Assembly: GCA_963813065.1 (NCBI GenBank)
Contig: CAWEXP010000002.1
Coordinates: 1-63,334 of the forward strand
Reading direction: 5' to 3'
DNA from: Candidatus Kaiserbacteria bacterium
Lineage (GTDB): Bacteria; Patescibacteriota; Minisyncoccia; Phycocordibacterales; Phycocordibacteraceae
DNA length: 63,334 bases
The notes under the pieces: generated by a model
Databases searched by the model: none
Told to the model about the DNA's origin: nothing
What the model saw: the letters and a program-made list of their open reading frames with translations, nothing else
Made by a program: the position numbers and the translations under genes
Part shown: positions 1-63,334 of the stretch, one piece after another
Position numbering within the stretch: the first letter of the stretch is position 1
Layout of the letters: each line of letters starts with the position of its first letter

Positions 1-88
1 GCGGAAGGGGCGGGATTCGAACCCGCGGTTAAGTTTCCCTAACACATGCTTTCCAAGCATGCGCATTCGACCACTCTGCCACCCTTCC
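1..88 (-). tRNA. tRNA-Ser(GGA)
   Basis: Reverse complement folds as a cloverleaf: acceptor GGAAGGG/CCCTTCC, anticodon arm CATGC-TTGGAAA-GCATG, long variable arm, T-loop TTCGAAT, G73. Confidence 0.95.
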
Positions 89-89
89 A

Positions 90-738
90 TTGCTTGTCGA
101 CCGAACCAATACGCTCAGTCGAGGTACATATCTGTAGATATTTAGCGACGGCATCTTCCTTATAGAGGTAGATATCCCGTCCCTTGGTACTAATATGAGG
201 CATAATGCCAAATTCTTCAAATATCGCCGCGACTTGCCGAAGCAGTTGAGGAGAATGGCTAGTGAAGAGAGCCCAATATTTTTATACGGCTTACCGGCCA
301 CTTGGTGTTTGTGCACATAGAGACAACCGTCGGTATCTATGAGACCACGAACGCACGCTTTACGGAAAGATCGATTGGCCATAATCCATTGCGGTATCTT
401 GAGACCCTGCAGAAGTTTATTACCACGGCGAAGCCCATTGGAAACAAAAAAGTCTACAACAGCAGTACTGGTCAGTACGATGACGAGAGCTTGTTTATCT
501 TTTCGCTTATGCACCGTTGGCAGTACGGCAAACAACTCGACACAGAGATTGATAATGTGATTTTTATACTCCTTATCAGCGATGGCATTGATGGTTATGG
601 TTCTTGCCACGGATTACCAATCCCGCCATCACCCATCATGATGCCAAAAAATTCTGCGAGCCGCTCGGAGCGCGCCGGAAGCGTTACTTTTTTTCGATGG
701 CTCTTCTTAGGATACTTTAGGAGTGCAAACTCCGACAT
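90..738 (-). pseudogene. Double-motif LAGLIDADG homing endonuclease, frameshifted (about 600 and 265)
   Basis: Motif 1 LAEFFGIMMGDG (frame from ATG 738) and motif 2 CVRGLIDTDG (ORF 29..610). A third frame continues FTSHSPQLLRQV... toward the tRNA-Ser 5' end. The frameshifts may be sequencing errors; the 3' end is uncertain. Confidence 0.8.
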
Positions 739-776
739 CCTAACTATTTTAACCTAGAATTACGAACCGAGATTTG

Positions 777-1693
777 TTACGCCTTCTGTCCCAAGAGTGC
801 CGCGATGCGCGCGGGAATAGGCGGATGCGTCGAGAAAGTCGCTCGATCCAGCCCGAAGTGCCGCCCGTCTTGCCGAAGGGGTCGCCGATGAAGAGGTGTG
901 CGGTCGCGAGGTTGGCATTTTTCATAGGGACATCGTAAGTCCCTATTTTTTGCAGTGCGGAGGCGAGACCCTCGGGGTACCGCGTGAGGAGCGCGCCCGA
1001 GGCGTCGGCGAGATATTCGCGACGGCGACTGATGGCGAGCTCGATGAGTTTCGCCGCGATGGGCGCGAGGACGATGCCGACCAACGCGAGAATCATCAGG
1101 AGTGCGCCGCCGTTATCGCGGTTACTGCTCCGCCCGCCCTGGCCGGGCAGGCCAATGCCCCAGAAGGACATCCGCAAGAAAATATTCGCCGCGAGAGCGA
1201 CGAAGCCCGCAAGCACCACCGCGACCGTCATCAGGAGCATATCGCGATTCTTGATGTGCGAGAGCTCGTGCGCGATGACGCCCTCGAGCTCGGGCCGCGT
1301 CATCATCGCGAGGAGGCCGGTAGTCGCGCAGACGACCGCATGCTGTTCGTCGCGTCCCGTGGCGAAGGCGTTGGGCGCTGGGTCGTCAATTACATATAAT
1401 TTCGGCGTCGGAAGGCCTGCAGTGATTGAAAGATTCTCGGCGACGGTATAGAAGTCGAAGAATTCTTCGCGCGTCGCGGGCCGCGCTTTGTTGAGCGAGA
1501 GGACGAGCTTGTCGCTCTGCCAGTAGGCGTAGAAGTTCGTTGCAAAGGCGATGACGACCGCGATGATGAGGATTGCGGGGTCCTGGTAGTACCAGGAAAT
1601 GCCGTACCCAATCGCAATGACGACGACCAAGAACCCGAGCACCAAAGCCCAGGTCCGGCGGATATTGCTCGAACGTTCTGCGTAGAGATTCAT
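777..1693 (-). CDS. htpX: HtpX-like M48 zinc metalloprotease (C-terminal frameshift near 838)
   Basis: PNAFATG, AHELSH (HExxH), SRRREYLAD. The conserved FSTHPP tail and TAA at 777-779 are in another frame. Lies downstream of lemA. Confidence 0.9.
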
Positions 1694-1717
1694 TTACTTG
1701 TAGCGAACGGAGTCGAG

Positions 1718-2278
1718 CTAGAACGAAACCTTCACCGGTTCGGCGGCGGCAGAATCGGCGGCCGCGAGCTCGAAGAGGTCCATCGGCTTGAAACCGAAGG
1801 TGCCCGCGATGAGATTGCTCGGGAAGGATTGGGTGGAGGTGTTGAGCGCCATCACGGTGGTGTTGTAGAAACGGCGCGCCGACTGGATCTTGTCCTCGGT
1901 GTCGCCGAGTTCTTTCTGGAGCTGGAGGAAATTCTGATTCGCCTTCAGGTCCGGATACGCTTCAGACACAGCGAAGAGCGTCTTCAGAGCTCCCGTGAGC
2001 TGATTCTCGGCTTGTGCCTTGTCGGCGGGGGCGGTTGCACCCATCGCGGCGGAGCGCGCCTTGGTCACATTTTCAAACGCGGTCGATTCGTGCGCGGCAT
2101 AACCCTTAACCGTCGCGACGAGGTTCGGGATGAGGTCATAGCGGCGCTTGAGCTGGACCGCGATGTCGGCCCAGGCCTCCTTCGCGCGGTTGGTCAGCGT
2201 CACGAGGCCATTGAAAGCGAAAATAACCCAGAGAATGATAACCGCAACGACGGCGAGAACGATATAGGTGGTAGTCAT
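1718..2278 (-). CDS. lemA: LemA family protein
   Basis: N-terminal TM helix; QLKRRYDLIPNLV, EAYPDLKANQNF, ARRFYN. Confidence 0.95.
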   Translation of the reverse strand: MTTTYIVLAVVAVIILWVIFAFNGLVTLTNRAKEAWADIAVQLKRRYDLIPNLVATVKGYAAHESTAFENVTKARSAAMGATAPADKAQAENQLTGALKTLFAVSEAYPDLKANQNFLQLQKELGDTEDKIQSARRFYNTTVMALNTSTQSFPSNLIAGTFGFKPMDLFELAAADSAAAEPVKVSF

Positions 2279-2318
2279 GAGCGGATTATACCACGCAAAC
2301 AGAACGCAAGGGCGCTAT

Positions 2319-2347
2319 TTGACAATAAATAGGCCCTATGCTAGGGT
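2319..2347 (+). promoter_or_regulatory. Sigma70-type promoter for the beta-barrel-like gene
   Basis: TTGACA-17 nt-TAGGGT with an extended -10 TG, upstream of GAGGGAG RBS and ATG 2412. Confidence 0.55.
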
Positions 2348-2411
2348 ACTCTCGAAGAGTCCACCGCGAGGAATGGCCCCGCGCACTACTTCAAAAGAGG
2401 GAGTTGTTCTT

Positions 2412-3092
2412 ATGAAAAGACAATTATTGGGTTTGTTTGCGGGTGTTTCCGCATTTGCTTTGATCGCCAGCGCCGCATTGGCCGCGCCAAACGGATTCTA
2501 TGCCGGCGGCACGGCGGGCGTCTATTACGGCCACCAGGCCAGCGGCGGCACGGGCTATGCGTATGGCACGCCCGAGACCGGTTACTTCTTCGGTCCGAGC
2601 GCGAGCTACTACCAGCCCCTGAGTATCGGAGGCGTCAGCCTCATCGGCGTCGGCAAGGTCAATCTGCTTTTCGGCAATTTTGGCGCGACAGCAACGCAAA
2701 ACTTCGGATCCGAAACGGACACCAACCGCCACTCGATCGACTCGGCGGCCAGCGTTCAGCTCGGTCTGGCCAAGGAAGTCGCAGTGATCGGATTGAAATT
2801 CACTCCGGAAGTCGACGGCGGCATGAGCTTCGCTCACGTCAACGACACTTGGCGCGAAGTCTTCTCGGGCGGATCGAGCCATGGCGCAAGCAGTTCCTAC
2901 TGCTCGGGCCTTAACTGGTCGGCCGGCGCTTCGGCGGAAGTGCTCAACGGCGTTTTCGCCGGGGTACACTACGAGAGCACAACCTGCCAGTCCAGTCACT
3001 ATGTTGCGATGGGCACGAACGTCACGCCCTATTCCTATCATGGAGCGGACACGTTCAACGGCGTCAACTTCGACATCAAGATCAAAGTCTGA
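2412..3092 (+). CDS. Secreted protein resembling an 8-stranded outer-membrane beta-barrel (Omp25/OmpA-TM-like)
   Basis: Signal peptide ending ASAALA, then about eight Gly/aromatic alternating strands (FYAGGTAGVYY, GYFFGPSASYY, FTPEVDGGMSF, GLNWSAGASAEV, VFAGVHYE, NGVNFDIKIKV). Has its own promoter, RBS and terminator. Confidence 0.55.
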   Translation: MKRQLLGLFAGVSAFALIASAALAAPNGFYAGGTAGVYYGHQASGGTGYAYGTPETGYFFGPSASYYQPLSIGGVSLIGVGKVNLLFGNFGATATQNFGSETDTNRHSIDSAASVQLGLAKEVAVIGLKFTPEVDGGMSFAHVNDTWREVFSGGSSHGASSSYCSGLNWSAGASAEVLNGVFAGVHYESTTCQSSHYVAMGTNVTPYSYHGADTFNGVNFDIKIKV

Positions 3093-3110
3093 TCTACCCA
3101 ATCTCAACCT

Positions 3111-3139
3111 GGCCCCGCTTCACTGCGGGGTCTTTTTTT
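3111..3139 (+). terminator. Intrinsic terminator
   Basis: GGCCCCGC-TTCACT-GCGGGGTC followed by a T-tract. Confidence 0.75.
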
Positions 3140-3154
3140 ATATATACTGCCCGT

Positions 3155-5350
3155 ATGCATCCGAGCGACCTGATCGAAAAATACTTTCCACGATTGAAGA
3201 CCGATCAGAAGCGTGCGCTCCACAAGCTCGGCATCCGCACCCTCCGCGACCTGCTCTATCACTTTCCTTCCCGTTATGAAAATTCTGGACCGACCGGCAC
3301 GATTGCGGGCATTGCAGGGGGTGCAGAAGTAACTTTGTATGGCACCATCCGCAAGCCCGACATACGCAAGACCTGGAAGAGTCGCCGACCCATCGCCGAG
3401 GCTTGGCTCGAGGACGCCTCGGGGCGAATGAAACTCATGTGGTTCTCTCAACCCTATATCGCGAAGACGCTCCACGACGGCATGGTGGTGCGCGTCTCGG
3501 GGAAAGTAAGCGGTGAAGGCGCGAAAGCGTATCTCGCGAATCCGGAAATAGAGAGAACGGAACTGCGACCAGACGAGGTGCATGAAAATCTTTTCAATTC
3601 CAAAGTTAGGACATCGGATGTCCTAACTTCGAATGAGGGACATCCGATGTCCGGCTTGCATCCGATTTATCCGGAGAGTCGCGGCGTCTCCTCGCTCTGG
3701 ATGCAACATGCGGTGAAAAAATTGTTTGAGTCGGGCCTGCACGAGCAAATCGCCGAGCCGATTCCGCGTGAAGTGCTCGAGCGCTACCACCTGCCCTCAC
3801 TCGCGACCGCACTCGTCTGGATGCATGCACCGCTGAAGCAGAGCGACGCGACGGCGGCGCGCAAGCGATTCGCCTTCGAAGAAGTGTTCGCGCTCCAGGT
3901 CGCCTTGCAGAAGCGCCGCCGAGACCTGCAAGCCGAGCGCGCACTACCCGTGACTACCGACCGTGCGGCGCTCGCGGACTTCGTGCGTTCATTCCCCTTC
4001 CCGCCCACCGCAGCGCAGACGCGCGCCATCGACGCCATCACTACCGACTTCGAGAAGCCGCACCCAATGTTGCGACTCCTCGAAGGCGATGTGGGCTCGG
4101 GGAAAACTGCCGTCGCCGCGGCCACCGCGTATCTCGTCGCGACTTCGCGACCGCCGAACCGGATTGCCGGCACGCTCCAAGTCGCGTATCTGGTCCCGAC
4201 CGAAATTTTGGCGAAACAACATTTCTCGACCTTCGTCTCCTACTTCAAGAATCACCCCATCCCCATCGGACTCATCACGGGCAATGAGTGCCGCGTCTTC
4301 CCCTCACGCGTGCGGTACGAAGAATCGGCAAAACTCTCGAAAGCAACCTTCCGCAAGCGCGTCGCCGACGGACTCATCCCGATTGTCATCGGCACGCATG
4401 CGCTCGTCGAGAAGTCGCTCCACTTCAAACATCTCGCGTACGCGATTATCGACGAACAACATCGCTTCGGTACCGTCCATAGGCAGAAATTGGTGCGCAA
4501 GGATAATGTCGCGCCGCACCTGCTCTCGATGACGGCAACGCCCATTCCGCGCACGCTCGCGCTCACTATCTACGGCGACTTGGACTTATCGCTCCTCGAC
4601 GAGATGCCGCCGGGGCGCAAAATGGTTATCACCGAAATCGCGGGGCCAGAAAAACGTGAGGGCGCGTACACGCGCGTGCGCGAAGAGTTGGCGAAAGGTC
4701 ACCAAGCGTACGTGATCTGCCCACGCATCGACGAACCGGACCCGAAAAAAGAATTCGCTCTGCAGGCCAAGTCGGTCATCGCCGAGGCCGAGCGACTACA
4801 GTCAAAAGTGTTTCCGCGGGCGTCGGTCGGCATATTGCACAGCAAGATGACGCCCGTGGAAAAAGAGGAATCGATGAAAAGTTTTGAAAAGGGCGAGACG
4901 AACATCCTCGTCGCGACCTCAGTGGTCGAGGTGGGTGTCAACGTCCCGAACGCGACCGTCATCTTGATAGAAGGTGCCGAGCGATTTGGCCTTGCCCAGC
5001 TCCACCAGCTCCGCGGTCGCGTTATCCGCTCGACCTTCCAATCCTATTGCTTTGCACTGACCGAATCGAAGAATGAAACGACGCGCAATCGTATGAAAGC
5101 TTTCACGACCGCGAAAAACGGTTTCGAGCTCGCCGAGTACGATCTCGCGCTCCGCGGTGCCGGCGAGCTCGCGGGCGGCAAGCAATGGGGCGTCTCGGAC
5201 GTGGCGATGGAAGCGTTGAAAAATATCAAACTCGTTGAGGCCGCGCGCGCCGAAGCAAGCGCGATTATACAAAGTGATCCGACCTTGCGCGACCACCCCG
5301 TGCTCTCGGCGCGTGCCGCGGGTGCCGAAGCCGACGTGCATCCGGAATAA
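3155..5350 (+). CDS. recG: ATP-dependent DNA helicase RecG
   Basis: OB/wedge domain, RLLEGDVGSGKT, IIDEQHRFG, LSMTATPIPRTL, RFGLAQLHQLRGRV, DLALRGAGE. Confidence 0.97.
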   Translation: MHPSDLIEKYFPRLKTDQKRALHKLGIRTLRDLLYHFPSRYENSGPTGTIAGIAGGAEVTLYGTIRKPDIRKTWKSRRPIAEAWLEDASGRMKLMWFSQPYIAKTLHDGMVVRVSGKVSGEGAKAYLANPEIERTELRPDEVHENLFNSKVRTSDVLTSNEGHPMSGLHPIYPESRGVSSLWMQHAVKKLFESGLHEQIAEPIPREVLERYHLPSLATALVWMHAPLKQSDATAARKRFAFEEVFALQVALQKRRRDLQAERALPVTTDRAALADFVRSFPFPPTAAQTRAIDAITTDFEKPHPMLRLLEGDVGSGKTAVAAATAYLVATSRPPNRIAGTLQVAYLVPTEILAKQHFSTFVSYFKNHPIPIGLITGNECRVFPSRVRYEESAKLSKATFRKRVADGLIPIVIGTHALVEKSLHFKHLAYAIIDEQHRFGTVHRQKLVRKDNVAPHLLSMTATPIPRTLALTIYGDLDLSLLDEMPPGRKMVITEIAGPEKREGAYTRVREELAKGHQAYVICPRIDEPDPKKEFALQAKSVIAEAERLQSKVFPRASVGILHSKMTPVEKEESMKSFEKGETNILVATSVVEVGVNVPNATVILIEGAERFGLAQLHQLRGRVIRSTFQSYCFALTESKNETTRNRMKAFTTAKNGFELAEYDLALRGAGELAGGKQWGVSDVAMEALKNIKLVEAARAEASAIIQSDPTLRDHPVLSARAAGAEADVHPE

Positions 5351-5386
5351 AAGAAAATCCCGCGCCGTAGGGGCGCGGGGGGGTAC

Positions 5387-5725
5387 TCATTCACCTAATT
5401 CATCCAATTCGTCGGCTTCTTCCCAGGCACAGGGATTGCCCGCATTGTCGAAAATAATCCAGACAATATTTACCAATCGACACGGCAAGGAGCCCTCGCC
5501 ACATACGGTTACCAGCACGCGCAAATGCATGAGATACGCAGGCTCACCTGCGCCTGTCTGGGGATGTCGACGCCGACCAAGCCGGATCGGCTTGCCGACG
5601 AAGCTCTCCTTGCACCCGCGCTCGAAAACGACGAGCTCATCCGCGGCTTGCCACGCAACCATCTGTGGCAAAATCGGGCCACTGATCATGCCCTCGTGTC
5701 GCCTCCGTGGCGTTTCTTGAGCCAT
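5387..5725 (-). CDS. Hypothetical protein (112 aa)
   Basis: ORF with GAGGAG RBS filling the gap between the recG terminator and tRNA-Ile; no recognised motif. Confidence 0.5.
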   Translation of the reverse strand: MAQETPRRRHEGMISGPILPQMVAWQAADELVVFERGCKESFVGKPIRLGRRRHPQTGAGEPAYLMHLRVLVTVCGEGSLPCRLVNIVWIIFDNAGNPCAWEEADELDELGE

Positions 5726-5776
5726 CGGCTACTCCTCTTTTTCTATCCTGCGGAATCCTAGCACACCTTCTTCTAG

Positions 5777-5849
5777 TCCGCCCCCTTGGACTCGAACCAA
5801 GAACCGCCGAGGTATAAGCTCGGTGCTCTAACCATTGAGCTAGGGGCGG
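5777..5849 (-). tRNA. tRNA-Ile(TAT)
   Basis: Acceptor CCGCCCC/GGGGCGG, A73, C4-G69, anticodon arm CCGAG-CTTATAC-CTCGG, T-loop TTCGAGT. Confidence 0.92.
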
Positions 5850-5876
5850 AACGTTACTACTCTACACCTTTTTTTC

Positions 5877-7772
5877 TTACACTTTCAAATCGTCATCTTT
5901 CTTTTTGGGCGTGATGCCGTTCGCGATGAGCAGGTTCTCGAAATCATCGCGTTCGAGTGTCTCTTTTTCTATCAGAGCCTGCGCCACCGCTTCGAGTGCG
6001 CCGCGATGCGCGTCGAGCACCTCTGCCGCGCGCGTCTTCGCCGTGTCGATAATTTTTGAAACTTCCGCATCAATCTTGGCCGCCACGGCGTCTGAGTATG
6101 GCTCCATCCCGAGCGAACGCTCGCCGAAGGCGATTGGCCCGAGCGTGGTGCTCATTCCGTAGCTCGCCACCATATCGCGCGCGAGCGCGGTGATGACCGC
6201 GAGATCGTTGCTGGGCCCGGTGGTGACGTCGCCAAATATGGTCTCCTCCGCAACGTAGCCACCGAGCGTCGCCGCGATATCATCGAGGAATTGTTTGCGC
6301 GACTGCATCTTTTTATCTTCAAACGGCAACTTCAGCGTGTACCCCGCCGCGCGCCCGCGACTGATGATAGAAATCTTGTGCACCGGGTCGGCATATTCGA
6401 GCACCGAGGAGACGATCGCGTGCCCCGCTTCGTGATACGCGGTCAGCTCTTTCTCTTTCTTGGTGAGCAAATGTGATTTCCGTTCCGGACCCAACATGAC
6501 TTTTTCAATAGAACGAATCAAATCGAATTGTGCGACTTCTTTCCGATTCTCGCGCGCGGCGAGAATCGCGGCCTCGTTCATCAGCGAGTAGAGCTCCGCG
6601 CCAGAGAAACCGGGCGTGCGCTCGGCGACGACTGCGAGATTCACATCGGGGCCAAAGGGCTTCTTGCGCGCATGAATTTTCAAAATATCTTCGCGGTCCT
6701 TGCGGTCGGGCAGATCAATGGTTACGCGTCGGTCGAAGCGACCAGGGCGCAGGAGCGCCGGATCGAGCACGTCAGGGCGATTCGTTGCCGCCATCACCAC
6801 CACCTTCTCATGCGGCTCGAAGCCGTCCATCTCGACGAGAATCTGGTTGAGCGTCTGCTCGCGCTCGTCGTTGCCACCTCCGCCACCTGCGCCGCCGACG
6901 CCACCACGCGTGCGTCCAACCGCGTCAATCTCGTCGACGAAAATAATCGCGGGCGCCGCTTTCTTCGCGAGCTGGAAGAGGTCGCGCACCCGAGAGGCGC
7001 CCACGCCGACAAACATTTCCACAAATTCTGAACCGCTAATCGAGAAAAACGGCACGCCCGCCTCGCCCGCCACCGCGCGCGCGAGGAGCGTCTTGCCCGT
7101 GCCCGGCGCGCCCATGAGGATAATGCCTTTCGGGATGCGCGCGCCAATGTCCAAGAACTTTTTTGGATTCTTCAAGAAGTCGACAATTTCTAGCAGCTCT
7201 TCCTTCGCCTCGCGCGCGCCGGCAACATCGTTGAAGGTGACGCGCTGACTCGAATCCGCCGGATCAATCACGCGCGCTTTGGACTGGCCGAAGGTGAACG
7301 CCTGCATGCCCGCACCCTTGACCTGTCGCGAGAGGAACCAGAACAGGAGCGCGATAAACACGAGCGAGAGGATAATCGGCGAGAGCTCGAGAAACCAGAA
7401 TTGGAACGCCGACTCGCCCTGCACGGTAATCGCAACTTTCGTCAGCGCGGCGGGCGCCACACCATAGGTCGCCAGCGTCTCGGGCAATCCGGCGGCCGGG
7501 TCCTTATGCGACGTTTTCTCCGAACCGTCGGCGTAGTGCAGGTCGAGATTGTCACCACTTACCGTGATGCTCGAGACTTTGCCTGCGCTGACATCGCTCG
7601 CCACCTGCGAGAGCGGAATCGAGGCAGGCGCCGTGCCGATATTCGCGACGAGCGAGTATGCGCTCATCAAGAATAGGAAAATCAGCACCGTGACGGCGAG
7701 ATTGGAAACGAAGGAGGTGCCGCCCCACGCGGACTTCTTTTTCTTTTTGCTCGTATCCTGTTTTTTTGCCAT
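5877..7772 (-). CDS. ftsH: ATP-dependent zinc metalloprotease FtsH
   Basis: Two TM helices, [46 protein letters not shown]. Confidence 0.98.
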
Positions 7773-7794
7773 TTTCTCGATTATACTCGCTTGT

Positions 7795-8631
7795 ATGGCG
7801 AAAGAGAAGACGGCAATCGTGGTCTCGGGCGGCGGGATGAAATGCGCGTACAGCGGGGGCGCTTTGGTCGCACTCGCTGATAAACTCGGATTCACATCCC
7901 CCGACATCGCGGTCGCCGCGTCGGGCGGGGTCAGTAACCTTTTTTACTATCTCACCGCCCAATACGGCGATATACGCAAAGCGTGGAGTCGCTACCTTCC
8001 TTCACGTAATCTGGTCCGCTACTTCCCTTTACCGGAAATACGCGTCGATTATCTCGTCGACGAAATAATCCGCAAACAAATCCCGCTCGATACCGCGACG
8101 TTAGCAAACATCTCGACTCGGTACTGCATTCCGGTCACCGATATTGAAACAGGTCGGACGATATTCATCACGAACGAACAGTGGATTGATCCGCTCGAAC
8201 TCATCCGCGCGGCGGCGGCAATCCCACTCGTCTACGGGAGAAAAATTTGGCTCGGCGGAAAAAAATTTGTTGATGGCGATCTCACGAGCGATCCGCAAGA
8301 CCTCGTGCACAAGGCGGCACAGTTGGGCGCGACACGCATTTTACTTATTACCAACGAAAGCACGTTGTCCTCGATAACTCGCCGCGCAATGAATGCGTAT
8401 TCCTACATGAAGAACGAATCGTTCCGCACGAGTATTCAGCGCGAAGCCCAGCGACGCCATGGCACCATCCATGCGCCAAAAGGTACCGAGCTGGTTACGA
8501 TTGCGCCGACCTATCCGTTGGCCGTCTCGGTTATCTCCCGCGATCCGCGCCTCTTGATGGAAACCTTCGCCATGGGCGAGGACGACCTCATCGCCAAACG
8601 CGACGAAATTAGCCAACTTTTTTCTTTATGA
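7795..8631 (+). CDS. Patatin-like phospholipase
   Basis: VVSGGGMK glycine loop, AASGG nucleophile elbow, FVDGD; stop overlaps the smpB start. Confidence 0.8.
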   Translation: MAKEKTAIVVSGGGMKCAYSGGALVALADKLGFTSPDIAVAASGGVSNLFYYLTAQYGDIRKAWSRYLPSRNLVRYFPLPEIRVDYLVDEIIRKQIPLDTATLANISTRYCIPVTDIETGRTIFITNEQWIDPLELIRAAAAIPLVYGRKIWLGGKKFVDGDLTSDPQDLVHKAAQLGATRILLITNESTLSSITRRAMNAYSYMKNESFRTSIQREAQRRHGTIHAPKGTELVTIAPTYPLAVSVISRDPRLLMETFAMGEDDLIAKRDEISQLFSL

Positions 8632-9077
8632 ACCTCATCGAATACAAAAAGGCTCTGCTCAAATATGCACCACTCGAGAGTTTCCAAGCGGGGCTCGAGC
8701 TCACGGGCGGCGAGGTGAAATCGCTTCGCAACAAGCAAGGCTCGCTCGATGGCGCGCGCGTGGTGGTGCGCGGCGGCGAGGCGTTCCTCGTGGGGATGAC
8801 GATTCCCGCCTACCAGGTCGCCAATACGCGCAAAGACTACGACCCTGAGCGCGCCCGGCGGCTCCTGTTGAAGAAAAGCGAGATCATCCAGCTCGCTGAC
8901 GCCGAGTCCAAGAAGGGCTTGACAATAATCCCACTGGAGGTATACTCTCCTTCGGGTAATAGTAGGTATATAAAGGTGCGTATCGCCATAGTTCGTGGCA
9001 AGAATAAGGCAGATAAGCGCGAAGATTTGAAGCGCAAAGATGCCGACCGCGAACGGGAGCGATTGTTGAAACAGTAA
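8628..9077 (+). CDS. smpB: SsrA-binding protein SmpB
   Basis: AGLELTGGEVKSLR, RARRLLLKKSEI, basic tail DKREDLKRKD; tmRNA lies 0.5 kb downstream. Confidence 0.95.
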   Translation: MNLIEYKKALLKYAPLESFQAGLELTGGEVKSLRNKQGSLDGARVVVRGGEAFLVGMTIPAYQVANTRKDYDPERARRLLLKKSEIIQLADAESKKGLTIIPLEVYSPSGNSRYIKVRIAIVRGKNKADKREDLKRKDADRERERLLKQ

Positions 9078-9097
9078 CCACCACACAGGAGTACCGC

Positions 9098-9274
9098 ATG
9101 CGCGCGAATCGATTCGGACGGCCCTGGACGCCAGCAGTTGTCTCCAAAAAAGAACAGGTACGAGGAGCGGCGAAATCTGCCCTTCGTACCGAAACGGACG
9201 ACGACACGTATGACGACGAGGAGTCCCCGCTCCCATCGGAAGATGAACCGCAGGAGCTCAATTTCGAAGAATAG
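9098..9274 (+). CDS. Small 58-aa protein with basic N-half and acidic C-tail
   Basis: CAGGAG RBS then MRANRFGRPWTPAVVSKKEQVRGAAKSALRTETDDDTYDDEESPLPSEDEPQELNFEE*; below the ORF-track cutoff. Confidence 0.55.
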   Translation: MRANRFGRPWTPAVVSKKEQVRGAAKSALRTETDDDTYDDEESPLPSEDEPQELNFEE

Positions 9275-9330
9275 TATACTGGGGCAGGCTACGGCCTGCC
9301 CTTTTGTTCCCACGATCACTCACCTAAAGC

Positions 9331-9484
9331 ATGGCTTACACCATATACATACTTTACAGCCGCAGGGATTGTAAATTATATGTAGGATGTACGAGCAATA
9401 TCGAAGATCGAATACAGCGTCATCAAGAGTCTTTGGGGAGCGCGAGAAAAGAAAAAGATATTGCAAACGTATCTAAAGAGGTAA
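9331..9484 (+). pseudogene. GIY-YIG nuclease with internal deletion
   Basis: N-terminus YTIYILYSRRDCKLYVGCTSNIEDRIQRH is joined out of frame to the family C-terminus KSLWGAREKKKILQTYLKR*; the central part is missing. Confidence 0.7.
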
Positions 9485-9560
9485 GATATGAGTCTGGGCT
9501 AAAACATTTTTGTTGCAAAAATGTTCGCCCGAACATGTCTTGTTGCAAGACATGTTTTAG

Positions 9561-9963
9561 GGGGGTGACCGGCTTTGACGGTCTGTACGTTGAAATCGCG
9601 CGACGCAGTGCATGCTCGACTGCCACTCTAATCCTCTCGAGCACCAAACTTGCCAAGAACACCTTTGCAAGCGTGATGTCGCCGTACTTCGGTGCGGCTG
9701 ACTTCGCGTTCGTCTACGCGTAACCCTTACGGGTCTTCGCCTAGCGACGTCTTCCCTCTCCCGGCGCTCACAGCGCGAGGGCGGGCGGAATTATCTGTGA
9801 GATCGGCGACGAGCTTTCCGCCTCGTTTGCCTAAATAAGGAATCGGATAGGAATGGTTTCGTCGATGTTCCTCGCATCCTATCTTAAAACTAACGTCGAC
9901 TATGCGTCGTAGAAGCGCTTCAACTACCAGATTCGGACGTGGGTCCAATTCCCACCATCTCCA
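9561..9963 (+). ncRNA. ssrA: tmRNA
   Basis: 5' GGGGGTGACCGGCTTTGAC; 3' T-arm GTGGG-TCCAATT-CCCAC and CATCTCC-A with G3.U70; internal tag ORF 9652..9723. Confidence 0.93.
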
Positions 9964-9979
9964 CAACAGTAAACACCTG

Positions 9980-10005
9980 AGGCCCAAACATTGATTTGGG
10001 CCTTT
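9980..10005 (+). terminator. Terminator-like hairpin after ssrA
   Basis: AGGCCCAAA-loop-TTTGGGCCT followed by TT. Confidence 0.6.
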
Positions 10006-10076
10006 CGTGTATGGACTTGAGCGGGTTCTAATATTTCTCGTGTGGACGCAGAGGTCTCTGGAATAATTCCAAAATG

Positions 10077-10961
10077 TTATGAGCCCTCATGAGGCCACTG
10101 GCCGCGCGCGACCATGTTGACTGAAGTAATGTGTGCCTTTGAGACAAGCGTGGAAACTATCGCCTCCCCAACTGCAGATGGTGGCATGAAGAACAAGCCC
10201 GTTTGTGAGTAATCATAGCCATAACTTTTCCCAATCATCAGAACGGTCTCTTGCACTGTTTTTGAGTCATACATGCCCGTATCGCAACCACCTGGACGGA
10301 TGTCAGTAATGAAAATCCGTTCCTTATCCAATTCAATCATCGCGGCGTTCGCGAAACGGCTGATAGCCCCTTTCGCGGCCATGTGCATGCTGCCAGAAAT
10401 TATCGAGCGGACGGCACTCATGGAGGAAATAATGCAAATGCGAGTTTCCTTCTGCTTTCGAAAACGCGGTAGGAGTAGCTTAAGGAACGTAATTGTGTTT
10501 TTAAGTACAGACAATTCTGCCTCTACTAATTCCTCGGACAGATCGTCAATTTTGAGATATGGATTGTCGTCCTTCAACTGCACTGTTCCCGCGCCAAGCC
10601 CGACCGACTGCACCCAATACAGTGGAATGTTATTAGGGATAGATTCTGCCAATTCTTTCAGAGCCATGATGTCACTCAAATCAACAGCCGAACATTCGAC
10701 TTTCGCGGTTGGTACAGCCTGCTCTATCCACTTTTTCACGATGTCTAGCTTGCTTTGAGTTCGAGCAACCAGCCGGACAACGGCACCCGCTCTCGCACAC
10801 TCCAAAGCAGTGGCCGCTCCTATGTTTGCCTTGTATTCTTTACCCTCAAAAGTTATGGCCGTATGTGACGGCTCTCCGGTCGTAATGTCCCTAAACACAA
10901 ACTCCACAGGCTTAATGCCCACTCCGGTTATGAGAACCCTTTTGCCAGCAAGGTTTTCCAT
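10077..10961 (-). CDS. Short-chain dehydrogenase/reductase (atypical insertion in the Rossmann loop)
   Basis: RVLITG...NIGAATA, VRLVAR, IISSMSA, HMAAKGAI (YxxxK-like), IRPGGCDT. Confidence 0.75.
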   Translation of the reverse strand: MENLAGKRVLITGVGIKPVEFVFRDITTGEPSHTAITFEGKEYKANIGAATALECARAGAVVRLVARTQSKLDIVKKWIEQAVPTAKVECSAVDLSDIMALKELAESIPNNIPLYWVQSVGLGAGTVQLKDDNPYLKIDDLSEELVEAELSVLKNTITFLKLLLPRFRKQKETRICIISSMSAVRSIISGSMHMAAKGAISRFANAAMIELDKERIFITDIRPGGCDTGMYDSKTVQETVLMIGKSYGYDYSQTGLFFMPPSAVGEAIVSTLVSKAHITSVNMVARGQWPHEGS

Positions 10962-11088
10962 ACAGGCAATACTATACCCCTTTAGACTCCCCGTTAAACA
11001 TTAAGAACAAATGATGTAGTATATGAGCCATATTTGGAGCCTTGTGGAAAACTCCCTATAAATCGAAATTATGATATATTGGTTGTAA

Positions 11089-11164
11089 GCAAACCCCCAC
11101 TGTCGCCGAAACCCGTACCACGCGTACGACCCGTCCGTAAGGACTAGGCGCCAGGGGGTTTTGC
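11089..11164 (-). ncRNA. Candidate structured RNA overlapping the DUF3800 3' end
   Basis: Closing stem GCAAAACCCCC/GGGGGTTTGC encloses hairpins GTCC-TTAC-GGAC and CGTAC-GCGTG-GTACG plus a CGCC/GGCG pairing. Strand inferred from the gene. Confidence 0.6.
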
Positions 11165-11902
11165 CTTATCTGACAACTTGAATTCCCAGATATTAAACTT
11201 TTCGCTGCCATAGGAAGTTCTTGATCCGAGATTCGTGATATTAAGACTGGTCTCTAAATGTTCTATTGTCGCTTTTTTAGCATATGCCGAAAGACTGTAG
11301 TTTCCCTGCGCTTCAAACGCATGCCGAACCGCACCGGCCATAATATCCGTTAGTTGCAGAGGAAGAGACGCTTTGGAATCTAGCGACTGAATATCCCGTA
11401 CAGGATTAAATGAACGCAAATCCGTGACCAACGCGGAAGTGTTATTGATTATACGTTTCAATTCCGAAAGGCTTGAATTTTGGCGAATACCTGAAGATAC
11501 ATTGTCATGATAAATGACGTACTTGTCCTTCACGCCAAAAAGTTCTCTGTCTTTCTTGATACTCTTACAAAGCAACTGATACACAAATTTATAATAGCCA
11601 GTCTCCGTATCTCCCCCACTGAATTTCGCATGGTCGATCTTGGTGACATCTAGAACAACACAGCGGAAACGGGCACCTACCGTTTTTAAGAAAACATCGA
11701 GAAACGATAAGTACCCTGCGAGCTTAGTCTTTGAAAGCTTCTTCCATTTCAATTCACGCCTATTGGGAAAATGTGCATCGAGAATCGGTTGGAGTGCGGC
11801 CTCTAGTTTTAATAGGGCCTCATCATTGATCCATAGGCTGCCAATCACCAGATAGTGGCTATCTCCGTGAATACCACTTTCATCGACAAAAACGCGTTGC
11901 AT
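11144..11902 (-). CDS. DUF3800 domain protein (RNase H-like fold, predicted nuclease)
   Basis: N-terminal VFVDESG, RELKW, YHD, C-terminal DSKASLPLQLTDIMAG. Confidence 0.85.
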   Translation of the reverse strand: MQRVFVDESGIHGDSHYLVIGSLWINDEALLKLEAALQPILDAHFPNRRELKWKKLSKTKLAGYLSFLDVFLKTVGARFRCVVLDVTKIDHAKFSGGDTETGYYKFVYQLLCKSIKKDRELFGVKDKYVIYHDNVSSGIRQNSSLSELKRIINNTSALVTDLRSFNPVRDIQSLDSKASLPLQLTDIMAGAVRHAFEAQGNYSLSAYAKKATIEHLETSLNITNLGSRTSYGSEKFNIWEFKLSDKAKPPGA

Positions 11903-12064
11903 CCAAGCTATTCTACTTCATTTACGCGCAGGTTCTAATCTTTTCCTCCAGAAGCGCCTCTAGAGGCCGCACGAGCCACTCGGAGAAATCGAAATAAGCC
12001 AAGGGTGATACTCCTCCATACACCAGAGAATTTCTAATGTTTAATAACGATTTCCACCCACTGT

Positions 12065-12088
12065 AAAAACCGCCCTCGGGCGGTTTTT
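12065..12088. terminator. Bidirectional intrinsic terminator
   Basis: AAAAA-CCGCCC-TC-GGGCGG-TTTTT after the cfa stop. Confidence 0.7.
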
Positions 12089-12090
12089 AC

Positions 12091-13218
12091 TTACCGCACA
12101 CTCACGTAGCCGCCCGGGACGCCTTTTTTCGAAAAGACAATTTGCCAATCGCTGATGAAACGCGCGCGGAACATGCCGGCGCAGATGAGGAGGTAGAACT
12201 TCCACATGCGATAAAACTTCTCGCCATACTTCTCTCGGAGCTCGGGCCACGCCGTATTAAAATTATCGAACCAGGCCATCAGGGTCGCGTCGTAGTCGGC
12301 GCCGAAGTTGTGTACCTCTTCGACAATGAAAAGCCCTTCAACCGCTTTCGTGATTTGCGCGAGCGAAGGGAGCATGCCGTTGGGGAAAATATATTTCTCG
12401 AGCCATGGATCGCCCGTGATGACAGAGGTGTGGTTCCCAATGGTCTGGAGGAGGAAGAGTCCATCGTCCTTGAGGCAGTGCGCCGCGACGTCGAAGTATT
12501 CGCGGAAATTCTTGTACCCTACCGCCTCAAACATTTCTATCGAAACAATGTGGTCGAACTTCTCGTTGAGTGTTCGATAATCTTGCAATCGCAATTCTAT
12601 GGGCAGACCTTTGCACCGTTCTCGCGCGAGCTCAAGTTGCTCTTTAGAAACGGTGATGCCGACCACCGTGGCACCATACTTCGTCGCCGCATATTCGGCG
12701 AAGCCGCCCCAGCCACAACCGATGTCGAGCACACGATCGCCCTTCTTCAATCCTAACTTGCGGCAGATGAGATCGAGCTTGGCCTCTTGCGCTTCGTCGA
12801 GCGTCGTAACCCGCCCCTGCGGAGTATCCCAGTAGGCGCAGGTGTAGATCATGCGTGTATCGAGCATCTTCTCGTAGAGTTCGTTGCCGAGATCGTAATG
12901 CGCCTCGGCAACGTGATGTGCGCGGGCGCGCGACTGCATGTTGAAGAGCCACGCCTTCGCGATCTCGATCAGTTCTGGGAGCGAGAACCGAATAACAGTG
13001 AAGAGATCGGCACAGAGCGCGCGATCGATGAGTTGGTCGAGTGCGGGCGTGTCCCACCACCCTTCCATGTAGGCCTCGCCGAGACCCAGAGAGCCCTGGG
13101 AGAGCACGCGGCCATAGACGCGCTCATCATGCACCTGGATATCCCACGGGCGCTCTCCGCCGATCTGTATATCGGCCTTGGCGAGTAATTTCTCTACGAC
13201 GCTACGAGCGGACGCCAT
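12091..13218 (-). CDS. cfa: Cyclopropane-fatty-acyl-phospholipid synthase
   Basis: LGLGEAYMEGWWD, HYDLGNELY, VLDIGCGWGG, VSIEMFEAVG, KYIFPNG. Confidence 0.95.
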   Translation of the reverse strand: MASARSVVEKLLAKADIQIGGERPWDIQVHDERVYGRVLSQGSLGLGEAYMEGWWDTPALDQLIDRALCADLFTVIRFSLPELIEIAKAWLFNMQSRARAHHVAEAHYDLGNELYEKMLDTRMIYTCAYWDTPQGRVTTLDEAQEAKLDLICRKLGLKKGDRVLDIGCGWGGFAEYAATKYGATVVGITVSKEQLELARERCKGLPIELRLQDYRTLNEKFDHIVSIEMFEAVGYKNFREYFDVAAHCLKDDGLFLLQTIGNHTSVITGDPWLEKYIFPNGMLPSLAQITKAVEGLFIVEEVHNFGADYDATLMAWFDNFNTAWPELREKYGEKFYRMWKFYLLICAGMFRARFISDWQIVFSKKGVPGGYVSVR

Positions 13219-13255
13219 GAGTGAAATAGTAGCGAGGTGATTGTAAAAAGCAAGA

Positions 13256-15058
13256 CTACCCGCGGCGCGCTTTGGCACGTTCGTTCTCGTTCAAATATTG
13301 TTTGCGCAGGCGCACGTTGTGCGGCGTGATTTCGAGATATTCGTCGTCGGCCATAATTTCCAAGCCACGCTCAATCGAGAGGTCAAAGGTCGGCACGAGT
13401 ACGATGGCCTCGTCGGTGCCGCTCGAACGCACGTTCGACTGATTCTTGCCCTTGGTCGGATTCACCATCATCTCCTCGCCCTTGCTTGTATTGCCGATCA
13501 CCATGCCCTCGTAGACCTCAGTCGCGGGCTTGATGTAGAGCTGGCCGCGATCTTGAAGGGTCCACAAGGAATAGCCGAGCGACTTGCCCGACGCCATCGA
13601 AATCATAGAGCCGACTTGGCGTTTCTTGATCTCGCCTGCATACGGCTTGAATCCGACGAAGCGCGACGAGAGGATACCCTCGCCCTTGGTGTCGATAATA
13701 AATTGGTTCTTGTAGCCGAGGAGTCCGCGCGTCGGGCCGAGGAGGGTGAGGCGCACACCACCGCTCTCGGGGCGTAAATCTTGGAGCACGAATGCGCGCT
13801 GGCCCAGCTTCTCGATGATGGCACCTTGGAACTCGGCGGGCGTGTCGATGATCGCCTCTTCAAACGGCTCGAGCTTCTCGCCATTCTCTTCACGGAAAAT
13901 AACGTGCGGCTGGGAGACTTGCATCTCGTAACCCTCGCGGCGCATATTCTCGAGCAAGACCGCGACGTGGAGCTCGCCACGACCCGAGACCTTGAAGGAG
14001 TCGGCGCGCTCGAAGTCGACCTTCAGCCCGACGTTCACCTCGAGCTCCTTCTCGAGTCGCTCGCGGAGCTGGCGATTGGTCACATACTTCCCCTCTCGCC
14101 CAGCGAAGGGCGAATTGTTGACGAGGAAATTAAGCGTGATGGTCGGCTCGTCGACGGCGATAGCGGGAAGCGGTGTCGCATCGGCGTTGGTGGTGATGGT
14201 TTCGCCGATGTAGATGTCGGGCAATCCAGCGATGAGCGCGATGTCGCCCGCCCCCGCTTCGCTCGCTTCGATGCGATCGAGTCCTTTGAACGTAAATACT
14301 TTCGTGGTGCGACCAGTGGCGGTCGAACCGTCAACCTTTTTAAGAAATACCGTTTGGTTCGGCTTCACGGTGCCTTCATAAATACGCACCACGCCCATGC
14401 GGCCCATGAAATTGTCGTAGGCGAGATTGAAAGGTTGCATCATCAGCGCAACACCATCGGTCGCTTTCGACGCGGAAGGCACATGCGCAAGAATCGTATC
14501 CAAAAGTGGCATCAGATCGCGCGAGGAGCCGCCCTTGCTCGGCATATCGGCGAGCGCCGTCGCGGCGACGCCGTCGCGACCGATCGCGTAGACAACCGGA
14601 AAGTCTGACTGCTCATCGGTGGCGCCGAGCTCGAGGAAGAGTTCGAGCACTTGCTCCTCCGCGCGCGCCGGATCGGCCGCGGGCTTGTCTATTTTATTGA
14701 TAACGACAATCGGCTTGAGCCCGAGCTCGAGCGACTTCTTGAGCACGAAGCGCGTCTGCGGCATCGGCCCCTCCTGGGCGTCGACGACGAGCAAAACCGA
14801 GTCAATCGAGCGAAGCACGCGCTCGACCTCAGAGCCGAAGTCCGCGTGGCCCGGCGTGTCGACGATGTTGATCTTCGTTCCCTTATATTCCACTGCGGCG
14901 TTCTTGGCATAGATGGTGATACCACGCTCGCGCTCGAGATCGTTGGAGTCCATCGAGACACCCTCGACCGCCGCACCGGTCTGGCGCAGTAAGGCATCGG
15001 TCAAGGTCGTCTTGCCGTGGTCGACGTGCGCGATGATGGCGATGTTGCGGATTTCCAT
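13256..15058 (-). CDS. typA: Translational GTPase TypA/BipA
   Basis: [50 protein letters not shown]. Confidence 0.97.
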
Positions 15059-15168
15059 GAAATAAAAAAGCCCGTCGGGCTGATGCGATTGAATATAGCA
15101 CGAAATGAAGGCAGTGCAAAGCGCCGCGATGATGCTAAGCTGGGTGACGGATGAAAAGGAATCCAGCA

Positions 15169-15738
15169 ATGAGACCGAGAATCGCCGTGTTGGTATCGGG
15201 AAGCGGGACGCTCCTCGAGGCGATGGTGCGCGACCATTTGCCGATAGACCTTGTTATCGCCGACCGCCACTGTCGCGGATTGGATGAAGTCGCGGTGCAG
15301 GCGAATCTGAATGCGCTCCTCATCGAGCGTACCGACTACACTCCCCAATTCGATCGCGATGCGTTTACAGAGCTGTTTCTCCGCGCATTCCACGACAACG
15401 ATATCGATATCGTCGTGATGGCCGGATTCATGACGGTATTTGCGGCGCTGATGTTCGGTATCCACGGATATCGTAATCGCATACTAAACACGCATCCATC
15501 GCTCTTGCCAAAATATAAGGGCGCGCACGCCGTCCGCGACGCCTTCGAGGATGGTGCGACGGTGACAGGCTGTACCGTCCACCTCGCGACTCCTGAGCTC
15601 GACGCAGGCAGAATCCTCGCGCAACGCGAAGTGCCCATTCTCCCGGGCGACACCGTTGAGACTTTGCACGAGCGCATCAAGAAAGAAGAGCGCGTGCTCT
15701 ATCCAAAGACCATCCGCGAATTCGCACGCACCCTATAA
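15169..15738 (+). CDS. purN: Phosphoribosylglycinamide formyltransferase
   Basis: IAVLVSGSGT, AGFM, NTHPSLLPKYKG, TGCTVH, LDAG. Confidence 0.93.
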   Translation: MRPRIAVLVSGSGTLLEAMVRDHLPIDLVIADRHCRGLDEVAVQANLNALLIERTDYTPQFDRDAFTELFLRAFHDNDIDIVVMAGFMTVFAALMFGIHGYRNRILNTHPSLLPKYKGAHAVRDAFEDGATVTGCTVHLATPELDAGRILAQREVPILPGDTVETLHERIKKEERVLYPKTIREFARTL

Positions 15739-15765
15739 CCGTACCGCCGCCCTCGGGCGGCTTTT

Positions 15766-16638
15766 TTATTGGAGGAAGGTAAAGCTCTGCGCAACCTGAT
15801 CGAGTGTGGCGGTGAGTGGCGCTTCGTCGAAGCGAGTCACGGCACCCGGCGGATAATTCTCGAAGACTGAGTAGTGAATCGTGTATTCAATCGCCCAGCA
15901 CTGATTATCGCGGATAGTGCGGTAGCTCTCGGTGTCGTAGCGATTCCCTGCTCCAGCATCGCCATAGGAAACTTTCTGATACGCGACGCCATTAATCGTG
16001 ACCGGCGTCGAGGAACTGACGGGGCCGCCCGCAGGATACGAGAGGCACGTCGCAACGGCAGAAGGATCTGCGCTTGTGCCGACGGTGAACTTCGCATCGC
16101 CGAAGTTGGTGCCGGGCACGTACGACTTCGGGATGTCGATCTCGGCGAGAAGCATGCCGGTGGTCGTCGCCTGCTCGGACCAGCTCTGGGTGTAGCCGTC
16201 GGTATTACCGAAAAGCGAGAATGCGCTCGGGAAACTGAAAGAGAATGTTTGGGACTGATCAGTAAATGTCTGCAGACCGTTCGCCGCGCTCATCCTGCCT
16301 GCGACACAATTTGCAAAAGTGGTCGCAGTATTCTCGGTGATAAATGCGGTGTCGCCTTCGTTCCAGAAAACGATGTCACTCGCCGTAGTCGAGGCCTCGT
16401 AGCGCGCGCCCGAACCAGAGATTGTTTGCGGGAGAGAAAGCGAGCGACCGTCAGAAAGCGCGAGCGCAACCGAGCCAGTGGAGAATGTTGCGCCGATAGT
16501 TTTTCCTTGTGCGCAATAGAACGTCGCGAGCGTCGGCGCGCCCGGCGCATGACCTCGATCGGTCTGCCAAAGGAACAGGGCGCCGAGTGCCAGCACGAGC
16601 ACGACGGGAACGATGAGGAGAAGGGCATGTTGTTTCAT
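15766..16638 (-). CDS. Membrane-anchored protein with MliC/PliC lysozyme-inhibitor-like domain
   Basis: N-terminal TM helix; FYCAQGKTI, LPQTISGSGARY, FWNEGDTAF..C. Confidence 0.75.
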   Translation of the reverse strand: MKQHALLLIVPVVLVLALGALFLWQTDRGHAPGAPTLATFYCAQGKTIGATFSTGSVALALSDGRSLSLPQTISGSGARYEASTTASDIVFWNEGDTAFITENTATTFANCVAGRMSAANGLQTFTDQSQTFSFSFPSAFSLFGNTDGYTQSWSEQATTTGMLLAEIDIPKSYVPGTNFGDAKFTVGTSADPSAVATCLSYPAGGPVSSSTPVTINGVAYQKVSYGDAGAGNRYDTESYRTIRDNQCWAIEYTIHYSVFENYPPGAVTRFDEAPLTATLDQVAQSFTFLQ

Positions 16639-16690
16639 ACGTGCCATTCTACCATTGTGTACAGAAAAGCGGCGCCCGTGCGCCGCTCGA

Positions 16691-17173
16691 TTATTTTATG
16701 ATGATGGTTGTGTGATCGAGACCGTTGATACGCACGAGATAGTAGAACGTCTCGGCGTTCGCCGTCTCGAGCCGGACACAGCCGTGACTCGCGCGCGTGC
16801 CGAGGAGCGGCACTTCGCTCACGGGGATGCCGTGCACCGCACGATTGCCATCGAAGAAGACGGCGAAATACATCGGCGCATGGTGGTATTTGTGCGAATA
16901 GTGCACAAGCTCGGGCGGAGACGTGGGGTGGAAGACCCCAGCTCGCGTACTATTCAACGAGCGGCCCGTCGAGACGTCCCACACTTCGGTGAGCACGCCA
17001 TCGATCGATACCGTTATCTTCTGTGTCGCGCGATCAACAACAGCGACGATCTGGGCCGGTCGTGTCATCGACGCGAGCCAATCGCGGTCGAGCGTCGCCT
17101 CGTCGGCCGCCTGCACCGCACTGCTCATCAGAAGTGTCGTGGCAACCGCAAAAAATAAAGAGCGTATACGCAT
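16691..17173 (-). CDS. L,D-transpeptidase (YkuD family)
   Basis: Signal peptide; VSTG, AVHG...ASHGCVRL catalytic motif. Confidence 0.9.
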   Translation of the reverse strand: MRIRSLFFAVATTLLMSSAVQAADEATLDRDWLASMTRPAQIVAVVDRATQKITVSIDGVLTEVWDVSTGRSLNSTRAGVFHPTSPPELVHYSHKYHHAPMYFAVFFDGNRAVHGIPVSEVPLLGTRASHGCVRLETANAETFYYLVRINGLDHTTIIIK

Positions 17174-17262
17174 CAGAAGCTCCCTGGGGCGTTTTCTGCA
17201 CTCAAGCCTAGCATGGACGCGACGTGTCAAAAGCGATACCCTGCGCACAGAAGGAGTTCGCC

Positions 17263-17493
17263 ATGCCGACGAAGAAACAGTATCGCGTGATAAATGAATC
17301 GGGGAAAACAGTGCTCACCAGCGTGCCGGGCGAATTCGCCGGATGGAACGGTGGCCGACCCGGCCGTCTGATTTACGGTCGTCTCGACTGCAAGAGCGGT
17401 ATGCGGATGAAGAAAGAAAATCGCGTCTTCTTCAAGAATCGCCAAGCGGCACTCAACGCCGGCTACCGCGCGTGCAAAAACTGCAAACCTTAA
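17263..17493 (+). CDS. Stand-alone Ada metal-binding-like domain protein
   Basis: AAGGAG RBS; IYGRLDCKS...RVFF...ALNAGYRACKNCKP. The first Cys of the Ada CxxxC is replaced by Gly. Confidence 0.8.
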   Translation: MPTKKQYRVINESGKTVLTSVPGEFAGWNGGRPGRLIYGRLDCKSGMRMKKENRVFFKNRQAALNAGYRACKNCKP

Positions 17494-17547
17494 TTGAGCA
17501 ACACCTGGTGTTGAACAAAAAGCCCCGACCGAGTCGGGGCTGATTTT

Positions 17548-17961
17548 TTAATTAAGCAATAGTCCGCACAGAAGTGCCCCGCCCCAGGAGAGACCTGAGA
17601 CGGCGCCGGAGATGAGGAGTGGGAGGCGTTCGCGAGTAAAAAGCGACGCCCACGAGCGCGTCGCGGCAACCTCGGTAAATTTCCCGATCAAGAATCCGTT
17701 CACGATGAGTGCGAGAACGAAAACCATTTTCACGATGAAGTCAGTCTGCGCGAGGTAGTAACTCGGCTCGCGGGAGAAGAGGAGCGCGCCGGAGAGGATG
17801 ATGCAGACGAGTCCGAGACTGACGAGGTTGTGGAGTTTCTTCAATTTCTCGTGCGGAATCGTTTCTTTCTTCCCCCGTATCCAGAGGAACCCTTGCTCGT
17901 CGGAGTAGAGCACGACGGCGCCGGTCGCGAGAACGAAGAGCACATGGAGCCCCGTCAGCAT
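17548..17961 (-). CDS. Hypothetical membrane protein
   Basis: About four hydrophobic segments. Confidence 0.6.
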   Translation of the reverse strand: MLTGLHVLFVLATGAVVLYSDEQGFLWIRGKKETIPHEKLKKLHNLVSLGLVCIILSGALLFSREPSYYLAQTDFIVKMVFVLALIVNGFLIGKFTEVAATRSWASLFTRERLPLLISGAVSGLSWGGALLCGLLLN

Positions 17962-17984
17962 GATTTCAGTATATACTAGTCCGC

Positions 17985-18719
17985 ATGCCTACAACGGTTG
18001 GCGACCTCGCTATCGCGCTCGTCATACCGGCGCACAACGAAGAAAAGAGCATCGGCGAATGTCTCTCCGCTGTGCACCAGCACGCGCCTGGGCGCTTCAA
18101 AGAGATTGTCGTCATCGACAACGCCTCGACCGACCAGACCGCCGAGGCGGCACTGCGCTGGCCCGGCGTGCGCGTTGTCCGCGAAGAGCGGAAAGGCACC
18201 GGCTTCGCCCGCGATCGCGGCTGGCGCGAGACGAGTACGCCGCTCGTCGCCTACCTCGACGCCGACACGCGCCTGCGCGCCGGCTGGGTCGAGCGCGTGC
18301 TCGAACATTTTACAAATGATCCGCAGACGGTCTGCGTCTCGGGCCCGTACTGGTACTACGATCTCTCGCCCACTGCACGCACCCTGCTCTGGGGCGGGAG
18401 CGCGTTCGGGCTCCCTTTGCACTGGCTCCTCGGGAGCATGGTGATCGGCGGCAATTTCGCGATACGTCGCGACACGCTCGAGAAAATGGGCGGCATGGAC
18501 ACCTCGATCGTCTTCCATGGCGACGACACCGACATCGGTCGGCGCGCGCATGCGCTCGGCCGCGTGCGATTCAGCTTCGCGCTCACGCTCGACTCCTCGG
18601 GTCGCCGGTACAAAAAATTCGGCACGCTCCGCACGCACAATTTATATATAAAAAATCAAATCGCGAGCGCCTTCGGCCTACGATCCTGGTTCACCAAAGG
18701 GTATAACGAGGTGCGCTAG
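17985..18719 (+). CDS. Glycosyltransferase family 2
   Basis: VIPAHNEE, VIDNASTD, ARDRG, YLDAD, GGNFAIRR, GDDTD. Confidence 0.92.
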   Translation: MPTTVGDLAIALVIPAHNEEKSIGECLSAVHQHAPGRFKEIVVIDNASTDQTAEAALRWPGVRVVREERKGTGFARDRGWRETSTPLVAYLDADTRLRAGWVERVLEHFTNDPQTVCVSGPYWYYDLSPTARTLLWGGSAFGLPLHWLLGSMVIGGNFAIRRDTLEKMGGMDTSIVFHGDDTDIGRRAHALGRVRFSFALTLDSSGRRYKKFGTLRTHNLYIKNQIASAFGLRSWFTKGYNEVR

Positions 18720-19307
18720 CTACCACTCGCGCGCCGCGAGCTTTTTAAGCGCATACCGCGTCGCGAAGGCCACGCAGATGAAGCCCGCGATGACGAAGGC
18801 CCACCGCACCGAGAGTGGCACGAAGTCCGAGATATTGCCGAAATAGAATCCGATGGCGATTGGGATTAGCGCCCAGACGAGCTCGCCCGCGAGATTGATA
18901 CCGAGGTAGCGCCAGAAGGGCACACGCGTCATCCCCGCCACCGCGAGCACGCCAATCGCCACGCCGAAGCCCATCGTGAGTTTCGAAATAATGAGAATGC
19001 GTTCGTGCCATTCGAGGAAGCGCACTTCGAGCCGGTCGACGATATCCTGGGTCACGCCGAAGTGGTAGCCATACCGCATGAGGAAGGGTCGCGCGCCGAT
19101 GCGGCCGATCCAGTACCAGCCAATATCGCCGACGATGTCCGCGCTAACCACCGTCAAGTAGACGGGAAAGAATTCGAGCTGATTGATATGGACAAGGTAT
19201 CCCGCCGCCACCATGACGAGCGGACTCCCGAAGAGCGTACCCACGAAGAGTAAGGCATAACGCGAGACGCCGACGAGGCCGATGATGCTAGCGAGGAGCC
19301 CGTGCAT
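18720..19307 (-). CDS. DedA/VTT family membrane protein
   Basis: DIVGDIGWYWIGR, ISKLTMGFG, AGMTRVPFWRY. Confidence 0.85.
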   Translation of the reverse strand: MHGLLASIIGLVGVSRYALLFVGTLFGSPLVMVAAGYLVHINQLEFFPVYLTVVSADIVGDIGWYWIGRIGARPFLMRYGYHFGVTQDIVDRLEVRFLEWHERILIISKLTMGFGVAIGVLAVAGMTRVPFWRYLGINLAGELVWALIPIAIGFYFGNISDFVPLSVRWAFVIAGFICVAFATRYALKKLAAREW

Positions 19308-19344
19308 GAATTAAGAGATTGTAACACCAAAAGAAAAGCCGCCC

Positions 19345-19788
19345 CTAGTGGGGCGGTGCAAGCAATTTGTCTCGATATTTGCCGAAGAAGATCGGCCACT
19401 GCGAATGCATGGGGCTCGGCAATAGGTCGAGCTTGAACCAGCAGAGGGTAACCGCCTTGTGCGGTTCACCATTCCGCACCTGCGCGCGATCGAGCCGGAC
19501 CTTGAAGTCGAGCGCAATCCAGTGCGTCGGCACGCCGTCGAGCACACGATGCACATCGCGGTACCCGAGCGCTTCGAGCGCGAGCACGTCGGCGCAGTAT
19601 TCTTCCTTAATCTCTTTACGTACCGTGTCTTCGACCGTGTCGCCGAATTCGAGGCCACCGCCGCCGGGGTCCCAGGTGCCGTGCTCGTCGCGGCACTCGC
19701 GACTCCGTTTCGAGAAGAGATAGTTCCCTGCGCCGTCGTGACAGGCGAAGACGACTGACACGCCGGGATACTCTATACCTTTCCGCAT
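19345..19788 (-). CDS. Nudix hydrolase
   Basis: Nudix box GGGLEFGDTVEDTVRKEIKEEY. Confidence 0.9.
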   Translation of the reverse strand: MRKGIEYPGVSVVFACHDGAGNYLFSKRSRECRDEHGTWDPGGGGLEFGDTVEDTVRKEIKEEYCADVLALEALGYRDVHRVLDGVPTHWIALDFKVRLDRAQVRNGEPHKAVTLCWFKLDLLPSPMHSQWPIFFGKYRDKLLAPPH

Positions 19789-19857
19789 ATGCTACTCCTG
19801 TGTGCTACCTGGCCCGAGTATACCGCGAGGAAAAGGCGATGCGCTACCATCGAAAAT

Positions 19858-20433
19858 ATGTTGTCATTTGTCCAAGTATTTTTCGCCATCTTCGGCGTCA
19901 TGGATCCGGTCGGGAATGTTCCCTTCTTCCTCGCCTTCTCGAGCTCAGCAAATGCACGCGAGAAGCGCGCCTTCGCGCGCTCGGCGATTCTCTATGCCGG
20001 CGGCATCCTCGTCATCTTCATGTTCCTCGGCAACGCGATTCTCAACGTGTTCCAGATCTCGATGGTGAGCTTCCGCATCGCGGGCGGCATCGCGCTTATC
20101 CTCATCGGCTTAGAGATGCTCCTCGGCATCAATTTCAATTCGAACAAAGAGAGTGCCGAGCCAGAGGGCACGTTGAACATCATGCCACTCGCCACGCCGC
20201 TCATCGCCGGGCCGGGCACGATCAGCATCGTGATTATCCTCGCAAAAGAGTACGGCTACGCGCTCTGCCTCGCGGGCATCGTGAGCGACTTACTCCTCAG
20301 CTATGTCCTCTTCCGCCTCGCGCCGTATATCGTGAAGGTTATCGGGAAGAAGGAGATGGCCGTCTTCGCGAACATGATGGGCCTCATCCTCGTCGCTATC
20401 GGCGTCGAGCTTATCCGCCAAGCGTTCCTCTAG
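19858..20433 (+). CDS. MarC family membrane protein
   Basis: VMDPVGNVPFF, FRIAGGI, PLATPLIAGPGTI. Confidence 0.92.
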   Translation: MLSFVQVFFAIFGVMDPVGNVPFFLAFSSSANAREKRAFARSAILYAGGILVIFMFLGNAILNVFQISMVSFRIAGGIALILIGLEMLLGINFNSNKESAEPEGTLNIMPLATPLIAGPGTISIVIILAKEYGYALCLAGIVSDLLLSYVLFRLAPYIVKVIGKKEMAVFANMMGLILVAIGVELIRQAFL

Positions 20434-20443
20434 CGAGAGATTA

Positions 20444-20920
20444 TTACGGCCGGGCGAAGACGAAACTGCCGACGCCGTTGCCGGTCGCATCGCCCGCCTT
20501 CGTGTCCTTGACCCAGAAGTAGAGCGGCATGCCCTTGTAGGTCACCTGCACGAGGCCATTCGCGAGCGGGATCGTGCTCACCACTCCCGAGAGCCCCTTG
20601 GGCCCTTTAATCACTGTCCCCGCGCTCACCGCGTAGGCAGGCCAATTGACCAGGCACGCACCGCTACAGGTCCTCACTCCCGACGTATCGGTGCTGTCGG
20701 TATAGAGGGTCATACCATTTGACGCAACCAAGAGCGTACCGAAGGTGCCCGCGGAATGCACGGTGAGTATCGCGAGTGCGGGCGTCTCGGTCGTCACTGT
20801 GGTGGTCGTGGTCGAGGTTGCCGTCGGCGCTTGCGCGGTCTGACTCATCGAGAACCAGAACCATCCGCCCAAGAGGACGACGATCACCACGACAATCCAG
20901 ATGATGCTTGAGCTTTTCAT
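20444..20920 (-). CDS. Secreted-repeat (Lipoprotein_15-like) protein
   Basis: TM anchor; GMTLY...CSGACLVNWP; QVTYKGMPLYFWVKD..GD..GNG. Confidence 0.8.
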   Translation of the reverse strand: MKSSSIIWIVVVIVVLLGGWFWFSMSQTAQAPTATSTTTTTVTTETPALAILTVHSAGTFGTLLVASNGMTLYTDSTDTSGVRTCSGACLVNWPAYAVSAGTVIKGPKGLSGVVSTIPLANGLVQVTYKGMPLYFWVKDTKAGDATGNGVGSFVFARP

Positions 20921-21025
20921 AATGAGGGAATGAGTTTATAAACTTCTACACCCCTAGTATACCAAGCCTAAAAGTGCGCAAGTCAGACCCCGCCGCCCAC
21001 CACATGTGTCTTTATTGTATCATCG

Positions 21026-21271
21026 TCAGACTTGCCCAAGAGCAAGCCCCAACTTCCGCCCCCGAGGCCAGGATTTGATGAGGGATTCGCGCTTCGAGGC
21101 CGAGGAACGGTCGGGGTGCGACTCGGTGTAGCGGATTCGGCGAGCGCCGTGGGCACGAGTGTAGTGCCCGCCCGCTCCCTGCTGGTGCTCGGCGAAGCGG
21201 CGCGCGACGTCGGTCGTGATGCCCGTGTAGAGCGAGCCGTCGGCGCATTCGAGGAGGTAGACGAAATACAC
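21026..21271 (-). CDS. GIY-YIG nuclease (UPF0213/YhbQ-like)
   Basis: YFVYLLECADGSLYTGIT, RRFAEH, ASKRE. Confidence 0.9.
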   Translation of the reverse strand: MYFVYLLECADGSLYTGITTDVARRFAEHQQGAGGHYTRAHGARRIRYTESHPDRSSASKRESLIKSWPRGRKLGLALGQV

Positions 21272-21281
21272 AGGTCTCGTA

Positions 21282-21653
21282 CTAGAGCGGGGCCTGCTTC
21301 TGATATTGCTCCTTCGTTAAAATCTCTCCCTTGTCTATCGCGGCCAGGACTTCTGGTGTCGGGGTAGTGTTTTTCGCGAAGATGGTGAGCGTTTTTTGTT
21401 TACGGAGCTCCTCCTCCAGGCTCTCGACTTTTTTCCCGAGTCGATTCTTGGAGAAATAATCGCCGACCATGGTCGGCAACAGGATACACAGCGTCACCAG
21501 CACACCCGTCAAAATAGCCATGAGTAACACGACAGCGAGCGTACCGGTAAACTGCCAGTGCATGAACACCACCGTCACGATCGTGGTATTTTCAAATGCA
21601 AGATAGACGGCAGTACCGCCGAGTGCGAGACCGAGAAGCAGGAATATAATCAT
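21282..21653 (-). CDS. LapA-like small membrane protein
   Basis: Two TM helices, FAFENT-like AFENTTIVTVVF motif and a coiled-coil tail. The ORF is open to 21806, so the start is uncertain. Confidence 0.6.
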   Translation of the reverse strand: MIIFLLLGLALGGTAVYLAFENTTIVTVVFMHWQFTGTLAVVLLMAILTGVLVTLCILLPTMVGDYFSKNRLGKKVESLEEELRKQKTLTIFAKNTTPTPEVLAAIDKGEILTKEQYQKQAPL

Positions 21654-21877
21654 TCCCTCTACAAGTAAGAAAATCCATAGGCTGAAGGGAACGGGAAAGA
21701 ATATTATTCCTCCTGCTTGTAGTAAAAGTAAGCCCAAGAAAAACAAAGGAATTATCCACCACATTTGTGAATAAATTGTATTTATTTTAACTAGCTTCAC
21801 GTCCATGAGTTAATTATGACACAAGAATGATGGTTTGGGGACTGGTACGGCGTGGTATAAGAGCTCTTACCTGTCAT

Positions 21878-22321
21878 CTAAGCAGGGAGAGTCTCTGCCA
21901 TTTCTATGAATTCTTTGAGAATCTTCTCTCGTGTTTCAATCTTTTCTATTAGTTCGCCCTTCCACTTAAGTTCTGAGAGTTTGTAATGTGCAATCGGATT
22001 ACGGAGACTATTTAGTTGTTCGAGAAATGAGAAAAGTCTTTTATAACGGTTGTAGTCTAATTCTTGGAGTTCAATATTTCTCTTTAGCACTTTCATTTTC
22101 GAGCCGAAGTTCATTTCGTAAAACATGAACTCGAAGATCGTCTTACCATTCTTAAAGCCCCCTCTCTCCGCGATTCTTCCTAACGCTTCGGCTGAGGGCA
22201 TAGCGATTAGGCTTTCAGCAAGACACGTCAGCCAATAGATGAAAGTGGCGGCATCAACTTGCTCATCACTAAGCTTCAGTCTTGTTTTTACGGATTCTAT
22301 AATTTCACTGTTGGGATTCAT
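21878..22321 (-). CDS. Hypothetical protein with HEPN-like RxxxxH motif
   Basis: LNSLRNPIAH near the C-terminus of a helical, AT-rich ORF; its ATG overlaps the upstream TGA. Confidence 0.55.
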   Translation of the reverse strand: MNPNSEIIESVKTRLKLSDEQVDAATFIYWLTCLAESLIAMPSAEALGRIAERGGFKNGKTIFEFMFYEMNFGSKMKVLKRNIELQELDYNRYKRLFSFLEQLNSLRNPIAHYKLSELKWKGELIEKIETREKILKEFIEMAETLPA

Positions 22322-22929
22322 ATATTCCACCAAGAGACTTTTGGAGTGGATTCACGAAGGAATGGGCGAGCAAAATCCTCCATCTTTTTAAGAGCAGCTT
22401 TCAGCTTCCTATCAAATTCACTATCGTCGCCTTCGACGTAGTAGATAATTTTATGATTATACGTAAGTCCTCTATCAGGATTAACCATGTTCCCCAAATT
22501 TACGAACAACTCGCCGATACAGAAATTTAAGTCTCTCTCCAATCCCACAACCTTCTCGCCCCACCATATTTCAGCTTGAATAATTGCATCGTCGAATTCT
22601 TGACGGGCTTTATTAACCGCTCTCCAGCGAATCGAGTAGACAGCTAGAGTCTCGGCTCCTCGTGGATCTTCTTTCATCTTTGACTCCAGGTCTTTCCCGT
22701 AGAATTCTTCCGAGGCGGATTTAAATTCTTCTAATCCTATTGCAGGATTCCTCACGGTTTTGTTTATCGCATTCCGAAGTTTCAAGACGGCAGCGAGATA
22801 TTGCCAAGCGATATCGTGGTCTGTGTTGCCATGCAATTGCTTCTTCCAGGCACTCAATCCCACCCAGGCTGCAATAGCAGCAGCGATGGCTGCTAGAGCA
22901 GTTATTACTTCAGCAATTTGCCCGATCAT
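22318..22929 (-). CDS. Hypothetical protein with N-terminal TM helix
   Basis: 203-aa AT-rich ORF beginning with a hydrophobic helix followed by AWKKQL. Confidence 0.65.
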   Translation of the reverse strand: MIGQIAEVITALAAIAAAIAAWVGLSAWKKQLHGNTDHDIAWQYLAAVLKLRNAINKTVRNPAIGLEEFKSASEEFYGKDLESKMKEDPRGAETLAVYSIRWRAVNKARQEFDDAIIQAEIWWGEKVVGLERDLNFCIGELFVNLGNMVNPDRGLTYNHKIIYYVEGDDSEFDRKLKAALKKMEDFARPFLRESTPKVSWWNI

Positions 22930-22945
22930 CCTTCAATTCTACTAG

Positions 22946-23132
22946 AGTTCGTCATTGTGGAAAGCCCACGATGTCGCTGTGGGCGGTCATCTGCTCGCCC
23001 GCCAATACGGAGCTTCGTGCCGAGTCCCCGGGGCATGAAGTGGCGGGGCCGCATGCGCATACCAGAGTACCGGATTTAGTCCGGTGTCTAGACCTGTGGG
23101 ACGGTGTAGGTTCGCCAGCTGATTCCAGCTAT
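22946..23132. ncRNA. Unassigned GC-rich structured intergenic element
   Basis: Nested stems CCCGCCA/TGGCGGG with CTTCGTGCC/GGCATGAAG, plus hairpins CATTGTGG/CCACGATG, CCGGA/TCCGG and AGCTG/CAGCT. It sits between AT-rich genes. Confidence 0.45.
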
Positions 23133-23486
23133 TTAACTAACGTGGACTCGTATCCGCCGCTCGCGTATCCTCGATGCCTCCGCTAAGGCTTCCGATATCG
23201 GCTTCAGGTGCGACCGTATCATCTCATTGGGGATGTGCATCGTGTCATAGCCGTCTTTATGAGAGTAATAGCCTCGAGCTAGGTCGGCGACTATCTGGTC
23301 TGGGTTTGTAAGGTGTTGGATTCCGTCAACTTCTACATTTAACTTCGCCCTGGGCAGAGCGAGATCTATTGTCTTATGCCCATCGTCCAGCTCCTGGTAT
23401 ACCCGAACACCCAATTTCTCAAGTGCGTCCTTCAAGAGTGAGGCTTCCTTGGTCGGGACATTAGTCTTTCCTATTACTTCCAGCAT
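23133..23486 (-). CDS. DUF559/Vsr-like PD-(D/E)xK endonuclease
   Basis: IDLALPRAKLNVEVDGIQH, HIPNEMI. Confidence 0.75.
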   Translation of the reverse strand: MLEVIGKTNVPTKEASLLKDALEKLGVRVYQELDDGHKTIDLALPRAKLNVEVDGIQHLTNPDQIVADLARGYYSHKDGYDTMHIPNEMIRSHLKPISEALAEASRIRERRIRVHVS

Positions 23487-23515
23487 GTCTTTATTGTACC
23501 AAGACAAAAGTCTTG

Positions 23516-23531
23516 GCTGCCAGACTTGGAT
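23516..23531 (-). repeat. 16-bp direct repeat of the tRNA-Gln 3' end (att-like)
   Basis: GCTGCCAGACTTGGAT (+ strand) is identical at 23516-23531 and 24890-24905. Confidence 0.85.
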
Positions 23532-23674
23532 CGGCGGGGTGCCGCCTCCTTCACCTCTCGACTCGCCATTGAATTTGTTGTACCCGCCGCCTGCTGGCGC
23601 AGGGCACTGCACTCATCTCGGCTCGCTGACTCACCTCATTCGTTTGCTGGCCGTCTGGTACGACGTGGGAACCT

Positions 23675-24226
23675 TTATGAGCGGTCAGCGAATTGACTCC
23701 AGAGCGCCTTAATATCCCGATTACTCTCCCAAAAGGCGAGCATTTCCGTTCGGAGCTCTTTATGTTGCGGATACCCTGCGTCCACAACATTTGAACCAAG
23801 TAAATCTGGACATTCAATATTGAGCAGAACCGTTAAGGACTCTTTGAGCTCGTTGTATTTTTCTTTTCCAAGCCTCTCCTCCTCGCCAGGGCCGATGCCA
23901 TACCAGGTATAGAAGTGCCAGAGCTCATGCATAGCAGTCAAGTTCGATGGCTTGTTAGGAAATGAGATATAGAAATAATTACCCTCAATGTTGTAGGGGC
24001 ATCGGTTATTTACCGTGAGGAATCCCGACACATCATGAGGGAGCGTGGTGCCGAAGATTGCTTCAGTCCTTTTCTGATATTCATCGGATATTGAGTTCCA
24101 ATCTTCCTGATACTTTTTGACACACGCGGCTGTATCAATATTTTGAGTCATTACGTAGGCCTCTATAAATTCATTCGTGGCTTCGGTTGTCGGATTCTCT
24201 CCCTTCGAAGCAACAAGTTCGCTCAT
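23675..24226 (-). CDS. Hypothetical protein with HExxH zinc-peptidase-like motif
   Basis: AMHELWH with a downstream conserved-looking E (LKESLT). Confidence 0.55.
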   Translation of the reverse strand: MSELVASKGENPTTEATNEFIEAYVMTQNIDTAACVKKYQEDWNSISDEYQKRTEAIFGTTLPHDVSGFLTVNNRCPYNIEGNYFYISFPNKPSNLTAMHELWHFYTWYGIGPGEEERLGKEKYNELKESLTVLLNIECPDLLGSNVVDAGYPQHKELRTEMLAFWESNRDIKALWSQFADRS

Positions 24227-24340
24227 ACACTTTTGTTGCTTTTGAGGAGTTATTCGAACTCTTACCCTTCGTCAAAAGACATTCGACATCTTTCTCTCGA
24301 TCATATGTGTAGCGGACTTGCATGGTCATAAATTCTTAAC

Positions 24341-24868
24341 TTAACTAATGGGTGCAATTTCTACTCCGCTATTGCGGTAGCTTATATACTCCTCCTTAAC
24401 AACTCTTGAATCGGGTTTCTCGGCGTAGAATATCTTATACCCAAAAGAGGAGGGTACGTCCCAGATCGCGTGAGAGAAAAGAGCTCCCCACATCCATTTC
24501 GATAAAATACTCTTGTCGTTTTGGACTATACCTCCATGGGTAGTGGCACCATCGTTACCCTCGTAAAAAATAAGGTCGCCAGCCGAAGGCTTCTCGGTAA
24601 GAGTGAGAATCTTCCGGCTAAGCAGATAACGAATAAATTCCTTTTGTATGGGGTTCTGTCCCCCCAGAAATTCCGAGTCATTCTCTAAGCCGAGTGCGTA
24701 TACAAAACAATTGTAGTTCCCAACGCCCGAGGGCGGCGCGGAAATGATATGTAATTCAGTCGGGAGCTGTGAACGAATATGCTTCTCAAATTCTTCAGGT
24801 ACCCACCATTTACTGCCGCTATCGGCTTCAATGATTTCTGTTAACTTTTCTCGTTCTCCTTTATCCAT
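24341..24868 (-). CDS. Hypothetical protein, possibly papain-like fold
   Basis: YNCFVYALG...THGG...SKW, a Cys/His arrangement. Confidence 0.45.
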   Translation of the reverse strand: MDKGEREKLTEIIEADSGSKWWVPEEFEKHIRSQLPTELHIISAPPSGVGNYNCFVYALGLENDSEFLGGQNPIQKEFIRYLLSRKILTLTEKPSAGDLIFYEGNDGATTHGGIVQNDKSILSKWMWGALFSHAIWDVPSSFGYKIFYAEKPDSRVVKEEYISYRNSGVEIAPIS

Positions 24869-24890
24869 ATCACAAGACTAACATCATTAG

Positions 24891-24961
24891 CTGCCAGACT
24901 TGGATTCGAACCAAGATAAACGGATTCAGAGTCCGTTGTCCTACCATTAGACGATCTGGCA
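24891..24961 (-). tRNA. tRNA-Gln(CTG)
   Basis: Acceptor TGCCAGA/TCTGGCA, G73, anticodon arm ACGGA-CTCTGAA-TCCGT, T-loop TTCGAAT. Confidence 0.95.
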
Positions 24962-25000
24962 ATGCGCGGGATGCGCGGGTGCACTATACTATAAAAAGCC

Positions 25001-25753
25001 ATGATTCGCAGTGTCTCTCATCAGCCGAGCAAAGCCTGGCACAAGGCGCATCGCGCGCGAGCGCGGCGGAGCTGGGCGATTGTTATTGCGCTTATCGTCG
25101 CCACCACCGTCGCCTTCTTCGTCTACGGCCGCTTCGCGCAGGTGGGCTGGGGGGCGCTCGGCTTCGCGCTCGTGCGCACCCTCTATCGCATCCTCGCCTC
25201 CTACGGCCTCGCGCTCGTGATCGGCACGTCGATTGCCCTCTTGGTCGGCTGGGGCCCCTTGATCGATTTCTTCTTCCCGGTCTTCGACGTCTTGCAGAAC
25301 ATCCCCTCCTTTGCGCTCATCCCAATTTTTATTTATTTCCTCGGCCGGGGCGACGTGATGATTATCCTCTTCGCGGTGAGCTCGATTATCTGGCCGATCC
25401 TCTTCGCAATCTTGACGGCGATTAAGAGCGCGCGCACCGACCTCAACGACGCGGCAACGGTCTTCGGCGCCACGGGCTGGCGGCGCATCGAGCACTACCT
25501 CGCGCCCCTCTCCGAGCCGGCGATCGTGACGGGCTCGATCGTGGGTATCGCGATTGGCTGGGAGAGCGTCATCGGCGCGGAGATTATAACTAACGCAGGG
25601 GGCTTCGGCGCCTTTATCAAGACCGCCGGGACCTCGGGTATCAGCCCGACGACCATTGCGGGTACGCTCGCGATCCTCGTGGTGGTCTTCGTCGTGAATC
25701 GACTCGTCTGGGCACCTCTGCTGACCCAGAGTACGAAACGCTATGCAGAATAA
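25001..25753 (+). CDS. ABC transporter permease (nitrate/sulfonate/taurine type)
   Basis: QNIPSFALIP, EAA-loop ATVFGA, WESVIGAE. Confidence 0.85.
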   Translation: MIRSVSHQPSKAWHKAHRARARRSWAIVIALIVATTVAFFVYGRFAQVGWGALGFALVRTLYRILASYGLALVIGTSIALLVGWGPLIDFFFPVFDVLQNIPSFALIPIFIYFLGRGDVMIILFAVSSIIWPILFAILTAIKSARTDLNDAATVFGATGWRRIEHYLAPLSEPAIVTGSIVGIAIGWESVIGAEIITNAGGFGAFIKTAGTSGISPTTIAGTLAILVVVFVVNRLVWAPLLTQSTKRYAE

Positions 25754-26483
25754 CCGCGACATCGCGCTCGCTCTCTCGCGCGTCTCCGCGCGCTATGCCG
25801 ACCAGCATGATGAGCTAGCGCTGGAAAATATTTCGTTCGTCGTACCCGCGGGTGCCTTTGTCTCGATTGCGGGCCCCTCGGGCGCTGGCAAGTCGACACT
25901 CCTGCGGGTTATCCTCGGGCTCCTGCCCGCGGCGAGCGGCGTGATCACGCGCAACTACCAACGCGCAGGGATGGTCTTCCAGAATTACGCGCTCTTCCCC
26001 TGGCTCTCGGCGCTCGACAACGCCGCCTTCGGTCTGAAAATGTCGGGTGTTTCGACGCATGAGCGCGAACGCATCGCGCGCGAGACGCTCAAGGACCTCG
26101 GTCTCGCGAGCTTCGAGCGCCACTACCCGGGCGAGCTCTCGGGCGGCCAGCGCCAGCGCGTTGGGCTCGCGCGCGCCCTCGCGATTAATCCCGACCTCCT
26201 GATTCTCGACGAACCTTTTTCTAATCTCGACACCATCACCTCGGAATCGTTGAAGACCGACCTCCTGCGCATCTGGCAGAAACAGCGGATGAGCATCCTG
26301 ATGGTGAATCACCTCCTGCCCGACGCGGTCGAGCTCTCTGACTCGGTCATCGTGATGAAAGCGAATCCGGGCTCGACTGAGCGTGCGCTCACCATCGACC
26401 TGCCCCGCCCGCGCGATACTCGCGACGGGAAATTTTATCGCTACGTCGACCAACTCACCGAGGCCGTCCGGGCAGTGTCCTAA
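25743..26483 (+). CDS. ABC transporter ATP-binding protein (TauB/NrtD type)
   Basis: GPSGAGKS, FQNYALFPW, LSGGQRQR, ILDEPF. Confidence 0.92.
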   Translation: MQNNRDIALALSRVSARYADQHDELALENISFVVPAGAFVSIAGPSGAGKSTLLRVILGLLPAASGVITRNYQRAGMVFQNYALFPWLSALDNAAFGLKMSGVSTHERERIARETLKDLGLASFERHYPGELSGGQRQRVGLARALAINPDLLILDEPFSNLDTITSESLKTDLLRIWQKQRMSILMVNHLLPDAVELSDSVIVMKANPGSTERALTIDLPRPRDTRDGKFYRYVDQLTEAVRAVS

Positions 26484-26574
26484 CCCAGAACTAGGACACG
26501 CCGTGTCCTACATTTATTTGCAATTTTTAAAATTGGTGCTAGATTAGTTCCAGGAAAGCACGAGGAGAAAAACG

Positions 26575-27273
26575 ATGACGCCTGCAGAACGTGCAGAGTA
26601 TGAGCCGCGTTTCAGATCGCATTGGCTGAGATTCCTACGACGATTCGCCATTGTCGACGATTCTCTGCCGACCGTGTATGGCTTCCTCATGGATCTTTAC
26701 GGCGCAGAGTCTCGGCATTATCACACCATGAAGCATATCGTGCGGATGCTCGATGAACTCGAGGCACTGCGACACACGGTGCCGGAATCTTTGCCCGGAC
26801 TGTTCAACGATCCAATCGAAGATGCGGCCATCGAATTCGGCGTCTGGTTCCATGATGCCGTCTACGACACAATGGAACATGATAACGAAGAACGGAGCGC
26901 TCAGTACGCGAAGAAAGAAGCTCGACGACTCGGACTCTCTCGACCCGTTGCGCAACTGACGAAGCACTACATTCGCACAACCGACCATCGACGCCTTGCC
27001 GAAGATCGTGGCGCAGAGATCCTCTGCGATCTCGACCTGATGTCGCTCGCGGGGTCGCGGGACGAATTCCGCGAGAATACGCGCCTCATCCAGCTCGAAT
27101 ACGCGCACGTGCCGAACGACAAATTCAAGGCGGGACGTCGGGCATTCTTCGAAGCGATGCTCGACCGGAATAAGCGCCCGAGTATCTACCAAACTGCTTA
27201 TTTCTTCGATCGGTTTGAAGAAAAAGCACGCGCGAATCTCCGCCACGCAGTCAGATGCGATCTCGCACCCTAG
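26575..27273 (+). CDS. HD-superfamily metal-dependent phosphohydrolase
   Basis: RHYHTMKH, WFHDAVYD, NEERSA, CDLDL. Confidence 0.85.
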   Translation: MTPAERAEYEPRFRSHWLRFLRRFAIVDDSLPTVYGFLMDLYGAESRHYHTMKHIVRMLDELEALRHTVPESLPGLFNDPIEDAAIEFGVWFHDAVYDTMEHDNEERSAQYAKKEARRLGLSRPVAQLTKHYIRTTDHRRLAEDRGAEILCDLDLMSLAGSRDEFRENTRLIQLEYAHVPNDKFKAGRRAFFEAMLDRNKRPSIYQTAYFFDRFEEKARANLRHAVRCDLAP

Positions 27274-27298
27274 TTCCACGGCCCCTCGGGGCCGTTTT

Positions 27299-28042
27299 TT
27301 ATATTTCTATTTTCGAGAAGAGATACGAACCGAGGACGAGGAAGAGGGCGCTGACACCAACTAGCACCGAGAGATCGAGGGTGAGCGAGAAAGTCGAGGT
27401 CCCGAGGAGGAAGTGGCGCAGAGCATCGACGCCGTACGAGAGCGGGTCGCACTTCGCGATAAGCAGGAGCGCAGACGGCACATTATTGAGCGGGAAGAGC
27501 GCGCCCGAGAGGAAGAAGAGCGGCATCACGAGGAAGTTCATGATGAGCTGGAAGCCCTGCATGTCGCGCAGGGTCGAGGCGGCCGCGATGCCGAGCGCGC
27601 TGAAGAGGAGCGCGATGAGAAGCATCACGAAAAGTGCGGGGATGATGCCGAACCACACGGGGCGGAAGCCGGCGACAATCGCGATGACGAGCACCAAGGC
27701 ACCCTGGAGACTCGCGACCGTGGCGCCGCCGAGTGTGCGGCCGAACATAATCGAGAGGCGCGAGACCGGTGCGACCATCGTCTCCTTCAAGAATCCAAAC
27801 TGGCGATCCCAGATGACCTGCATGCCATTGAAAATGGCGGAGAAAATAATCGACATGCCGATGATGCCCGGCGCGATGAATTCGAGATAATTCCCCTGCC
27901 CCGCCTTGGCGAACACGGGTCCGAGGCCGTAGCCGAGTGCGACGAGGAAGAGGACAGGCTGGCCCAAGGAGCCCACGATACGACTCTTCGAGCGGATGAA
28001 CCGCTTGATCTCGCGAAGCCACATGATGTAGACCGCATCCAT
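27299..28042 (-). CDS. ABC-2 type permease (DrrB-like)
   Basis: WDRQFGFLKE..VAP, FLSGALFP, PLSYGVD. Confidence 0.9.
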   Translation of the reverse strand: MDAVYIMWLREIKRFIRSKSRIVGSLGQPVLFLVALGYGLGPVFAKAGQGNYLEFIAPGIIGMSIIFSAIFNGMQVIWDRQFGFLKETMVAPVSRLSIMFGRTLGGATVASLQGALVLVIAIVAGFRPVWFGIIPALFVMLLIALLFSALGIAAASTLRDMQGFQLIMNFLVMPLFFLSGALFPLNNVPSALLLIAKCDPLSYGVDALRHFLLGTSTFSLTLDLSVLVGVSALFLVLGSYLFSKIEI

Positions 28043-28047
28043 AGTAG

Positions 28048-28869
28048 TTATCGGCCTGCCCGGCCAGGGCGATTCCCGCCGCCCCAGGCGCCACGCATCT
28101 GGCGCATATGGTCGGACGAACTGGCCGCTTCGTCGCGAATGGCCGAGCCGGTCAATTTCAAAAACGCTTCTTCGAGAGTCTCAGTGCCGGTCTGCTTCTT
28201 CAGGTCCTCGCCACTGCCCTCGGCGACGATTTTCCCATGATCGATAATCGCGATTCTCTGCGCGACGCGATCCGCCTCGTCGAGGTAGTGCGTGGTGAAG
28301 AAAACCGTTATGCCCTCTTCTTTATTTAATTTCTCGAGATAGCTCCAGAGATGATTGCGCGTCTGCGGGTCGAGGCCCAGCGTCGGCTCGTCGAGGAAAA
28401 TAATTTTTGGGTGATGCAAGAGGCCGCGGGCAATCTCTAAGCGGCGCTTCATCCCACCCGAGAACTCACGCACATAATTGTCGCGTCGATCCGTGAGCTC
28501 GACGAAGGCGAGCAATTCCTCGATGCGCTGGCGCCGCAGAACGCGTGGTACCGAGTAGAGCACGCCGTGGAACTCGAGATTCTCCCAGGCGGTGAGGTCG
28601 TCGTCGAGCGACGGGTCTTGGAAGACGATGCCGAAGGAGTGCCGCACTTGATCCGGCTGAGTCGTGGGATTAAATCCATTCACACTGATAGCTCCGCTCG
28701 TGGGCGAGAGGAGGGTCGTGAGCATTTTGATGGTCGTCGACTTGCCCGCGCCATTGGGGCCGAGGAATGCGAAAATGCCGCCCGCAAGGACGGAAAAAGA
28801 AATATCTTTCACGGCCTCGAAACCGTCAAATCTCTTCGAGAGATTTTTCACCTCAATGATATTCGACAT
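28048..28869 (-). CDS. ABC transporter ATP-binding protein (DrrA-like)
   Basis: GPNGAGKS, FSGGMKRRLEIAR, FLDEPTLGLDP. Confidence 0.92.
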   Translation of the reverse strand: MSNIIEVKNLSKRFDGFEAVKDISFSVLAGGIFAFLGPNGAGKSTTIKMLTTLLSPTSGAISVNGFNPTTQPDQVRHSFGIVFQDPSLDDDLTAWENLEFHGVLYSVPRVLRRQRIEELLAFVELTDRRDNYVREFSGGMKRRLEIARGLLHHPKIIFLDEPTLGLDPQTRNHLWSYLEKLNKEEGITVFFTTHYLDEADRVAQRIAIIDHGKIVAEGSGEDLKKQTGTETLEEAFLKLTGSAIRDEAASSSDHMRQMRGAWGGGNRPGRAGR

Positions 28870-28897
28870 TAGTAGCCTGAGTATAGCATACGGCTAC

Positions 28898-29941
28898 TTA
28901 TCGATACGCAACGAGCGAGTGTGGGTTATTTTCAACGATTGAGGCAGAGGTTATGCGGACGAATCGGGCACGCGCGCGGAGCTCGGCAAGGGTGCGAGCG
29001 CCGACGTAGCCCATCGCGACCTGCACACCCGAGGCGAGCTCGGCGACTACCTCCTTCAAGGGGCCGCGATACGGCACGAATCCTTCAACCCCCTCGGGCA
29101 CTGCCTTGCGCCCTTTGGTCAGGTACCGCTCGCGCCCCGAGTTACTCTCGATCACTGCGCGCGAGCCCATGCCGCGATATTCTTTCACGCGCACGCCGTC
29201 GCGTATCGCGACACGCCCGGGCGCTTCGAGCGTGCCCGCGAAGAGGTTGCCGCTCATAATCGCCGTGGCACCGGCGGCCAGAGCCTTCGCAATATCGCCC
29301 GAGTTCTTCATCCCGCCGTCGGCGATGACCGGCACGCCGTATTTTTGCGCCACGCCCACGACTTCGAGAATCGCCGAGAATTGCGGCATGCCCACACCGC
29401 TCACGATGCGGGTGGTGCAAATCGAACCCGGGCCGATGCCGACCTTCACCGCGCTGGCGAAGCGACACGCCGCACGCGCCGCCTCGGCGGTCGCGATGTT
29501 GCCGACGATGAGCGGCAGGCCGACCGCGCGCTTGATGCGCTCAGCACTCGCGAGCACCTTCAAATTATGGCCGTGCGCACAGTCGATAGAAATAAGGTCC
29601 ACGCCAGCCGCGGCGAGCGCGCGAGCGCGTTCGAGATCAAAGGGGCCGCAGGCCGCGGCGACGCGCACACCCGCCTTCTTCACCGCGCGGACCATCGCAC
29701 ACTGTTCCTCGACCGTGCAGTTGCGGTGGAGAACGCCAAGGCCGCCGAGTTTCCCGAGCGCAATTGCCAATCGCGCGCCCGTGACGCGGTCCATCGCCGC
29801 AGAGAGAAAGGGCACCGCAAGAGAAAAGCCGCCCGGAAAGGCGGCCGCGAGCGAGGCGTCACGCGGCTCGATGCTCGAGCGGCCGGGGCGGATGAGCACA
29901 TCGTCAAAGGTGAACGCGTCGGAGAGAATTGGTCGTGCCAT
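28898..29941 (-). CDS. guaB: IMP dehydrogenase lacking the CBS subdomain
   Basis: [23 protein letters not shown] (catalytic Cys), ADGG, YRGMGS, PEGVEG. Confidence 0.9.
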
Positions 29942-30048
29942 AGATAACTATGGCGTATCTATCGCCCTACGCAAGGGCGCACTGGGGATAGCTTGCATTC
30001 TAGAATGACCTGTGGTACAGTATATCCAGAAACGAAGAGGTGCGTACT

Positions 30049-30483
30049 ATGAGTACCAAACACGAAAAAACCGTTCTTTTAATCGAACCTTCGGCCTTGT
30101 CGCGTATAGATATTATCCGGCTCGCCGTTTCTGATTTCCTCGGACTCCGAGTAATCATGGATTCGGACTGGATGATCAATGACGCGTCGGAAATGGCAGA
30201 GCTGGCCGTTCTTCTCCATCCAGGCTCGCGCGAGATATTCGCGAAGGTGCGAAACGAGACGGCGAAACGACTCTGGAAAAGGCCGTTCGGCGTTCTACTC
30301 CTCGAGGGCGAGGGCGCCGTTGCGAAATTGTCAGAGTTCGTGGGTGCATCGCTTATCCCAATTCCGGGCAATGCGAATACGCTCCGCGAGGCATACGGCC
30401 CGAATGCCGTCCACTGCCCCACTGACGCAACGGGCGCTGAGAAGTACATCAAATACTTCTTCCCTCTGCCTTCGAAAAAATAA
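30049..30483 (+). CDS. Hypothetical protein
   Basis: GAGG RBS and a downstream terminator; no recognised motif. Confidence 0.55.
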   Translation: MSTKHEKTVLLIEPSALSRIDIIRLAVSDFLGLRVIMDSDWMINDASEMAELAVLLHPGSREIFAKVRNETAKRLWKRPFGVLLLEGEGAVAKLSEFVGASLIPIPGNANTLREAYGPNAVHCPTDATGAEKYIKYFFPLPSKK

Positions 30484-30517
30484 AAACCGCCGCGGACGAA
30501 AGTCCGCGGCTTTTATT

Positions 30518-30823
30518 TTATAGATGCAGGTGCGGGAGAAATTCTTTCTCCCCTTTCTTAGTGAGCTTGAAGTAGGTCAGTTCCGTCTGTCCGCCGTCGG
30601 TGACGTCGCTGATGGCGAAGAATCCTTGGTCGATCGCCCACGCAGTGGCGGCGGCCAGGAATGTGCGCTGGGTGGGATTGCTGTCGAGCACAATCGACGC
30701 GTCCTTATCGTTCCCGCGGAAAAACCGATCGAATGATTCACGGAATTCTTGCTCTTCGTAATCGGCAACGTGTCCACGGCCGTAGATGACGATGGCAGTA
30801 TCTTCAAACTTCTTCTGGCTCAT
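30518..30823 (-). CDS. Hypothetical protein
   Basis: GAGGAG RBS; C-terminal YFKLTKKG resembles a winged-helix wing. Confidence 0.55.
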   Translation of the reverse strand: MSQKKFEDTAIVIYGRGHVADYEEQEFRESFDRFFRGNDKDASIVLDSNPTQRTFLAAATAWAIDQGFFAISDVTDGGQTELTYFKLTKKGEKEFLPHLHL

Positions 30824-30876
30824 GCTCTCTCCTCACAAGGTACCTCCAGGCACTGTACGCTCCGGCCACAGCAAAA

Positions 30877-32533
30877 TCAATGTTTCTTCTTTTGTGCGAT
30901 GGCGGCCTTGAGGAACTCGGTAAAGAGGGGGTGCGGCGCCAAGGGGCGCGCCTGGAGCTCGGGGTGGAATTGCGTCCCAAGCATGAAGGGGTGCGCCGTG
31001 CGTGGGAGCTCGGCGATTTCCATCAGGACAGAATCGGGTGAGGTGCCGGAGAAGACGAGACCAGCCTCTTCGAGCTTAGGAATGTATGCTGGATTAATCT
31101 CGTAGCGATGGCGATGACGCTCTTCAACTAATTCTTTTTTGTATGCACTGCGCGCAATCGTCCCTTTTTTCAAATAACAGGGGTACGCGCCGAGACGCAT
31201 CGTGCCGCCGTACTTATTGTCGGCGATATGTTTCTTCTGCTCAAGCATCACATCCACCACGGGATTCGTCGTATTTTTATTTATTTCGGTGGTGTGTGCG
31301 TCTTTCAATTTCAACACATTGCGTGCGTACTCGATAACCATGAGTTGCATGCCGTAGCAGAGGCCGAAGTACGGGATCTTGTGCTCGCGCGCAAATTGGA
31401 TTGCCTTCAACTTCCCCTCGATACCACTCTCGCCGAAGCCACCGGGCACGAGGATGCCCGCGAATTTCCCCAGCATCGCGACTTTGGCTTTGTTAGTTTC
31501 AAAGTGTTTTGAATTGATCCACGTAATCTTGGCGCGGCGGCCAAGTGCAGCGGCAGAAAACTTAATCGCCTCGATGACCGAGAGGTACGCGTCGGAGAGT
31601 ACGAAGTCGCCCGTATCAAAATATTTCCCGACGATGGCGATTTCGACCTCGAGTGCTTTGGTATCGGTCGCCGCTTTGACAAATTTCCCCCACGCCGCGA
31701 GCGAACGCCTTGTGTGTCTGTGGCAGGTGGAGCGCATCGAGGAGATTCTCGGCGAGCTTGTCCTTCTCATAATTCAGCGGCGCCTCGTAGATACTCTTGA
31801 TATCCGGCGCGGAGATAACGCGATCCTTGCGCACGTTGCACCAGATTGCGAGTTTCTCTTTACGCTTCTCATCCACGGGCTCCTTGCTTCGTGCGACGAT
31901 GAAGTCCGGCTGGACGCCATAGCTGTTGAGATCGCGGACTGCCGTCTGGGTCGGCTTCGTCTTCATCTCGCCGAGGGTGCCCGGCGTCGGCAAGTACGAG
32001 ACCATCACGAAGAGCACGTCCTCGGGCCTCTGCATCTTCATCACCCGCCCCGCTTCGATGAAGAGCGCATTCTGAAAGTCGCCGACTGTCCCGCCAATCT
32101 CGATGACCGAGATGCGACTGCCGGCGACCTGCGCGGCTTTCTCGATCCGCGTTAGGATTTCATCGCGAATATGCGGAATAGCTTCGACGCATCGACCTTT
32201 GTACTCGAGTGCACGTTCACGTGCGATAACCGCCTGATAGACCATGCCGCTCGTCATGTAGTCGTCTGGCGTCAGGTCGCGCCCGAGGAAGCGTTCGTAG
32301 TTGCCCATGTCCTGATCTGTTTCCAATCCAGACCGAAGCACAAAAACTTCGCCGTGCTCGGTCGGATTCATTGTCCCCGCATCAACATTGAGGTAGGGAT
32401 CAATCTTCACGAGGTTCACCGGATAGCCTTTTTGTTGCAGTAAGAGGCCCATAGAACTGGCAACGACGCCCTTGCCGACGCCGCTCATCACCCCGCCCAC
32501 GACGAATATATATTTGTGTCCGTCCTTCGGCAT
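30877..32533 (-). CDS. pyrG: CTP synthase (one frameshift near 31730)
   Basis: GGVMSGVGKG, DPYLNVDAGTM, KTKPTQ; GATase GLCYGMQ, RHRHRYE, QFHPE, split over two ORFs. Confidence 0.95.
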
Positions 32534-32534
32534 A

Positions 32535-33460
32535 TTAAACCTTGAGATAGCGCCGGATGGCGAGGATGCTCGCGATAGCGCCGAGCGCGATGCCGGAGAG
32601 CAGGATGATCAGCGCGATCAGGAAGAAGTGCGAAGCATAGTAGCTCCCCAGATTGAAACCACCGAGCCAGTCCACCGTGCGCAGGCCGACGTACCAGGAG
32701 GCCGGCCAAAGCAGGATCAGCACGATGAGCGCCGCACTGACACCGGTAATCGTCCCGGCGACGATAAAGGGTCCTTGGATATAGAGATTGCTGGCACCAA
32801 CGAGCCGCATGACTGCAATCTCGTCGCGCGAGGTGTAGATGGCGAGGCGAATGGTGGCGAAGGCAATCAAGATTGAGGCGAGCGCGAAGAGGAGCACCAC
32901 CGCGAAACCGACCGCGCGCGTGGCGCTCAGCGCCGCCGAGATGCGGTCGATGACATCTTTGTTCTGCTGATAATTGATGCGATCGACAATCGACGCGCCT
33001 CCCGAGGAGAGTGCGGGCGAGGCCTGGAGGAAATTCACGATACTCTCGTACTCGGACGGATCCTTTGCGCGGACCTCGAGCGAGGCGTCGAGTGGATTAC
33101 CGCCGAGCTCGTCGAGCGCCTGGAGGGTGAGCTGATCGGTCGCGTGACGGGCGCGGAAGGCGATGAGCGCGTCGTCGGCCGAGGTGTAGCTCACTTGCTC
33201 GACCTCGGGCAGAGCTTCAAGCTTATCTTTGACCGCGAGAATATCGGTCTCGCTCGCGGTCGTCACGAAATAGACCGAGACATCGACTTTGTCTCGGATG
33301 TCCCGAGTGTGAAATTGAGGAGCGCCGAGAGGAAGATGAGCGAACCGATGATCGCGAGCGTGACAGTCATAATGAGTACCGTCGCCGCCGAGACCGCACC
33401 ACCCCGCGCGAAATTCTTCGCGCCACTCGCCATCATTCGTTTTGTGGTCATCCAATCCAT
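32535..33460 (-). CDS. ftsX: Cell division permease FtsX (frameshift near 33300)
   Basis: N-terminal TM in one frame; DEIAVMRLVGAS...IQGPF in the other; follows ftsE. Confidence 0.9.
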
Positions 33461-33467
33461 AGCATCA

Positions 33468-34145
33468 TTATAGCGAATATTGCCCGCCCACATCGTCGCG
33501 CACCACTTTTCCCCGATCGATGGTGATCACGCGCCGACCAATCGCATCCACCACGCCCTTGTTATGCGTCGCGATGATGATGGTCGTGCCGAGTTGATTG
33601 ATTTTCTTCAATATCTCGACGATCTCATAGGTATTGACCGGATCGAGATTGCTCGTCGGCTCGTCGGCGACCACCAGCTCGGGCTGATTGATGATGGCGC
33701 GGCCGATGGCAATCCGCTGTTTCTCCCCGCCCGAGAGCTGATGCGGGAAATGGCTCGCCTTGTCCTCGAGATTCACGAGTTCGAGAATGTAGGGCACATC
33801 GCTCGCGATCTCGTCGTCGGTGCGGCCCGCGGCCTCCATCGCGAAGGCGATGTTCTCGTAGGCTGTCTTGTTGGGGATAAGGCGCGCATCCTGGAAGACC
33901 ATGCCAATCTTGCGGCGATAGTGGTGGAGCGCAGAGCTGGGCAAATCGTTGACGTTCACCGATTCGAAAAAGACCGAGCCGGCGCTCGGTTTCTCCTCGG
34001 CGAGGAGGAGTTTCAAAAGGGTCGTCTTGCCTGCGCCTGAGTGGCCGACAATGGAGACGAATTCTTTAGGGGCGACCGAGAGCGTCACTTCCTCGAGTGC
34101 GTTCATCTCGCCGTACTTCTTCGTCACCTTGTCGAAATAAATCAT
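33468..34145 (-). CDS. ftsE: Cell division ATP-binding protein FtsE
   Basis: GHSGAGKT, GMVFQD, LSGGEKQR, ADEPTSNLDP. Confidence 0.93.
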   Translation of the reverse strand: MIYFDKVTKKYGEMNALEEVTLSVAPKEFVSIVGHSGAGKTTLLKLLLAEEKPSAGSVFFESVNVNDLPSSALHHYRRKIGMVFQDARLIPNKTAYENIAFAMEAAGRTDDEIASDVPYILELVNLEDKASHFPHQLSGGEKQRIAIGRAIINQPELVVADEPTSNLDPVNTYEIVEILKKINQLGTTIIIATHNKGVVDAIGRRVITIDRGKVVRDDVGGQYSL

Positions 34146-34264
34146 CGTCGAATCTCATTCTACCCCGGTGCCGTGTTGCGTATCAACAATTTGACAAGCA
34201 TAACGAATCTGCTACTCTGACCGACAGAAAGCAGGGCACTAACGCTCTGGGAAAAGGAGGTGAG

Positions 34265-34591
34265 ATGCCGAAGAAGAATCTGGACTACGTGAAAATCGTG
34301 GACGTCTATCCGCCCGTTGGCGGCAAGGCGAAAAAATGCCTGATTGCGACCGGTACCGATGGCGAAAAGCTCGTCCAATATGTCCTCGGCGGCAAACTGC
34401 TTTTCATCACCAGCAACTATGAGGAGTGTGGCACTATCCCGATTTTCGGCTCCAGAGACATTTTCCGCTTACGCGACGTGGTGAACAATATTTGCGCACG
34501 AATGGAACCGAAGAAGAAATCGACGAAGCGGCGTCGCAAGACGAAGAGCACGGAAGTCCTTCCATCAGCTCGTTTCGGCCATCTCGAGTAA
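34265..34591 (+). CDS. Hypothetical basic protein (108 aa)
   Basis: AGGAGG RBS; promoter-like TTGACA-16 nt-TACTCT at 34191-34218. Confidence 0.6.
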   Translation: MPKKNLDYVKIVDVYPPVGGKAKKCLIATGTDGEKLVQYVLGGKLLFITSNYEECGTIPIFGSRDIFRLRDVVNNICARMEPKKKSTKRRRKTKSTEVLPSARFGHLE

Positions 34592-34622
34592 GCCCTGGGC
34601 GCGGCAATCGCCGCGCTTTTTA

Positions 34623-35498
34623 TTATCGAGGTTTAACCTCGATATTTTTTGCGGCGTCGATGAAATCGTCGAGGTCACCAGTGAGGACTTTTTCTGGATT
34701 GCCGGATTCGAAATTGGTGCGGTGATCTTTCACCATTTTATACGGATGCAAGACATAGGAGCGAATCTGGCTCCCCCACTCGTTCGCGGTCGTCTTCGCG
34801 ATTGAGCGACCCTCTTTGGTCGCGCGTGCCTCCTCTTCTTGCAGAGCGAAAATCTTTGCCGCCAAGAGTTCCATGGCCTTCTCTTTATTTGCTGCTTGCG
34901 AACGCTCGCTCGAAATGTGCACCGAGAGATTGGTGGGTTTATGGAGAATGCGCACCGCGGTTTCGCGTTTATTCACATTCTGCCCGCCCGCGCCTCCGGC
35001 GCGGGCGAATTGTATTTCGAGCTCATCTGGCTTGAGCACCACCTTCTCGCTCGCGGCGAGCTTGGGCAGGACTTCTACCAATGCAAAACTAGTTTGTCGT
35101 TTGTCTTGGGCATTGAAGGGCGAGATGCGCACGAGCCGATGCACGCCCGCCTCGTGCTTGAGGCGGCCATACGCGCCCCCGCCATTTACTTCGAGTAAGA
35201 CGCTCCGATATCCGCCTTTGCTGTTCTCGTTCTCGTCGAGGATGCGCGTGCCCCAGCCTTTTTTGCTCGCATAGCCGCGATACATCGCGAGGAGCATCGC
35301 GGCGAAATCTTCAGCATCGTCCCCGCCCGCGCCGGCGAGGATGGCGAGAGTCGCCGAGCCACCATCGTGCCCTTCACCACCACCCTCTTTCAATTGTTGA
35401 TATTCGCGCACCAACTCTTGCGCCTGATCCTTATCGAGCCAAAACTCGGGTGACGCCATCAGCGCCTCGAGCTCCTCAAGCCGCTTCTCATTATCCAT
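34623..35498 (-). CDS. prfB: Peptide chain release factor 2 (short form, no internal programmed frameshift)
   Basis: [11 protein letters not shown] (SPF motif), [18 protein letters not shown]. Confidence 0.93.
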
Positions 35499-35499
35499 G

Positions 35500-35572
35500 A
35501 GCCGGAGGTCGGACTTGAACCGACGCACTTTCGCTTACGATGCGAATGCTCTACCAACTGAGCTACTCCGGC
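35500..35572 (-). tRNA. tRNA-Thr(CGT)
   Basis: Acceptor GCCGGAG/CTCCGGC, anticodon arm TTCGC-ATCGTAA-GCGAA, T-loop TTCAAGT. Confidence 0.93.
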
Positions 35573-35586
35573 GTATTGAGAAAATA

Positions 35587-36057
35587 TCATTCTTTCCCCT
35601 TTTTTGCGAGTGTCCGCGCTTCCGCCGCACGCTTGCTCGGTGCACGATATACTCTGCCATTCCCCTTGTTGAGCGCGGAGAATGTCGGAGTAAGAGCATC
35701 GCAGTTCGGACATAGGAGCCGGAGATTTTTCTCCACATTATTTTTCCAATTCCCGTCTATATGATCAGCCACGAGCGGCGCAACCTGTGTTACCGAGTTC
35801 ACTTTGGACCATCCGCACAGGCAACATTTATTTCCGTACTTCTCTCGCAAGTATCGTTTGATGTGGCCACCAACAAGACCCAGACTGTTTAATCCGACTT
35901 CTTTTCCATCCTTCCATCTCTGTATATAGCTACGATATTGGAATTCTTGCTGGCACGCATTACTGCAGTATTTGTAGAATGAACGTGCAGGTTCTTTCCC
36001 GCACACGGGACACTTTGGTCGTGATTTCCTTGGGTTCACTCTTTCACTATACTGCAA
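35587..36057 (-). CDS. HNH endonuclease with Zn-finger motifs
   Basis: CPVC, YCSNAC, CCLC, DHIDGNWKNN..NLRLLCPNC. Confidence 0.9.
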   Translation of the reverse strand: MQYSERVNPRKSRPKCPVCGKEPARSFYKYCSNACQQEFQYRSYIQRWKDGKEVGLNSLGLVGGHIKRYLREKYGNKCCLCGWSKVNSVTQVAPLVADHIDGNWKNNVEKNLRLLCPNCDALTPTFSALNKGNGRVYRAPSKRAAEARTLAKKGKE

Positions 36058-36109
36058 CTGTAGACCAAATACTCAACAAAATAAAGGTCTGCTGTTGATA
36101 ACTTCTTTG

Positions 36110-36359
36110 AGCCGCCTCCCAGATTTGAACTGGGGACCTACTCCTTCGCTTACACCTCCGTTTCTTTGTATCGGGGGGCTAGACTGTATCTTTGTCCGCA
36201 AGGGACACCCTTGTCAGTCGTTCGAGCGCCAGAGGCGCTACGGTCTTGTCCGTCGCCGGATATTAACCGTTATTCGGGATTCACGATTCCCTCGCGAGAA
36301 TCGTGGGCAGGGGTTTGCGACCCACCATGGAGTTGCTCTACCAACTGAGCTAAGGCGGC
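36110..36359 (-). tRNA. tRNA-Thr(GGT) interrupted by an intron (exons 36359-36324 and 36146-36110)
   Basis: Joining the exons gives GCCGCCT/AGGCGGC, ACTCC-ATGGTAA-GGAGT and T-loop TTCAAAT. Confidence 0.9.
36147..36323 (-). ncRNA. Group I self-splicing intron (177 nt, no ORF) at tRNA position 36/37
   Basis: 5' exon ends in U and can form GGU/GCC (U.G at the splice site); P2 CACGATTCTC-GCGA-GGGAATCGTG; P7 GACTG/CAGTC; J8/7 AAGATA; P8 TGTCC/GGACA; terminal G. Confidence 0.85.
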
Positions 36360-36416
36360 TTATATGACGATGGCTTAGGTAGAACCTTGTGAGCCTACGC
36401 TATTCCAGTCCAGCTT

Positions 36417-36749
36417 TCAATACCACAGGATGCCGAACACAATCACGAGGTCGAAGAGCGTAATCAGCAAGTTGGCGACGAAGAGCTGGCGATCCTTGTG
36501 CACGAGGCCGTAGAGTGCCCAGAGAGCATTGAAGAAGGCGATGAGGAGCCAGGTGATGAGCGACACTCCTGCGGAACTGTGGGTCGAATAGATTTGGATA
36601 ATCTGCGGCAGGAGCGCGATAGGCGCGATGAAGCCAACGACATACATCAGGTAGTCGAGGAACCGTTTGAAGGCGTCGGTCGAGGGAAATGGCTCGAGCG
36701 CGGTGAAGAGGCGCCACCGCGCGTGCAAATGCTGTTGACCGAGACTCAT
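36417..36749 (-). CDS. SemiSWEET/PQ-loop family transporter
   Basis: ALLPQII..IY...SAGVS, LWALYG, three TM helices. Confidence 0.85.
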   Translation of the reverse strand: MSLGQQHLHARWRLFTALEPFPSTDAFKRFLDYLMYVVGFIAPIALLPQIIQIYSTHSSAGVSLITWLLIAFFNALWALYGLVHKDRQLFVANLLITLFDLVIVFGILWY

Positions 36750-36801
36750 GTGAGGAAGTATAGCTTGAAACTTTTTTATTCGGAAGAGCGTTCCTTGAAG
36801 T

Positions 36802-38630
<1,829 letters not shown>

Positions 38631-38632
38631 TT

Positions 38633-39220
38633 TTATATTTTATCCGTGAAAACGACGAGCCGGTTAGAATAGGTCTTTGTTGCAGGATTCCATGCACCCT
38701 CGCAGGTGATGAGATTGAGATGCGCCTTGCCATCACTCGAATAGAAGACGCTCGCGGCATCGGCATATGCATCGTAGGTCCGAATCTCGCGCACCATGAA
38801 TTGCGTCGTCCGACCGTCTGTCGATTGGACTGATACAATATCGCCTTTGCGCAGGAGCGAGAGATTATCGAAGACGGCCGGGATGCCGTCGCGCCAGCCG
38901 AAGTGCCCCGCGATGACCGCACTCCCCACTTCACCCGGCGCGGGGCTCAAGTCGAACCACGCCGCCGTGCTGGGGTCAGTCGGGACATCCATCGCCCCCT
39001 CGGGCGTCAGGCCGACGGATTCGAGGCGGGTATCGAGACCAATGACCGGAATCGAGAGGCGGAGCGGTGTGTCGAGGACGGCTCCAGGCACCGTAGTACT
39101 CGCGCGTGCTCCCTGGCCAGAGAATTGGAGCGCCAGAAATAAAATAAGCAGGGAGGAAAAGACAATGCCAATTGCACCGAGTATGAGCACTGATGCGCGG
39201 CGAGAGATAGTTGAATGCAT
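38633..39220 (-). CDS. Class F sortase
   Basis: TM anchor; LSIPVIG, PGEVGSAVIAGH, LNLITC...RLVV (His/Cys/Arg triad). Confidence 0.9.
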   Translation of the reverse strand: MHSTISRRASVLILGAIGIVFSSLLILFLALQFSGQGARASTTVPGAVLDTPLRLSIPVIGLDTRLESVGLTPEGAMDVPTDPSTAAWFDLSPAPGEVGSAVIAGHFGWRDGIPAVFDNLSLLRKGDIVSVQSTDGRTTQFMVREIRTYDAYADAASVFYSSDGKAHLNLITCEGAWNPATKTYSNRLVVFTDKI

Positions 39221-39225
39221 TAGCC

Positions 39226-41166
39226 CTATTCTACCGTACTCCGTTTCTTGAGGACGATGATAGAAACAGAGAGGACCAGCGCAAGCATTAGGACTGCAGA
39301 GACGAGATTCCAGAATGCGTTTTCTCCCGAGGGAGGAAGGCCGGTATTCGGGAGTATGGGCGTTGTGGATGTGGCAGGAGCAGAAACGAGAACGGTAGCA
39401 AAGGCGTACGCGACGGCAGTGAAGCCGTTGGCCGAACCGAGTGCGGTCGCGGTGTTGCGTGTAGAAATAGGCACGTTGGCTGAACAGCGGTAGATCCACG
39501 ATTCGCCAGGGTCGAGGAGATGGTTACTATTTATATCTCCCGAAACGAATTTGACCGGACCACATTTATCGTCGGTAACGCTGATGTTGTTCATCGCGAC
39601 GACGCCCGGGTTCGTGACGGTGTATGCATAGGTCACATTCCCGCCACCATACGGGAACGGGGTGAGCTGACTCGGCACCTTCACGACCGCGATCAGTGGT
39701 GGCGGCACGGGAGCACCGACGACGACGGTCGCAATGGCGGTGGCGACTGCGGGCTGGCGATACGCGTCGTTACTGAACGCGGTAGCGACGGCGGTGTTGG
39801 TCGTGGTGGTCGCGACTCGAGCACTACACGAGTACTGCCAGTGCTCGCCGGGATCGAGTATGCCGTCATCATTGGTATCACCCGAGATGAGCGAGAGCGG
39901 GCTACAGTGGTCGTCAACCACTCTGACTCCGGTCAATGCCTGCGTCGCGCCGAGGTCGGTAACGGTGTAGTGGTAGACCACCTGGCCTGGACCCGCCGGG
40001 AGCGCAAGCGGCGTTGGGACCTTGATGATACCGATAAGGGGCACAATCGGCGGTGGAACCGTCCCACCCGCGCCGGCCATGCTAATCGGGGGTGGTGGCG
40101 GGAGGTCGGTGTTGATAATCGTACAGGTCAAGTTCTGTCCTGCCGATAGAGCCACACTGCCCGCAGTACATGCGCCACCAAAACTCTGAGTGTAGAGCGA
40201 ATTCGCATTTTCACTAATCGTATAGGTGGCGGGAGCAAGCGTGTAAAGGGTGCCCGGGCTGACCGCTCCGGCCGCAGGACTACCGGAAACATTCGAGCCG
40301 CCCGTCTTGACCGAGATTTGGAAATCGGAAGGAACCGCAGAACCCGCGTGGGTATTAATGACTGATTTGATGACGTGAAGGGTGCCGGTCGTCGGCGCCG
40401 AACAACTCGGCACGGTGACATGGGTGTTGTTGAGCGTTACCGCCGCAGAGTGCACGAGGAGTCTGCCCGCAACGGTCGAGCCGCCGGAGTCGGTAATCGA
40501 CTGATTAGCCATGATGGTACCGACGAAGGTGGTGCCAGTGCCCAGCGTCGCCGAGCTCCCGACCTGCCAGAAGACGTTGCAGGGCTGTGCACTATTAATC
40601 AAATGTACGACGCTCCCCGAGCCGGTCACGAGACTCGACGAGGTCTGGAAAACGAACACGGCGTTCGAATCGCCCTGGCCGTCGAGCGTCACCGTGCCGA
40701 CAATGTTCGCACTCGAAGCCGCGCTGAAGGTGTAGATGCCTGGAGTAAGGGTCTGGCTACCGAGCTGGTTATCGGAGCCGGGAAGGGTTGTGGCTGGTGT
40801 CTCATTTGCCAGTATGGTGTATGCGGTGGTGAAATCGGTCGTTGCTTTGGTGAGCAGAGTCGGGTTGACGAGTGCACAGAGTGCGGGACTCGCGGAATCG
40901 GTACCGTAAATGTTGCCAGTTACTTCTGGACAGGTAATGCCATCAAAGGAGCCGCTCGCCGGACTCACGCCGACATCGCCCACGATGACTGAGACGTTCG
41001 AATCAACGACCGAGGACGCACCGAGAACCGCGAAGGTGGTGGTTGAGCCGAGGCTCGGCGCACTGACTGCGGCGAATGCGATATTTTTTGTTGCCCCCGA
41101 CAACAATACGAAGACCGCTATGGTCGCGAAGAATACACCGAGAGTGGCGAACTTCATGAACCGCAC
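39226..41166 (-). CDS. DUF3494 ice-binding-like surface protein with Ig-like repeats and LPNTG anchor
   Basis: FAVLGAS, LTPGIY, NAVFVFQ, CNVFWQVGSSATLGTG..FVGTI, GRLL. Two repeats contain DxNxDxxLDPGE; C-terminal LPNTG + TM + KKR. Confidence 0.88.
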   Translation of the reverse strand: MRFMKFATLGVFFATIAVFVLLSGATKNIAFAAVSAPSLGSTTTFAVLGASSVVDSNVSVIVGDVGVSPASGSFDGITCPEVTGNIYGTDSASPALCALVNPTLLTKATTDFTTAYTILANETPATTLPGSDNQLGSQTLTPGIYTFSAASSANIVGTVTLDGQGDSNAVFVFQTSSSLVTGSGSVVHLINSAQPCNVFWQVGSSATLGTGTTFVGTIMANQSITDSGGSTVAGRLLVHSAAVTLNNTHVTVPSCSAPTTGTLHVIKSVINTHAGSAVPSDFQISVKTGGSNVSGSPAAGAVSPGTLYTLAPATYTISENANSLYTQSFGGACTAGSVALSAGQNLTCTIINTDLPPPPPISMAGAGGTVPPPIVPLIGIIKVPTPLALPAGPGQVVYHYTVTDLGATQALTGVRVVDDHCSPLSLISGDTNDDGILDPGEHWQYSCSARVATTTTNTAVATAFSNDAYRQPAVATAIATVVVGAPVPPPLIAVVKVPSQLTPFPYGGGNVTYAYTVTNPGVVAMNNISVTDDKCGPVKFVSGDINSNHLLDPGESWIYRCSANVPISTRNTATALGSANGFTAVAYAFATVLVSAPATSTTPILPNTGLPPSGENAFWNLVSAVLMLALVLSVSIIVLKKRSTVE

Positions 41167-41257
41167 TGGCAGTGGTTCATTTTTGATAGGTAAATTGTAA
41201 CACGACTACCTATGCGAGTAGTCAAGAAGATATCCCCAAGTCCATGGACGAGTGTGT

Positions 41258-42244
41258 TTAGACCAATTGGGACGGCAGATTTCCTTGCACGAAGTCGCGG
41301 ATGATTCGGGTCTCGTGTGTGACGAAATGGTCAGGGCGCGCATTATGTAAATCATAGTGATAGTGCTCAAGCCATGTGGAGCCCACGGTGTGATGCAGAC
41401 GCGTGCGCAGACCCTCAACAAGCTCATCCTTCCCTATCGGATAGGACGATTGGTATCCGGCGAGAATAGCTCGGGCAGATGCTATGCCCGACGATTCCTG
41501 ATAGTCACTTGAGAAACTAATGTAGAGCAGAGCTCGTGCGAGCTCATAGGCTCGCGGTGCGATCTGTGCTTTTTCCCAATCGCACACACCAATAATTTCT
41601 CGCGTGCGGCCATTGATGAGCAGGTTGCCCGCGTGATAATCGCCGTGGATCAATGTATCGTTCGCGAGCGCGGTCTCGAGACGCACGTTCGGCAAGAGTT
41701 CGAGTTTGAGATTGATATATATGAGAAAATCGTCATCAATCGACTCTCGACGCGACAACGCGAGTATATGCTTTTTCTTTTCTTCAAGAATCTGGCGAAT
41801 GTCGGCTTTGGCCGTCAGCTTGAATTGCCGCTGAGTGAGTAGGTCTGGAATATCCTGACTCCCCGCACGATGAATGTCGCCTAAGAGTACTCCCATGCGT
41901 TGATAATCCTCGAGCGAGTACTGATGCGAACGATCGCTTTCGATAAAGGCGTATACCGAATACGCTTTGCCATCATAGATAACGAACGGCTCATGCGCGG
42001 ATGTTTCGAGCATGCAGATGGCGGGGATGCCGCGCTCGAACATGAGTCGTTCAACGACTGCCGTGACATTTAGTTTTTCAATAGCCTTCTCGCGAATCTG
42101 TTTGATGAAATATTTTCCAACCGTCGTGACGAGGATGTAGTTTTTATTCAACACTCCCTCGTCGCTCTCGACTATCGAGATGACGGCACCGAGATGGAAA
42201 TCACGACACAGCCTCTCCAAATGCGCAGGGTCCATGGGTGACAT
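41258..42244 (-). CDS. Aminoglycoside phosphotransferase / homoserine kinase type II-like protein
   Basis: GVLNKNY, YFIK, IHGDYHAGNLL, VCDWE. Confidence 0.85.
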   Translation of the reverse strand: MSPMDPAHLERLCRDFHLGAVISIVESDEGVLNKNYILVTTVGKYFIKQIREKAIEKLNVTAVVERLMFERGIPAICMLETSAHEPFVIYDGKAYSVYAFIESDRSHQYSLEDYQRMGVLLGDIHRAGSQDIPDLLTQRQFKLTAKADIRQILEEKKKHILALSRRESIDDDFLIYINLKLELLPNVRLETALANDTLIHGDYHAGNLLINGRTREIIGVCDWEKAQIAPRAYELARALLYISFSSDYQESSGIASARAILAGYQSSYPIGKDELVEGLRTRLHHTVGSTWLEHYHYDLHNARPDHFVTHETRIIRDFVQGNLPSQLV

Positions 42245-42255
42245 AATAGCAATAG

Positions 42256-42281
42256 AAAAGCCCCGGATTTCTCCGGGGCTA
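42256..42281 (-). terminator. Terminator after pncB
   Basis: AGCCCCGGA-loop-TCCGGGGCT with a T-tract on the minus strand. Confidence 0.65.
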
Positions 42282-42306
42282 AGCGATAGAAGCTACGCAA
42301 CTGAAC

Positions 42307-43689
42307 TTACACGATGACCTGCTGTGCAACACGGCCACTGTGACCGAAAATTCGCAGGTAACGTTCCACTTCGCCCTTGGGGCCAGTGGCCTTATTGATG
42401 TTGTTTGAGAGCTTCACCGCAGGACGACCATTCGCAGCAGATACTTTACAAACGAATGAATGACCCGTGAGAGCTTGATCCCACGTGATATCTAGGGGCT
42501 TGCCGTTCACAACCGCAAACTCATTCCCACGCGGATGACAGCCATCGAAGTCGTTCGATTCTTTGGTGCCCCAGCCATTTGAGATGCTGATGCGACCATT
42601 GAATTCCGTATCGTATTCGAGCATTGGCTCAACATCGAGTCCGTCAGACGGGATGTAGAGCTTCGTCTTCGGGTCGACGCGGTATTTGCTCAACCAACGC
42701 AAGTAACGATTCGTCTCATCAGCAACGATGCCCGAATCGCCGCGTTCGCCGCGCCACTCATGGGCGACACGCTCAGCGAGATCCTTTGGCATCCCCTCAT
42801 AGAATTGGGCGCTGCCGTAGGTGTCGGGGAGCGTGATGAGAAGAGCTCGCATTTTCGGACTTGCGTAGCACTCCTGCCATTTACGTAGTACATCGTACTG
42901 CGCCTCGCGCTTCTCCTCGTCTATATCCGCAAGTGCGGTCAAGACCATAGGAAGTTCGTGCGCGCTCGTGCCGATTGGGACGAGGTCTTGGTTGAATGCC
43001 AGCCAGGCGTTACTCGTGCCGGTGAACTGACTACCCATGACCTCCTTCGCCATTTCGACAACAAACTTCTGCCAGAGGAAACTGTGCCGTCGCCGCAAAC
43101 CGAAGTCGGCGAAACGGACCGTGCCACGTTCTTTGAGACGCTTGAACTTGCGATAGATTTTGTCCATCGCGCGTGCATAGAGAATGCGCAGTTCCGTCTC
43201 ACCTGCCTTGCCGGTTTCCGCCATACTGCGAAGCAGTTTGCGGTAGAGCAATTCGGAGAGAACGGCGAGAAAAACAATTTCCCACCACGTTACCAATTCC
43301 CACGGACCTTTTGACTCGAAACGATACTGTCTGCCGACACGCTCGAGTGTATACGGCGGGAGTTGAAGCCCGCCCAAGAACTCGAGGAAATCGCCTGACA
43401 ACATTGCTTCGCCATACACATCCATACCGCGCAGATACGAGAGGTCTGTACGGCGGAAACGAAGCGAACGCGCATGATCAAGTTCGGTACGCAATTCGTC
43501 CTCATCGACGATGTCGGCGACTGGAATATGCGTATGCCGATTGATGAAGCTGAAGGTAACGTCTACTCCCCGATAGTATCGGTAGATGAAATTACCCATC
43601 GTGAACTTGTAGAAGTCCGTGTCCATAAGAGATCGAATGATCCTGTCGGATGCATTCGGGCGTAGGACATTCCCCACGAAGTCGGTCAT
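42307..43689 (-). CDS. pncB: Nicotinate phosphoribosyltransferase
   Basis: DTDFYKFTM, ADFGLRRR, GTSN, GTSAHE, PDTYG, RGDSG, SDGLD, GWGT. Confidence 0.92.
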   Translation of the reverse strand: MTDFVGNVLRPNASDRIIRSLMDTDFYKFTMGNFIYRYYRGVDVTFSFINRHTHIPVADIVDEDELRTELDHARSLRFRRTDLSYLRGMDVYGEAMLSGDFLEFLGGLQLPPYTLERVGRQYRFESKGPWELVTWWEIVFLAVLSELLYRKLLRSMAETGKAGETELRILYARAMDKIYRKFKRLKERGTVRFADFGLRRRHSFLWQKFVVEMAKEVMGSQFTGTSNAWLAFNQDLVPIGTSAHELPMVLTALADIDEEKREAQYDVLRKWQECYASPKMRALLITLPDTYGSAQFYEGMPKDLAERVAHEWRGERGDSGIVADETNRYLRWLSKYRVDPKTKLYIPSDGLDVEPMLEYDTEFNGRISISNGWGTKESNDFDGCHPRGNEFAVVNGKPLDITWDQALTGHSFVCKVSAANGRPAVKLSNNINKATGPKGEVERYLRIFGHSGRVAQQVIV

Positions 43690-44432
43690 GAGTTCCTCCT
43701 GAAGAGTGAAGAGATGCTGAACGGTTTTTCGTAGCCGTAGAGCTTGTCACGCTTGATGATAGCGGCGACTGCGGGGGCAACGAGATGCTCCCAGGGTTGC
43801 CGCTTCGCTATTGCGTCGCGAATCGTGGTGCTCTCGCCCGAGAGATTCTCGGGGTCGAGCATTTCGTGATGCGGCGGCAATTTCTTGGGTGTGTAGCCTT
43901 CACGCGGGAGGATAAGGAAGCGCCCATGTTTCCATAGATCACTTCCCTGGTCCCAGTCCCGGATGCCATCGACATTGTCGGCGCCGATGACGTGCCAGAT
44001 TTCCGTCAGCACCGCAGGCGAGGACAGGACGATGAGATATTCCTCACGCCAGTCAGTCCTGGGATTGTTGGCCAGTTGCGCCTGCATCGAGTAGGTCGAG
44101 GTGTAGCCACAACCTGGATAATCCAGATCGTGCGTTTCCACCTTAATGTCATGCACCACGTCGCCGAGGCCCGCGAAGAGCATTTCTTTGCGCGCCGCGG
44201 CTGGAGCGACTTGTTGCTTAGCACTGTAGGGCCCGACAGGCCATATCACGATCTCGACCGGTAGCGATGGATCTTGTTGCAGAAGCGACGACTTAATCGG
44301 TTGCAGAACATCGGTGATAATTCTCCGATGATGCGGGGCGAATGGGTCGAAGCTACCAGCGAACACAAACGTTCTCTTGAAGAGCGTCGGCTTGTTAGCG
44401 TCAATCTTTTGAGCAACAGATGCGAGTTCCAT
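43686..44432 (-). CDS. nadD: NadD-like nicotinate-mononucleotide adenylyltransferase (variant signature)
   Basis: FAGSFDP followed by APHH in place of HxGH; IGADN; ESTTIR; stop overlaps the pncB start. Confidence 0.7.
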   Translation of the reverse strand: MELASVAQKIDANKPTLFKRTFVFAGSFDPFAPHHRRIITDVLQPIKSSLLQQDPSLPVEIVIWPVGPYSAKQQVAPAAARKEMLFAGLGDVVHDIKVETHDLDYPGCGYTSTYSMQAQLANNPRTDWREEYLIVLSSPAVLTEIWHVIGADNVDGIRDWDQGSDLWKHGRFLILPREGYTPKKLPPHHEMLDPENLSGESTTIRDAIAKRQPWEHLVAPAVAAIIKRDKLYGYEKPFSISSLFRRNS

Positions 44433-44592
44433 AGGAACCTCTCTTTCTAAGTTGCGTAGTGTAAAGAACGACTGTTTCCATCGAAACAGTGAGCTGGGCC
44501 GAGACTCATCGGCGCAATTCACTATTTCCGATCCACGGATCGGAAGAAGGGTGGCGAGGGCGCGAACGCCCTCGCCGATAAGAACAAAAAGA

Positions 44593-46557
44593 TCAGTTGA
44601 GTGTCGATATCTCGGCGATTGAATCCTCCATCCACTCGGGGGATTGCACCACCGGCAGTTGGAGCGCCCGTTCACGATCGAGATCAAGTCCACCCTGGTG
44701 CACCGTCTCCGGTGATTGAACCCATTTGTAGATTGAAGCAAAGAACAGGGTGAGAAACCTCTTCACCCACACCTTGAGTCGTGCCGAATCGGCGCCGATG
44801 GTGGCGAGACGTTCGTCGGGCCATGCAGAGCGTATGACTCGATAGAGATCCGCCGGCGCGAGCTTCTCTCCTACGAAATGGAGGAAGCATGCATCGAGGA
44901 CTTCATACGGCATGAGGTCGTCTTCGTCGAACTGGTCTTTTGCCAACTCGGCGGAGGCGCGTTGCGCGAGGAGCTCGGTGATTGGCCCGAGGGGATATTT
45001 CTTCCCGAAATGCGCAATCATAAGCGGCACAACCGTCTTCGGTGTATTCCCGATGAGCGAGTAGCCGCCCATGAGGTCACCGCCGATGGTGGTGTAGCCC
45101 ACGGCCTTTTCCGACATGTTGCCGGTCTGGAGCCAGAGGCCCTTGGTCGCATTCGAGAGATTCCACATCCGCATGCCGCGGATGCGCGCTTGTATATTGC
45201 CGAGTGTCGTGCGATCGCACGCGACGCCAGTAAGATGCATCAGCGCCGCAGTCTCTCGCTCGAACGCTTCTTGGATCGACTCTTCGTGGAATGCCACACC
45301 GAGTTCTTCCGCCAAGCTCCGCGCAATGTCTTTGGTGCCGCTTGAGTTGAACTCGGTCGGCATCGAGACACACGTGATGAACGAACGAATCGCCGCACTC
45401 TGCTCTGCCTCCGGCAAATAGGCGAAGCGCCGCTTGGCGTAGAGCCAGGCCTGCATGAGCGTGAGCGCAGAATCCTTGCCGCCCGAGAGGGCGATGAGGA
45501 TTCCTTTGAACACGTTCCCGCCACCAGTCTTCTCCATATATCCGCCGAGCCCCATCACTGCGGACTCGAAGAGGTCATCGAGTGCCGCATCTCGCGGGTC
45601 CGTTGCAGGAACTGCGAGCGGGTCCGGGAGAAATAAGTTCTGCGGAGCTTTTCGAACGGGCGCACGATTCTCCCCTACGGGGCCGTGCGAGATTGCGATG
45701 TACCGAGCCTGCGCATTAGGCTGGCTCGATTCGCGTAGCGTGCGCCAGGTCGTGTTCTCGTTGCGCAGACGAATCGTTTCGTCGAGATCGATATCGGCAT
45801 AGGCCACTCCCTCGCGCCAGCGCGGCGCTTCGAGAATTGGTTTACCATTCTGGTAGAAGAATCCACCGCCATCGAAGACGAGCGAGTCGTTGCCACCGAC
45901 TTGGTAAGCCGCGATCAGCACACATTCATTATCGGCCGAGCGTGTCCGGAGCATTTCGCGGCGTGTGTCGAGGACGCCCTGCCGGAATGGCGAAGCGTTG
46001 GTCACGACCTGCACGAGCGCGTTGCGCCGAGAGATGGGGCCGTTACCGACCCACGAGTCTTCGCAGACACACGTCGCCAAGGTGCCAAACGGACAATCGA
46101 AGATGAGATCACCGAAGGGGACGTGCGTGTCCCCGCATTCGACGAGCTCATACATCCCCGGCATCCCCGCTGAGAAGACACGCTTCTCATAGAAGACGCC
46201 GTAGGTCGGCAAGTGCTCCTTCGGTACGAAACCGAGGACGCGCCCGCGGCAGAGTACCGCATTGGCGTTGTATACGAGACCGTTTACCGCAACCGCCATA
46301 CCGAGGACGATAATCGCCGAGATATCTGCGGTTGCTTTCGCGAGCAGGAGCAATTGTTGCATCTGGCCCGAGACGAAGAGTCGCCACTGCAAGAGATCTT
46401 CGGCAGGATACCCGCCAATGACATTTTCTTGCGCGACAATCACGTCACATTTCGCACCAGCTAAGGTACGAATGCTCGAGAGGGTCTTCTGGGTATTGGT
46501 TGTGAATTGACCGACGGTGGTGTCCACCGAGATGACGCCCAAACGAATGGTTCGCAT
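44593..46557 (-). CDS. nadE: Glutamine-dependent NAD+ synthetase
   Basis: Nitrilase triad (QENVIGGYPAEDL, PKEHLP, VCEDSW); synthetase ALSGGKDS, NIQARIRG, TGNMSE..VGY. Confidence 0.95.
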   Translation of the reverse strand: MRTIRLGVISVDTTVGQFTTNTQKTLSSIRTLAGAKCDVIVAQENVIGGYPAEDLLQWRLFVSGQMQQLLLLAKATADISAIIVLGMAVAVNGLVYNANAVLCRGRVLGFVPKEHLPTYGVFYEKRVFSAGMPGMYELVECGDTHVPFGDLIFDCPFGTLATCVCEDSWVGNGPISRRNALVQVVTNASPFRQGVLDTRREMLRTRSADNECVLIAAYQVGGNDSLVFDGGGFFYQNGKPILEAPRWREGVAYADIDLDETIRLRNENTTWRTLRESSQPNAQARYIAISHGPVGENRAPVRKAPQNLFLPDPLAVPATDPRDAALDDLFESAVMGLGGYMEKTGGGNVFKGILIALSGGKDSALTLMQAWLYAKRRFAYLPEAEQSAAIRSFITCVSMPTEFNSSGTKDIARSLAEELGVAFHEESIQEAFERETAALMHLTGVACDRTTLGNIQARIRGMRMWNLSNATKGLWLQTGNMSEKAVGYTTIGGDLMGGYSLIGNTPKTVVPLMIAHFGKKYPLGPITELLAQRASAELAKDQFDEDDLMPYEVLDACFLHFVGEKLAPADLYRVIRSAWPDERLATIGADSARLKVWVKRFLTLFFASIYKWVQSPETVHQGGLDLDRERALQLPVVQSPEWMEDSIAEISTLN

Positions 46558-46575
46558 CGTTCTGTTCCCTTTCGT

Positions 46576-46650
46576 CAAAGAACTTTTTTCCTCAAGGAAC
46601 ACTCGACTCGTTCGAGCGCTCCAGAAAGGCGGGAATGCCGAAGCATTCCC
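46576..46650 (-). repeat. Structured intergenic leader, copy A (before nadE)
   Basis: Hairpin GGGAATGC-TTCG-GCATTCCC plus ~53 bp closely similar to 47684-47737. Confidence 0.75.
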
Positions 46651-46657
46651 GAAACAC

Positions 46658-47674
46658 TTATTTCGTTTCAGACCGATTCAAGAACAGGAGCTCGTCGGCG
46701 AGTTCGAGCATACGTTCACGTCCAATCAAGACCGACTGCCACTCCTGCGGGATGCCGCCGAGGCCGTAGCGTGCGCCGAGCAATCCGCCAGCAATCGCGC
46801 CATAGGTATCGGTATCGCCGCCGACCATGATTGCTTTGGTGAGACCATCGCGGAAATTGCCTGAGGTGAGTACCGCCCAGAGCGCGATACGCAAAGAGAG
46901 GATCACACTGCCGGTGTTGGGCCAGATTTCCTCTTCGCGCGGCTCGGAGGGTTCTATCGAGAGCACCGCCTCGAAACCCGGGCGCAGAGGGCCGTCCGGT
47001 GTCTTCTTCTCGAACTCGAGCAAGTCGCCCATCTTCCAACGCGTGGCGAACCACGCATCGACCGGTGATAAACCGGCAAGAAGATGATTGAGCATGACGG
47101 AGTACGCCATGCACGCCGCTTGCGCAGAGGGGTGCACATGCGTGATGCATGAGTGCCGTCGCGCAATGTCGACTATCTTGTCCAAGTCGCCGTAGTACCG
47201 CACGGGGACGGACGAACAGCACATCAAGCTCCCATTGCTCGGTATCACCGGCACGCGACCTTCGCGGAATACGATGAACGAATCGGCGTAGGTCGGCGCA
47301 CGAAGAGAAGCACGTAATGTCCCTCCTGAACCGTAGGCCTTCCCATTGGTCAAGAGCGAGCGACGCGGTTCGCCATTGTGGCCGTGAATGAATCCGCGTT
47401 TGCGGTGGTACATATCAACCGGGTCAAACTCGGGCGTCGACGCCAGACTCTCGGCGCCCCCGGCAGTCAATTCGGAATCATCGGTCGGTTGGCCAGCAGT
47501 GACGTACCGTTTCCATTTGAACGGCTCGAGATAATCGAAGGCGACGAGGCCACCACGGAATGCCATATTGGCCTCGATGGCGACACGGTGACGCGTCTCG
47601 TAGGGGGCGCCCAGCACATCGCCAGTGAGCGCGCCAACGAGCACGCCGCGAGCACTATTTTCAGTCAGAACCAT
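46658..47674 (-). CDS. ADP-ribosylglycohydrolase (DraG/ARH family)
   Basis: GDVLG, PTDDS, SNGSLM, ITH, GGDTDTYGAIAGGLLGA. Confidence 0.92.
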   Translation of the reverse strand: MVLTENSARGVLVGALTGDVLGAPYETRHRVAIEANMAFRGGLVAFDYLEPFKWKRYVTAGQPTDDSELTAGGAESLASTPEFDPVDMYHRKRGFIHGHNGEPRRSLLTNGKAYGSGGTLRASLRAPTYADSFIVFREGRVPVIPSNGSLMCCSSVPVRYYGDLDKIVDIARRHSCITHVHPSAQAACMAYSVMLNHLLAGLSPVDAWFATRWKMGDLLEFEKKTPDGPLRPGFEAVLSIEPSEPREEEIWPNTGSVILSLRIALWAVLTSGNFRDGLTKAIMVGGDTDTYGAIAGGLLGARYGLGGIPQEWQSVLIGRERMLELADELLFLNRSETK

Positions 47675-47683
47675 ATGTTTCTC

Positions 47684-47759
47684 CAAAGAACTGTTTTCCT
47701 TTAAGGACGTTCGACTCATTCGAGCGCCCTAGAAAAGGAGGTTTCCCTAAGGAAACCTC
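47684..47759 (-). repeat. Structured intergenic leader, copy B (before the ADP-ribosylglycohydrolase)
   Basis: Hairpin GAGGTTTCC-TTAG-GGAAACCTC plus ~54 bp closely similar to 46576-46628. Confidence 0.75.
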
Positions 47760-47787
47760 GAGTTGAAAGATCTAAGAACCCAGCGGC

Positions 47788-48600
47788 TTACGGCGTACCG
47801 AAGCCACCCATTGCAGTCTGACTGAACGCTTTGCCGCCCTGGCTCGCCCGCACCGCGGACTGCGAGAGCATGCCGAACGCTTTCCGGATGCCGGACGGCG
47901 AACTGTCGGGCGTGAGAATCCAGTCGTCCTGGATGCCCATGCTCTTGAATACCGCCGTGAAGTCGGTACCCTTGCGGATGATCCTTCCTTGGGCGTCTTT
48001 CTGGCTGTCGTCGATGCCCATACCGCTGATGATATGAGACTCGCTCATGAGCAGATCTCGCACGACCTTCTCGACGTCGGTCTCGTCGCACTTGTACGAG
48101 CCCTCGTCATGACCGTCGGTAATGATGCACGAGACGCCGCGACATGGAATACCGTTGTCGCGGAACTCTTGAGCCTTCGCCGCCACCGTCGCCAGGAACA
48201 AAACACCTTGGTCGTAGAGCGGCGTACCGCCGTTCGGATTATAATTCTGCGGCGTCATCCGCGGAGCGTCCTTGATGCGCACATACGGACAGAGGATCGT
48301 TCCGTTTAGGTAAGGGACATGGACGAGGATACTGTCTCGCTGTTTGGTCGCGAGCAGAGCATCCAGAATCCCGTTATAACCATCGCGGATATGTTGCGAA
48401 TTATTCCCGAACCTGATGGACGTAGAGTCGTCGACCAGGAGTGAGAACAACGTAACTTCACTGGACTGCACGTCTTCGGGCGAGATACCGAGTCCCGCCT
48501 GAATCTGCGCACCAAGATCTTCGACATCGACGACCGCCTGCGCTTGCGCACCGAGTGCACCGTTGGTGAAGAGACCTTGCACTGTTTGGGAGTTACCCAT
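47788..48600 (-). CDS. von Willebrand factor A (TerY-like) domain protein
   Basis: MIDAS motif DDSTS, GGTPLYD, ITDG. Confidence 0.8.
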   Translation of the reverse strand: MGNSQTVQGLFTNGALGAQAQAVVDVEDLGAQIQAGLGISPEDVQSSEVTLFSLLVDDSTSIRFGNNSQHIRDGYNGILDALLATKQRDSILVHVPYLNGTILCPYVRIKDAPRMTPQNYNPNGGTPLYDQGVLFLATVAAKAQEFRDNGIPCRGVSCIITDGHDEGSYKCDETDVEKVVRDLLMSESHIISGMGIDDSQKDAQGRIIRKGTDFTAVFKSMGIQDDWILTPDSSPSGIRKAFGMLSQSAVRASQGGKAFSQTAMGGFGTP

Positions 48601-48674
48601 GAACGTAATCCTTTCTAAGAGAAGTTGCAGGCGGCCGACCATCGGCCGCCTGCGTACACACGTGAGACACAAAC

Positions 48675-49730
48675 TTAGAGCTCAATGCCGGGCCATTCCT
48701 GGATCGGCGTCGTGCTCTTGACCACATGCATGCCGGCGTTTGCGAAGCTCGCGAGTGCCGCCTCCGCTTGTGGCGTGTAGTCGGCATAGAAACCGCCCTT
48801 GCCGTCGGGAACCGTCACCGAAGACATGCAGTCTTCCATGAGGTACACCTTCTCGGCAAGCTTCGGATCCTTCGCACTGATTTCCGCAAGCAGATCTTCG
48901 ATGGTGCTCTTGTCGCAGTGACTCGCCGCTTCTCCCTCGATGATGAGGTAGTCGGCCTCTAGAAGGTCGTTGATGAACCGCACGTTCTTCTGCGCGAGCG
49001 GCTTACCGTCCCAGCGGGTCAAGACTTCCGGCCGCAGGACCGAGTAGTTCTCGGTAAGCGGATGTCCGCCCTTGACCTCGCAGTCGGTCTGCGCCCCGCG
49101 AGCGAACGCGTGGAACATCCGTGCTTCGTGGAGGATGCCGACTAGTGCGTGACCCGCAGAGCCCAAGATGCAGTGAGGAGGCCAAACATAGAGCTTGTAT
49201 TTGCCCTCACGTTCGAGTTCACGGCAGTAGTGGAGCAGGTGTTGGCCGAGCCACAGGTAGTCGATGCCAAGCGCCGAGGCGACCAACATCGAAACTTGAA
49301 CGCGTCGCCGTTCTACATCTGCGACTGACACTTCTGTGTAGGCCGGCACCGGCGTCCCGTCGTCGTAGACCAAGAAGGCTGAGAAGAAGATCTGGTACGC
49401 GAAGTGCGTATCAAACGTAGCTTTGGTCTTGGTGATGATGCCCAGATTGCGATAGATGAACTCGGCGCTTCTGCGCGAGTCGTCAATCGCACCTTCGCCT
49501 GAACGTCCACCGACGTAGAGCGCACCACGCTTCATACAGAAGTCTTTCTGTCGATCGATGCTCAGCAGATAGACTTTCTTGCGGTCAGTCGAAGAGGCTT
49601 TGAGACCAAACCGCTTCCTCCAATCGAGAGCGGCGGCGAACAACGCTGCCTGGTTGGGATCGTAGTCCCAGTCTCCCGCATGCTTCGGATCGAAGAACGT
49701 GGGGAGTGGTAGTGCAGTCTTCGTAGTCAT
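48675..49730 (-). CDS. Nicotinamidase-like cysteine hydrolase (isochorismatase family)
   Basis: IDRQKDF, GALYV, DTH, WPPHC..GSAGH, VKG, ASHC. Confidence 0.85.
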   Translation of the reverse strand: MTTKTALPLPTFFDPKHAGDWDYDPNQAALFAAALDWRKRFGLKASSTDRKKVYLLSIDRQKDFCMKRGALYVGGRSGEGAIDDSRRSAEFIYRNLGIITKTKATFDTHFAYQIFFSAFLVYDDGTPVPAYTEVSVADVERRRVQVSMLVASALGIDYLWLGQHLLHYCRELEREGKYKLYVWPPHCILGSAGHALVGILHEARMFHAFARGAQTDCEVKGGHPLTENYSVLRPEVLTRWDGKPLAQKNVRFINDLLEADYLIIEGEAASHCDKSTIEDLLAEISAKDPKLAEKVYLMEDCMSSVTVPDGKGGFYADYTPQAEAALASFANAGMHVVKSTTPIQEWPGIEL

Positions 49731-49763
49731 GGTCTTTCCTTCCATGGTCGTGACCAGGATTGG

Positions 49764-51647
49764 TCATTTAAGAACGAGACGCCAGATATCGTGTTTACCG
49801 GCTACGTACAATCCCTTGTTGCCAAGGAATATGCGTGAGTCGGTATCCACGAACTGTGCGGTCGCGGGAAATTCTTTCACGACATTCAATTGAGTGCCGC
49901 CGAGTTCCACTCGGACGACACCATCGTCAGTCGCAGAAAGTAACAATCCGCCTGCCGCACACTTTCCTCGGATACTTCCGAGCCAACTGCCGTCTCCGGC
50001 GGTTGTCTCATGGCTCCCGAGATACACACCGTTGCCGTCGAGCACGTGGCAACGGTTTATTGTTTTGCCACCTTCACTCGTGGCGACAAAAAACCAAATT
50101 CGATCACTTCCGAAACAACACGTCGCGTCGACGAGTTGGCCGCGAATCGGCGGGAGAGTAACCGAATCATTGAGACCGGGATGGTTCGTATCGAACGCGA
50201 AGAAGACCGAAATCTCTCCTGCCCGATAGAAACCGAAGCCATGCTTCTCGCCGACCCAAAAGAGAGTCTGCGAGTTCAGCACGTCTCCCCAGCGCTCGGC
50301 ATAGTCAAAGCCGAGTTTGCCCACGCGCCACAAACCACCTCCGCGCGCGAAGAACACATTGGTACTATTCGCGTCGAAGATTGGTAAGAGCCCGCGGACA
50401 TCGGTCGAGAGTCGCTGGGTACCACCAGCATCGAACTGCACCGTCTGATCGGCACGCCCCAGGAGCGTTTTCGTACCGCTGATGCGGTAGCGAAGTTGCG
50501 CATCGAGAGCGCCCGCGATGATAGTGGCACCGCTCTCGCGCTTATACGAACCGTTGTCGTGATAGAGGTAACGAATCGTATCGCCTTCGAGAACTGCATA
50601 GAGAATCACACCGTCGGTATAGAACTCCTTGAAGGCGCTCACGCCTCCCGTGTGGATTTCCTTATGCATGGGCGGAGTGATCGTGGTGCACGAGGGACAC
50701 GAGGTCCGTGCATGCACCGCACCACATTTCGTGCAAGTGGTGAAGCGAAGATTTTCGATGAGTGCACGCGGTGGAATGCCGCGCTCATCCTTCTCGAACG
50801 TCCTTCGGAAGTGTTCCAGAAGAGTATCCGGCAATATATGATACGGCCGTGACGACTTCGGGCATTTCACTTCCGGATTGAAGATCGTGACTCGCTTGAG
50901 CGAGCGTCCGTCATACGGAATCCGCTTCTTCGGGTCCTTGGGGTTATGAACACCACCGTAGGGTCCGACCAGAAGTAGATTCTGCATGAGCATAACGTTG
51001 AACGCATACCAGTCAGAATTCGCGGTATGCGGTCTCACGAGAGTTGGCGTCTTCGCATTCGGATCGCAATTGAGCGGATCCACGAACTTCATCGTGAATG
51101 TCCGCGATAGGTACGGTCCGAACCCACCGCTATCGGCATCGATGATCCACGCCTTCCGGTCCTTTATAAGAACGTTCAGGTCGTTGAAGTCACTGATGAC
51201 GAAGTGCGATGAGTGGCGATGAGCCTCTTCGACGGTCTTGTGCAGGTCCACCAGCGTCTCGACGACGAAATCGTCGGGAATGCCGGTGTCGCGAAAGCTT
51301 TTCTCGCCATAGAGGTACAACACTTCACCCGAAACGAGTTCCATGCGATACCCGGCGATATTTCCTTTTGCGTCGAGCACCAAATCACGCGGGGATACCA
51401 CGCGAGCAGGAAGCCCGCGGGGAAAGTCGCGCAATTTCTTCTGATGTTCGGCGATGCGCTCTTTCGCCGCGGCGCGCGCCGCAATATCTTCCGGCCGAGT
51501 GCCGGCAAAATCTGCGTGCGTGGGCGGCTTGAAGATTTTGATGGCGAAACCGCCATCCTTGAAGATGTCTGCTTCGCCACCCTTCCCGACTGCGTCGTCG
51601 GGCCGTAGCCGAAGACGTTCTCCGTTTTCGAGGAAGTAATCAGGCAT
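49764..51647 (-). CDS. Ser/Thr protein kinase-like protein with Zn-ribbon and beta-rich C-terminal domain
   Basis: GKGGEADIF, AIKIF, ISDFNDLNVL, IIDADS; CTKC..CPSC. Confidence 0.85.
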   Translation of the reverse strand: MPDYFLENGERLRLRPDDAVGKGGEADIFKDGGFAIKIFKPPTHADFAGTRPEDIAARAAAKERIAEHQKKLRDFPRGLPARVVSPRDLVLDAKGNIAGYRMELVSGEVLYLYGEKSFRDTGIPDDFVVETLVDLHKTVEEAHRHSSHFVISDFNDLNVLIKDRKAWIIDADSGGFGPYLSRTFTMKFVDPLNCDPNAKTPTLVRPHTANSDWYAFNVMLMQNLLLVGPYGGVHNPKDPKKRIPYDGRSLKRVTIFNPEVKCPKSSRPYHILPDTLLEHFRRTFEKDERGIPPRALIENLRFTTCTKCGAVHARTSCPSCTTITPPMHKEIHTGGVSAFKEFYTDGVILYAVLEGDTIRYLYHDNGSYKRESGATIIAGALDAQLRYRISGTKTLLGRADQTVQFDAGGTQRLSTDVRGLLPIFDANSTNVFFARGGGLWRVGKLGFDYAERWGDVLNSQTLFWVGEKHGFGFYRAGEISVFFAFDTNHPGLNDSVTLPPIRGQLVDATCCFGSDRIWFFVATSEGGKTINRCHVLDGNGVYLGSHETTAGDGSWLGSIRGKCAAGGLLLSATDDGVVRVELGGTQLNVVKEFPATAQFVDTDSRIFLGNKGLYVAGKHDIWRLVLK

Positions 51648-52490
51648 TGGCAACTCCTTCAGTTTTCGGCGTGCGCCGAATGGCAACAAGTGTGGTGTCG
51701 TCCCTGAAGAGTCCGCGCTTGATGCGGCCCTGCTCCACCGTCTCGCAATTACTCATCGCGAGTCTGCGACGTATGCCGTCTTCGTTCCGGAAGAAAAAAT
51801 CATTTTCCCGAGAACTGACTGAGTGGACCGACCGGCTTGTGGCCGATCGGCATCGGGAGCGTCTCTGCCTGGATAAGGTCAGAAACGCCATCCGTACCAA
51901 TAAGGATTGACTGCACGTCTTTCGTATCGCGCACGAGGTTCGCGACAAACGAAGGCTTCTCGCCAGACTTGCGCGGCGCCAGGTTGTAGCCGAGATAGGG
52001 CGGCTCGTTCCCTGGGTAAGGACCCAAGGTAGTTACCGCACCATTCACCGCATACACACCATCGCCACACGAGAAAATGAGCTGTGGTGTGCGGCGTCAC
52101 TATGACGCCGATCGTCGAGAAGAAGAATTGCTCCTCCATAACGAAACCAGTATCGCCTCCGACGCTTTTCGCAATGAGTGAGATGCGGTCCAGAGGAACC
52201 TCTGTAAGCCATTCGAGGAATGCGCTAGCCGAGGTTTCTTGGATGCCGAGATTTTGAACGACCGGCACGTTGAGGAACCTCGCCGCTTCGTTTACGATGA
52301 TCCGTGCCCCGAGTGTCGCACCCACTTCGCTGTGCGAATGGCTCGAACAGCCGTCCGTTACCACAGCGACGAGGTGCGTAGGTGAGGCATGCCACCAAAG
52401 TGAGTCTTGATTGTTTTTCCAACCGGACTCGCCCGGCATGATGTGATCCATTCCCGGCACCGAGGCGCCGGCAATTTGGAATCCATCCAT
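51640..52490 (-). CDS. PP2C-like protein phosphatase (frameshifts near 52080 and 51825)
   Basis: NNQD, VTDGCS, CGDG, IGTDG and DDTT across three frames; its stop overlaps the kinase start (ATGCCTGA). Confidence 0.8.
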
Positions 52491-52614
52491 AACCTTCTCC
52501 TTTTCTAACTTTGCAATGGGTATGGGTCCTCTCAAAGAACCTCTCGACCCAAGGTCAAGATTCCCTACTTTTAACAAATGGATGACGTTTCGTCAATCTC
52601 ATGCTCTAGGCTAC

Positions 52615-52641
52615 AAAAAACCGAGGCAGTGCCTCGGTTTT
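52615..52641 (-). terminator. Intrinsic terminator after the Nudix gene
   Basis: AAAA-CCGAGGC-ACT-GCCTCGG-TTTTTT. Confidence 0.7.
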
Positions 52642-52662
52642 ACACACGTTAAGCGTCTTGTT

Positions 52663-53115
52663 TTAGAGGATGCCGCGCAGGGTGAACCAGAGCTTCCAGA
52701 CCGGCTCGATGTTCAGATCCTTCAGTTGTTCGCGCGTGAACCAGCCCCACCCCTTGGCCTCGTGCGGGTCGACGCGTACCTTCGCACGATCGACCCGGGC
52801 CTGATAGAGGTACCAATGGTGTACATCGCCATGCCGGCACGTATTCCACGGCACTTCGGCTTCCGCCAAGAGCACCACGTCGAAGATCTCGGTCCCGAGC
52901 TCTTCGCGGCCTTCGCGATGCACGGCGGTCAGCGGGTCTTCCCCTTCGTCCACATGGCCCGCCATCCCGGCGAAACCAAGGGGCGGGAACTTGCGATCGA
53001 GGAGCAGAAATTCTCCGGTCGCAGGGTCTTCGATAATCGCGCCGGCAGAGTAGTGCATCGGGCGACCGTCGCTGGCAGTCCCCATCTTTGGTTTGGGGTC
53101 GTGGGTATCCGTCAT
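52663..53115 (-). CDS. Nudix hydrolase
   Basis: AGHVDEGEDPLTAVHREGREELG; AAGGAAG RBS; TTGACA-17 nt-TAATTT upstream. Confidence 0.9.
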   Translation of the reverse strand: MTDTHDPKPKMGTASDGRPMHYSAGAIIEDPATGEFLLLDRKFPPLGFAGMAGHVDEGEDPLTAVHREGREELGTEIFDVVLLAEAEVPWNTCRHGDVHHWYLYQARVDRAKVRVDPHEAKGWGWFTREQLKDLNIEPVWKLWFTLRGIL

Positions 53116-53189
53116 GGTGCTTCCTTTCGTTTCTGGATTGAAATTACTATGCCCAATCCTCATTGTCAAAAACCGTAGCAAATCGAATG

Positions 53190-53229
53190 CGCGAGAGACG
53201 GGACTTGAACCCGCAACCTCCGCCGTGAC
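53190..53229 (-). pseudogene. Orphan 3' half of a tRNA-Asp (from anticodon GTC to discriminator)
   Basis: GTC-AC-GGCGG-AGGTT-GCGGG-TTCAAGT-CCCGT-CTCTCGC-G. Confidence 0.85.
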
Positions 53230-53258
53230 CAACGTAACTTAGGTTTTCTTAACTAATG

Positions 53259-53330
53259 CGCGGGTGACGAGTGCTGACCTCGCGACCTTCGCCGTGACAG
53301 GGCGACGCTCTACCGTTGAGCTACACCCGC
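53259..53330 (-). tRNA. tRNA-Asp(GTC) with non-canonical T-loop
   Basis: Acceptor GCGGGTG/CACCCGC, G73, anticodon arm TCGCC-CTGTCAC-GGCGA, T-arm GCGAG-GTCAGCA-CTCGT. Confidence 0.85.
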
Positions 53331-53331
53331 A

Positions 53332-54012
53332 TTAATTGTCAAGTCGTAAGACTTTCAGCGCTCGTTCTAATTTTCTACGTTTCCGCGGCAGATATAGATT
53401 CGAGGCAAAGCCAGTATGATACATCAGATGATAAAGCGCAACGCTGTCTCTATGGCTCAAGACCAACTCAAATCCTCTTGTTTTTCGCTTGATTGATCCG
53501 CCCCGGACTCCGTGAAGTGTTAGTGCGTGATGTAGGGATTCTAAAAACCCTAGCGAACCGCTCGTAAAGAGGCTCATGAGTATCCAACGTTTTCCCTTTC
53601 GATCGGCAAATTGTAATTTGTTGAAGTACGCGCATCCATCACCATCAAAGTAACCGCGCACGAAATCTCCAAGAAACTGAGCCGGAACTTTAGGAAAACG
53701 CAAGGTATTACTCTTATGTTGAGTAAAGCCCAGTCGAGCTAAATCAGCAAACCATTTTTTGCTTCCGATTTGTAAGCGGTATGCGGTCTTTCGGTTGTCG
53801 CCGCGTTCTCGCGCCGCGATGTGATGACTCGATGTTGTGGCCCGCTGTATGACTTCGAGCACTATTCGATCGGTACTGGTGAACTCAATAAAACATCCGC
53901 CACGACGGTTCTTTAACATTGAGCCGTCCGCGGCGAAGAATCCAAGTACGTACGCCATTTCGGGTGACCATTTCTTGAAGAAGTCCCGATTGAGTGTGCA
54001 ACGCTGTGACAT
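53332..54012 (-). CDS. Double-motif LAGLIDADG homing endonuclease (intact)
   Basis: MAYVLGFFAADGS and FVRGYFDGDGC; stop lies 1 nt before tRNA-Asp. Confidence 0.92.
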   Translation of the reverse strand: MSQRCTLNRDFFKKWSPEMAYVLGFFAADGSMLKNRRGGCFIEFTSTDRIVLEVIQRATTSSHHIAARERGDNRKTAYRLQIGSKKWFADLARLGFTQHKSNTLRFPKVPAQFLGDFVRGYFDGDGCAYFNKLQFADRKGKRWILMSLFTSGSLGFLESLHHALTLHGVRGGSIKRKTRGFELVLSHRDSVALYHLMYHTGFASNLYLPRKRRKLERALKVLRLDN

Positions 54013-54025
54013 AGCTCAATTCTAA

Positions 54026-54063
54026 GACAGGACTTAACTCTAACCAAACTTTACCCACAACCC
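54026..54063 (-). pseudogene. Decayed 5' half of a tRNA-Asp
   Basis: AGTTTGGTTAGAG (D-loop) and C-CT-GTC (anticodon) lie at exact tRNA spacing (positions 14-36); the stems are degenerate. Confidence 0.5.
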
Positions 54064-54071
54064 TACCTTGT

Positions 54072-54148
54072 TGGTGCCGGCACCAGGAGTTGCACCTGGG
54101 ACCTCAGCTTTATGAATGCTGTGCTCTAACTAACTGAGCTATGCCGGC
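54072..54148 (-). tRNA. tRNA-Met(CAT), elongator type
   Basis: Acceptor GCCGGCA/TGCCGGC (paired G1-C72), loop TTCATAA, encoded CCA, T-loop TGCAACT. Ile2 identity is not excluded. Confidence 0.85.
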
Positions 54149-54188
54149 GAAGTGAGGCCCTTGCACAGTAGCAGATTGTACGGGTAGT

Positions 54189-55133
54189 TCAACGGTACTC
54201 GAGCAAGTAGAACCCGGTGATGGCGAAAAAGGTAATGGTGCCCCGCGGACGTGCATAGGCCACGCGATCTCTCTTGCTATGGAAGCGTAGGTTAGAAAAT
54301 ATCTCGCCGTTGAGGAAATTCGGATTACTCCAGCCGACGATAGTCTGAGCGATGACGACGGGCCAGTACTTAAAGCCATCGAACTCGAAATGCCGTTTCG
54401 AGAGTGCGACGATCACCTCGTCCAGCCGCTTCTGCTGATGCGGCGCGAGATGGTGGCGGAAAAGCGAATGGTAGACCACATCGAAGTATGCGGGGGAGAA
54501 ACTGCTTTCAAGGTCGAAAATATCATTCGTGCACATGACGATGAGCACTTTTTGCGGAGTCTTCGCTCGTAGCTCGGCAATATCCTTTTCCGTCACCTTC
54601 CCCGTCTCGACGATTGCGACGTCTGCCCCGAGGCTCTCGAGATTTTTCCGCGCGATCTTCCGCGTAATCGGCGAATTATCGACCGCGACGATGGTCACCT
54701 TGAAAGGGTGTGCTCGGCCAATGGCCCACTGCGCAACTTGTCGGTCGACCTCCATACCGCCCGCGCCGAAATTTGCGATAACCAGATCGCGCTTCTGTAC
54801 GTCGATATAGCGAGTGATGGCGTTGACGAGAGGTGTGATAAGCCCCGGCCGCGGCTGTCGCTCCATCTCGATGAGTCGCGTATGCATCGCGATATCCCAT
54901 TCCTCGACGGGAAAATCCGTGAGCTCGAGGAGCTTTGCACCGTCGAGTTTTGGGGCGGTGGCAACAAGCCACCACACGTACTGGGGGAAGGAGCGGGTGG
55001 CGCGGAGGAATTCAATATTCGCGTCGATCGCGTATCGCTTGTCCGTATACGCAGGATCACTTTTGAACTGCTCCAGTTTCTCCAGTGCCTTCTCTATGCC
55101 TTCTCTCCGCGTCATAGTGCCAGTATAGCCCAT
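54189..55133 (-). CDS. Class I SAM-dependent methyltransferase-like protein
   Basis: IANFGAGG, VAVDNS, NDIFDL, FDVVYHSLFRHH. Confidence 0.7.
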   Translation of the reverse strand: MGYTGTMTRREGIEKALEKLEQFKSDPAYTDKRYAIDANIEFLRATRSFPQYVWWLVATAPKLDGAKLLELTDFPVEEWDIAMHTRLIEMERQPRPGLITPLVNAITRYIDVQKRDLVIANFGAGGMEVDRQVAQWAIGRAHPFKVTIVAVDNSPITRKIARKNLESLGADVAIVETGKVTEKDIAELRAKTPQKVLIVMCTNDIFDLESSFSPAYFDVVYHSLFRHHLAPHQQKRLDEVIVALSKRHFEFDGFKYWPVVIAQTIVGWSNPNFLNGEIFSNLRFHSKRDRVAYARPRGTITFFAITGFYLLEYR

Positions 55134-55135
55134 CG

Positions 55136-56749
55136 CTACTGGGGGAACTCAACGATAAAGGTCGAGCCCTTTCCCTCCCCCTCGCTCTCGGCACGGATGG
55201 TGCCCTTGTGCGCCTCGACGATTGACTTGGCGATGAAGAGGCCGTAACCAGTGGAGTGCACGTTGATTGATTGCGAATTCTTGCCGTGTCCGCCCTCGGT
55301 GAAGAGGCGCTTCTTGTCCTCGTCAGTGATACCGACACCCGTGTCCTTGACCGCAAATAGTATCTTTCCACTCTCTTTCTTCAGCGTGACGTCGATACTG
55401 CCGGTCGGCGTGTAGTTGATCGAGTTCTCGATAAGATTGCGGAATACGTGCTCGCCAATCTCCTTCTGGTCGCCCGTGAAGGTATAGGGCGCGCCGGCCG
55501 CGTCGCACGTGTACGAAAGCGCCAATTTTTTCTGGGCAGCAGAAGGCTTCTCCTTCTCGACGGCATCGGTCGCGACTGCCGCGAGGTCGAAGGGTGCCAC
55601 GAGGAAGGTGGTCGTGCCTTTCTTGAGATTCGATGCTTTGAGAATATTCATGACGCTCTCGGCGCCGGCGCGCGTCTGGGCGAGCGCCGACACGAGAAAA
55701 GGCTGGAGCGTACCGGGCACCGGGCAGAAGTCGCCTTCGAGGATGGCGGCGAAGGCGCTCTGATCTTTGGTCAGATAGCCCTTGACCTCGTGCGTGACGA
55801 ACCGCATCAGCACTTCCTGGCGTTCGTTGGTCTCGGCGAGCTCATCGGCGAGCTGTTGAATCTTCTCGCGCTGCTGGACCTCGCGCACCACGCTCCCGAT
55901 GAGCAGGTAACTGAAGACAAGCACAAGAATAAAAATAGCGACGCGGAACACGAGCTGTGTGACGCTCGTTGCCATCACAATTTCAAGCAGGGTAACACCG
56001 GAGAGTGCCGCCGAGAGGAATTCGGTAGCGATGACCTTCACCTGCAAGAGTCGATGCTTGATAATCGCGTACGCGGTCAGAATGATGTACGGGAAGGTGA
56101 AGAGTCCCGCAAGCGGGGCGAGTTCGGCATGGTTAAGCAGTGCCGGAAACACAAAGTTGAACACGATGATGAGCGTGTACGTGATCGTCGCGCCCGTGAA
56201 AATAAAAAGGTACGGAACCCGCAACTCTTTTTGCGCCAAGAATATCTTGCGCAAGAAGAGGCCGAGGCCTGCCGCGGGAAGCGCAAAGGTCGTGAGGCCG
56301 AAGAGCGCTATCGCCGGACCATTCGCCACTTCCGCCACTGCGCCCGCGGAGAAACCAACCACCGCAATGAACACCAGCGGCGTCAGCGTCGTGAGTGCGA
56401 CAATCGCGGTGAACGGGATGAGCGCATACCGATACCAGCGCGGGAATGCAATCTTCTCTTCGGGGAACACGTAGAAGAGCTGGAACGCGTAGAACGCATG
56501 CACAACCGCGAAGAATACGGCCGCACGCAGAGTCCAGATAATGGCCATGGGATCCGTGAGCCGGAACATGATGAGATTCAACATGCCCCACGCGATGACC
56601 GAGGCCGCCGCGAGAAGGAAGCTTATATTTGTGATGCTCTTACGATTGTTCAGGTACGCGACAAGCCCTAGAGTGCCGTCGCCAATAGCGACGAGACCCA
56701 TCAGAATGATGTCGAGATTCGGAATGCCGAAGAGATTATGTACGTCCAT
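55136..56749 (-). CDS. Sensor histidine kinase with N-terminal 7TM (HisKA_7TM-like) domain
   Basis: About eight TM helices; H-box VTHEVKGYL, NLIENSINYT, DTGVGI, GYGLFIA. Confidence 0.92.
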   Translation of the reverse strand: MDVHNLFGIPNLDIILMGLVAIGDGTLGLVAYLNNRKSITNISFLLAAASVIAWGMLNLIMFRLTDPMAIIWTLRAAVFFAVVHAFYAFQLFYVFPEEKIAFPRWYRYALIPFTAIVALTTLTPLVFIAVVGFSAGAVAEVANGPAIALFGLTTFALPAAGLGLFLRKIFLAQKELRVPYLFIFTGATITYTLIIVFNFVFPALLNHAELAPLAGLFTFPYIILTAYAIIKHRLLQVKVIATEFLSAALSGVTLLEIVMATSVTQLVFRVAIFILVLVFSYLLIGSVVREVQQREKIQQLADELAETNERQEVLMRFVTHEVKGYLTKDQSAFAAILEGDFCPVPGTLQPFLVSALAQTRAGAESVMNILKASNLKKGTTTFLVAPFDLAAVATDAVEKEKPSAAQKKLALSYTCDAAGAPYTFTGDQKEIGEHVFRNLIENSINYTPTGSIDVTLKKESGKILFAVKDTGVGITDEDKKRLFTEGGHGKNSQSINVHSTGYGLFIAKSIVEAHKGTIRAESEGEGKGSTFIVEFPQ

Positions 56750-57807
56750 ATTCGATAGTCGGCTGTTTCTTAGAGGAGTACGCGCTCGGCGCACTCGCGT
56801 GTCCGATGCGGAATGCCGCGACGAGACTCCCCTTCCCGGGAAGGGCCGTGCGTAAAGTGTCGCAGGCGCGCATAATTTCCTTTTCTTGGGCCGCAGTAAA
56901 AGGATGCGTTGGCTCTTCACGCACATACTGTTCGAGATAGAGCATGCCCATGAGTGGCTGGAGCGCGAGCCCGGCACGCGTTGCGCGCAGCCAGACTTGT
57001 TCGAGGATACGCCCGGCGCCGATGAGATGTTCGGGCGTTATGCTCGAAACCCAGATACCACCCACCAGCCCACAGGCGGCATAGCGCGCCCGATTCTGCG
57101 CGGCCACTACTGAGCCGAATCCGAGTCCGCCGAGAAAGCGTGCAAATCCCCACGAAGCAAAGAGCGGAAAAAGAAGTCGCGCTGGAGGATCGAGCTCGAA
57201 GGTGTTGATGTAGAGACCCGATTTCTTTTCATGCTCTTCTGCTTCTGACCAGACGATGTGCGGGAAGAGCGAATTATGGACACGGTTTGCATTGAAAATG
57301 AGGCGATCGTTTACGCTCCACGCACGCGCAATAGTATCAATCGTCGTGCGGTCGGGAGCCAGGACCAGAGTTCCCTCGTTCTGCAGATATGCGGGGAGTG
57401 TGGCAACCGCTCGCTGTTCCTCTGGCGGAAGCGGCGCAGTCGCATAGGCTTTGCGATTGGTGGCGCGGCGACTCATACTCGCGAGCAGCTCTCTCGCCTC
57501 GGCAGTATCAGCTACTGATGGCGTGAAGTCGATACGCGCAACGCCACGCGTGTGCGGCTCGGGTAGAAGCGAGACCGTGGCGGAGAATCCCTGCGCGGCA
57601 GAGGCGATGACGATATTCTCGATGAGTGCACCGAGCGCGATATAGGAGCCGCGCTGTTTGAAGTTGTAGACGGTTGAGTCGCTCTCGGGCACTGAGACAG
57701 ACGATGAGTGATTCTCCCTCGATACGGAACTTCCACGGTTGATAATTGTGTCCGGAAGGCGCTTGGATGGCGACCGCGAGTATCTCTTGGATAAGGTCAG
57801 TATTCAT
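56736..57807 (-). CDS. Nitroreductase-family (Acg-like) protein (frameshift near 57705)
   Basis: QAPSGHNYQPWKF, RRATNR, GRILEQVWLRATRAGLALQP, FRIG. Confidence 0.8.
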
Positions 57808-59223
57808 GAAGCCAGTATAACGCGTGGTTTCTTGCCCGTAATCTGCAGGAGCGAGCGCTCTGCGCCACTCTTTTCGTTGCGAGTGGGTAGCATGCCCTTG
57901 GGATATAGGCGCACCACCGGCAGGGCGGCATCGCCTATTTCTTTGTGCAGTTTCCTGAATTCGGTGTTGAGCTCAGAAAGCGCGAGGGTCAAGTCATGCG
58001 CGGCCTTCTCTGCGAGCCCATCACTGGGCTCTCTCCCCTCTTGGAGCTCGAGATCGACGATGAGTTGTTCCGAATGCACTCCAGGGCGTTGTTCCGTCGA
58101 GACCAGGTACGAACCGGTCGACATATCTTTCGAGATGCCCGCGGTAATCTGCTCTGGATAAATATTGAGTGCGTAGAGGGTGACGGCGACATCAGTCCGG
58201 CCCGTAATCGAAACGAGTGGGAGCGGGTGTGCCCGCGCGCCCGAGTCGACCGCCGTCCACGAGATCAGCGAGCGACTCGGGCGTATAGACACCTCCTCTG
58301 TCGTGAATGTTGTACCGCACGAGCGGAATCGGCATTCGCTTGGTGATGAGGAGCTCGCCGCCATGCTCTTCGACATACATAAGATCAGGAAGAAATTGAT
58401 AGAGACCGCCGAGCCGCGATGCATCAGGGAAAAGTTGTTCAGCGAGGCTCGCATTCGTTCGCGCGGCGCGGCGGAGCGCAATCGTAAACGGCGTTTCAAA
58501 TGCCATCGCCCCCGCGTCAGCAGAGCCATAGACACCGATGATGCGACTGTAGGCGGTGGGATGCCCAATGAGTCCCGCGACTTCTTCGCGCCATTCCTCA
58601 GAAAATTTATCGCCTGAGGTGAGCAGGAAGACCGACGGCGGTACCTCTGCAGGATTGTGAAAAGCTTCTCGGAGAAAATCGAGTACGAACGGCGGATAGC
58701 CGGCGATGACCACATGCTTAAAAAGTGGCGCAAGGCGCGCAAGCACCGCGAGCCCTTCAATCTTATCAATGCCCGGCGTCGCAATCGTAACGGCAAAACC
58801 GCGCTTGCGGAGCGCTCGACACGCATCAGCGGTGAAGAGTCCTGCAACCCAGAGACCCATCGAAAACGTGACGAGTACCAAGGTCGGCTCGCCGCGCTTG
58901 ATGCCATAGACATGTTCGAAGAGGTATTCGTGCAGGTCAGTGCCGCCCACGAGCGACTGCTCGTCGCGGAACCACACCGATATCTTGCCCGACGAGCCAG
59001 AACTCGCGTACGCGACTTCGCCGCGGTCACCATGCATGAGCAACTCCTCCGGCGCGTAACGCTGAGAGAAATCGTTTTTAGTGGTTATCGGCAAGTCACA
59101 GAAACTGCGCGGAGTGACGCGCCACGGTATCTTGCCCAATTTCTCCTTTACGAAAGCTCGGTAGGCGGGCGACGCGCGCAGTGCCTCATTGACGAATCGG
59201 AGAATGGACTTGGTCGGCTTCAT
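57804..59223 (-). CDS. Phenylacetate-CoA ligase (PaaK)-like adenylate-forming enzyme (frameshift near 58195)
   Basis: LPITTK, ASSGSSG (P-loop), GYPPF, TSGDKF, YGSADAG, PLVRYNIHD, GRTD. Confidence 0.85.
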
Positions 59224-60319
59224 CAGCGACTACGGAGTTTTTCCATAAATTCGTGCACGGACTCTTTTCGCTGTGCTTTTTTTTTCAGAGTCGTAGGTGA
59301 GGTCAAACAGTTGTTCGAGGGTGAACGTATAACGACCCGAAGCGAGCGGTTCTTTGGCAAGAATGGTCCGCACCGCATAGGCGATGGCGGTGCCTGCGAA
59401 CGTCGCCGACGCACCGAGCTGAGGCACCGAGGGAATCGTCGAACCAATTTCGAGAATGGAATTGCGCATCCGCTCGTCGAGGAATTCGGGACCGACAATG
59501 CGCGTCGCGAGTGCGAGCCAATCGCGGAAGGTGAGCTTCTGCAACTCGTCTGGATTCGTCTCGGGGATAAGTCCGTGGAAGAGCGGGCGTTCGGGCTCTA
59601 GATCGAAGCGCTCAACATCGAGGATAACGCCATTGCCGTTGTCAGTGGCCATGAGCACGGGAATCCCTTCTCTGCGCGCGATGAGACGCATACGAATTTT
59701 CTGATCGATGGCTTCCATTTCGTCGATGGCAACGTCAACGCGAGGATTAAGCAAGAACCGTTCTATGTTGTCGTCGCGCACACCCTGATCAAAGGTTTCT
59801 ATCTCGGCATAGGGATCGAGCTCCCAGACGTTGCGGGCGGCGACGGTGGTCTTTTCTTCGCCGACATCAAGCAGAGTCGCGCGCAGACGATTGAGATTCG
59901 TAATCGCGACGACATCGAGATCAGCAATCTTTATATGTCGCGGACCGCCCGAGAGTGTCAGGGTATGCAAGACGGCAGAACCGACCGAGAGACCAGCGAG
60001 TGCGATACTGCCGGCACGGAAGGCGCGCTGTTCGTCCTCAGTAATGACATGCTTATTGCGCGCCGTGCGGAGCTCGAAGTATTCCGCCTCGGGGAGCTGT
60101 CTCGACCACCGTGTTCGCCCAGGGATAATGAATGTAGACCGACGGAATGGTGCTCTCGACGATAAATTTTTTCTGCTCGGCGAGATATTCGGGCGTCCCC
60201 TTCTTCCCCGCAGGATGCCGGACCGAATAGAGTTCTTCGAGCGCACTCGCACGCGCATCCACCCGAGACGCGCCCGCGGGTACCTCGCTCTGGTTGGTGT
60301 AAATGAGCGGATGTTCCAT
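59223..60319 (-). CDS. ThiF/MoeB-like adenylyltransferase (Rv1355c/MoeY-like; frameshifts near 60095 and 59280)
   Basis: VHYPW-like YIHYPW, LRTARNK, AGLSVGS, ADLD...TNLNR, DEME, DVERFDLEP..PLFHG, PQLG. Confidence 0.82.
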
Positions 60320-60326
60320 GGTGGGA

Positions 60327-61900
60327 TTATTCGAGCGCGAGCGCCGCGTCGCTCTTAAGTGCGGCCACGAGCGCATTAAGCTCTCGAGTAGAGGAACGGT
60401 CTTCGATAAGTACCGGCACGATGGCCCGCACGTGCTGATACAGCATATGCGAATCATCGGAAGAAGACGATCTTCAACCTTCTTGATATCGACCGCCTGC
60501 GCGAGCGCAATGAGCTCGATGGCGAGGACAATGAAGGCGTTCTTCATAACGGTGCTCGCGATGAGTGCCGCATCGGTGCCCATCGACACGACATCCTGAT
60601 TATCGCCATTGGTAGAAATCGAGTGGAGCGAATGCGGATACGCGAGCGACTGACTGTGCGCGGTTGTCGAGGTCGCCACGAACTGCATGCCCTGGAGCGC
60701 GAGCGTGAGGCCCGGCTGATTCATATTCAAGAACGGTGGGAATTCCTGATTCACGTTCTTGTTGAGGAAAAAATTACTGCGGCGCTCTGAGAGAATGGTC
60801 GTCTTCACCATCGCCATCTTGAGATGATCAGCGGCGACCGCCATATACTCGCCATGGAAATTGCCACCGTGCAGAAACATTTTGCCTTCGAGATCGACGA
60901 TGGGATTGTCGGTCACAGAAATCAAGCTCCGTGGTGATGTCGTCTGCGGCATTCCGGACCGCATCGAACACCGGCCCGAGAATCTCCGGATGCAACGGAA
61001 CGAGTAGACCTCCTGAATGTGTTCCGGGGTGACATCGTCGCAGACGTCACATCAACACGCGACTGGAGCTCGCTCCAATCGGTCATGAGCTTGGAGGTTT
61101 TGAAAATGTTGCGCAGGAGGCGGCAACCGCCTTCTGACCAGGATGTGGCCGGACAGCATGGAGCGGCTCCGAGTAGGCATCGCTTAAGCCGTTCATGAGC
61201 TCGACCGCGAGCGCACCCGAGCGCACCGCGAGCGCGAGCAATTGTTCGGCATCGCGCACGAGCAGTGCATTGATGCCGGTCATCACTGCGGTGCCGTTAA
61301 TCAGTGCGAGACCCTCTTTCGGTTCAAGAACTCTTGGTTTGATGGAGAGCTCGGCGAGTACCTCTTCCGTTGGTCGACGTACGCCCTGATAGAAGACTTC
61401 GCCTTCGCCAATCAGTGCGAGTGCGATATGCGCGAGCTCGACCAGGTCGCCACTTCGTCCCCACCGCACCATGCTCAGGTATGATCGGGATAATGCGTCG
61501 ATTAATGAACGTGGCGAGCAGAGTCGTGAGTTCCTCCGAGACACCGGAGTTCCCCTTCAAGAAGGTGTTAGGCGACAGAGCGTCGCCGCGAGTAGGACTG
61601 CGGATAATCGGGTCTCCGGCACCAGTCGCGTGGCTCCGCACAAGATTCCGCTGGAGAGCGGCGGAATCATCCTTGCCGATAATGTGAGAGGCCATGGGCC
61701 CAAACCCAGTCGTGATGCCGTAAATCACCTTGCCGGACGCTTCAGCATCGACGAATGCTTTGCTCGCGCGCACGTTCTGGAGTGATTCTTCGGCTAGCTC
61801 GACCTGCATCGACGCATCGTTGACGAATGCATACACGTGGGCCGGGTAAGAGATGCCCGTCTAACTTCAGAGATTCTCCCCTACCGGATTCAGTGTTCAT
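60327..61900 (-). CDS. MIO-dependent aromatic amino acid ammonia-lyase (HAL/PAL/TAL family; several frameshifts)
   Basis: IYGITTGFG, NLVRSHATGAG, G-T-S-G-D-L (MIO motif across a frameshift), KEGLALINGT, YSFRC, DNPIV, GGNFHG, NQDVVSMG. Confidence 0.88.
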
Positions 61901-61966
61901 ACAATGTGTCGAAAATTACTAGTACTACCTCATTGTAGCATGCAGGATGAACTCTGAATGAAGGAC

Positions 61967-63130
61967 TTATTGTCCGCCCACCTTCGAGATTTGTGCGAGG
62001 ACTTGCGCGAGCTCTGCTTCCAGCGACTGCGCCTCGCTCTGGAGCTGGGCCAGTGTCATGGTCGAAAGTGTGCTGGCAGAAACGGTCGGTGTCGCGGTGG
62101 TATTCGTGAGCTGGTTCAGTGCCGAACGCGTCGTGGGGCCGACGACGCCGAGTTGGGACAAGCCGTGCGCCGCCTGAAACTTGATCACCGCCGCCTTGGT
62201 CGAGGGGCCGAAATAGCCGTTTGGGGTGACCGTGAGGTATCCCTGTTGGGCAAGGACCTGTTGGAGCGCTTTGACCTGCGCATCTTCTGAGCCAGGTTTC
62301 AAGTACTCGGTGAAGGTCGCCGCAGGAGCGCTTACGACGGGCGTCGGCACAATGGTTGGTGTTGGCGTCGGTGTTACAACGGGTGTCGGAGTCAGGCTGG
62401 TACTCGTCCCACCATTGATACTGATGGTGAGAACGGTGCAACCGCCGCCCGAGGAGCAAACATTGACCGAGGTCGCGCCGGTCGCGATGCCGTAGACGGT
62501 CAGGGTGCTATTGCTGATGGTCTCCTGCGCGACGGCAGTGTTGCCGCCGGTGATGAAGTAGGGCGGCGTACCGCCATTAATAGCAATGTTGGTGTTCTGC
62601 CCCGAGAGGAGCGAGAGCGAATTCTGGCCGAGGCTGATGTTGGTGCCCGTGGCGACCGTATTCACGGTCACGGTGAGCGAATTGCAGGTGCCGGTCGACG
62701 CACAGACCGAGACCGTCGAAGAACCGGAGGTGATACCGGTCAAAGTCAGCACCGCACCCGAGAGATTCGCCTGCACGACGCTCGGGTTGGAATTACTCGA
62801 GACATAGAAGGTGGTGCCAGACGGACCGTAGATATTGACCGTCGTATTCTGCCCCATTCCGACAACGGGCGCCGCGGTGCTGAAGGTGAGGGAGACCGAG
62901 CTCGCCGAGCCCGCGGTCGCGACGACGACACCGCAGGCGGCGTTATCGGTCGAACAGATGGTGATGGTCGATGAACCAATCGAGGCGCCGGTCGAAGAGG
63001 GTCAGGACCGAGCTGTTGATGCTCGCCTGGATCACGCTCGCGTTCGAATTATTCACGATCGTGAATGAGCCATTGCCACCGCTCATCGTGATTGGCAAGT
63101 TCTGCCCCGTGACCACCGAGGCCGTGGTAT
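61967..63130 (-). CDS. Surface protein with repeated Ig-like modules and a peptidoglycan-binding domain (5' end missing, frameshifted)
   Basis: LKPGSEDAQVKALQQVL..GYL...GYFGPST..AV..FQ...G.VGP.TR (PG_binding_1); Thr/Ser-rich repeats and a PT linker. Confidence 0.75.
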
Positions 63131-63334
63131 ATATAATTAAGAATCTGGAAGTTTTTGTGTGTCTGGGTTTAGGGTTTGATTGATTTATTCGATAGTTTGC
63201 TGCTGAATCCAATCAGAGAGTATGATGGTATTCATAAAGTCTTCTACTTTTGTCTTTTGGAATGTAGCCAAAATCAGCTAATTTCTTGTTTGTGGATGAT
63301 CACCACCCACCTACCTCACAAATTTGTTTTTCAT

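Follow-up and report, generated by a model that had tools for sequence, protein, structure and literature searches.

Endonuclease genes of two unrelated families lie next to tRNA genes in a non-random manner in the genome studied here. On comparison with relatives, we consider it probable that they are free-standing homing-endonuclease cassettes, each lineage specialized on an individual tRNA gene, which would cut their target and bring along an immune replacement. These selfish genes apparently enter a tRNA gene while supplying a spare front part for it. The cassettes look like a cellular, undescribed counterpart of phage homing endonucleases, hosted by this ultra-small CPR (Parcubacteria) bacterium and by many relatives; no published description of tRNA-docked homing-endonuclease genes of this kind was found.

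Endonuclease genes next to tRNA genes

The genome scanned comprises 814 kb and 783 crude genes. A gene was considered tRNA-adjacent if its end fell within -120 to +20 nt of the start of a co-oriented tRNA. Nine of the 783 genes are in this situation, and five of the nine are endonuclease genes. Expressed by gene class, 5/6 LAGLIDADG_3 or HNH genes outside rRNA are tRNA-adjacent, compared with 4/777 other genes (Fisher p = 3e-10), and the sixth, a LAGLIDADG gene, begins directly at the tRNA-Lys 3' end. The recurrent architecture noticed in the initial annotation is thus strongly enriched, and the count of endonuclease-to-tRNA distances that it proposed, run on this genome, confirms that adjacency is not random.

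The window (the whole 63,334-nt stretch analyzed) holds three endonuclease-tRNA loci. All are present as first described, with endonucleases and tRNAs on the minus strand (ARAGORN, Rfam, Pfam, PHROG), and none of the three ORFs lies within an intron. At the Asp locus, tRNA-Met(CAU) (54072–54148; ARAGORN, Rfam) is followed by a decayed copy of the 5' half of tRNA-Asp (54013–54063), whose core GGTTAGagttaagtCCTGTC at 54045–54026 gives 1 match with 0.03 expected. After this copy comes a -10-like box, TAGAAT (54024–54019), 6 nt ahead of the ATG of a LAGLIDADG gene of 226 aa (53332–54012; PF14528, E 3e-12). The stop codon lies 1 nt before an intact, intronless tRNA-Asp(GUC) (53258–53330; ARAGORN, Rfam) whose D-loop is short (AACGGTAGAGC) and whose T-loop (GTCAGCA) is unusual. 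An orphan 3' half of a canonical tRNA-Asp (53189–53229), starting at the anticodon GTC (GTCACGGCGGAGGTTGCGGGTTCAAGTCCCGTCTCTCGCG), is found 27–28 nt past the intact tRNA. It is undecayed and, among 26 occupied loci, exists in the window genome only. Hence, tRNA-Asp remnants flank this cassette on both sides. In alignments, the encoded protein shows two motifs with intact acidic residues, and its predicted structure (AF2 pLDDT 87) matches the fold of LAGLIDADG homing endonucleases, with I-Tsp061I, I-OnuI and I-SmaMI as top Foldseek matches.

At the Thr locus, an HNH ORF (35587–36057; PHROG 1271, E 7e-20) ends 14 nt 5' of tRNA-Thr(CGU) (35499–35572; ARAGORN, Rfam). The Pfam HNH model scored this ORF under its cut-off; the ortholog alignment shows a zinc ribbon at the N-terminus and the motif DHIDGNW..NN..NLRLLCPNCD. 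Because orthologs begin near residue 7, the true start is likely the GTG at 36039, which has a -10-like box, TATAGT (36046–36051), 6 nt ahead; the arrangement in orthologs is TTGACA-17-TATAAT-6-ATG. An intron-bearing tRNA-Thr(GGU) (36109–36359; ARAGORN -i) lies 51 nt upstream of the ORF. Its 177-nt intron (36147–36323) is devoid of ORFs and sits between tRNA positions 36 and 37. Homologous introns with a conserved core (AAGATACAGTC) are carried by three relatives, and Rfam RF00028 gave no match to the window intron. No clear tRNA remnant was seen at this locus.

The third locus lies at the contig end, where a LAGLIDADG gene (39–738, three reading frames joined) runs into tRNA-Ser(GGA) (1–88; ARAGORN, Rfam tRNA 62 bits). 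No stop codon precedes the tRNA, 50 nt of which are read through, and PF14528 is matched (E 1.5e-9) only when the gene is read across two frameshifts. Placed by reference to an intact homolog in genome G156 (62%), these frameshifts map near 606 and 268, each one base short and both in homopolymers. As the neighboring htpX gene shows a defect of the same type and the contig ends here, they are probably assembly errors. A TAAAAT sequence (746–751), 7 nt ahead of the ATG at 738, is taken as a -10-like box by analogy with two relatives of the Ser lineage (L074 and L090) that have TATAAT 6 nt from the start. The intron-bearing tRNA-Thr(GGU), the upstream tRNA-Met, the tRNA-Asp remnants and the group I introns in target tRNAs had escaped the initial annotation.

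Partner tRNAs, remnants and -10 boxes in relatives

Throughout its order, each endonuclease lineage keeps to one tRNA identity: Asp, Thr(CGU) or Ser. Asp-lineage genes occupy tRNA-Asp in 26/201 genomes, and Thr-lineage genes occupy tRNA-Thr(CGU) in 14/201. Each of the 26 best Asp-lineage homologs, which are 39–65% identical and come from many families, has tRNA-Met on one side and tRNA-Asp on the other. Thr(GGU) and Thr(CGU) flank each of the 13 HNH orthologs; the next clade is at Thr(UGU), and relatives of the Ser-linked gene sit at tRNA-Ser genes. Named Parcubacteria MAGs have this layout too. Given such fidelity, the proposed conserved target is very probably the tRNA gene itself.

The idea that tRNA 5' flanks are a niche for these genes stands as far as adjacency recurs. 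However, fragments of the partner tRNA bracket the genes, which suggests that they inserted into it, bringing a replacement part, and did not simply settle in the flank. The upstream tRNA-Asp remnant (consensus TGGTTAGtgtAATntCCTGTCAC, with tRNA-like positions 85–100% conserved) is kept in at least 22/26 orthologous loci. When occupied and empty alleles were compared, as the initial annotation had suggested, the remnant was absent from the empty alleles inspected, in which the spacer between tRNA-Met and tRNA-Asp measures only 39–70 nt. Equivalent remnants exist in the Ser lineage (L074 and L090) and, truncated at the anticodon, in 2/14 Thr loci (L047 and L052). Alternatively, the conserved upstream piece might serve as an operator or a promoter, its likeness to the tRNA being incidental.

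A TAnnnT box is present 5–8 nt (mostly 6–7) ahead of the homologous start codon in 22/26 Asp-lineage and about 12/14 Thr-lineage loci; if any in-frame start is admitted, the figures are 25/26 and 14/14. A -10 box only 6–7 nt ahead of the start codon in relatives suggests that the endonuclease genes have their own promoter and a leaderless mRNA, a proposal based on comparative conservation of the box. Transcription gained from the tRNA operon, as initially envisaged, would therefore not be needed. In the window, however, a simple promoter scan detected no full -35/-10 promoter ahead of either the LAGLIDADG or the HNH gene, and no terminator was found between tRNA-Met, the LAGLIDADG gene and tRNA-Asp, so that read-through from tRNA-Met may still contribute to expression of the Asp-linked gene.

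The lack of a terminator and the co-orientation of the genes would also fit the scenario of the initial annotation, in which the tRNA 5' flank is a tolerated parking place: the genes would lie outside the tRNA, be transcribed by operon read-through, have their target in or near the tRNA, and be separated from it by RNase P. In a genome that is about 92% coding, tRNA spacers would be among the few neutral sites, and the window stop codons do fall just outside the tRNAs (1 and 14 nt). This scenario seems unlikely, as it leaves unexplained the single tRNA identity of each lineage, the upstream remnants and orphan 3' half derived from the same tRNA, the fixed distance between the conserved -10 box and the start, and the way introns and D-loop changes are distributed among the linked alleles, described below. 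Separation of mRNA and tRNA by RNase P is plausible as such; nevertheless, the cut would strip the mRNA of its stop codon in most relatives, since the stop lies within the tRNA in 21/26 Asp loci (usually at U8-A9-G10), at most Ser loci and in 6/14 Thr loci.

Introns, D-loops and a possible homing cycle

A group I intron in the tRNA-Asp anticodon is carried by 13/26 occupied genomes, compared with about 6–8/175 (~4%) empty ones (odds ratio about 21). The 13 linked alleles that are intronless show another peculiarity: a changed D-loop in 12/13. The canonical D-loop TGGTTAGAGC is found in 1/13 of these alleles, versus 56/69 endonuclease-free intronless alleles (p = 7e-7) and 11/13 linked intron-bearing ones (p = 2e-4). 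Since the genomes are related, significance is overstated by the Fisher tests. On the endonuclease tree, intron state requires 11 changes (it flips at least 6–11 times), no fewer than with shuffled labels; the link between intron and endonuclease is therefore independent of a single shared ancestor. Both elements are also separable, since the intron occurs without the endonuclease in at least 6 genomes, and the endonuclease without the intron in 13. The D-loop variants could alternatively be hitch-hiking markers of transferred alleles and not immunity changes.

What the data show are positions, conservation, the statistics on enrichment and association, and which relatives have or lack the elements; from these we infer the following cycle. 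The enzyme would cut an ordinary tRNA gene that lacks a cassette, at a site between D-loop and anticodon loop. With the occupied allele as repair template, the endonuclease gene would be copied in with a replacement tRNA 5' part and sometimes a whole tRNA. The old 5' part, displaced upstream, would decay and now overlap the promoter. The resulting order would be a decayed 5' piece of the target tRNA, a -10 box 6–7 nt ahead of the start, the ORF, and an intact tRNA copy that the ORF 3' end abuts or overlaps. The linked tRNA would have to withstand the enzyme, and two means of doing so are proposed: a group I intron that interrupts the anticodon loop, or an altered D-loop or D-arm. Endonuclease and tRNA would be co-transcribed, and RNase P would free the tRNA.

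The association with intron-bearing tRNAs admits another explanation, namely that the proteins are domesticated host factors that are no longer mobile nucleases, for example maturases of tRNA group I introns or DNA-binding regulators of tRNA loci. The Foldseek search with the Asp-linked protein also returned bifunctional I-AniI and the bI3 maturase, and proteins 40–70% identical are kept in one place across an order. We regard this explanation as very unlikely, however: half of the occupied loci are intronless and the intron also occurs without the protein, each gene is found in only 7–13% of genomes, with differences between genomes of the same genus, and the catalytic motifs (the acidic residues of LAGLIDADG and the HNH motif) are conserved across orthologs.

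It is also conceivable that the insertions are old, vertically inherited with many losses and immobile now, the tRNA remnants being fossils of single ancient events. Occupation of the same site in many families is in agreement with this possibility, and a shared, already decayed upstream remnant suggests common descent. Moreover, between the window genome (G000) and the same-genus genome G174 the Asp-linked protein is 65% identical, and neighboring genes are 73–75% identical in DNA. Intact ORFs with conserved active sites, the repeated flips of intron state and an orphan 3' half that is undecayed and unique argue against immobility, as does the Thr locus. There, G000 has both the HNH gene and the intron, whereas in G174 the Thr(GGU) is intronless and a 49-nt spacer, devoid of an HNH gene, separates it from Thr(CGU), which suggests recent gain or loss. 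The body of the window tRNA-Thr(CGU) (GCCGGAG...) is unlike that of G174, and the bodies of Thr isoacceptors are reshuffled among G000, G174 and G077. We therefore think it quite unlikely that ancient events explain the loci. Much of the patchy distribution could, on its own, come from long-term vertical inheritance with losses.

Comparison with known systems

Phage T4 SegB is a free-standing GIY-YIG homing endonuclease encoded in a tRNA gene cluster; its recognition site holds a conserved tRNA motif, the TpsiC stem-loop, and its homing carries neighboring tRNA genes along (PMC2330249). The genes described here likewise are free-standing and adjoin tRNA genes. Unlike the phage enzyme, however, they reside on CPR bacterial chromosomes and code for LAGLIDADG or HNH proteins; they are tied to one tRNA identity per lineage, overlap the tRNA with their ORF and have a tRNA remnant upstream. 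Their putative target would be the region from D-loop to anticodon, not the TpsiC stem-loop. A second precedent is collaborative (trans) homing, known from F-CphI at cyanophage psbA and from T4 mobE/I-TevIII (PMC3984707; PMC2790892). The position of the HNH gene close to an intron-bearing tRNA-Thr(GGU), and that of the LAGLIDADG gene abutting an intron-bearing tRNA-Asp in 13/26 relatives, are reminiscent of such systems. Here, however, the hosts are cellular tRNA genes instead of genes for phage proteins. Nor is an intron obligatory, as half of the occupied alleles have sequence variants in its place, and coincidence of the target with the intron site is only putative.

Among bacterial homing endonucleases, I-Ssp6803I also has as target the anticodon region of a tRNA gene with a group I intron. 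It is, however, an intron-encoded enzyme of the PD-(D/E)XK family, whereas the cassette genes lie outside tRNA and intron and belong to other families. Integrase-driven islands and prophages enter tRNA genes as well and repair them by means of a duplicated tRNA segment. As in the cassettes, a copied part keeps the tRNA working and a partial tRNA repeat marks the other end. The cassettes differ in having no integrase, in duplicating the 5' part of the tRNA and not the 3' part, and in consisting of one gene of about 0.7 kb; their route would be break repair instead of site-specific recombination.

Finally, Brown et al. reportedly described, in 2015, CPR bacteria with LAGLIDADG genes within insertions in their rRNA genes. 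Phylum, enzyme superfamily and the choice of a structural-RNA gene as target are shared with the tRNA-linked genes. The rRNA-associated genes are, however, of the LAGLIDADG_1 type and lie inside 23S/16S introns or insertions, while the tRNA-linked ones stand alone and are of the LAGLIDADG_3 type. The window genome itself also has rRNA-inserted LAGLIDADG genes, on contig C10.

Endonuclease genes at tRNA starts

The genome amounts to 814 kb in 10 contigs, and the window spans contig C2 from its first base to base 63,334. At three loci in it, all on the minus strand, the initial annotation had placed an endonuclease gene directly 5′ of a tRNA gene. These loci were borne out: the tRNAs were called by ARAGORN and Rfam, the proteins match PF14528 or PHROG 1271, and the ORFs are co-oriented with the tRNAs. 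At locus 3, a LAGLIDADG ORF (54012-53332, −; Pfam PF14528, E 3e-12, 47 bits vs a cut-off of 22.5) follows tRNA-Met(CAU) (54148-54072, −) and stops 1 nt short of tRNA-Asp(GUC) (53330-53258, −). At locus 2, an HNH ORF (36057-35587, −) stops 14 nt short of tRNA-Thr(CGU) (35572-35499, −); among phage protein families it hits HNH endonucleases (PHROG 1271, E 7e-20), and its score against Pfam PF01844, 14.5 bits, is under the 21.4 cut-off. The presence of two unrelated families at tRNAs is supported, LAGLIDADG by Pfam and the probable HNH family by PHROG. The ORFs are placed between tRNA genes and outside introns or inteins, and no Rfam intron surrounds them; the initial reading, too, had put none of them in a recognisable intron.

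The LAGLIDADG region of locus 1 (738-39, −) is coding only when three frames are joined. The joined reading passes PF14528 (38.5 bits), meets no stop ahead of tRNA-Ser(GGA) (88-1, −) and extends 50 nt into it. Compared with an intact homolog of 62% identity, the frameshifts (~606 and ~268) are one-base shortfalls in short homopolymers. A like shortfall (~812) is found in the adjacent htpX gene, whose true C-terminus, FSTHPPIPARIAALLGQKA, lies in a different frame. Since the three shortfalls fall within 900 nt of the contig end, they point to assembly error, not decay, and the broken frames of locus 1 and htpX probably reflect low-quality assembly.

LAGLIDADG homing endonucleases cleave site-specifically, at targets of 20-24 bp. 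The locus 3 protein (226 aa) carries the motifs LGFFAADG (D29) and RGYFDGDG (D123/D125), with acidic residues invariant in the nine sequences aligned; its locus 1 counterpart has FFGIMMGDGG and VRGLIDTDGC. An AF2 model of the former (pLDDT 87, pTM 0.86) shows a duplicated alpha-beta-beta-alpha-beta-beta-alpha fold, matched by Foldseek with probability 1.0 to I-Tsp061I, I-OnuI, I-SmaMI and E-DreI. By its motifs, Pfam model and predicted fold, the protein fits the monomeric, two-motif LAGLIDADG homing endonucleases. Monomeric homing endonucleases are the top structural matches; I-AniI and the bI3 maturase appear lower down. HNH (beta-beta-alpha-Me) endonucleases are marked by a His...Asn...His/Asn motif between CxxC pairs. 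An N-terminal zinc ribbon is present in the HNH protein, and a segment, CCLCG...ADHIDGNWKNN..NLRLLCPNCD, is conserved among 14 orthologs. In its motif DHIDGNW..NN..NLRL.CPNC(D/H), the final His of the Thr(UGU) clade is replaced by Asp in all of the Thr(CGU) clade. A sequence search of the PDB returned no match for either the LAGLIDADG or the HNH protein.

Proximity to tRNAs extends to the genome as a whole. Among the 783 ORFs of a crude gene set, nine have their end −120 to +20 nt from the start of a co-oriented tRNA. Five of these encode endonucleases: those of the three window loci and two on contig C8, namely a LAGLIDADG gene ahead of tRNA-Leu(GAG) and an HNH gene whose stop abuts tRNA-Ser(UGA). 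Hence, 5/6 endonuclease genes are found at tRNA starts vs 4/777 other genes (Fisher p = 3e-10). The sixth, a LAGLIDADG gene, starts at the base directly after tRNA-Lys(UUU). One of the four other ORFs (contig C4, 72842-73672, −) is a probable seventh endonuclease docked at a tRNA: its 250-aa product, an HTH protein, matches LAGLIDADG weakly, and 65 nt of the ORF lie within tRNA-Gln(UUG). The remaining LAGLIDADG genes are of the LAGLIDADG_1 type and rRNA-associated, two of the three lying amid group I intron matches on contig C10.

Small GIY-YIG (URI-type) ORFs were also detected. Two are in the window (21026-21271, −, and 9331-~9460, +); the latter is located just ahead of the tmRNA gene (9561-9966), which its open frame enters. 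The genome has five more. Four of them neighbour a tRNA gene (Tyr, Ala, Phe or Glu), and the fifth, on contig C10, has no tRNA near.

Lineage-specific tRNA partners

Homologs were sought in 201 genomes sampled from the same order. The locus 3 protein has homologs in 55 of them. In the best 26 loci (39-65% identity, many families), hereafter the Asp lineage, the gene always follows tRNA-Met and lies directly against tRNA-Asp; farther homologs adjoin tRNA-Cys. All 13 HNH orthologs (61-71% identity) are found between tRNA-Thr(GGU) and tRNA-Thr(CGU), the next clade (44-52%) adjoins tRNA-Thr(UGU), and matches to the HNH domain only were found at tRNA-Leu(UAA). Relatives of the locus 1 protein sit at tRNA-Ser genes (GGA, CGA, UGA and GCU), and farther ones at tRNA-Tyr, tRNA-Gln and tRNA-Leu(CAA). 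Association of each endonuclease lineage with its tRNA is secure as a site-specific one. The Met-gene-Asp layout is also found in MAGs labelled Parcubacteria, Kaiserbacteria, Nomurabacteria and Minisyncoccia. As near-identical loci bear inconsistent organism labels, these labels were not used to argue for horizontal transfer.

Comparison of occupied and empty alleles, proposed in the initial annotation, was feasible at two sites. The Asp site is occupied in 26/201 genomes, and its empty alleles consist of tRNA-Met, a 39-70 nt spacer and tRNA-Asp. The Thr site is occupied in the genome under study and empty in G174, a genome of the same genus, where an intronless tRNA-Thr(GGU), a 49 nt spacer and tRNA-Thr(CGU) follow one another. 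Immobile relics of old insertions would explain part of the data, but not the intact ORFs with conserved active sites or the lack of the HNH gene and intron in G174. Mobility of the cassettes is likely.

Pieces of tRNA and putative promoters around the genes

The ORFs often run into the tRNA. In 21/26 Asp-lineage loci the ORF enters tRNA-Asp, and its stop is either U8-A9-G10 of the tRNA (..aTGCGGnCGTAG|CTCA..) or a TAG in the D-loop. The stop lies inside the tRNA in 6/14 Thr-lineage loci, and overlaps of 13-111 nt are found in the Ser lineage.

At the other end of the gene, a TAnnnT box precedes an in-frame start by 5-8 nt in 25/26 loci of the Asp lineage and 14/14 of the Thr lineage, and it precedes the homologous start codon in 22/26 and ~12/14, respectively. 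Thr orthologs frequently have a full TTGACA-17-TATAAT-6-ATG. In the window, the corresponding boxes are TAGAAT (54024-54019, −) at locus 3, TATAGT (36051-36046, −) at locus 2 and TAAAAT (751-746, −) at locus 1; placement of the second makes GTG 36039 the likely HNH start. Individually, these boxes are a weak signal, and a simple promoter/terminator scan of the window Asp and Thr loci, which hold the two intact genes, called no full promoter. Their strength comes from conservation, which suggests that each gene has its own promoter and a leaderless mRNA. On that reading, the tRNA-operon transcription of the initial view would not be required.

Just upstream of the −10 box, nearly every Asp-lineage locus has a tRNA-Asp-like piece with the consensus TGGTTAGtgtAATntCCTGTCAC. 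The search for this remnant was run on the spacer between tRNA-Met and the start, as the D-arm of tRNA-Met confounds a wider search. The letters of the D-loop and the anticodon loop are 85-100% conserved, while the anticodon stem has been swapped for A+T-rich sequence, and the remnant ends at CCTGTCAC. The window copy, GGTTAGAGTTAAGTCCTGTC (54045-54026, −), is the sole match in 63 kb, vs 0.03 expected. An equivalent piece in the Ser lineage, GGAGacGTcGCATAGTGGTCTAGT, is followed by TATAAT-6-start (loci L074 and L090), and in two Thr loci (L047 and L052) the 5′ half of a tRNA-Thr survives as far as anticodon position C34. In addition, an orphan, canonical 3′ half of tRNA-Asp that begins at the anticodon GTC (53229-53189, −) is located 27-28 nt past the intact tRNA-Asp; among the occupied loci compared, it is present in the window only.

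The gene is thus bracketed by parts of its presumed target tRNA, as expected from insertion into a tRNA gene with a replacement part. A passive niche in the tRNA 5′ flank, with read-through from the operon, had been the initial proposal. It explains part of the data, but not the bracketing of the gene by tRNA parts.

Insertion boundaries were sought at nucleotide level by comparing the occupied G038 with G150, a genome of the same genus that is empty and has an intron; the spacers of the two are too diverged. For locus 1, a clean empty site was sought in G174 and G077, where other genes sit between htpX and tRNA-Ser. The prfB start codon follows tRNA-Thr(CGU) with almost no spacer (35496-35499, −), and G174 has ~190 nt at this position; the cassette boundary may coincide with the 3′ end of the tRNA.

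Introns, altered tRNA alleles and a proposed homing model

An intron-bearing tRNA-Thr(GGU) located 51 nt upstream of the HNH ORF had been overlooked in the initial annotation. ARAGORN -i labels it Arg(GCG) by shifting the intron placement. The intron (36323-36147, −; 177 nt, ORF-less) lies between positions 36 and 37, with junctions ...GGT|GGG...GCG|AA. Rfam RF00028 gave no match to it in gathering and E-value scans, even at E <= 10; for comparison, the intron of a tRNA-Met on contig C3 reaches 44 bits, just under the gathering score of 50. Group I introns have a U at the 5′ splice site, a terminal G, a conserved J8/7-P7 core and co-varying hairpins. Homologs of the Thr intron exist in three relatives; the four share the core AAGATACAGTC, preceded by GACTG. 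In their alignment, hairpin sequences vary and pairing appears to be kept. By these sequence features, the intron may be classed as group I-like. A second intron-bearing tRNA-Ser(GGA), reported by ARAGORN -i on contig C4, was rejected as false: it falls within serS.

A clear group I intron interrupts tRNA-Asp between T35 and C36 in 13/26 Asp-lineage loci; the window tRNA-Asp lacks it. When this intron was used as query, at least 6 genomes that lack the endonuclease proved to carry it, and at least 69 such genomes have a plain tRNA-Asp. Intron-bearing tRNA-Asp thus amounts to ~50% with the endonuclease vs ~4% without it (odds ratio ~21). On the endonuclease tree, intron state requires 11 changes, and shuffled labels need no more; branches with good support make 6 or more of the changes unavoidable. 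The link therefore does not depend on a single ancestral co-occurrence. Domestication of the proteins as maturases would explain part of the data, such as the 13 of the 26 genes next to an intron, but not the 13 next to an intronless tRNA-Asp.

At one further locus (L117, genome G015), an intron-bearing tRNA-Asp lies 625 nt past tRNA-Met, and no endonuclease match was detected in the gap, which could hold a decayed cassette.

Intronless alleles differ in another respect. The canonical D-loop TGGTTAGAGC is found in 56/69 endonuclease-free intronless alleles, in 11/13 linked (endonuclease-adjoining) alleles with an intron, and in 1/13 linked alleles without one, a distribution with p = 7e-7 and 2e-4, both values inflated by relatedness of the genomes. 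The other 12 linked intronless alleles carry at least 8 different D-arm or D-loop variants. Remnant, variant alleles and intron position converge on one tRNA segment of ~22 bp, from the D-loop to the anticodon loop, which is the size of a LAGLIDADG site.

The best explanation, in our view, is that homing cassettes cut a tRNA gene and bring a resistant replacement with them. A single-gene cassette would cut one particular tRNA gene, break repair would copy it into the cut gene, and the cassette would supply a resistant substitute for the 5′ part of the tRNA or, in the window, for the whole tRNA-Asp. The displaced part would now overlap the cassette promoter. As linked alleles carry either an intron or a changed D-loop, the enzyme would cut the empty allele and spare its own, an anticodon-loop intron being an alternative route to resistance. 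An RNase P step would act at the tRNA. What the enzyme targets, how linked alleles resist it, the promoter and the action of RNase P are inferred.

T4 SegB, a free-standing endonuclease encoded among tRNA genes, recognises a site with the TpsiC motif in it, and tRNA genes are carried along in its homing (PMC2330249). The window genes resemble it in being free-standing, with occupied and empty alleles among relatives. Collaborative (trans) homing is known in phages, including mobE (PMC3984707; PMC2790892), and has a parallel here in the HNH gene near an intron-bearing tRNA-Thr(GGU) and in the 13 Asp-lineage genes lying against an intron-bearing tRNA-Asp. Coincidence of the endonuclease target with the intron insertion site, as in such homing, is hinted at indirectly by where the remnant ends, where the orphan half starts and where the tRNA-Asp intron sits. 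[quoted passage not shown] Unlike these systems, the present one is cellular and keeps to one tRNA identity per lineage; its ORF extends into the tRNA, the putative promoter sits on a tRNA remnant, and intron-bearing and variant alleles alternate. A literature search retrieved SegB, mobE and a group I intron review, and nothing on endonucleases docked at tRNAs in CPR bacteria.

Current understanding of free-standing homing endonucleases and collaborative homing comes from phages. The present system would be a widespread cellular case with many natural replicates, in which occupied, empty and intron-protected alleles can be compared directly. It could make testable how group I introns without an ORF spread and persist in the tRNA genes of bacteria, and how endonuclease genes and introns become joined. 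These lineages could also be a source of compact LAGLIDADG and HNH enzymes whose targets, ~20 bp within tRNA genes, would be predictable. Annotation of CPR tRNAs needs care: these sites are rich in tRNA genes that are split, duplicated, chimeric or interrupted by introns, and the ORFs running into tRNAs there are real.

The Thr isoacceptors compared (window 35499-35572 and 36109-36359; contig C10, 151713-151787; loci L106-L108 and L105) are reshuffled. The acceptor, D and T arms found in the intron-bearing tRNA-Thr(GGU) of the window are those of tRNA-Thr(CGU) in G174, the window tRNA-Thr(CGU) has the body of tRNA-Thr(UGU) in G174, and G077, of the same family, shows a third arrangement of bodies and anticodon arms. 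Such patterns fit, without proving, repeated conversion of anticodon arms between paralogs. The window tRNA-Asp (53258-53330, −) has a short D-loop and a T-loop, GTCAGCA instead of the usual TTCAAGT, that in the loci examined recurs only in G165 and G089 (loci L025 and L027), both distant and endonuclease-carrying. The shared T-loop and the Thr reshuffling are suggestive, but no proof, of co-conversion of flanking markers.

A broader reading, which we offer tentatively and consider rather doubtful as a whole, is that a guild of single-gene homing cassettes in CPR bacteria enters tRNA genes with an endonuclease-resistant 5′ replacement. The displaced half would be reused as promoter or operator, and anticodon-loop group I introns would persist by immunising tRNA genes. 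Repeated break repair would swap anticodon arms among isoacceptor genes; selfish nucleases would thus drive tRNA gene evolution in reduced genomes.

One empty allele (L055, genome G070) has a 176-nt Met-Asp spacer that holds a partial second tRNA-Met 3′ end, interrupted by an insert: a further broken tRNA copy at the Met-Asp locus.

Follow-up and report, generated by a model that had tools for sequence, protein, structure and literature searches.

We find that a compact group I intron very likely splits the tRNA-Thr(GGU) gene of this bacterium between positions 36 and 37, and that the intron belongs to a family that is fixed at this one tRNA site across many CPR lineages and has relatives in the capsid genes of phages. 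Judged from its sequence, the tRNA-Thr intron is probably self-splicing. The gene lies on the minus strand of the window, by which we mean the whole stretch of 63,334 nucleotides that was analysed, and consists of the following parts.

36110 to 36359, minus strand: the complete interrupted tRNA-Thr(GGU) gene (pre-tRNA of 250 nt), identified by ARAGORN on the joined exons
36324 to 36359, minus strand: 5' exon, tRNA positions 1 to 36, with the anticodon GGU at its end, GCCGCCTTAGCTCAGTTGGTAGAGCAACTCCATGGT
36110 to 36146, minus strand: 3' exon, tRNA positions 37 to 73, AAGGAGTAGGTCCCCAGTTCAAATCTGGGAGGCGGCT
36147 to 36323, minus strand: group I intron of 177 nt, matched by the leave-one-out profile with E=2.9e-39 over exactly 36323 to 36147

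The insertion point directly follows nucleotide 36, the last of the anticodon, and precedes nucleotide 37. Read on the minus strand, the intron starts with GGGTCGC and ends with TAAGCG. Its boundaries are unique, because the first base of the intron (G) differs from the first base of the 3' exon (A). A preliminary description of this DNA had claimed that removal of the insert restores a tRNA-Thr(GGT), and this is what we observe: ARAGORN calls the joined exons as a tRNA-Thr(ggt) of 73 nt in which all four arms are paired. In the 77 sequences of the family described below, the anticodon, T and acceptor stems of the 5' and 3' exons are paired in 99.7–100% of cells, with compensatory changes.

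An exon-anchored scan of species-representative genomes returned 120 stretches. In at least 84 of these a homologous insert is present at this position, whole or as its 5' part, and the host genomes are almost all Patescibacteria. Complete inserts measure 176–266 nt, and every parsed insert ends with a G; a terminal G was afterwards required of sequences entering the intron set. For the analysis of covariation we used 77 distinct intron sequences. The leave-one-out profile was built from the 76 other introns, with the window excluded, and by this measure the match between window and family is far beyond chance. The preliminary description had called the intron unusually small. With 177 nt it is indeed small, and 55 of the 77 family members are shorter than the 205-nt intron of Azoarcus.

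Further copies of the intron outside tRNA-Thr(GGU) were searched for by regular expression in the window and the first 120 loci, and none were found. In a metagenome scan of tRNAs with the GGNTAGAGC D-loop, no other tRNA hosts were found within the limits of the pattern; the scan returned nothing but additional genes for tRNA-Thr(GGU) and one chance match, apparently in a 23S rRNA. The intron is absent from some close relatives. One of them (L124), whose PrfB protein is 74% identical to the PrfB of the window, carries an intronless allele of the gene.

Sequence comparison within the family establishes the fold of the intron, the geometry of its splice sites and the conservation of its core. 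The elements of the fold are given here in the order in which they would be transcribed; intron nucleotide i corresponds to window coordinate 36324 - i.

36317 to 36319, minus strand: L1 nucleotides C5 G6 C7, which could pair with the final three nucleotides of the intron as an alternative to P9.0
36306 to 36311, minus strand: internal guide strand, in which G16 C17 C18 form P1 with the anticodon and C13 C14 U15 form the P1 extension with G1–G3
36282 to 36305, minus strand: P2 hairpin of 10 bp, with changes on both sides at 10 of 10 pairs
36292 to 36295, minus strand: L2 loop GCGA (GNRA), whose type varies in concert with the receptor motif in P8
36276 to 36278, minus strand: P3 5' strand CCC, which pairs with GGG at 36208 to 36210; core pseudoknot with P7
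36240 to 36270, minus strand: P4 (ACGGU/ACCGU), the A-rich internal loop of J4/5 and J5/4, and P5 with a GCGA loop
36225 to 36239, minus strand: P6 hairpin AGCGCC UCU GGCGCU, with changes on both sides at five of six pairs
36208 to 36224, minus strand: R-type core element, comprising J6/7 CGAAC, P7 5' strand GACUG, J7/3 ACAA and P3 3' strand GGG
36193 to 36207, minus strand: P8 hairpin UGUCC CUUGC GGACA with tandem C-G pairs; five of five pairs covary
36182 to 36192, minus strand: S-type core element, comprising J8/7 AAGAUA and P7 3' strand CAGUC
36155 to 36179, minus strand: J7/9 dinucleotide G145 C146 (P9.0 5' strand) and P9 hairpin
36147 to 36149, minus strand: G175 C176 G177, the last intron nucleotides; P9.0 3' strand and terminal guanosine (omega-G)

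Across the 77 sequences, 95.6% of the cells in this structure are paired, compared to 77% in shuffles and 35–44% in a control in which the partners were slid by one to three columns. There are 49 pairs with changes on both sides. The P1 extension, P2, P3, P5, P6, P8 and P9 covary, and P4, P7 and the U.G pair of P1 are invariant. All landmarks of the preliminary description are found where it had placed them (U36.G16 at the 5' splice site, a GNRA loop on P2, GACUG/CAGUC in P7, AAGAUA in J8/7 and the terminal G177). Its reading of the insert as a group I intron is borne out: those landmarks that vary in the 77 homologues do so by compensatory change.

In group I introns, a U.G wobble in P1 is expected to mark the 5' splice site. 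In all 77 sequences G34, G35 and U36 pair with the guide of the intron as G-C, G-C and U.G. P1 and its extension together are 96.3% paired, and all three pairs of the extension have changed on both sides (GU/GC/UA, GC/AU and GC/UA). P3 is 99.1% paired, with C-G to U-A changes at each of its three pairs in different lineages. P4 is the same in all 77 sequences, and P5 covaries at four of four pairs. The helices follow the group I core topology, P3-P4-P5-P6-P7-P3'-P8-P7', with a P3/P7 pseudoknot. Within this core, the R-type block is almost invariant in the family alignment, the P7 strand CAGUC is invariant and J8/7 is invariant or nearly so. The R and S elements CGAACGACUGACAAGGG and AAGAUACAGUC, almost invariant themselves, agree with those of group I introns at the level of sequence, and their pattern matches GUUCAGAGACUAC/GAUAUAGUCC of the S-PM2 psbA intron, which the Rfam group I model RF00028 recognises. 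The G105-C142 pair in P7 is a candidate guanosine-binding site.

P9 has 6 bp, one of them a C.A mismatch in the window, and an 11-nt A-rich loop; six of six pairs covary in the family. P9.0 is formed in 74 of the 77 sequences, in four Watson-Crick types, and would position the terminal guanosine as in other group I introns (mutual information between nucleotides 145 and 176 of 0.89). On this comparative evidence, the covarying P9.0 fixes the 3' end of the intron. A motif resembling the 11-nt receptor, strictly defined, occurs in P8 of 13 out of 29 sequences with a GAAA loop on P2 and in none of 45 with other GNRA loops; the latter accompany simple C-G-rich P8 helices. This covariation points to an L2 tetraloop/P8 receptor contact as in subgroup IC3. 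The location in the anticodon loop and the compact P2–P9 architecture without P2.1, P5abc or P9.1+ are IC3-like as well, a likeness that we judge by location and architecture.

The chemistry and the splicing in the cell we infer from the group I mechanism. The anticodon G34 G35 U36 would pair with the guide G16 C17 C18 to form P1, and the U36.G16 wobble would mark the 5' splice site. P1 would dock on the core formed by P3–P8 and P4–P6, and L2 (GCGA) would dock in the minor groove of P8, clamping the two core halves. In the first step, a free guanosine held at G105-C142 of P7 would attack after U36. In the second step, G177 would take the same pocket, placed there by the 2-bp P9.0 (G145 C146 / G175 C176), and the 3'-OH of U36 would attack after G177. 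U36 would thereby be joined to A37, yielding a 7-nt anticodon loop AUGGUAA.

The 3' end of the intron covaries in two ways. Nucleotides 175–176 have two alternative partners, J7/9 (145–146) and loop L1 (6–7). Complementarity between L1 and the 3' end is seen in 58–60 of the 77 sequences, compared to a shuffle maximum of 36–48, and mutual information is 0.87 for nucleotides 6 and 176 and 0.57 for 7 and 175, the top partners. We could not draw a convincing P10 helix with the 3' exon. One could argue that the Thr intron is the type member of a separate subclass of very compact group I introns (176–200 nt, short of the 205 nt of Azoarcus), invisible to RF00028 and common to tRNA-Thr(GGU) genes of CPR bacteria and capsid genes of phages, in which a toggle between L1 and J7/9 orders the splicing steps in place of P10 and which an HNH endonuclease has helped to spread in part of the lineage. 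We offer this picture as a tentative one. The dual covariation of 175–176 provides a directly testable hypothesis on how the 3' splice site may be held back and then delivered.

The preliminary description had predicted that standard annotation would miss this tRNA. This is the case: the interrupted tRNA-Thr(GGU) in the window is found neither by ARAGORN with default settings nor by the Rfam tRNA model, and ARAGORN with its intron option finds the gene and mislabels it as tRNA-Arg(gcg). The description had named the lack of a covariance-model match as evidence that would refute its reading, and no match to RF00028 was in fact obtained. RF00028 gave no match in the window at the gathering threshold or at E<=10, none in 12 homologous loci at E<=1 and none in eight viral loci with relatives of the intron at E<=5. 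Searches with all other Rfam families along with RF00028, which also covered viral loci with the core pattern, gave no group I match. In controls, RF00028 detected the S-PM2 psbA intron (203 nt, 87.8 bits) and missed the ORF-containing td and nrdB introns of T4. Because comparison within the family supports the fold strongly, we regard the miss as a gap in the model and not as a refutation. CPR genomes with this intron will seem to be without tRNA-Thr(GGU). Since the gene is invisible to ARAGORN, the Rfam tRNA model and RF00028, completeness checks and inferences about decoding are distorted. A family-specific model made from the 77-sequence alignment would remedy this.

The closest relatives of the intron by sequence are found in viruses. 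About 26 elements on contigs of uncultured viruses in IMG/VR match the profile of the Thr intron nearly end to end (E=1e-14 to 1e-26). They have the P4, J6/7-P7 and J8/7-P7' blocks in common with it and, like it, are missed by RF00028 in the eight loci tested. One viral contig, L192, carries three related introns of 184–190 nt within a single major head protein (capsid) gene. Automatic calling of viral splice sites by maximal spanning ORF was ambiguous, and manual boundaries were used for L192 only. When L192 is spliced by eye, with a U pairing with the guide G and a terminal G, one major head protein ORF of 447 aa results. In L192, where the host gene was worked out, the introns reside in a protein-coding gene and not in a tRNA. 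The guide sequences of the viral relatives differ from that of the Thr intron. Around the other viral elements ARAGORN found no intron-bearing tRNA. Searches of cultured phage genomes with the pre-tRNA of the window and with a viral-type intron gave tRNA-exon matches only, or nothing. One intron family links CPR chromosomes with phage structural genes, and this link, together with an optional HNH gene beside the tRNA, makes a tractable case for the movement of ORF-less introns.

Neither the phage relatives nor the adjacent HNH gene were mentioned in the preliminary description. The neighbourhood of the interrupted tRNA gene contains the following features.

35587 to 36057, minus strand: free-standing gene for an HNH endonuclease of 156 aa, on the same strand as tRNA-Thr(GGU) and 52 nt downstream of it
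35499 to 35572, minus strand: tRNA-Thr(CGU), separated from the upstream HNH gene by 15 nt

The HNH gene is a possible partner in the mobility of the intron. Collaborative homing has been documented for ORF-less phage introns (PMC6083498, PMC3984707). Applied to our case, the HNH enzyme would cut intronless tRNA-Thr(GGU) genes at the insertion site, the intron would protect against cutting, and repair would copy the intron and often the nuclease gene. Several observations are in line with such a pair. The HNH gene adjoins the intron-bearing tRNA on the same strand, and the same arrangement is found, in raw counts, at 10 other scanned loci, where a homologue with 60–76% identity lies downstream of the intron-bearing tRNA; the protein led to three more such loci in two further genomes. 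Its product matches the PHROG HNH endonuclease family phrog_1271 (E=7e-20), and searches of Pfam and PDB sequences gave sub-threshold matches only. The gene is compositionally foreign, with a GC3 of 48% compared to 66–77% in neighbouring genes. It is also optional, an insertion polymorphism between two tRNA genes that some relatives have and others lack at this position; in relatives without it, tRNA-Thr(CGU) follows 2–100 nt after tRNA-Thr(GGU). How similar an HNH protein is to the one in the window does not follow from the divergence of the hosts: identity reaches 72.7% where PrfB is only 51.5% identical.

Nevertheless, we consider it unlikely that the two elements form a homing pair. The genome of L124 contains both the HNH gene and, about 1 kb upstream, an intronless tRNA-Thr(GGU); under the homing model this genome would cut itself. 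The HNH gene is missing from about 67 of 78 intron-bearing loci, and no homologue was found near the viral introns. The target of the nuclease might just as well be tRNA-Thr(CGU) or the spacer, a case of intronless homing.

How the intron leaves the precursor can be viewed in more than one way. Because P3 has only 3 bp and no convincing P10 is present, both unaided and protein-assisted splicing are conceivable. Many introns of group I depend on proteins for splicing (PMC3984707), and the Thr intron might be an RNA with a group I fold that is not autonomous and requires a protein cofactor, from the host or of phage type, at physiological Mg2+. Its minimal periphery (the 3-bp P3, the lack of P10 and the small P5 and P9) would fit such a dependence, as would a length that is 28 nt below the 205 nt of the Azoarcus intron (PMC13168695). 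However, the L2-P8 tetraloop-receptor clamp and P9.0 are conserved, the helices are rich in G+C, the intron encodes no candidate maturase and most intron-bearing loci have no HNH gene. We therefore think it improbable that a cofactor is required, and favour self-splicing.

It is more improbable still, in fact hardly credible, that the intron has decayed and no longer splices, so that the gene is a pseudogene and ACC and ACU are read by another tRNA. The RNA reads and metatranscriptome contigs that we examined gave no clear sign of splicing; they contained other tRNA species (e.g., a Thr(UGU)-like contig) and unspliced relatives, and the search also gave a highly expressed, uninterrupted tRNA-Thr(GGU) of no known origin. 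The failure of RF00028, the short P3 and the C.A mismatch in P9 of the window could likewise be taken as signs of decay. But the exons are perfectly tRNA-like, every stem has compensatory changes across 77 genomes, and the same C.A mismatch is present in a relative (L014). The catalytic core is almost invariant and the peripheral helices are kept by covariation, which implies selection on the RNA fold. ACC is also the commonest threonine codon in seven sampled ORFs of the window (74 of 141), and therefore a working GGU tRNA is needed. A second, intronless tRNA-Thr(GGU) may lie elsewhere in the genome, since only the 63-kb window was seen. A bulge-helix-bulge tRNA intron was rejected (the insert is at 36/37 and not 37/38, has 177 nt and a conserved ribozyme core, and its host is a bacterium), and a group II intron, an insertion sequence or MITE, and an assembly artefact are ruled out by the size and position of the insert, by its conserved ribozyme core and by its occurrence in many separate assemblies.

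Among known systems, the Azoarcus intron interrupts its tRNA behind position 36 of the anticodon and has an L2 that docks on P8. Like the Thr intron, it is compact, ORF-less and situated in the anticodon loop of a bacterial tRNA. It has 205 nt and consists of helices P2–P9 and P9.0, with no large peripheral domains (PMC13168695). We compared the two introns by their published and observed features. The Thr intron differs in its host tRNA and its guide (GCC reading GGU), in a P3 of only 3 bp, in the apparent lack of P10, in the additional covarying pairing between L1 and the 3' end, and in going undetected by RF00028. If it is self-splicing, it would be a group I ribozyme from nature that is about 14% smaller than that of Azoarcus, the model system, and comes with many natural variants; structural studies and attempts to delimit the minimal catalytic core would profit from it.

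The introns in tRNA-Leu(UAA) and tRNA-fMet (of cyanobacteria and plastids) and in tRNA-Ile2 (of Acidovorax and Burkholderia) reside in other host tRNAs and other phyla than the Thr intron. These families are recognised by existing models and the literature, unlike the Thr(GGU) site. The preliminary description had suggested that this host site might be unreported. In part this still holds, as our search of the literature found no description of a Thr(GGU) host site. On the other hand, the element occurs abundantly in publicly available genomes, and group I introns in CPR tRNAs have already been mentioned generically (PMC8172020).

Two phage systems resemble the arrangement of intron and nuclease. 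The S-PM2 psbA intron is small and ORF-less, with a free-standing endonuclease gene, F-CphI, immediately downstream (PMC6083498). It differs from the Thr intron in being RF00028-positive and is not matched by the Thr-intron profile. F-CphI is Endo VII-like and not a member of the HNH family; its targeting of the insertion site has been shown, whereas for the HNH enzyme of the window the L124 genome argues against such targeting. SegB, in the tRNA gene cluster of T4, and MobE are similar in that an optional nuclease gene lies between conserved genes (PMC3984707; PMC2790892). They are phage genes, whereas the HNH gene of the window, whose activity is predicted, lies on a bacterial chromosome between two tRNA-Thr genes.

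The interruption of tRNA-Thr(GGU) is real and was correctly interpreted in the preliminary description. Judged from sequence, the insert adds a new, widespread and highly compact member to the group I introns and is predicted to splice itself. Its host site was not found described: a literature search of incomplete coverage returned no group I intron in tRNA-Thr(GGU), and within that coverage the earlier suggestion of an unreported site holds (cases in fMet and Ile2 are given in the tRNAscan-SE 2.0 paper; PMC8450103). The gene reads as follows in the sequence.

36359..36324, minus strand: 5' exon, tRNA positions 1-36, with the anticodon GGU at its end
36323..36147, minus strand: insert of 177 nt between the exons
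36146..36110, minus strand: 3' exon, tRNA positions 37-73

The exon/intron junction cannot be shifted, because the first base of the intron is G and that of the 3' exon is A. When the exons are joined, ARAGORN recognizes tRNA-Thr(ggt) with every stem paired. As had been predicted, standard annotation misses this gene: neither default ARAGORN, which calls six other tRNAs in the window, nor the Rfam tRNA model reports it. With its intron option ARAGORN sees a tRNA at the locus, but it misplaces the intron and labels the gene tRNA-Arg(gcg). ACC is the most frequent Thr codon in the sampled ORFs of the window (74 of 141), and the exons are perfect in 77 genomes. Together this implies that the gene would be in use and the intron removed.

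We searched species-representative genomes for relatives with a pattern anchored on the exons, not on the intron (the D-arm, an anticodon stem of any sequence, TGGT and one base that is not A). At least 120 stretches matched. In at least 77 loci the whole gene could be parsed, with 176-266 nt separating position 36 from position 37, and at least seven more hold the 5' part only, where the end of the locus cuts the gene. Among the matches listed, every parsed insert ends in G, and nearly all hosts are metagenome-assembled genomes of Patescibacteria (Kaiser-, Wolfe-, Nomura-, Moran-, Jorgensen-, Uhr-, Peregrini-, Doudna- and Saccharibacteria, among others). One host among them is a cultured Bacteroidota isolate outside the CPR, Niastella populi, which carries a 181-nt member on a 300-kb contig (L050 5197-5450). 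Its presence there points to horizontal transfer, and the isolate would allow splicing to be tested in culture. With the window's own intron left out, a profile of the remaining 76 picks up precisely 36323..36147 in the window (E=2.9e-39). Judging by the genes on either side, the window is nearest to the Paceibacteria/Kaiserbacteria-type genomes L072, L121 and L104. The description of the ribozyme as unusually small also stands, since its 177 nt compare with a family median of 193 nt, with 55 of 77 inserts below 205 nt and 16 at or below 181 nt.

Two further family members (L122 2677-2712 and L123 1498-1533) have an intron that begins with A (GGT|AAACATTTTGCCC). Since the pattern demanded a base other than A after GGT, the genome scan undercounts the family. 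In three Solirubrobacterales MAGs (L005, L019, L057) and one Microsaccharimonas (L054) the 5' half of tRNA-Thr(GGU) is followed by unrelated sequence; the family core is absent, and no 3' half was found in the downstream sequence searched. A different insert, or a far longer one, may occupy this position in them.

The group I reading was borne out for each defining structural feature, including the U.G pair, P7, J8/7 and the terminal G. We placed the window's fold on a MAFFT alignment of the 77 distinct sequences and counted pairs. Paired cells amount to 95.6%; shuffles give 76.9%, and sliding the partners by one to three columns gives 35-44%. In 49 of the 71 pairs, both partners have undergone changes. 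Covariation is found in the P1 extension, P2 (10 bp), P5, P6, P8 and P9. P3 has only 3 bp (CCC/GGG), yet each of these has become U-A in separate lineages. In P1, G34-C18, G35-C17 and U36.G16 are invariant. P4 (ACGGU/ACCGU) and P7 (GACUG/CAGUC) do not vary at all across the 77 sequences, which is uninformative on pairing, yet as expected for a catalytic core. The CGAACGACUGACAAGGG and AAGAUACAGUC blocks are the counterparts of the classical R and S elements. P9.0 joins the dinucleotide preceding the terminal G to the dinucleotide that follows P7' in 74 of 77 sequences, in four Watson-Crick combinations.

In 74 of 77 sequences L2 has a GNRA sequence (GCGA in the window). Sequences with GAAA have in P8 an asymmetric CUAA...UAUG-type motif resembling the 11-nt tetraloop receptor, in strict form in 13 of 29 sequences and, by eye, as close variants in most others. 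With GYAA or GYGA, the latter being the window's type, P8 is a simple helix containing tandem C-G pairs, and none of 45 sequences shows the receptor motif. Such covariation over a long distance argues that the RNA would fold into a working three-dimensional structure.

The proposed Infernal search with the Rfam group I intron model RF00028 gave no match: not in the window at the gathering score, not in a 551-nt stretch at E<=10, not in 12 homologous loci at E<=1 and not in eight viral loci with relatives at E<=5. The same model detects the psbA intron of cyanophage S-PM2, which is 203 nt long and has no ORF (87.8 bits), and passes over the T4 introns in td and nrdB, which contain ORFs. The negative for the Thr-intron family is therefore real, and we read it as a limit of the model, not as a refutation: the family falls outside the reach of this single model, and a covariance-model match is a detection aid rather than a defining feature of group I. 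The R and S elements of the RF00028-positive S-PM2 intron share a pattern with CGAACGACUGACAAGGG and AAGAUACAGUC.

The intron would owe its site specificity to the anticodon, which itself forms the 5' strand of P1; the guide sequence GCC would read GGU much as a codon does, with a G.U wobble. By analogy with the group I mechanism (PMC3984707, PMC13168695), guanosine would initiate cleavage after U36, G177 would enter the P7 pocket, positioned by P9.0, and attack by U36 would join it to A37. P10 was not seen: the 3' exon begins AAG and the guide strand has only CCU.

Two leads follow, the dual pairing of the intron's 3' end and a neighbouring HNH gene. The final three nucleotides of the intron (GCG in the window, 36147..36149) form the complement of L1 nt 5-7 (CGC, 36317..36319) in 58-60 of 77 sequences, against a shuffle maximum of 36-48, with the types CGC/GCG, CGU/ACG, CAC/GUG, CAU/AUG and CUC/GAG. 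This pairing competes with P9.0 (36178..36179 with 36148..36149). Mutual information is comparable for the L1 pairs (6-176, 0.87; 7-175, 0.57) and the P9.0 pairs (145-176, 0.89; 146-175, 0.58); hence nt 175-176 have two mutually exclusive covarying partners. The alternative may be a conformational switch: during step 1 the L1 helix would keep the 3' splice site beside P1 and G177 out of the G pocket, and P9.0 would take over later. Our literature search found no description of such a pairing.

The second lead lies downstream.

35587..36057, minus strand: HNH ORF, 156 aa, starting 52 nt after tRNA-Thr(GGU) and ending 15 nt before tRNA-Thr(CGU)
35572..35499, minus strand: tRNA-Thr(CGU)
L124 1902-1977: intronless tRNA-Thr(GGU) of a close relative (PrfB 74% identical)

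PHROGs identifies the protein as an HNH endonuclease (E=7e-20); Pfam and PDB matches are sub-threshold and point to HNH_3 and I-HmuI. Few of its 1771 homologous clusters carry a source name (HNH endonuclease or endonuclease in CPR genomes at NCBI; hypothetical or YacG-family protein at JGI). The gene bears the marks of a putative mobile, free-standing homing endonuclease gene, for the following reasons. First, it is optional: it occurs at the same place in 10 other scanned loci, and elsewhere the tRNA-Thr genes lie 2-100 nt apart (2 nt in the close relative L072) or have ordinary genes between them. Second, its GC3 is 48%, against 66-77% for neighbouring genes. Third, identity to the window protein is 60-76% whether PrfB, our yardstick of host divergence, is 75% or 51% identical, and so does not track that divergence.

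One could also argue that the nuclease serves the intron, as in collaborative homing (PMC6083498, PMC3984707). Among HNH-positive genomes reached through the protein alone, two do carry the intron (L121; L122/L123), yet another, L124, has the HNH gene beside tRNA-Thr(CGU) and, roughly 1 kb upstream, a tRNA-Thr(GGU) that lacks the intron. This combination counts against the intronless allele as the target of the nuclease, and it makes the intron a presence/absence polymorphism among close relatives.

Relatives also occur outside tRNA genes. Viral contigs, scanned for the core pattern of P7 and J8/7, gave many chance matches and other intron families, and about 26 elements that match the Thr-intron profile almost end to end (E=1e-14 to 1e-26). 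One IMG/VR viral contig has three in a single gene.

L192 6280-6469: family intron, 190 nt
L192 6746-6935: family intron, 190 nt
L192 7569-7752: family intron, 184 nt

Their boundaries were placed by eye under splice-site rules of the same kind. Once all three are removed, a single ORF of 447 aa results, and it has a match to a PHROG family of major head proteins; this is an independent check of the boundaries. The cultured phage genomes searched held no such relatives, and a metagenome scan for family members in tRNAs with a different D-loop yielded further tRNA-Thr(GGU) genes only.

Elsewhere in the window, a tmRNA gene lies at 9561..9966 on the plus strand (RF00023, 79 bits); compared with the model it carries a long insertion. 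A glmS-like gene (36802..38630, plus strand) spans three overlapping frames (36802..37497, 36953..38155 and 37923..38630). Two frameshifts are thus implied, which may reflect a pseudogene or assembly indels.

Follow-up and report, generated by a model that had tools for sequence, protein, structure and literature searches.

A nicotinamidase gene within a conserved PP2C–kinase–vWA cassette at a predicted NAD+ salvage locus of a Candidatus Kaiserbacteria bacterium

We found that the locus at 42307–53115 on the minus strand of the window (the whole stretch of DNA analyzed here, 63,334 nucleotides) contains a conserved unit of four genes, encoding in order a PP2C phosphatase, a kinase with zinc ribbon and beta-propeller, a long nicotinamidase and a vWA protein. 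The nicotinamidase is an obligate internal member of this cassette, not a mere pathway step beside a signaling triad. As a whole the locus is most likely, judging from its encoded enzymes, a Preiss–Handler NAD+ salvage operon, leading from nicotinamide through nicotinate, NaMN and NaAD to NAD+ via PncA, PncB, NadD and NadE. The literature that we searched held no description of the cassette, which is apparently a widely conserved and so far undescribed arrangement. The explanation that we favor, with our confidence evenly split for and against, is that of a salvage operon having its nicotinamidase in a cassette that would be gated by the kinase, PP2C and vWA proteins and, in relatives, inducible by ADP-ribose.

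Layout of the locus and its salvage enzymes

Nine co-oriented genes were present, for a Nudix hydrolase, PP2C, kinase, nicotinamidase, vWA protein, ADP-ribosylglycohydrolase (ARH), NadE, a NadD-like protein and PncB, and every one of these identities, as given in the original prediction, was borne out. Profile searches directly supported the Nudix, PP2C, ARH, NadE and PncB assignments as well as that of the NadD-like protein (the latter below cut-off), while the kinase, vWA protein and nicotinamidase had no library match and were identified by structure, motifs and hhalign. The upstream boundary of the cluster is a complete tRNA-Asp (53258–53330, minus strand; ARAGORN and Rfam), followed after about 25 nt by the previously noticed orphan 3' half of a tRNA-Asp (about 53190–53233, minus strand), as seen by alignment to the full copy. 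Intrinsic terminators, foreseen at both ends, were located between Nudix and PP2C (ACCGAGGCACUGCCUCGGUUUUUUG, 52612..52641, minus strand, −21.7 kcal/mol, z-score −3.6) and after PncB, closing the operon (GCCCCGGAGAAAUCCGGGGCUUUUCU, 42259..42280, minus strand, z-score −4.2). Fold analysis gave a further hairpin resembling a terminator, with a U-rich tail, between the vWA and ARH genes (47738..47759, minus strand), and the PncA–vWA spacer contained a G+C-rich 12-bp hairpin without a U tract (48627..48653, minus strand, centroid −27.1 kcal/mol, z-score −3.4). Hairpins hence split the locus into three parts, being Nudix, the cassette, and ARH-nadE-nadD-pncB. Both of the anticipated gene overlaps were also seen, with the PP2C stop (51640) overlapping the kinase ATG (51647) and the nadD stop and pncB start sharing ATGA at 43686–43689. 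The base composition of the locus equaled that of its flanks, and a prs gene for PRPP synthetase was absent from the nine-gene cluster, as had been stated.

With regards to NAD+ synthesis, profile searches and conserved residues showed PncB, NadD-like protein, NadE and nicotinamidase all together in the window. PncB (42307..43689, minus strand) is a nicotinate phosphoribosyltransferase matching PF17767 (NAPRTase_N), PF04095 (NAPRTase) and NF003704 (E 1e-103), and NadE (44593..46557, minus strand; probable start MRTIRLG at 46557) is a glutamine-dependent NAD+ synthetase matching PF00795 (CN_hydrolase), PF02540 (NAD_synthase) and NF010588 (E 4e-86). The divergent NadD-like nicotinate/nicotinamide mononucleotide adenylyltransferase (43686..44432, minus strand, 248 aa) matched TIGR00482 with an E-value of 4.8e-14, under the curated cut-off, and had 47% identity to its orthologue in a related locus, L008. 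Its translation contains S-T-T-I-R, which we take to be the NadD motif ISSTxxR.

Two further enzymes would handle ADP-ribose, these being the ARH and possibly the Nudix hydrolase. The ARH (ARH/DraG family; 46658..47719, minus strand) matched PF03747 over the full model length (E 9e-54) and showed partial matches to Tri1 and DraG. The Nudix hydrolase (52663..53115, minus strand, 150 aa) matched PF00293 (E 3.5e-16), keeps its Nudix box, GHVDEGEDPLTAVHREGREELG, intact and starts at an ATG behind the ribosome-binding site AAAGGAAG, with the mechanical ORF extending to a TTG at 53232; its best solved relatives were the NADH pyrophosphatase NUDT12 and Ap4A hydrolases. We rejected this protein as a candidate NrtR, as it has neither a winged-helix domain nor similarity to NrtR. 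The proposal that ADP-ribose reversal genes form part of the unit was accurate for the window but did not extend to its relatives, with an ARH beside the cassette being rare (7 of about 82 loci) and a Nudix of the window type found in 1 of 80 surveyed loci (L008, same position). One other locus, L107, had an unclassified Nudix between nrtR and PP2C.

Conservation and spread of the four-gene cassette

Using the kinase as seed in GTDB species loci with enough flank, the cassette order was kept in 57 of 62 loci. The reciprocal test in metagenomes, seeded with the nicotinamidase, found the kinase upstream in 36 of 38 cases, the vWA gene downstream in 53 of 58 and the complete set of three partners in 24 of 28. 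With the same order recurring in dozens of species, the arrangement is far beyond chance. A triad physically linked to a separate NAD+ pathway, as first suggested, was therefore correct as to the link, but the real unit is the four-gene cassette including the nicotinamidase. Similarly, co-conservation of triad and NAD genes held across phyla for the nicotinamidase but not for pncB, nadD and nadE, which adjoin the cassette mainly in CPR; none of the 13 cyanobacterial and myxobacterial loci examined had salvage genes near it. Downstream of the cassette, CPR relatives carried nadD, frequently as a fusion with what looks like an NAD kinase domain, together with Nudix, pncB, prs and nadE.

The cassette occurs in CPR, cyanobacteria, myxobacteria and other hosts, and its spread is patchy and cross-phylum (407 of 185,579 species genomes); the nearest relatives of the window cassette were Paceibacteria MAGs. 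Its proteins evolve slowly, with 44–64% identity across phyla and a mean column identity of 60–74%. In Paceibacterota the entire block sits inside the S10 ribosomal-protein operon, which it breaks up. A complete cassette lacking nrtR was also carried by 15 large contigs called viral by IMG/VR; the cassette was not found on plasmids, nor as a full unit in cultured-phage records. Two huge-phage genomes, LR745208 and LR756511, had a relative of the kinase domain and a PncA-like gene 5–10 kb apart.

Properties of the cassette proteins

The PP2C_2-family Ser/Thr phosphatase (51640..52490, minus strand; PF13672) was split over three reading frames as assembled, a point missed by the original prediction, which took it as one gene as written. 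Three-frame translation traced the frame breaks to single extra bases at 52082 and 51810, and removal of both gave a single ORF of 282 aa that matched PF13672 over residues 25–210 (E 1.5e-11). The extra bases were missing in independent public contigs, one contig per site, from run X2 at 52082 and run X1 at 51810, and the gene was intact in relatives. These near-identical contigs come from two other studies; an intact PP2C allele therefore exists, and errors in assembly may account for the frameshifts. Comparison of the window with the near-identical public contigs gave no further indel in the covered parts of 38000–57900.

The kinase (49764..51647, minus strand) gave no match in the Pfam search and was recognized by motifs, AlphaFold2 (AF2) modeling and Foldseek as a Ser/Thr-type protein kinase domain (about residues 1–300) followed by a CxxC..CPxC zinc ribbon (about 305–320) and a C-terminal beta-propeller (about 330–627). 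The model (pLDDT 89.8) matched eukaryotic-type protein kinase domains and beta-propellers, including LRRK2 (kinase and WD40), CTR1, Akt1 and RIP2K for the former and peptidase or Kelch propellers for the latter. Among 30 kinase relatives the Gly-loop, Lys, D-x4-N, IDAD and ribbon motifs were invariant, with the ribbon cysteines C305, C308, C317 and C320 lying immediately C-terminal of the kinase domain. The family comprises 817 clusters at 50% identity and was almost never seen outside the cassette context in the surveyed loci.

The nicotinamidase-family amidase (PncA-like; 48675..49730, minus strand) is a long form of about 350 aa. No Pfam model matched it, and NF008623 did so at only E 0.001 over 36 residues, not reaching the curated-family threshold. 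Its catalytic and metal residues nevertheless aligned to those of classical PncA, and hhalign against a classical PncA gave a probability of 87% (E 4e-6), with profile matches to the Leishmania and M. tuberculosis nicotinamidases. The catalytic Asp/Lys/Cys and the metal ligands (D59, D107-x-H109, WPxH186C, K220, C272) were invariant among 32 members including that of the window, about one third of the close homologues had a precomputed PF00857 assignment and others were named ‘nicotinamidase’ by NCBI. The long form appears to be a self-sufficient salvage enzyme, occurring without the triad as pncB-nadE-nrtR-pncA in Anaeromyxobacter and, in 2 of 28 metagenome loci, as nrtR-pncA. A second, classical short PncA was encoded directly after the vWA gene in at least four CPR loci, which speaks against a plain housekeeping role for the enzyme within the cassette; it may act on a different substrate or serve in sensing.

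The divergent vWA-domain protein (47788..48600, minus strand, 270 aa) had no Pfam, PADLOC or PDB sequence match, and Pfam and PADLOC vWA and TerY profiles reached a best E-value of about 0.01 on this protein and 36 relatives. Its AF2 model (pLDDT 87) gave, among the Foldseek matches listed, almost only vWA or integrin I domains (E about 1e-6). The MIDAS was complete and invariant in the family (D57-x-S59-x-S61, T126, D162), and the Ser/Gln-rich C-terminal tail, SQSAxRASQ..FS.TA.GGFG, was also conserved.

A predicted NrtR-type operator in related loci

Of about 82 related loci, 48 had an nrtR gene (Nudix plus WHD_NrtR) next to the cassette, and the palindrome TAGTGT-N7-ACACTA, at no more than one mismatch, was present in 55 related loci. 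It lay nearly always some 30–390 nt upstream of PP2C, often doubled, and also before nrtR and occasionally before pncB, kinase or pncA. The published NrtR operator is a 21-bp palindrome with the core GT-N7-AC, from which ADP-ribose frees NrtR in vitro (PMC2330246); our palindrome matches this core and is a predicted NrtR-type operator. Location of the cassette behind nrtR and such an operator in relatives is consistent with a response to the products of NAD+ cleavage. The whole 63 kb window had no NrtR homologue and no NrtR-type operator, its sole match with two mismatches being at chance level inside another gene, and ADP-ribose induction can therefore not be claimed for this genome.

Comparison with known systems

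NrtR-regulated salvage operons have been described as nrtR-pncA-pncB-nadD-nadE in Clostridium acetobutylicum and pncB-nadD-nrtR-nadE in Nostoc/Anabaena (Rodionov et al. 2008, PMC2330246). They share PncA, PncB, NadD and NadE with the locus studied here (and Prs with some of its relatives), as well as, in the relatives of the window only, the regulator family and the 21-bp palindrome with its GT-N7-AC core. Their pncA is, however, short, free-standing and without signaling proteins, whereas that of the cassette is the 350-aa form between PP2C–kinase upstream and vWA downstream.

The TerY-P triad consists of the vWA protein TerY, a PP2C and a Ser/Thr kinase with a C-terminal zinc ribbon (Anantharaman et al. 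2012, as cited in PMC11090510). A switching role that depends on metal or phosphorylation has been proposed for it, and TerY-P-like modules are reported to be stand-alone anti-phage systems (Gao et al. 2020; PMC11090510). The likeness expected at the outset held in part, in that the three domain types occur in a single operon with a zinc ribbon after the kinase domain, while the vWA protein, for all its modeled vWA fold and MIDAS, was recognized by no vWA or TerY profile of Pfam or PADLOC beyond E about 0.01. The PADLOC TerY-P models, however, gave no match among the window proteins (E ≤ 0.1), 37 vWA relatives or 30 kinase relatives, the latter having only weak matches to the MkoA, PD-T4-6 and PglW kinase models, so that ‘TerY-P’ is here an analogy and not a membership. 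In contrast to TerY-P, the cassette has a vWA protein too divergent for every Pfam vWA model, an extra beta-propeller in the kinase, a metabolic enzyme between kinase and vWA (PP2C-kinase-X-vWA) and no link to tellurite-resistance or restriction genes.

Systems built around ARG, with Nudix-HTH regulators, phosphatases and vWA chaperones, have been predicted to work against ADP-ribosylation by viruses (Iyer et al. 2022, PMC9503650, section 3.8). These similarly combine in one neighborhood an NrtR-like Nudix-HTH regulator, an ARH/ARG without partner ADP-ribosyltransferase, a phosphatase and a vWA ‘chaperone’, with ADP-ribose as the proposed inducer. Their core is ARG and their phosphatases belong to the rhodanese-phosphatase, calcineurin, HD or HAD types, whereas the cassette has an optional ARH, a PP2C phosphatase with a kinase as its partner and, as core enzyme, a nicotinamidase, absent from PMC9503650. 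The phage NAD+ reconstitution pathways NARP1, NARP2 and NARP3 (10.1101/2024.02.11.579819; PMC13464706) also rebuild NAD+ from cleavage products or precursors, and the cassette too is found on large predicted viral contigs. Those pathways differ in using Adps+Namat, Nampt+Nmnat and PnuC+NadR-like enzymes, with neither a kinase/phosphatase/vWA layer nor the deamidated route; Pfam, NCBIfam and PHROGs searches did not find their defining enzymes among the nine window proteins, PncB weakly matching a Nampt PHROG (E 3e-7).

Proposed function and alternatives

Our favored explanation, that of a salvage operon with a gated nicotinamidase, builds upon computed gene identities, synteny, the operator, and intact catalytic and MIDAS residues, from which we infer ADP-ribose induction, the direction of phosphorylation and gating of the enzyme. 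In most relatives, NrtR operators would cover the cassette promoter until ADP-ribose frees NrtR from the DNA, and the cassette should thus switch on upon cleavage of NAD+ to ADP-ribose and nicotinamide. The kinase/PP2C pair may then set the phosphorylation state of the vWA protein, the nicotinamidase or NrtR, and the vWA protein may use its metal site to attach to the nicotinamidase and gate it, perhaps by supplying the enzyme with metal; metallochaperone-like proteins can reportedly reactivate metal-depleted nicotinamidases (PMC6941528). Nicotinamide would in this manner be committed to resynthesis solely when the propeller reads a second signal, at the protein level. The present genome lacks the nrtR/operator layer, and its assembled PP2C carries frameshifts.

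The cassette may have a part in defence or counter-defence. One bold extension, which we hold as a doubtful though serious possibility, is that the cassette forms a distinct, widespread module, an NrtR/ADP-ribose-induced and phosphorylation-gated valve on nicotinamide, used by cells (CPR, cyanobacteria, myxobacteria) and huge phages in conflicts over the NAD+ pool. If so, the valve would determine whether nicotinamide is cleared and recycled, and with it both the recovery of NAD+ and the degree to which NAD+-consuming enzymes are inhibited by their product. It is unlikely, in our estimate, that the locus is instead an outright conflict system, in which a TerY-P-like triad senses ADP-ribosylation, or an assault by phages or toxins on the NAD+ pool, and confers immunity by having NAD+ rebuilt and ADP-ribose removed, or in viruses serves as counter-defence against NAD+-depleting systems. 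The vWA, PP2C and kinase–zinc-ribbon composition is that published for TerY-P (PMC11090510), phages do rebuild NAD+ by NARP1–3, ARG-centred systems are predicted to act against viral ADP-ribosylation (PMC9503650), and the patchy cross-phylum spread, the huge-phage kinase relative with its PncA-like gene and the Paceibacterota block, which breaks the S10 operon like an inserted island, point the same way; the 15 putatively viral IMG/VR contigs fit a conflict role at least as well as they fit our main explanation. Yet PADLOC models matched only at the level of generic kinase similarity, a toxic effector was absent, and slow protein evolution with rigid gene order is unlike most defence loci. Absence from plasmids and, as a full unit, from cultured-phage records, a base composition equal to the flanks and the rarity of ARH also argue against it.

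We consider it quite unlikely that the triad is a general signaling module with targets elsewhere (cell-envelope or stress proteins, or NrtR), sharing an operon with an unregulated nicotinamidase through a common transcriptional condition. NrtR is, going by a paper title, reportedly under post-translational modification control, and the long nicotinamidase does occur without the triad in some genomes. Operons of vWA, kinase and PP2C genes are furthermore known from unrelated contexts, such as DRA0331–0334 of Deinococcus (bioRxiv 10.64898/2026.01.23.701218). The nicotinamidase gene is, however, located between kinase and vWA in about 90% of loci in many phyla, a linkage much tighter than mere co-regulation requires, and the kinase family is almost confined to the cassette. 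Very unlikely, finally, is a decaying cassette in this genome, with PP2C a pseudogene, NrtR control lost and only plain salvage enzymes in use. The two frame changes in PP2C and the absence of nrtR and operator from the 63 kb agree with decay, as does the window nicotinamidase, which deviates at 13 of 163 near-invariant positions where the median for the family is 3. Against it are the near-identical public contig without the extra base at each PP2C site and the lack of other indels in the covered parts of 38000–57900. Moreover, the kinase, vWA protein and nicotinamidase of the window all keep every invariant residue, with deviation counts within the range of their families.

Identification of the genes in the locus

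All long open reading frames between 42307 and 53232 of the window were found on the minus strand, which bears out the predicted co-orientation of the nine genes. Library searches identified six of the encoded proteins, these being, first in transcription order, a Nudix hydrolase (PF00293, E 3.5e-16), and further a PP2C_2 phosphatase (PF13672), an ADP-ribosylglycohydrolase (ARH; PF03747, E 9e-54, over the full model length), a glutamine-dependent NAD+ synthetase (NadE; PF00795 and PF02540, and NF010588 with E 4e-86), a divergent NadD-like adenylyltransferase (TIGR00482, E 4.8e-14, under the curated cut-off) and PncB (PF17767 and PF04095, and NF003704 with E 1e-103). The kinase (49764–51647), the nicotinamidase-like protein (48675–49730) and the vWA protein (47788–48600) had no significant match in Pfam, NCBIfam, PHROGs, PADLOC or the PDB sequence set. 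Since sequence searches of solved structures, using either single proteins or profiles, also gave nothing usable for the kinase or the vWA protein, structure prediction was needed for these two. The kinase was thereby identified from an AlphaFold2 model together with invariant motifs, the vWA protein from an AlphaFold2 model and its invariant MIDAS, and the nicotinamidase from invariant residues and profile alignment. With the library matches and these tests of the three unrecognised proteins, all nine identities proposed in the original prediction stand.

The kinase family was uniform, with proteins of ~620 aa, and comprised 1020 matches and 817 clusters (50% identity, E ≤ 1e-30). Among 30 relatives, the GxGGEA loop, Lys37, Lys40, His145, the motifs D153-F-N-D-L-N158 and I-D170-A-D172-S and four cysteines (C305, C308, C317 and C320) were all invariant. 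In a structure search with the model (pLDDT 89.8), residues 1–300 matched eukaryotic-type kinase domains (CTR1, Akt1, RIP2K and IRAK4) and the last 300 residues matched beta-propellers (peptidase propellers, Kelch and WD40), the best overall match being the kinase and WD40 half of LRRK2. The matches of the vWA model (pLDDT 87) were nearly all to vWA and integrin I domains (E ~1e-6, probability 1.0), and the MIDAS was invariant in the family (D57-x-S59-x-S61, T126 and D162). The C-terminal tail of the vWA protein (window residues ~240–270 in A2, the alignment of the family) was Ser/Gln-rich and strongly conserved, with the pattern F-SQSAxRASQ-x4-FS-x-TA-x-GGFG and invariant Ser and Gln; the kinase or its propeller may use this motif for phosphorylation or docking.

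All residues defining a nicotinamidase were retained in the nicotinamidase-like protein, including the catalytic D59, K220 and C272 and the metal ligands D107-x-H109 and WPxH186C. Its profile aligned to classical PncA with 87% probability, spanning the WPPHC, KG, YS and xxxCV motifs, and also to the Leishmania and M. tuberculosis enzymes, while many close homologues of the in-cassette enzyme are annotated with PF00857 or named 'nicotinamidase' by NCBI. The long enzyme can probably act as a salvage nicotinamidase without the triad of PP2C, kinase and vWA protein, as suggested by two nrtR-pncA loci free of the triad and by an Anaeromyxobacter contig with the order pncB-nadE-nrtR-pncA(long), likewise without it. 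In at least four loci of CPR (Patescibacteria) bacteria, the vWA gene was directly followed by the gene for another PncA, of the classical short form (PF00857, E 3e-30), which cuts against a plain salvage reading. Some in-cassette nicotinamidases (proteins of 578–586 aa) also had an N-terminal extension of ~230 aa without Pfam match; the extension, the second PncA or both were seen in the loci L013 (11899–13641 and 14718–15398), L038, L040, L060 and L067, and for P0266.

Organization of the locus and frameshifts in the PP2C gene

The Nudix gene most likely starts at 53115, downstream of a AAAGGAAG ribosome-binding site, and is separated from PP2C by a classical terminator, ACCGAGGCACUGCCUCGGUUUUUUG. 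PP2C runs 8 nt into the kinase gene, its stop overlapping the kinase ATG, and a spacer of 33 nt leads from the kinase gene to the pncA ATG at 49730. The 74-nt spacer between pncA and the vWA gene contains a G+C hairpin of 12 bp that lacks a U tract, the vWA gene is followed by a terminator-like hairpin, nadD and pncB overlap in a shared ATGA, and a strong terminator at 42259–42280 ends the operon. Both stop/start overlaps and the terminators at the two ends agreed with what had been described earlier. Judging from the terminator and hairpin signals, the locus is arranged as Nudix / PP2C-kinase-PncA-vWA / ARH-nadE-nadD-pncB. An Rfam scan of the locus gave two tRNAs only, with no riboswitch.

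The identity of the PP2C gene was upheld by the PF13672 match, but a defect had been missed in the original prediction, for as assembled the gene spans three frames, split by single extra bases at 51810 and 52082, neither of which is within a long homopolymer. A public contig from a soil run has one base fewer at 51810 and another, from a lake run, has one base fewer at 52082, both being otherwise identical to the window, and an intact PP2C allele thus exists in nature. Deletion of both bases gives a single PP2C of 282 aa, with the PF13672 match covering residues 25–210. No other indels between the window and the public contigs were seen in the covered parts of 38000–57900, and none of the further public runs covers 51810 or 52082. 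The extra bases may have arisen in assembly or may reflect a genuine inactivation in this strain. A more general decay of the proteins in the window was also considered but found no support, with deviation counts falling inside the family range.

Conservation of the PP2C-kinase-nicotinamidase-vWA cassette

Scanning one genome per GTDB species, we found the kinase in 407 species, the hosts being many CPR/Patescibacteria together with cyanobacteria, Myxococcota (Archangium and Sorangium), Planctomycetota, Acidobacteriota and Gemmatimonadota. PP2C, kinase, long nicotinamidase and vWA occurred together in 57 of the 62 kinase-seeded loci having enough flank (±10 kb), with that order and adjacency in nearly all of the 57. 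When the test was reversed and the nicotinamidase served as seed in metagenome contigs, 36 of 38 loci had the kinase directly upstream, 53 of 58 had the vWA gene downstream, and 24 of 28 had all three partners. Because the synteny holds both ways, the nicotinamidase belongs to the conserved unit, which is a tetrad rather than a triad beside a pathway. The link between triad and NAD+ salvage that had been postulated is accordingly conserved across phyla, but with the nicotinamidase inside the unit. We regard the association as genuine, broadly distributed and open to testing; its function is inferred.

The further salvage genes behaved differently in the survey, within and outside CPR, to which the original prediction had pointed. 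Although nicotinamidase and triad were co-conserved, pncB was found nearby in none of 13 cyanobacterial and myxobacterial loci, as compared to 13 of 19 CPR loci and five of seven metagenome-assembled genomes (MAGs) labelled Gammaproteobacteria with CPR-like loci. Salvage genes beside the cassette are a CPR trait. CPR relatives add nadD (often as part of a fusion), a further Nudix gene, prs and nadE, so that the PRPP synthetase missing from the window cluster is present in some of them. ARH was found in seven of ~82 loci, in some cyanobacteria between PP2C and kinase.

Several CPR-type loci (L013, L016, L029, L031, L033 and L038, e.g. L038 14725–16107) had, directly downstream of the cassette, one ~460-aa protein in which NadD is joined to a C-terminal domain that appears to be NAD kinase-like, in some followed by Nudix and prs. 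Some loci from MAGs labelled 'uncultured Gammaproteobacteria', Aenigmatarchaeota or Woesearchaeota were arranged as in Patescibacteria MAGs, with nrtR-cassette-nadD/nadK-Nudix-pncB-prs-nadE (L016, L031, L035, L036, L038, L047 and L081; L026, L077 and L078), and these taxonomic labels may be unreliable. On a Paceibacterota contig (L002/L009, 7300–20300), the whole block of PP2C-kinase-PncA-vWA-ARH-NadE-PncB with a NadM-like gene and nrtR lay between rplB and rpsS, within an S10 ribosomal-protein operon that is conserved in other respects, a position suggesting that the block is mobile as a whole.

Fifteen large contigs called viral in IMG/VR (L087–L101, 42–545 kb) also had the complete cassette, though without nrtR, near genes for HNH, RtcB, DHH, SNF2 and vault-like proteins, which are not diagnostic of a virus. 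Two huge phages in GenBank, LR745208.1 (L103) and LR756511.1 (L104), had a relative of the kinase domain and a shorter PncA-like gene 5–10 kb apart, and neither PP2C nor vWA was detected in them. The cassette was absent from plasmids, and an origin from plasmids or cultured phages was rejected, as only kinase-domain-level matches of 24–26% identity were obtained.

Predicted NrtR operators upstream of the cassette in relatives

The gene for NrtR, an ADP-ribose-sensing repressor (Nudix and WHD_NrtR), adjoined the cassette in 48 of ~82 loci. A palindrome search 5′ of PP2C yielded TAGTGT-N7-ACACTA, which with at most one mismatch was present in 55 loci, nearly always ~30–390 nt before PP2C and often in two copies ~25 nt apart. 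The same palindrome was found ahead of nrtR and occasionally ahead of pncB, kinase or pncA where these start units of their own. Known NrtR sites are 21-bp palindromes with the core GT-N7-AC, from which NrtR is freed by ADP-ribose (Rodionov et al., PMC2330246). Considering the nrtR adjacency and an operator fitting the published sites, we infer that the cassette of the relatives belongs to the NrtR regulon. Neither nrtR nor the operator was found in the 63 kb of the window, and both are present in L008, the nearest relative sharing the window-type Nudix. That Nudix could be ruled out as a truncated NrtR, having no similarity to NrtR. The window copy is hence atypical, with no NrtR layer and a PP2C that is frameshifted as assembled.

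A possible switch on nicotinamide recycling

NAD+-consuming enzymes release ADP-ribose and nicotinamide, NAD+ is rebuilt from nicotinamide by PncA, PncB, NadD and NadE, protein-bound ADP-ribose is stripped off by ARH, and NrtR is a sensor of ADP-ribose. Starting from the observed gene identities, synteny, operator and residue conservation, we propose that the cassette could be a two-layer switch on nicotinamide recycling, a reading to which we give an even chance. ADP-ribose would de-repress the cassette, the kinase/PP2C pair would set the phosphorylation state of the vWA protein, the nicotinamidase or NrtR, and the vWA MIDAS would bind and gate the metal-dependent nicotinamidase, or load metal into it. 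Such a metal-centred mechanism is plausible because TerY-P triads (vWA, PP2C and kinase) have been proposed to be metal-sensing phosphorylation switches (PMC11090510) and because metallochaperone-like proteins are reported to reactivate metal-depleted nicotinamidases (PMC6941528).

A role in conflict, be it defence or viral counter-defence, seems unlikely to us even though the distribution is patchy, the cassette occurs on predicted viral contigs and the triad resembles TerY-P, for the cassette has no effector, evolves slowly and keeps a rigid gene order. The earlier TerY-P reading holds as regards this resemblance, but PADLOC gave no match. Should the cassette instead be a signalling module with targets elsewhere, a nicotinamidase gene inside the triad in ~90% of the loci would be hard to reconcile with it, and we regard this as improbable. 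Local decay of the cassette in the window genome, which would account for the PP2C frameshifts and the loss of the NrtR layer, is the least probable explanation in our view, considering that an intact PP2C allele exists and that the invariant residues are preserved.

NAD+ depletion and ADP-ribosylation are now central to phage–bacterium conflict, NAD+ supply is a key dependency of reduced-genome CPR bacteria, and bacterial nicotinamidase is usually regarded as a salvage enzyme that is simple and constitutively active. Here the nicotinamidase is set between a vWA protein and a kinase found in >400 species-level genomes, with a predicted ADP-ribose-responsive operator in relatives. If this arrangement is functional, nicotinamide recycling would be controlled at its first step, both transcriptionally and post-translationally. 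The two-layer switch would thereby give a concrete, testable role to one of many orphan vWA/PP2C/kinase triads, add four genes of previously unknown role to the NrtR regulon, and point to a possible fourth, deamidated pathway for rebuilding NAD+ on large contigs predicted to be viral. NrtR-controlled pncA-pncB-nadD-nadE operons (PMC2330246) and vWA/PP2C/kinase triads (PMC11090510) are already known, and ARG-centred systems with Nudix regulators and vWA chaperones were already predicted in a 2022 survey of NAD+/ADP-ribose systems that mentions neither PP2C nor nicotinamidase (PMC9503650). In the literature searched, de Souza & Aravind 2012 (Mol Biosyst) excepted, we found no description of PP2C, kinase-ZnR-propeller, long nicotinamidase and vWA united under an NrtR operator.

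Flanking regions

The wider window is ordinary chromosome, encoding RecG, FtsH, BipA and IMPDH. On the 5′ side of the locus are tRNA-Met, a LAGLIDADG open reading frame and a complete tRNA-Asp, and the orphan tRNA-Asp 3′ half noted earlier was indeed present, ~25 nt beyond the complete tRNA-Asp. These elements are grouped within 53190–54148 (minus strand), with the homing-endonuclease-like LAGLIDADG frame (54012–53332) stopping 1 nt ahead of the complete tRNA-Asp. The T-loop of the latter is GTCAGCA, which we take to be unusual, and that of the orphan half is TTCAAGT, presumably canonical. The region resembles the remains of a former insertion or recombination event at the tRNA. An island bounded by tRNA-Asp repeats was rejected, as neither the tRNA nor its half recurs as a direct repeat elsewhere in 38–58 kb, the orphan half is directly beside the full tRNA and the base composition is flat.

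Directly 3′ of the operon terminator is a gene for a phosphotransferase of the APH/homoserine-kinase family (41258–42244, minus strand), and the same gene adjoins pncB in the public contig L001. Next to it (minus strand, within 39226–42244) is encoded a 646-aa surface protein with Ice-binding-like, SpaA-like and DUF11/DUF7507 domains, the end of which was read as an LPNTG-type sorting signal with a membrane anchor.

Follow-up and report, generated by a model that had tools for sequence, protein, structure and literature searches.

A free-standing LAGLIDADG endonuclease gene joined to tRNA-Asp in CPR bacteria, beside the possible scar of a displaced tRNA-Asp gene

Bacterial group I introns inserted in the anticodon loop of tRNA genes are classically known from tRNA-Leu (UAA), fMet, Ile, and Arg. 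Intronless homing in a tRNA gene cluster has been described in phage T4, where it is carried out by the free-standing GIY-YIG endonuclease SegB (PMC2330249). Collaborative homing is exemplified by F-CphI with the cyanophage psbA intron and by T4 mobE with the nrdB/I-TevIII intron (PMC3984707, PMC2790892, PMC6083498). As for the CPR bacteria, the LAGLIDADG endonuclease I-ShaI was found in rRNA insertions, in a paper that makes no mention of tRNA (PMC11270868), and group I introns in CPR tRNAs have been mentioned in passing (PMC8172020).

Here, we describe a locus on contig CAWEXP010000002.1 of a Candidatus Kaiserbacteria bacterium, analyzed within a stretch of 63,334 nucleotides (hereafter, the window). 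A first-pass annotation, made from the sequence alone, had described a tRNA-Met, a 5′ fragment of a tRNA-Asp, a LAGLIDADG ORF, a complete tRNA-Asp, a spacer, and an orphan tRNA-Asp 3′ part. All of these were recovered on the minus strand, close to where they had been placed (Table 1); the spacer, which had been given as 27 nt, measures 29 nt. The endonuclease ORF is placed between two tRNA genes, and its proposed physical tie to the complete tRNA-Asp holds, as the tRNA begins one base past the stop codon. The gene had also been described as free-standing, with no intron at the locus, and indeed a search against the Rfam group I and group II models returned zero matches across positions 52600–54600. 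Similarly, no integrase gene was found among the ORFs between the complete tRNA-Asp and the orphan. The same arrangement is present in two independent assemblies, contig L001 and a 188-nt contig of run X1. A search of public reads for population variants yielded, apart from one such 188-nt contig, only tRNA-sized pieces and no joints, and it turned up no RNA runs.

Table 1. Features of the tRNA-Met/tRNA-Asp locus in the window, listed in the direction of transcription.
Feature	Position	Strand	Evidence and remarks
tRNA-Met(CAU)	54072..54148	-	ARAGORN; Rfam RF00005, 63.9 bits; upstream neighbour of the endonuclease gene
tRNA-Asp-like 5′ fragment	54026..54063	-	Motif unique in the window; PWM; same motif in about 37 of 81 loci
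Conserved core of the fragment	54046-54026	-	T-GGTTAGAG-TTAAGT-CCTGTC, corresponding to D-loop through anticodon
TAGAAT, -10-like hexamer	54019..54024	-	6 nt before the ATG; conserved across fragment-bearing loci
LAGLIDADG ORF, 226 aa, intact, free-standing, single-chain	53332..54012	-	ORF; PF14528; invariant motifs; predicted structure
Complete intron-less tRNA-Asp(GUC), 72 nt	53259..53330	-	ARAGORN; Rfam, 59.1 bits
Spacer, 29 nt (CATTAGTTAAGAAAACCTAAGTTACGTTG)	53230..53258	-	Between the complete tRNA-Asp and the orphan
Orphan, 40 nt, tRNA-Asp nt 34-73 (G34 to G73)	53190..53229	-	nhmmer, E=1e-9; identity to relatives
Junction to the promoter region of the NUDIX gene	53116..53189	-	Alignment with L090, L092, L093, L094

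The 226-aa protein matched the Pfam family PF14528 with an E-value of 3.2e-12 and 47 bits, where the cut-off is 22.5. Both of its LAGLIDADG motifs, LGFFAADGS (with D29) and GYFDGDGC (with D123/D125), are invariant across 28 homologues, including the acidic catalytic residues. A sequence search against the PDB gave no match at E<0.01, and a fold search was done in its place. The AlphaFold2 model (pLDDT 83.9, pTM 0.82) has a two-domain LAGLIDADG fold, and Foldseek paired it at a probability of 1.00 with I-Tsp061I, I-SmaMI, I-OnuI, I-AniI, and I-SceI; its structural neighbours also include the bI3 maturase, and I-AniI is itself bifunctional. The GC content over the gene is ~47%, compared with ~56% in the flanks. 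From its motifs and modelled fold, we take the gene to encode a free-standing, single-chain LAGLIDADG homing endonuclease that is predicted to cleave DNA.

This gene is a member of a large family rather than a one-off: it has more than 3,000 homologues, all of which belong to CPR/Patescibacteria where the organism is named. The family has a fixed address in these genomes, between tRNA-Met(CAU) and tRNA-Asp(GUC), with the endonuclease gene ending in or at the first bases of tRNA-Asp. Among 80 fetched CPR loci, a tRNA-Asp directly follows the ORF in 77, where the gene stops either at the tRNA's 5′ end or within it, and in 52 of these 77 the stop codon itself lies inside the tRNA-Asp, mostly as a TAG at U8-A9-G10. 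On the other side, 49 of 80 related loci have a tRNA-Met upstream in the same orientation, and this tRNA forms the conserved left flank of the gene in most relatives. The ORFs are related in a star-like manner, with DNA identities of 58–67%. On the endonuclease tree, tRNA-Asp type and intron status are scattered; the window's gene was placed among intron-bearing loci in the neighbour-joining tree, whose resolution is weak.

The first-pass annotation had proposed that the element acts instead of splicing. The window has no intron, but for the family at large the proposal goes too far. In 27 of the 80 relatives, an insertion of 190–240 nt separates U35 from C36 in the tRNA-Asp beside the gene; the 5′ exon has U as its last base, the insertion ends in G, and P1/P10 pairings are readable from the sequence. 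The Rfam Intron_gpI model reached its gathering score in two of these loci (L002, L004) and E-values of 1e-9 to 2e-5 in eight more. [quoted passage not shown] In the other two thirds of the loci, the tRNA-Asp next to the gene is intron-less and its anticodon arm ordinary. A limited search of the literature found no description of a tRNA-Asp intron between anticodon nucleotides 35 and 36. These introns also matter for annotation: standard ARAGORN missed the tRNA-Asp gene in 27 of the 80 loci until its intron mode was switched on, and in many CPR genomes tRNA-Asp will escape gene finders or be called wrongly.

Upstream of the endonuclease gene, the sequence GGTTAGAG-N6-CCTGTC (54045-54026) has the spacing of real tRNA-Asp genes. 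Its 12-base motif occurs once in the window, where 0.11 matches are expected by chance with one mismatch allowed; cmscan reported nothing there at E<=10. The same motif precedes the endonuclease gene in about 37 of 81 loci, and the window's copy scored +31.4 bits against a position weight matrix built on the remaining fragments vs -9.3 bits against a matrix of real tRNA-Asp 5′ parts. Of 30 loci with the fragment, 28 have the pattern TAnnnT between it and the ORF, 6–7 nt ahead of the start codon, where shuffles predict 2.2. Judged by this conservation, TAGAAT may serve as the promoter element of a leaderless endonuclease mRNA. A generic promoter and terminator scan made no minus-strand call ahead of the ORF; it passed over this putative promoter owing to a weak -35 hexamer (TTGGTT). 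Overall, the fragment appears to be an old, conserved, family-wide part of the 5′ control region of the endonuclease gene, and tRNA fragments beside the endonuclease genes of this family should not be taken as simple pseudogenes.

The complete tRNA-Asp belongs to a rarer type, characterized by the D-loop AACGGTA and the T-loop GTCAGCA. As the first-pass annotation had it, this variant differs from the orphan in the acceptor strand and the T-loop, and the two agree at only 30 of 40 positions. The acceptor stem is perfectly paired, and the variant constitutes a coherent, non-chimeric type that is found intact elsewhere; we presume that it is the working gene. The same type adjoins the endonuclease in four relatives (L009, L018, L067, L071), and the junction between ORF and tRNA, GACAAnTAAT/GCGG, is common to the window and L009, with 87% identity over the last 30 aligned nucleotides. 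An identical 75-nt copy of the variant occurs in other metagenomes with different flanks. One of these copies, on contig B, has directly upstream, within the 30 nt visible, a hairpin and apparently not the endonuclease gene, and a viral contig (L095) carries a like tRNA-Asp type with no adjacent endonuclease. Given these occurrences, and an anticodon arm in which the 27:43 pair and nucleotide 48 are the sole differences from the parent of the orphan, the resistance to cleavage that had been attributed to the variant is not evident.

The spacer that follows begins much like the trailers of tRNA-Asp genes in relatives (attag/agttag) and is probably the trailer of the variant tRNA; neither the window nor any of the fetched loci gave an informative match to it. 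A remnant of a group I intron was considered and rejected: the intron profile of the relatives does align into the spacer, but 559 of 1000 shuffled sequences scored as well. We likewise discarded a recombination breakpoint inside the ORF near nucleotide 625, for which a maximum-chi-square-type signal was obtained (Fisher p ~1e-9, uncorrected), as a derived C-terminus in the comparison group explains the signal equally. A point against a target in the anticodon loop is that two thirds of the relatives keep an intron-less tRNA-Asp, ordinary in its anticodon arm, beside the endonuclease and yet escape self-cleavage; the target could lie elsewhere, for example, in the T-arm, where the variant tRNA differs and many relatives have a second duplication.

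The orphan, in contrast to the variant, is canonical tRNA-Asp sequence. It is detected by a profile built from the intron-bearing genes of the relatives, and it is identical at 39 of 40 positions to the 3′ part of a working gene in one relative (L014) and at 38 of 40 in another (L010). When aligned with intact tRNA-Asp genes on the contigs of other organisms, the match ends exactly between nucleotides 33 and 34, and its first base, G34, is 2 nt from the intron site of the relatives. The orphan is best read as the 3′ scar of a displaced canonical tRNA-Asp that was broken in the anticodon loop, which agrees with the first-pass annotation and would fit a homing-type break and repair with a co-travelling tRNA-Asp. 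An attempt to establish by tree parsimony whether the displaced gene had carried an intron was abandoned, the resolution of the neighbour-joining tree being too weak. Further duplications of parts of the tRNA-Asp 3′ end occur in relatives.

Comparison with relatives through either flanking gene did not reveal an empty site. With the upstream 314-aa gene, a metagenome scan gave two truncated loci only; homologues of this gene at ~60% identity do not lie beside tRNA-Met/tRNA-Asp, and their order with the adjacent histidine-kinase (HK) gene is swapped. With the downstream NUDIX gene, we obtained relatives, four of them aligned in Table 1, that have an NrtR-like gene upstream, at the position of the tRNAs. 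The likeness to these relatives resumes ~20 nt below the orphan, which places a synteny breakpoint with the NUDIX gene there. Since neither an empty site nor a sister genome without the element was found in these scans, the direction of the event is one that we infer.

On balance, we consider it somewhat more likely than not that the locus reflects a free-standing homing endonuclease tied to tRNA-Asp, with a broken canonical tRNA-Asp replaced by the variant and its 3′ scar left behind; such an event is best read as a variant of intronless or collaborative homing. The endonuclease would be expressed from the family's own control region, built on the old tRNA-Asp-derived fragment (D-loop to anticodon loop) and completed by the -10-like hexamer next to it, 6 nt ahead of the start codon, presumably as a leaderless mRNA. 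Its target would be the region around the anticodon loop in tRNA-Asp genes. A canonical tRNA-Asp, whether or not it carried the intron, would then have been broken at or next to the anticodon-loop intron site, and its 5′ part replaced by a copy from a related locus that comprised at least the variant tRNA-Asp and its 29-nt trailer, and probably also the endonuclease gene and the upstream fragment. The right-hand join would have been illegitimate, because the T-arm of the variant offers too little homology, and nucleotides 34–73 of the old gene would therefore survive as the orphan.

An orphan of this kind might also form without any endonuclease action, from a tandem tRNA-Asp duplicate with a 5′ deletion, at a rearrangement breakpoint, or as an att-type relic of an element whose integrase uses the anticodon loop. 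tRNA genes are commonly sites of rearrangement and integration, partial duplications of the tRNA-Asp 3′ end do occur in relatives, and the orphan ends within ~20 nt of the NUDIX synteny break, in a neighbourhood whose gene order also differs from that of relatives. Integrases of the anticodon-loop class, moreover, reportedly duplicate exactly the segment from the anticodon to the 3′ end. However, we found no integrase gene, and only 29 nt separate the tRNA from the orphan; the working tRNA is of a coherent type, intact elsewhere, rather than a chimera; and the break falls within 2 nt of the intron site used beside the same endonuclease family in 27 relatives. We regard an origin without endonuclease action as unlikely.

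A lower probability still is assigned to domestication, whereby the gene would act on a group I intron of tRNA-Asp as its maturase, or would regulate by binding the upstream fragment, and would be inherited vertically with the tRNA-Met/tRNA-Asp cluster, leaving the orphan as unrelated debris. The structural likeness to bifunctional I-AniI and to the bI3 maturase would suit such a role, as would the extreme conservation of the address, the overlap of the ORF with the tRNA, the conserved non-coding element upstream, and the intact state of intron-less neighbours with ordinary anticodon arms. Yet a maturase would have no intron to mature in two thirds of the loci, neither motif varies in its acidic catalytic residues, and the GC content dips over the gene. 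Also against domestication stand the scatter of tRNA type and intron status over the endonuclease tree and the occurrence of an identical variant tRNA-Asp both with and, apparently, without the endonuclease gene upstream.

The first-pass annotation had itself read the locus as a single event, in which one tRNA-Asp was cut at its anticodon and a 796-bp cassette of endonuclease, resistant tRNA-Asp, and spacer was inserted, so that the upstream fragment and the orphan would be the two halves of one gene. This reading draws on the tRNA-Asp-like sequence in both flanks with GTC at the inner edges, and on the exact tRNA spacing of the D-loop and anticodon motifs of the fragment. Such splitting may indeed occur, as in another relative (L068) the endonuclease gene is preceded by an almost entire 5′ half from a different type of tRNA-Asp. 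In the window, however, the two pieces differ in both origin and age. The fragment is a conserved family element, and the ~37 loci that bear it have no orphan; it fits the fragment matrix (+31 bits) and not that of tRNA-Asp (-9 bits). At the acceptor, D-stem, and anticodon-stem positions it mismatches the partner that the orphan requires (GCGAGAG...CCGCC), and ARAGORN recognized no tRNA in a fusion of the two, even at a relaxed threshold. In many relatives, its similarity to tRNA continues beyond the anticodon to about nucleotides 39–43, and a staggered 'GTCA' cut, read from both flanks, was dropped for this reason. The two are also of different ages, because the orphan is identical to a working gene at 39 of 40 positions, whereas the identity of the fragment to any tRNA-Asp 5′ part is 57% or less. 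By these comparisons, the fragment is not the decayed partner of the orphan, and a single insertion bounded by GTC at both edges is very improbable.

Finally, removal at the RNA level, by splicing out either the whole 796-nt insert or the 69-nt 'intron' (the 3′ part of the passenger tRNA-Asp plus the spacer) that ARAGORN proposes in its intron mode when it joins the 5′ part of the passenger to the orphan, can be dismissed almost entirely, for although the joined product folds into a tRNA whose acceptor stem has a single T:T mismatch, no group I or group II model matched the region, 69 nt falls far short of the family's intron length of 190–240 nt, the passenger alone already makes a complete tRNA of 59 bits, and a fusion of fragment and orphan is not a tRNA.

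Returning to the replacement of a broken canonical tRNA-Asp by the variant, the locus could be one instance of something broader. We tentatively suggest, as a possibility that we ourselves hold to be less than probable, a phylum-wide selfish system with thousands of members, in which a LAGLIDADG endonuclease is joined to tRNA-Asp by address and even by reading frame. A fragment derived from tRNA-Asp would act as its own promoter or operator, and possibly as a homing-site decoy; the flanking tRNA-Met and tRNA-Asp would provide homology arms for movement between lineages; and protection would come from a group I intron at the cut site or from variant tRNA-Asp alleles. If so, the family would offer intermediates, natural, chromosomal, and in very large number, on the proposed route from a free-standing endonuclease and an ORF-less intron to a mobile intron, and the orphan in the window would record where the cut was made.

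One endonuclease family adjoins intron-bearing, intron-less, and variant alleles of one tRNA. Should the mechanism hold, this would amount to a large natural experiment in the co-evolution of homing endonucleases, group I introns, and essential tRNA genes in bacterial chromosomes, and the 'collaborative homing' route to mobile introns would become testable across hundreds of lineages. It would also point to a compact LAGLIDADG enzyme with a universally conserved tRNA-Asp sequence as its target.

The locus shares traits with several of the known systems and coincides with none of them. It resembles integrase islands, which enter a tRNA gene, supply a new 3′ part for it, and are bounded by attL and attR, in that an intact tRNA is followed by a displaced copy running from the anticodon loop to the 3′ end; here, however, there is no integrase, the copies lie 29 nt apart and are identical at 30 of 40 positions, and the intact tRNA is non-chimeric. 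With the LAGLIDADG elements of CPR rRNA genes it shares hosts at the phylum level and the enzyme superfamily, CPR genomes being rich in such elements, but enzymes of the I-ShaI type are embedded in rRNA introns or insertions, whereas the window's family is free-standing at tRNA-Asp. The group I introns of other bacterial tRNAs likewise have the anticodon loop as homing target and intron site, and share with those of our relatives the 5′ exon U, the terminal G, and the P1/P10 pairings; in our family, the endonuclease gene lies outside the intron and upstream, the tRNA is tRNA-Asp, and the intron sits between nucleotides 35 and 36.

SegB is similar as a free-standing endonuclease among tRNA genes, which spreads through break repair and takes neighbouring tRNA sequence along by co-conversion, as the window's gene may do. 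It differs in belonging to another enzyme family and to a phage, and in lacking a tRNA-derived upstream fragment, an overlap between ORF and tRNA, and a linked intron. Collaborative homing is known from phages, in contrast to the cellular CPR chromosomes considered here, and it involves enzymes of the Endo VII type (F-CphI) or HNH type (mobE) rather than a LAGLIDADG enzyme; in our case, the host gene is a tRNA, and the window has no intron. The likeness to collaborative homing lies in the layout of the relatives whose endonuclease adjoins an intron-bearing tRNA-Asp, and in the position of the orphan, which starts 2 nt from the intron site of the relatives, as would be expected if the enzyme cuts there.

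The 226-aa product of the ORF in the window is a two-motif LAGLIDADG protein that matches Pfam PF14528, with motif residues invariant across the 28 homologues compared and a confident predicted structure resembling solved LAGLIDADG enzymes. We found more than 3,000 homologues, and all the named ones belong to the Patescibacteria (CPR). Across 80 loci fetched from species-representative genomes, a tRNA-Asp(GUC) gene lies directly 3' of the endonuclease ORF in 77; the endonuclease stop codon falls inside this tRNA in 52, most commonly as TAG at positions 8–10, and a same-strand tRNA-Met precedes the endonuclease gene in 49. Three additional close homologues (L096–L098; L numbers denote fetched related loci or contigs) have the same layout. 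The family thus keeps a fixed genomic address, and the window's gene is one of its members rather than an isolated insertion.

All pieces described in the first-pass annotation were located on the minus strand, with only two corrections. The spacer is present but its length, 29 nt, differs from the original count, and the upstream piece exists but tRNA models fail to recognize it as a tRNA. The claim that the locus lacks an intron also held, as group I and group II models had no match within 52600–54600. The window's tRNA-Met has an odd T-loop (TGCAACT) with G in place of the expected U55, as does the tRNA-Met of L097 (TGCAAGT; 1359–1433). Elsewhere in the window lie a tRNA-Ile(UAU), an uncommon bacterial means of reading AUA, and a tmRNA identified by Rfam (79 bits); an ARAGORN scan of the window reported no tmRNA, and this gene may be atypical.

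Features of the window and of related loci (window coordinates unless an L number is given)
Feature	Location	Strand	Remark
tRNA-Met(CAU)	54148-54072	minus	
Upstream fragment, GGTTAGAG-N6-CCTGTC	54045-54026	minus	within 59-nt gap 3' of tRNA-Met
LAGLIDADG ORF	54012-53332	minus	226 aa
Complete tRNA-Asp(GUC), passenger	53330-53259	minus	1 base past the ORF
Spacer		minus	29 nt, between passenger and orphan
Orphan	53229-53190	minus	40 nt, tRNA-Asp G34 to discriminator
tRNA-Ile, anticodon TAT	5776-5849	minus	
tmRNA	9561-9966	plus	
tRNA-Asp 3'-end copies, examples	L052:3921-4130, L079:3806-3980, L056:3714-3915, L098		in L098, downstream of tRNA-Asp
tRNA-Arg GCG	L004, L007, L014, L015, L025		anticodon-loop insertion
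tRNA-Thr GGT	L013, L047, L079		anticodon-loop insertion
tRNA-Met	L015, L028, L044, L045, L050, L071		anticodon-loop insertion
tRNA-Leu CAA	L019, L047, L070		anticodon-loop insertion

Introns are found in relatives. The endonuclease-adjacent tRNA-Asp carries a 190–240-nt insertion in 27 of the 80 loci (among them L002 and L004–L007), and an insertion is likewise present in L096 and L098. The 5' exon ends in ...CCTGT (U35) and the 3' exon starts with CACG, while the insertion starts with AGACGTGCAGC and ends in G; the sequence itself shows P1 (CUGU/GCAG) and P10 (CGUG/CACG) pairings. The insertions of L002 and L004 reached the Rfam gathering score for Intron_gpI, which matched eight further loci with E values of 1e-9 to 2e-5. 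ARAGORN, in intron mode, also reported anticodon-loop insertions of 180–300 nt in other tRNA genes of CPR loci; the one in the L045 tRNA-Met is an Intron_gpI (62 bits). Group I introns in tRNA genes appear to be common in this phylum and to be missed by default tRNA scans.

In L009, L018, L067, and L071, the tRNA beside the endonuclease gene has the passenger's short D-loop (AACGGTA) and unusual T-loop (GTCAGCA). Other metagenomes contain a 75-nt copy identical to the passenger, which in one setting follows a diverged endonuclease C-terminus and in another a hairpin, apparently without an endonuclease gene. On the viral contig L095 (IMGVR_UViG_3300009979_000072, minus strand around 1545–1620), a tRNA-Asp sharing this rare D-loop and T-arm lies in a tRNA cluster without an endonuclease match; according to ARAGORN, it adjoins a tRNA-Arg with a 987-nt insertion. 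This recurrence beside family genes, in other metagenomes, and in a viral cluster indicates that the passenger is a natural tRNA-Asp type, not peculiar to the cassette. Its junction with the endonuclease 3' end is common to the window and L009, fitting joint inheritance of the two as a block. The resistance to cleavage ascribed to it is not evident if the anticodon loop is the target, since its anticodon arm differs from that of the orphan's parent only at the 27:43 pair and nt 48.

Homology of other organisms' intact tRNA-Asp contigs to the orphan ends exactly between nt 33 and 34, so the break and the intron site used in the family are 2 nt apart. Our best reading, which we consider probable if only just, combines a free-standing homing endonuclease tied to tRNA-Asp with a break and replacement that left the orphan. 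The enzyme would presumably cut in the anticodon loop, though many endonuclease-adjacent tRNA-Asp genes are intron-less and would have to escape cleavage. A canonical tRNA-Asp of this lineage, with or without an intron, would have been broken there, and its 5' part replaced by the variant tRNA-Asp and trailer, copied from a related locus; an illegitimate right-hand join would have left nt 34–73 intact. A statistical breakpoint falls within the endonuclease ORF, an ambiguous signal.

A rearrangement or att-type relic, formed without endonuclease action, is possible but unlikely. Similarity to relatives' promoters of the downstream NUDIX gene starts about 20 nt below the orphan, which therefore sits at a synteny break. 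Upstream (54189–57692, minus strand), the order is nitroreductase-like gene, histidine kinase, 314-aa gene, unlike L084, L086, L088, and L089, where the 314-aa gene is ahead of the kinase; there has been local rearrangement beside the tRNA locus. No empty site was found: relatives of the 314-aa and NUDIX genes lack these tRNAs alongside, and public reads yielded no variant allele.

The upstream fragment is itself a family trait. Its motif precedes the start codon in about 37 of 81 loci, with the consensus A.TGGTTAG..TAATGTCCTGTCA(C/T) and the spacing of tRNA-Asp nt 17–38. Against a matrix derived from 26 other fragments the window's copy reaches +31.4 bits; against one of real tRNA-Asp 5' parts its score is −9.3 bits. 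In many relatives the fragment extends beyond the anticodon, its tRNA likeness reaching about nt 39–43 (CACGCGG and similar). Endonucleases sharing this well-kept non-coding piece are only 43–70% identical, and its conservation thus indicates that it is under selection, excluding a recent decay product. A TAnnnT hexamer lies 3' of it, 6–7 nt ahead of ATG or GTG, in 28 of 30 loci (2.2 in shuffles), a candidate promoter of a leaderless mRNA that a generic promoter scan did not call in the window. Domestication of the endonuclease gene seems to us rather improbable. The fragment ahead of the L068 endonuclease gene (2900–3000) amounts to an almost full 5' half (GCAGCCGTGGTGTAGCCCGGTTAACAC...CCTGTCA), of a tRNA-Asp type differing from the tRNA downstream of the same gene; this suggests that a disruption occurred there independently and more recently.

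The first-pass annotation had the cassette split a single tRNA-Asp at its anticodon in one step, with the fragment and orphan as its halves. The orphan is identical to the tRNA-Asp 3' parts of L014 and L010 at 39 and 38 of 40 positions, respectively (only 30 of 40 for the passenger), whereas the fragment's best match to any tRNA-Asp 5' part is 57% or less. Halves from one event should decay alike; since these did not, and the fragment is family-wide, we reject this very improbable scenario. Joining of the tRNA pieces at the RNA level has a negligible chance of being correct.

Copies of the tRNA-Asp 3' end also occur in relatives. An inverted copy of its last ~20 nt lies downstream of the tRNA-Asp and terminator in 20 of 76 loci, and about 100 nt past it, in 11 of 76 and in L098, the last 14–22 nt (T-loop to discriminator) are repeated exactly in direct orientation, sometimes with GTGAC in front (about 4–5 of the loci examined) and with a second, similar trailer and terminator 3' of it. 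These copies change in step with the acceptor sequence of each lineage, are absent from the window, and match no Rfam family at the gathering threshold. They could represent a structured RNA, or else a miniature element that integrates into the T-loop and supplies a substitute 3' end.

Our search of a limited literature turned up no account of a LAGLIDADG family linked to tRNA-Asp, a tRNA-derived element upstream of such an endonuclease, or a group I intron in tRNA-Asp. The nearest known systems include the collaborative and intronless homing described for phages (PMC3984707, PMC2790892, PMC2330249), the LAGLIDADG elements of CPR rRNA genes (PMC11270868), and I-Ssp6803I, which is specific for the tRNA-fMet anticodon.
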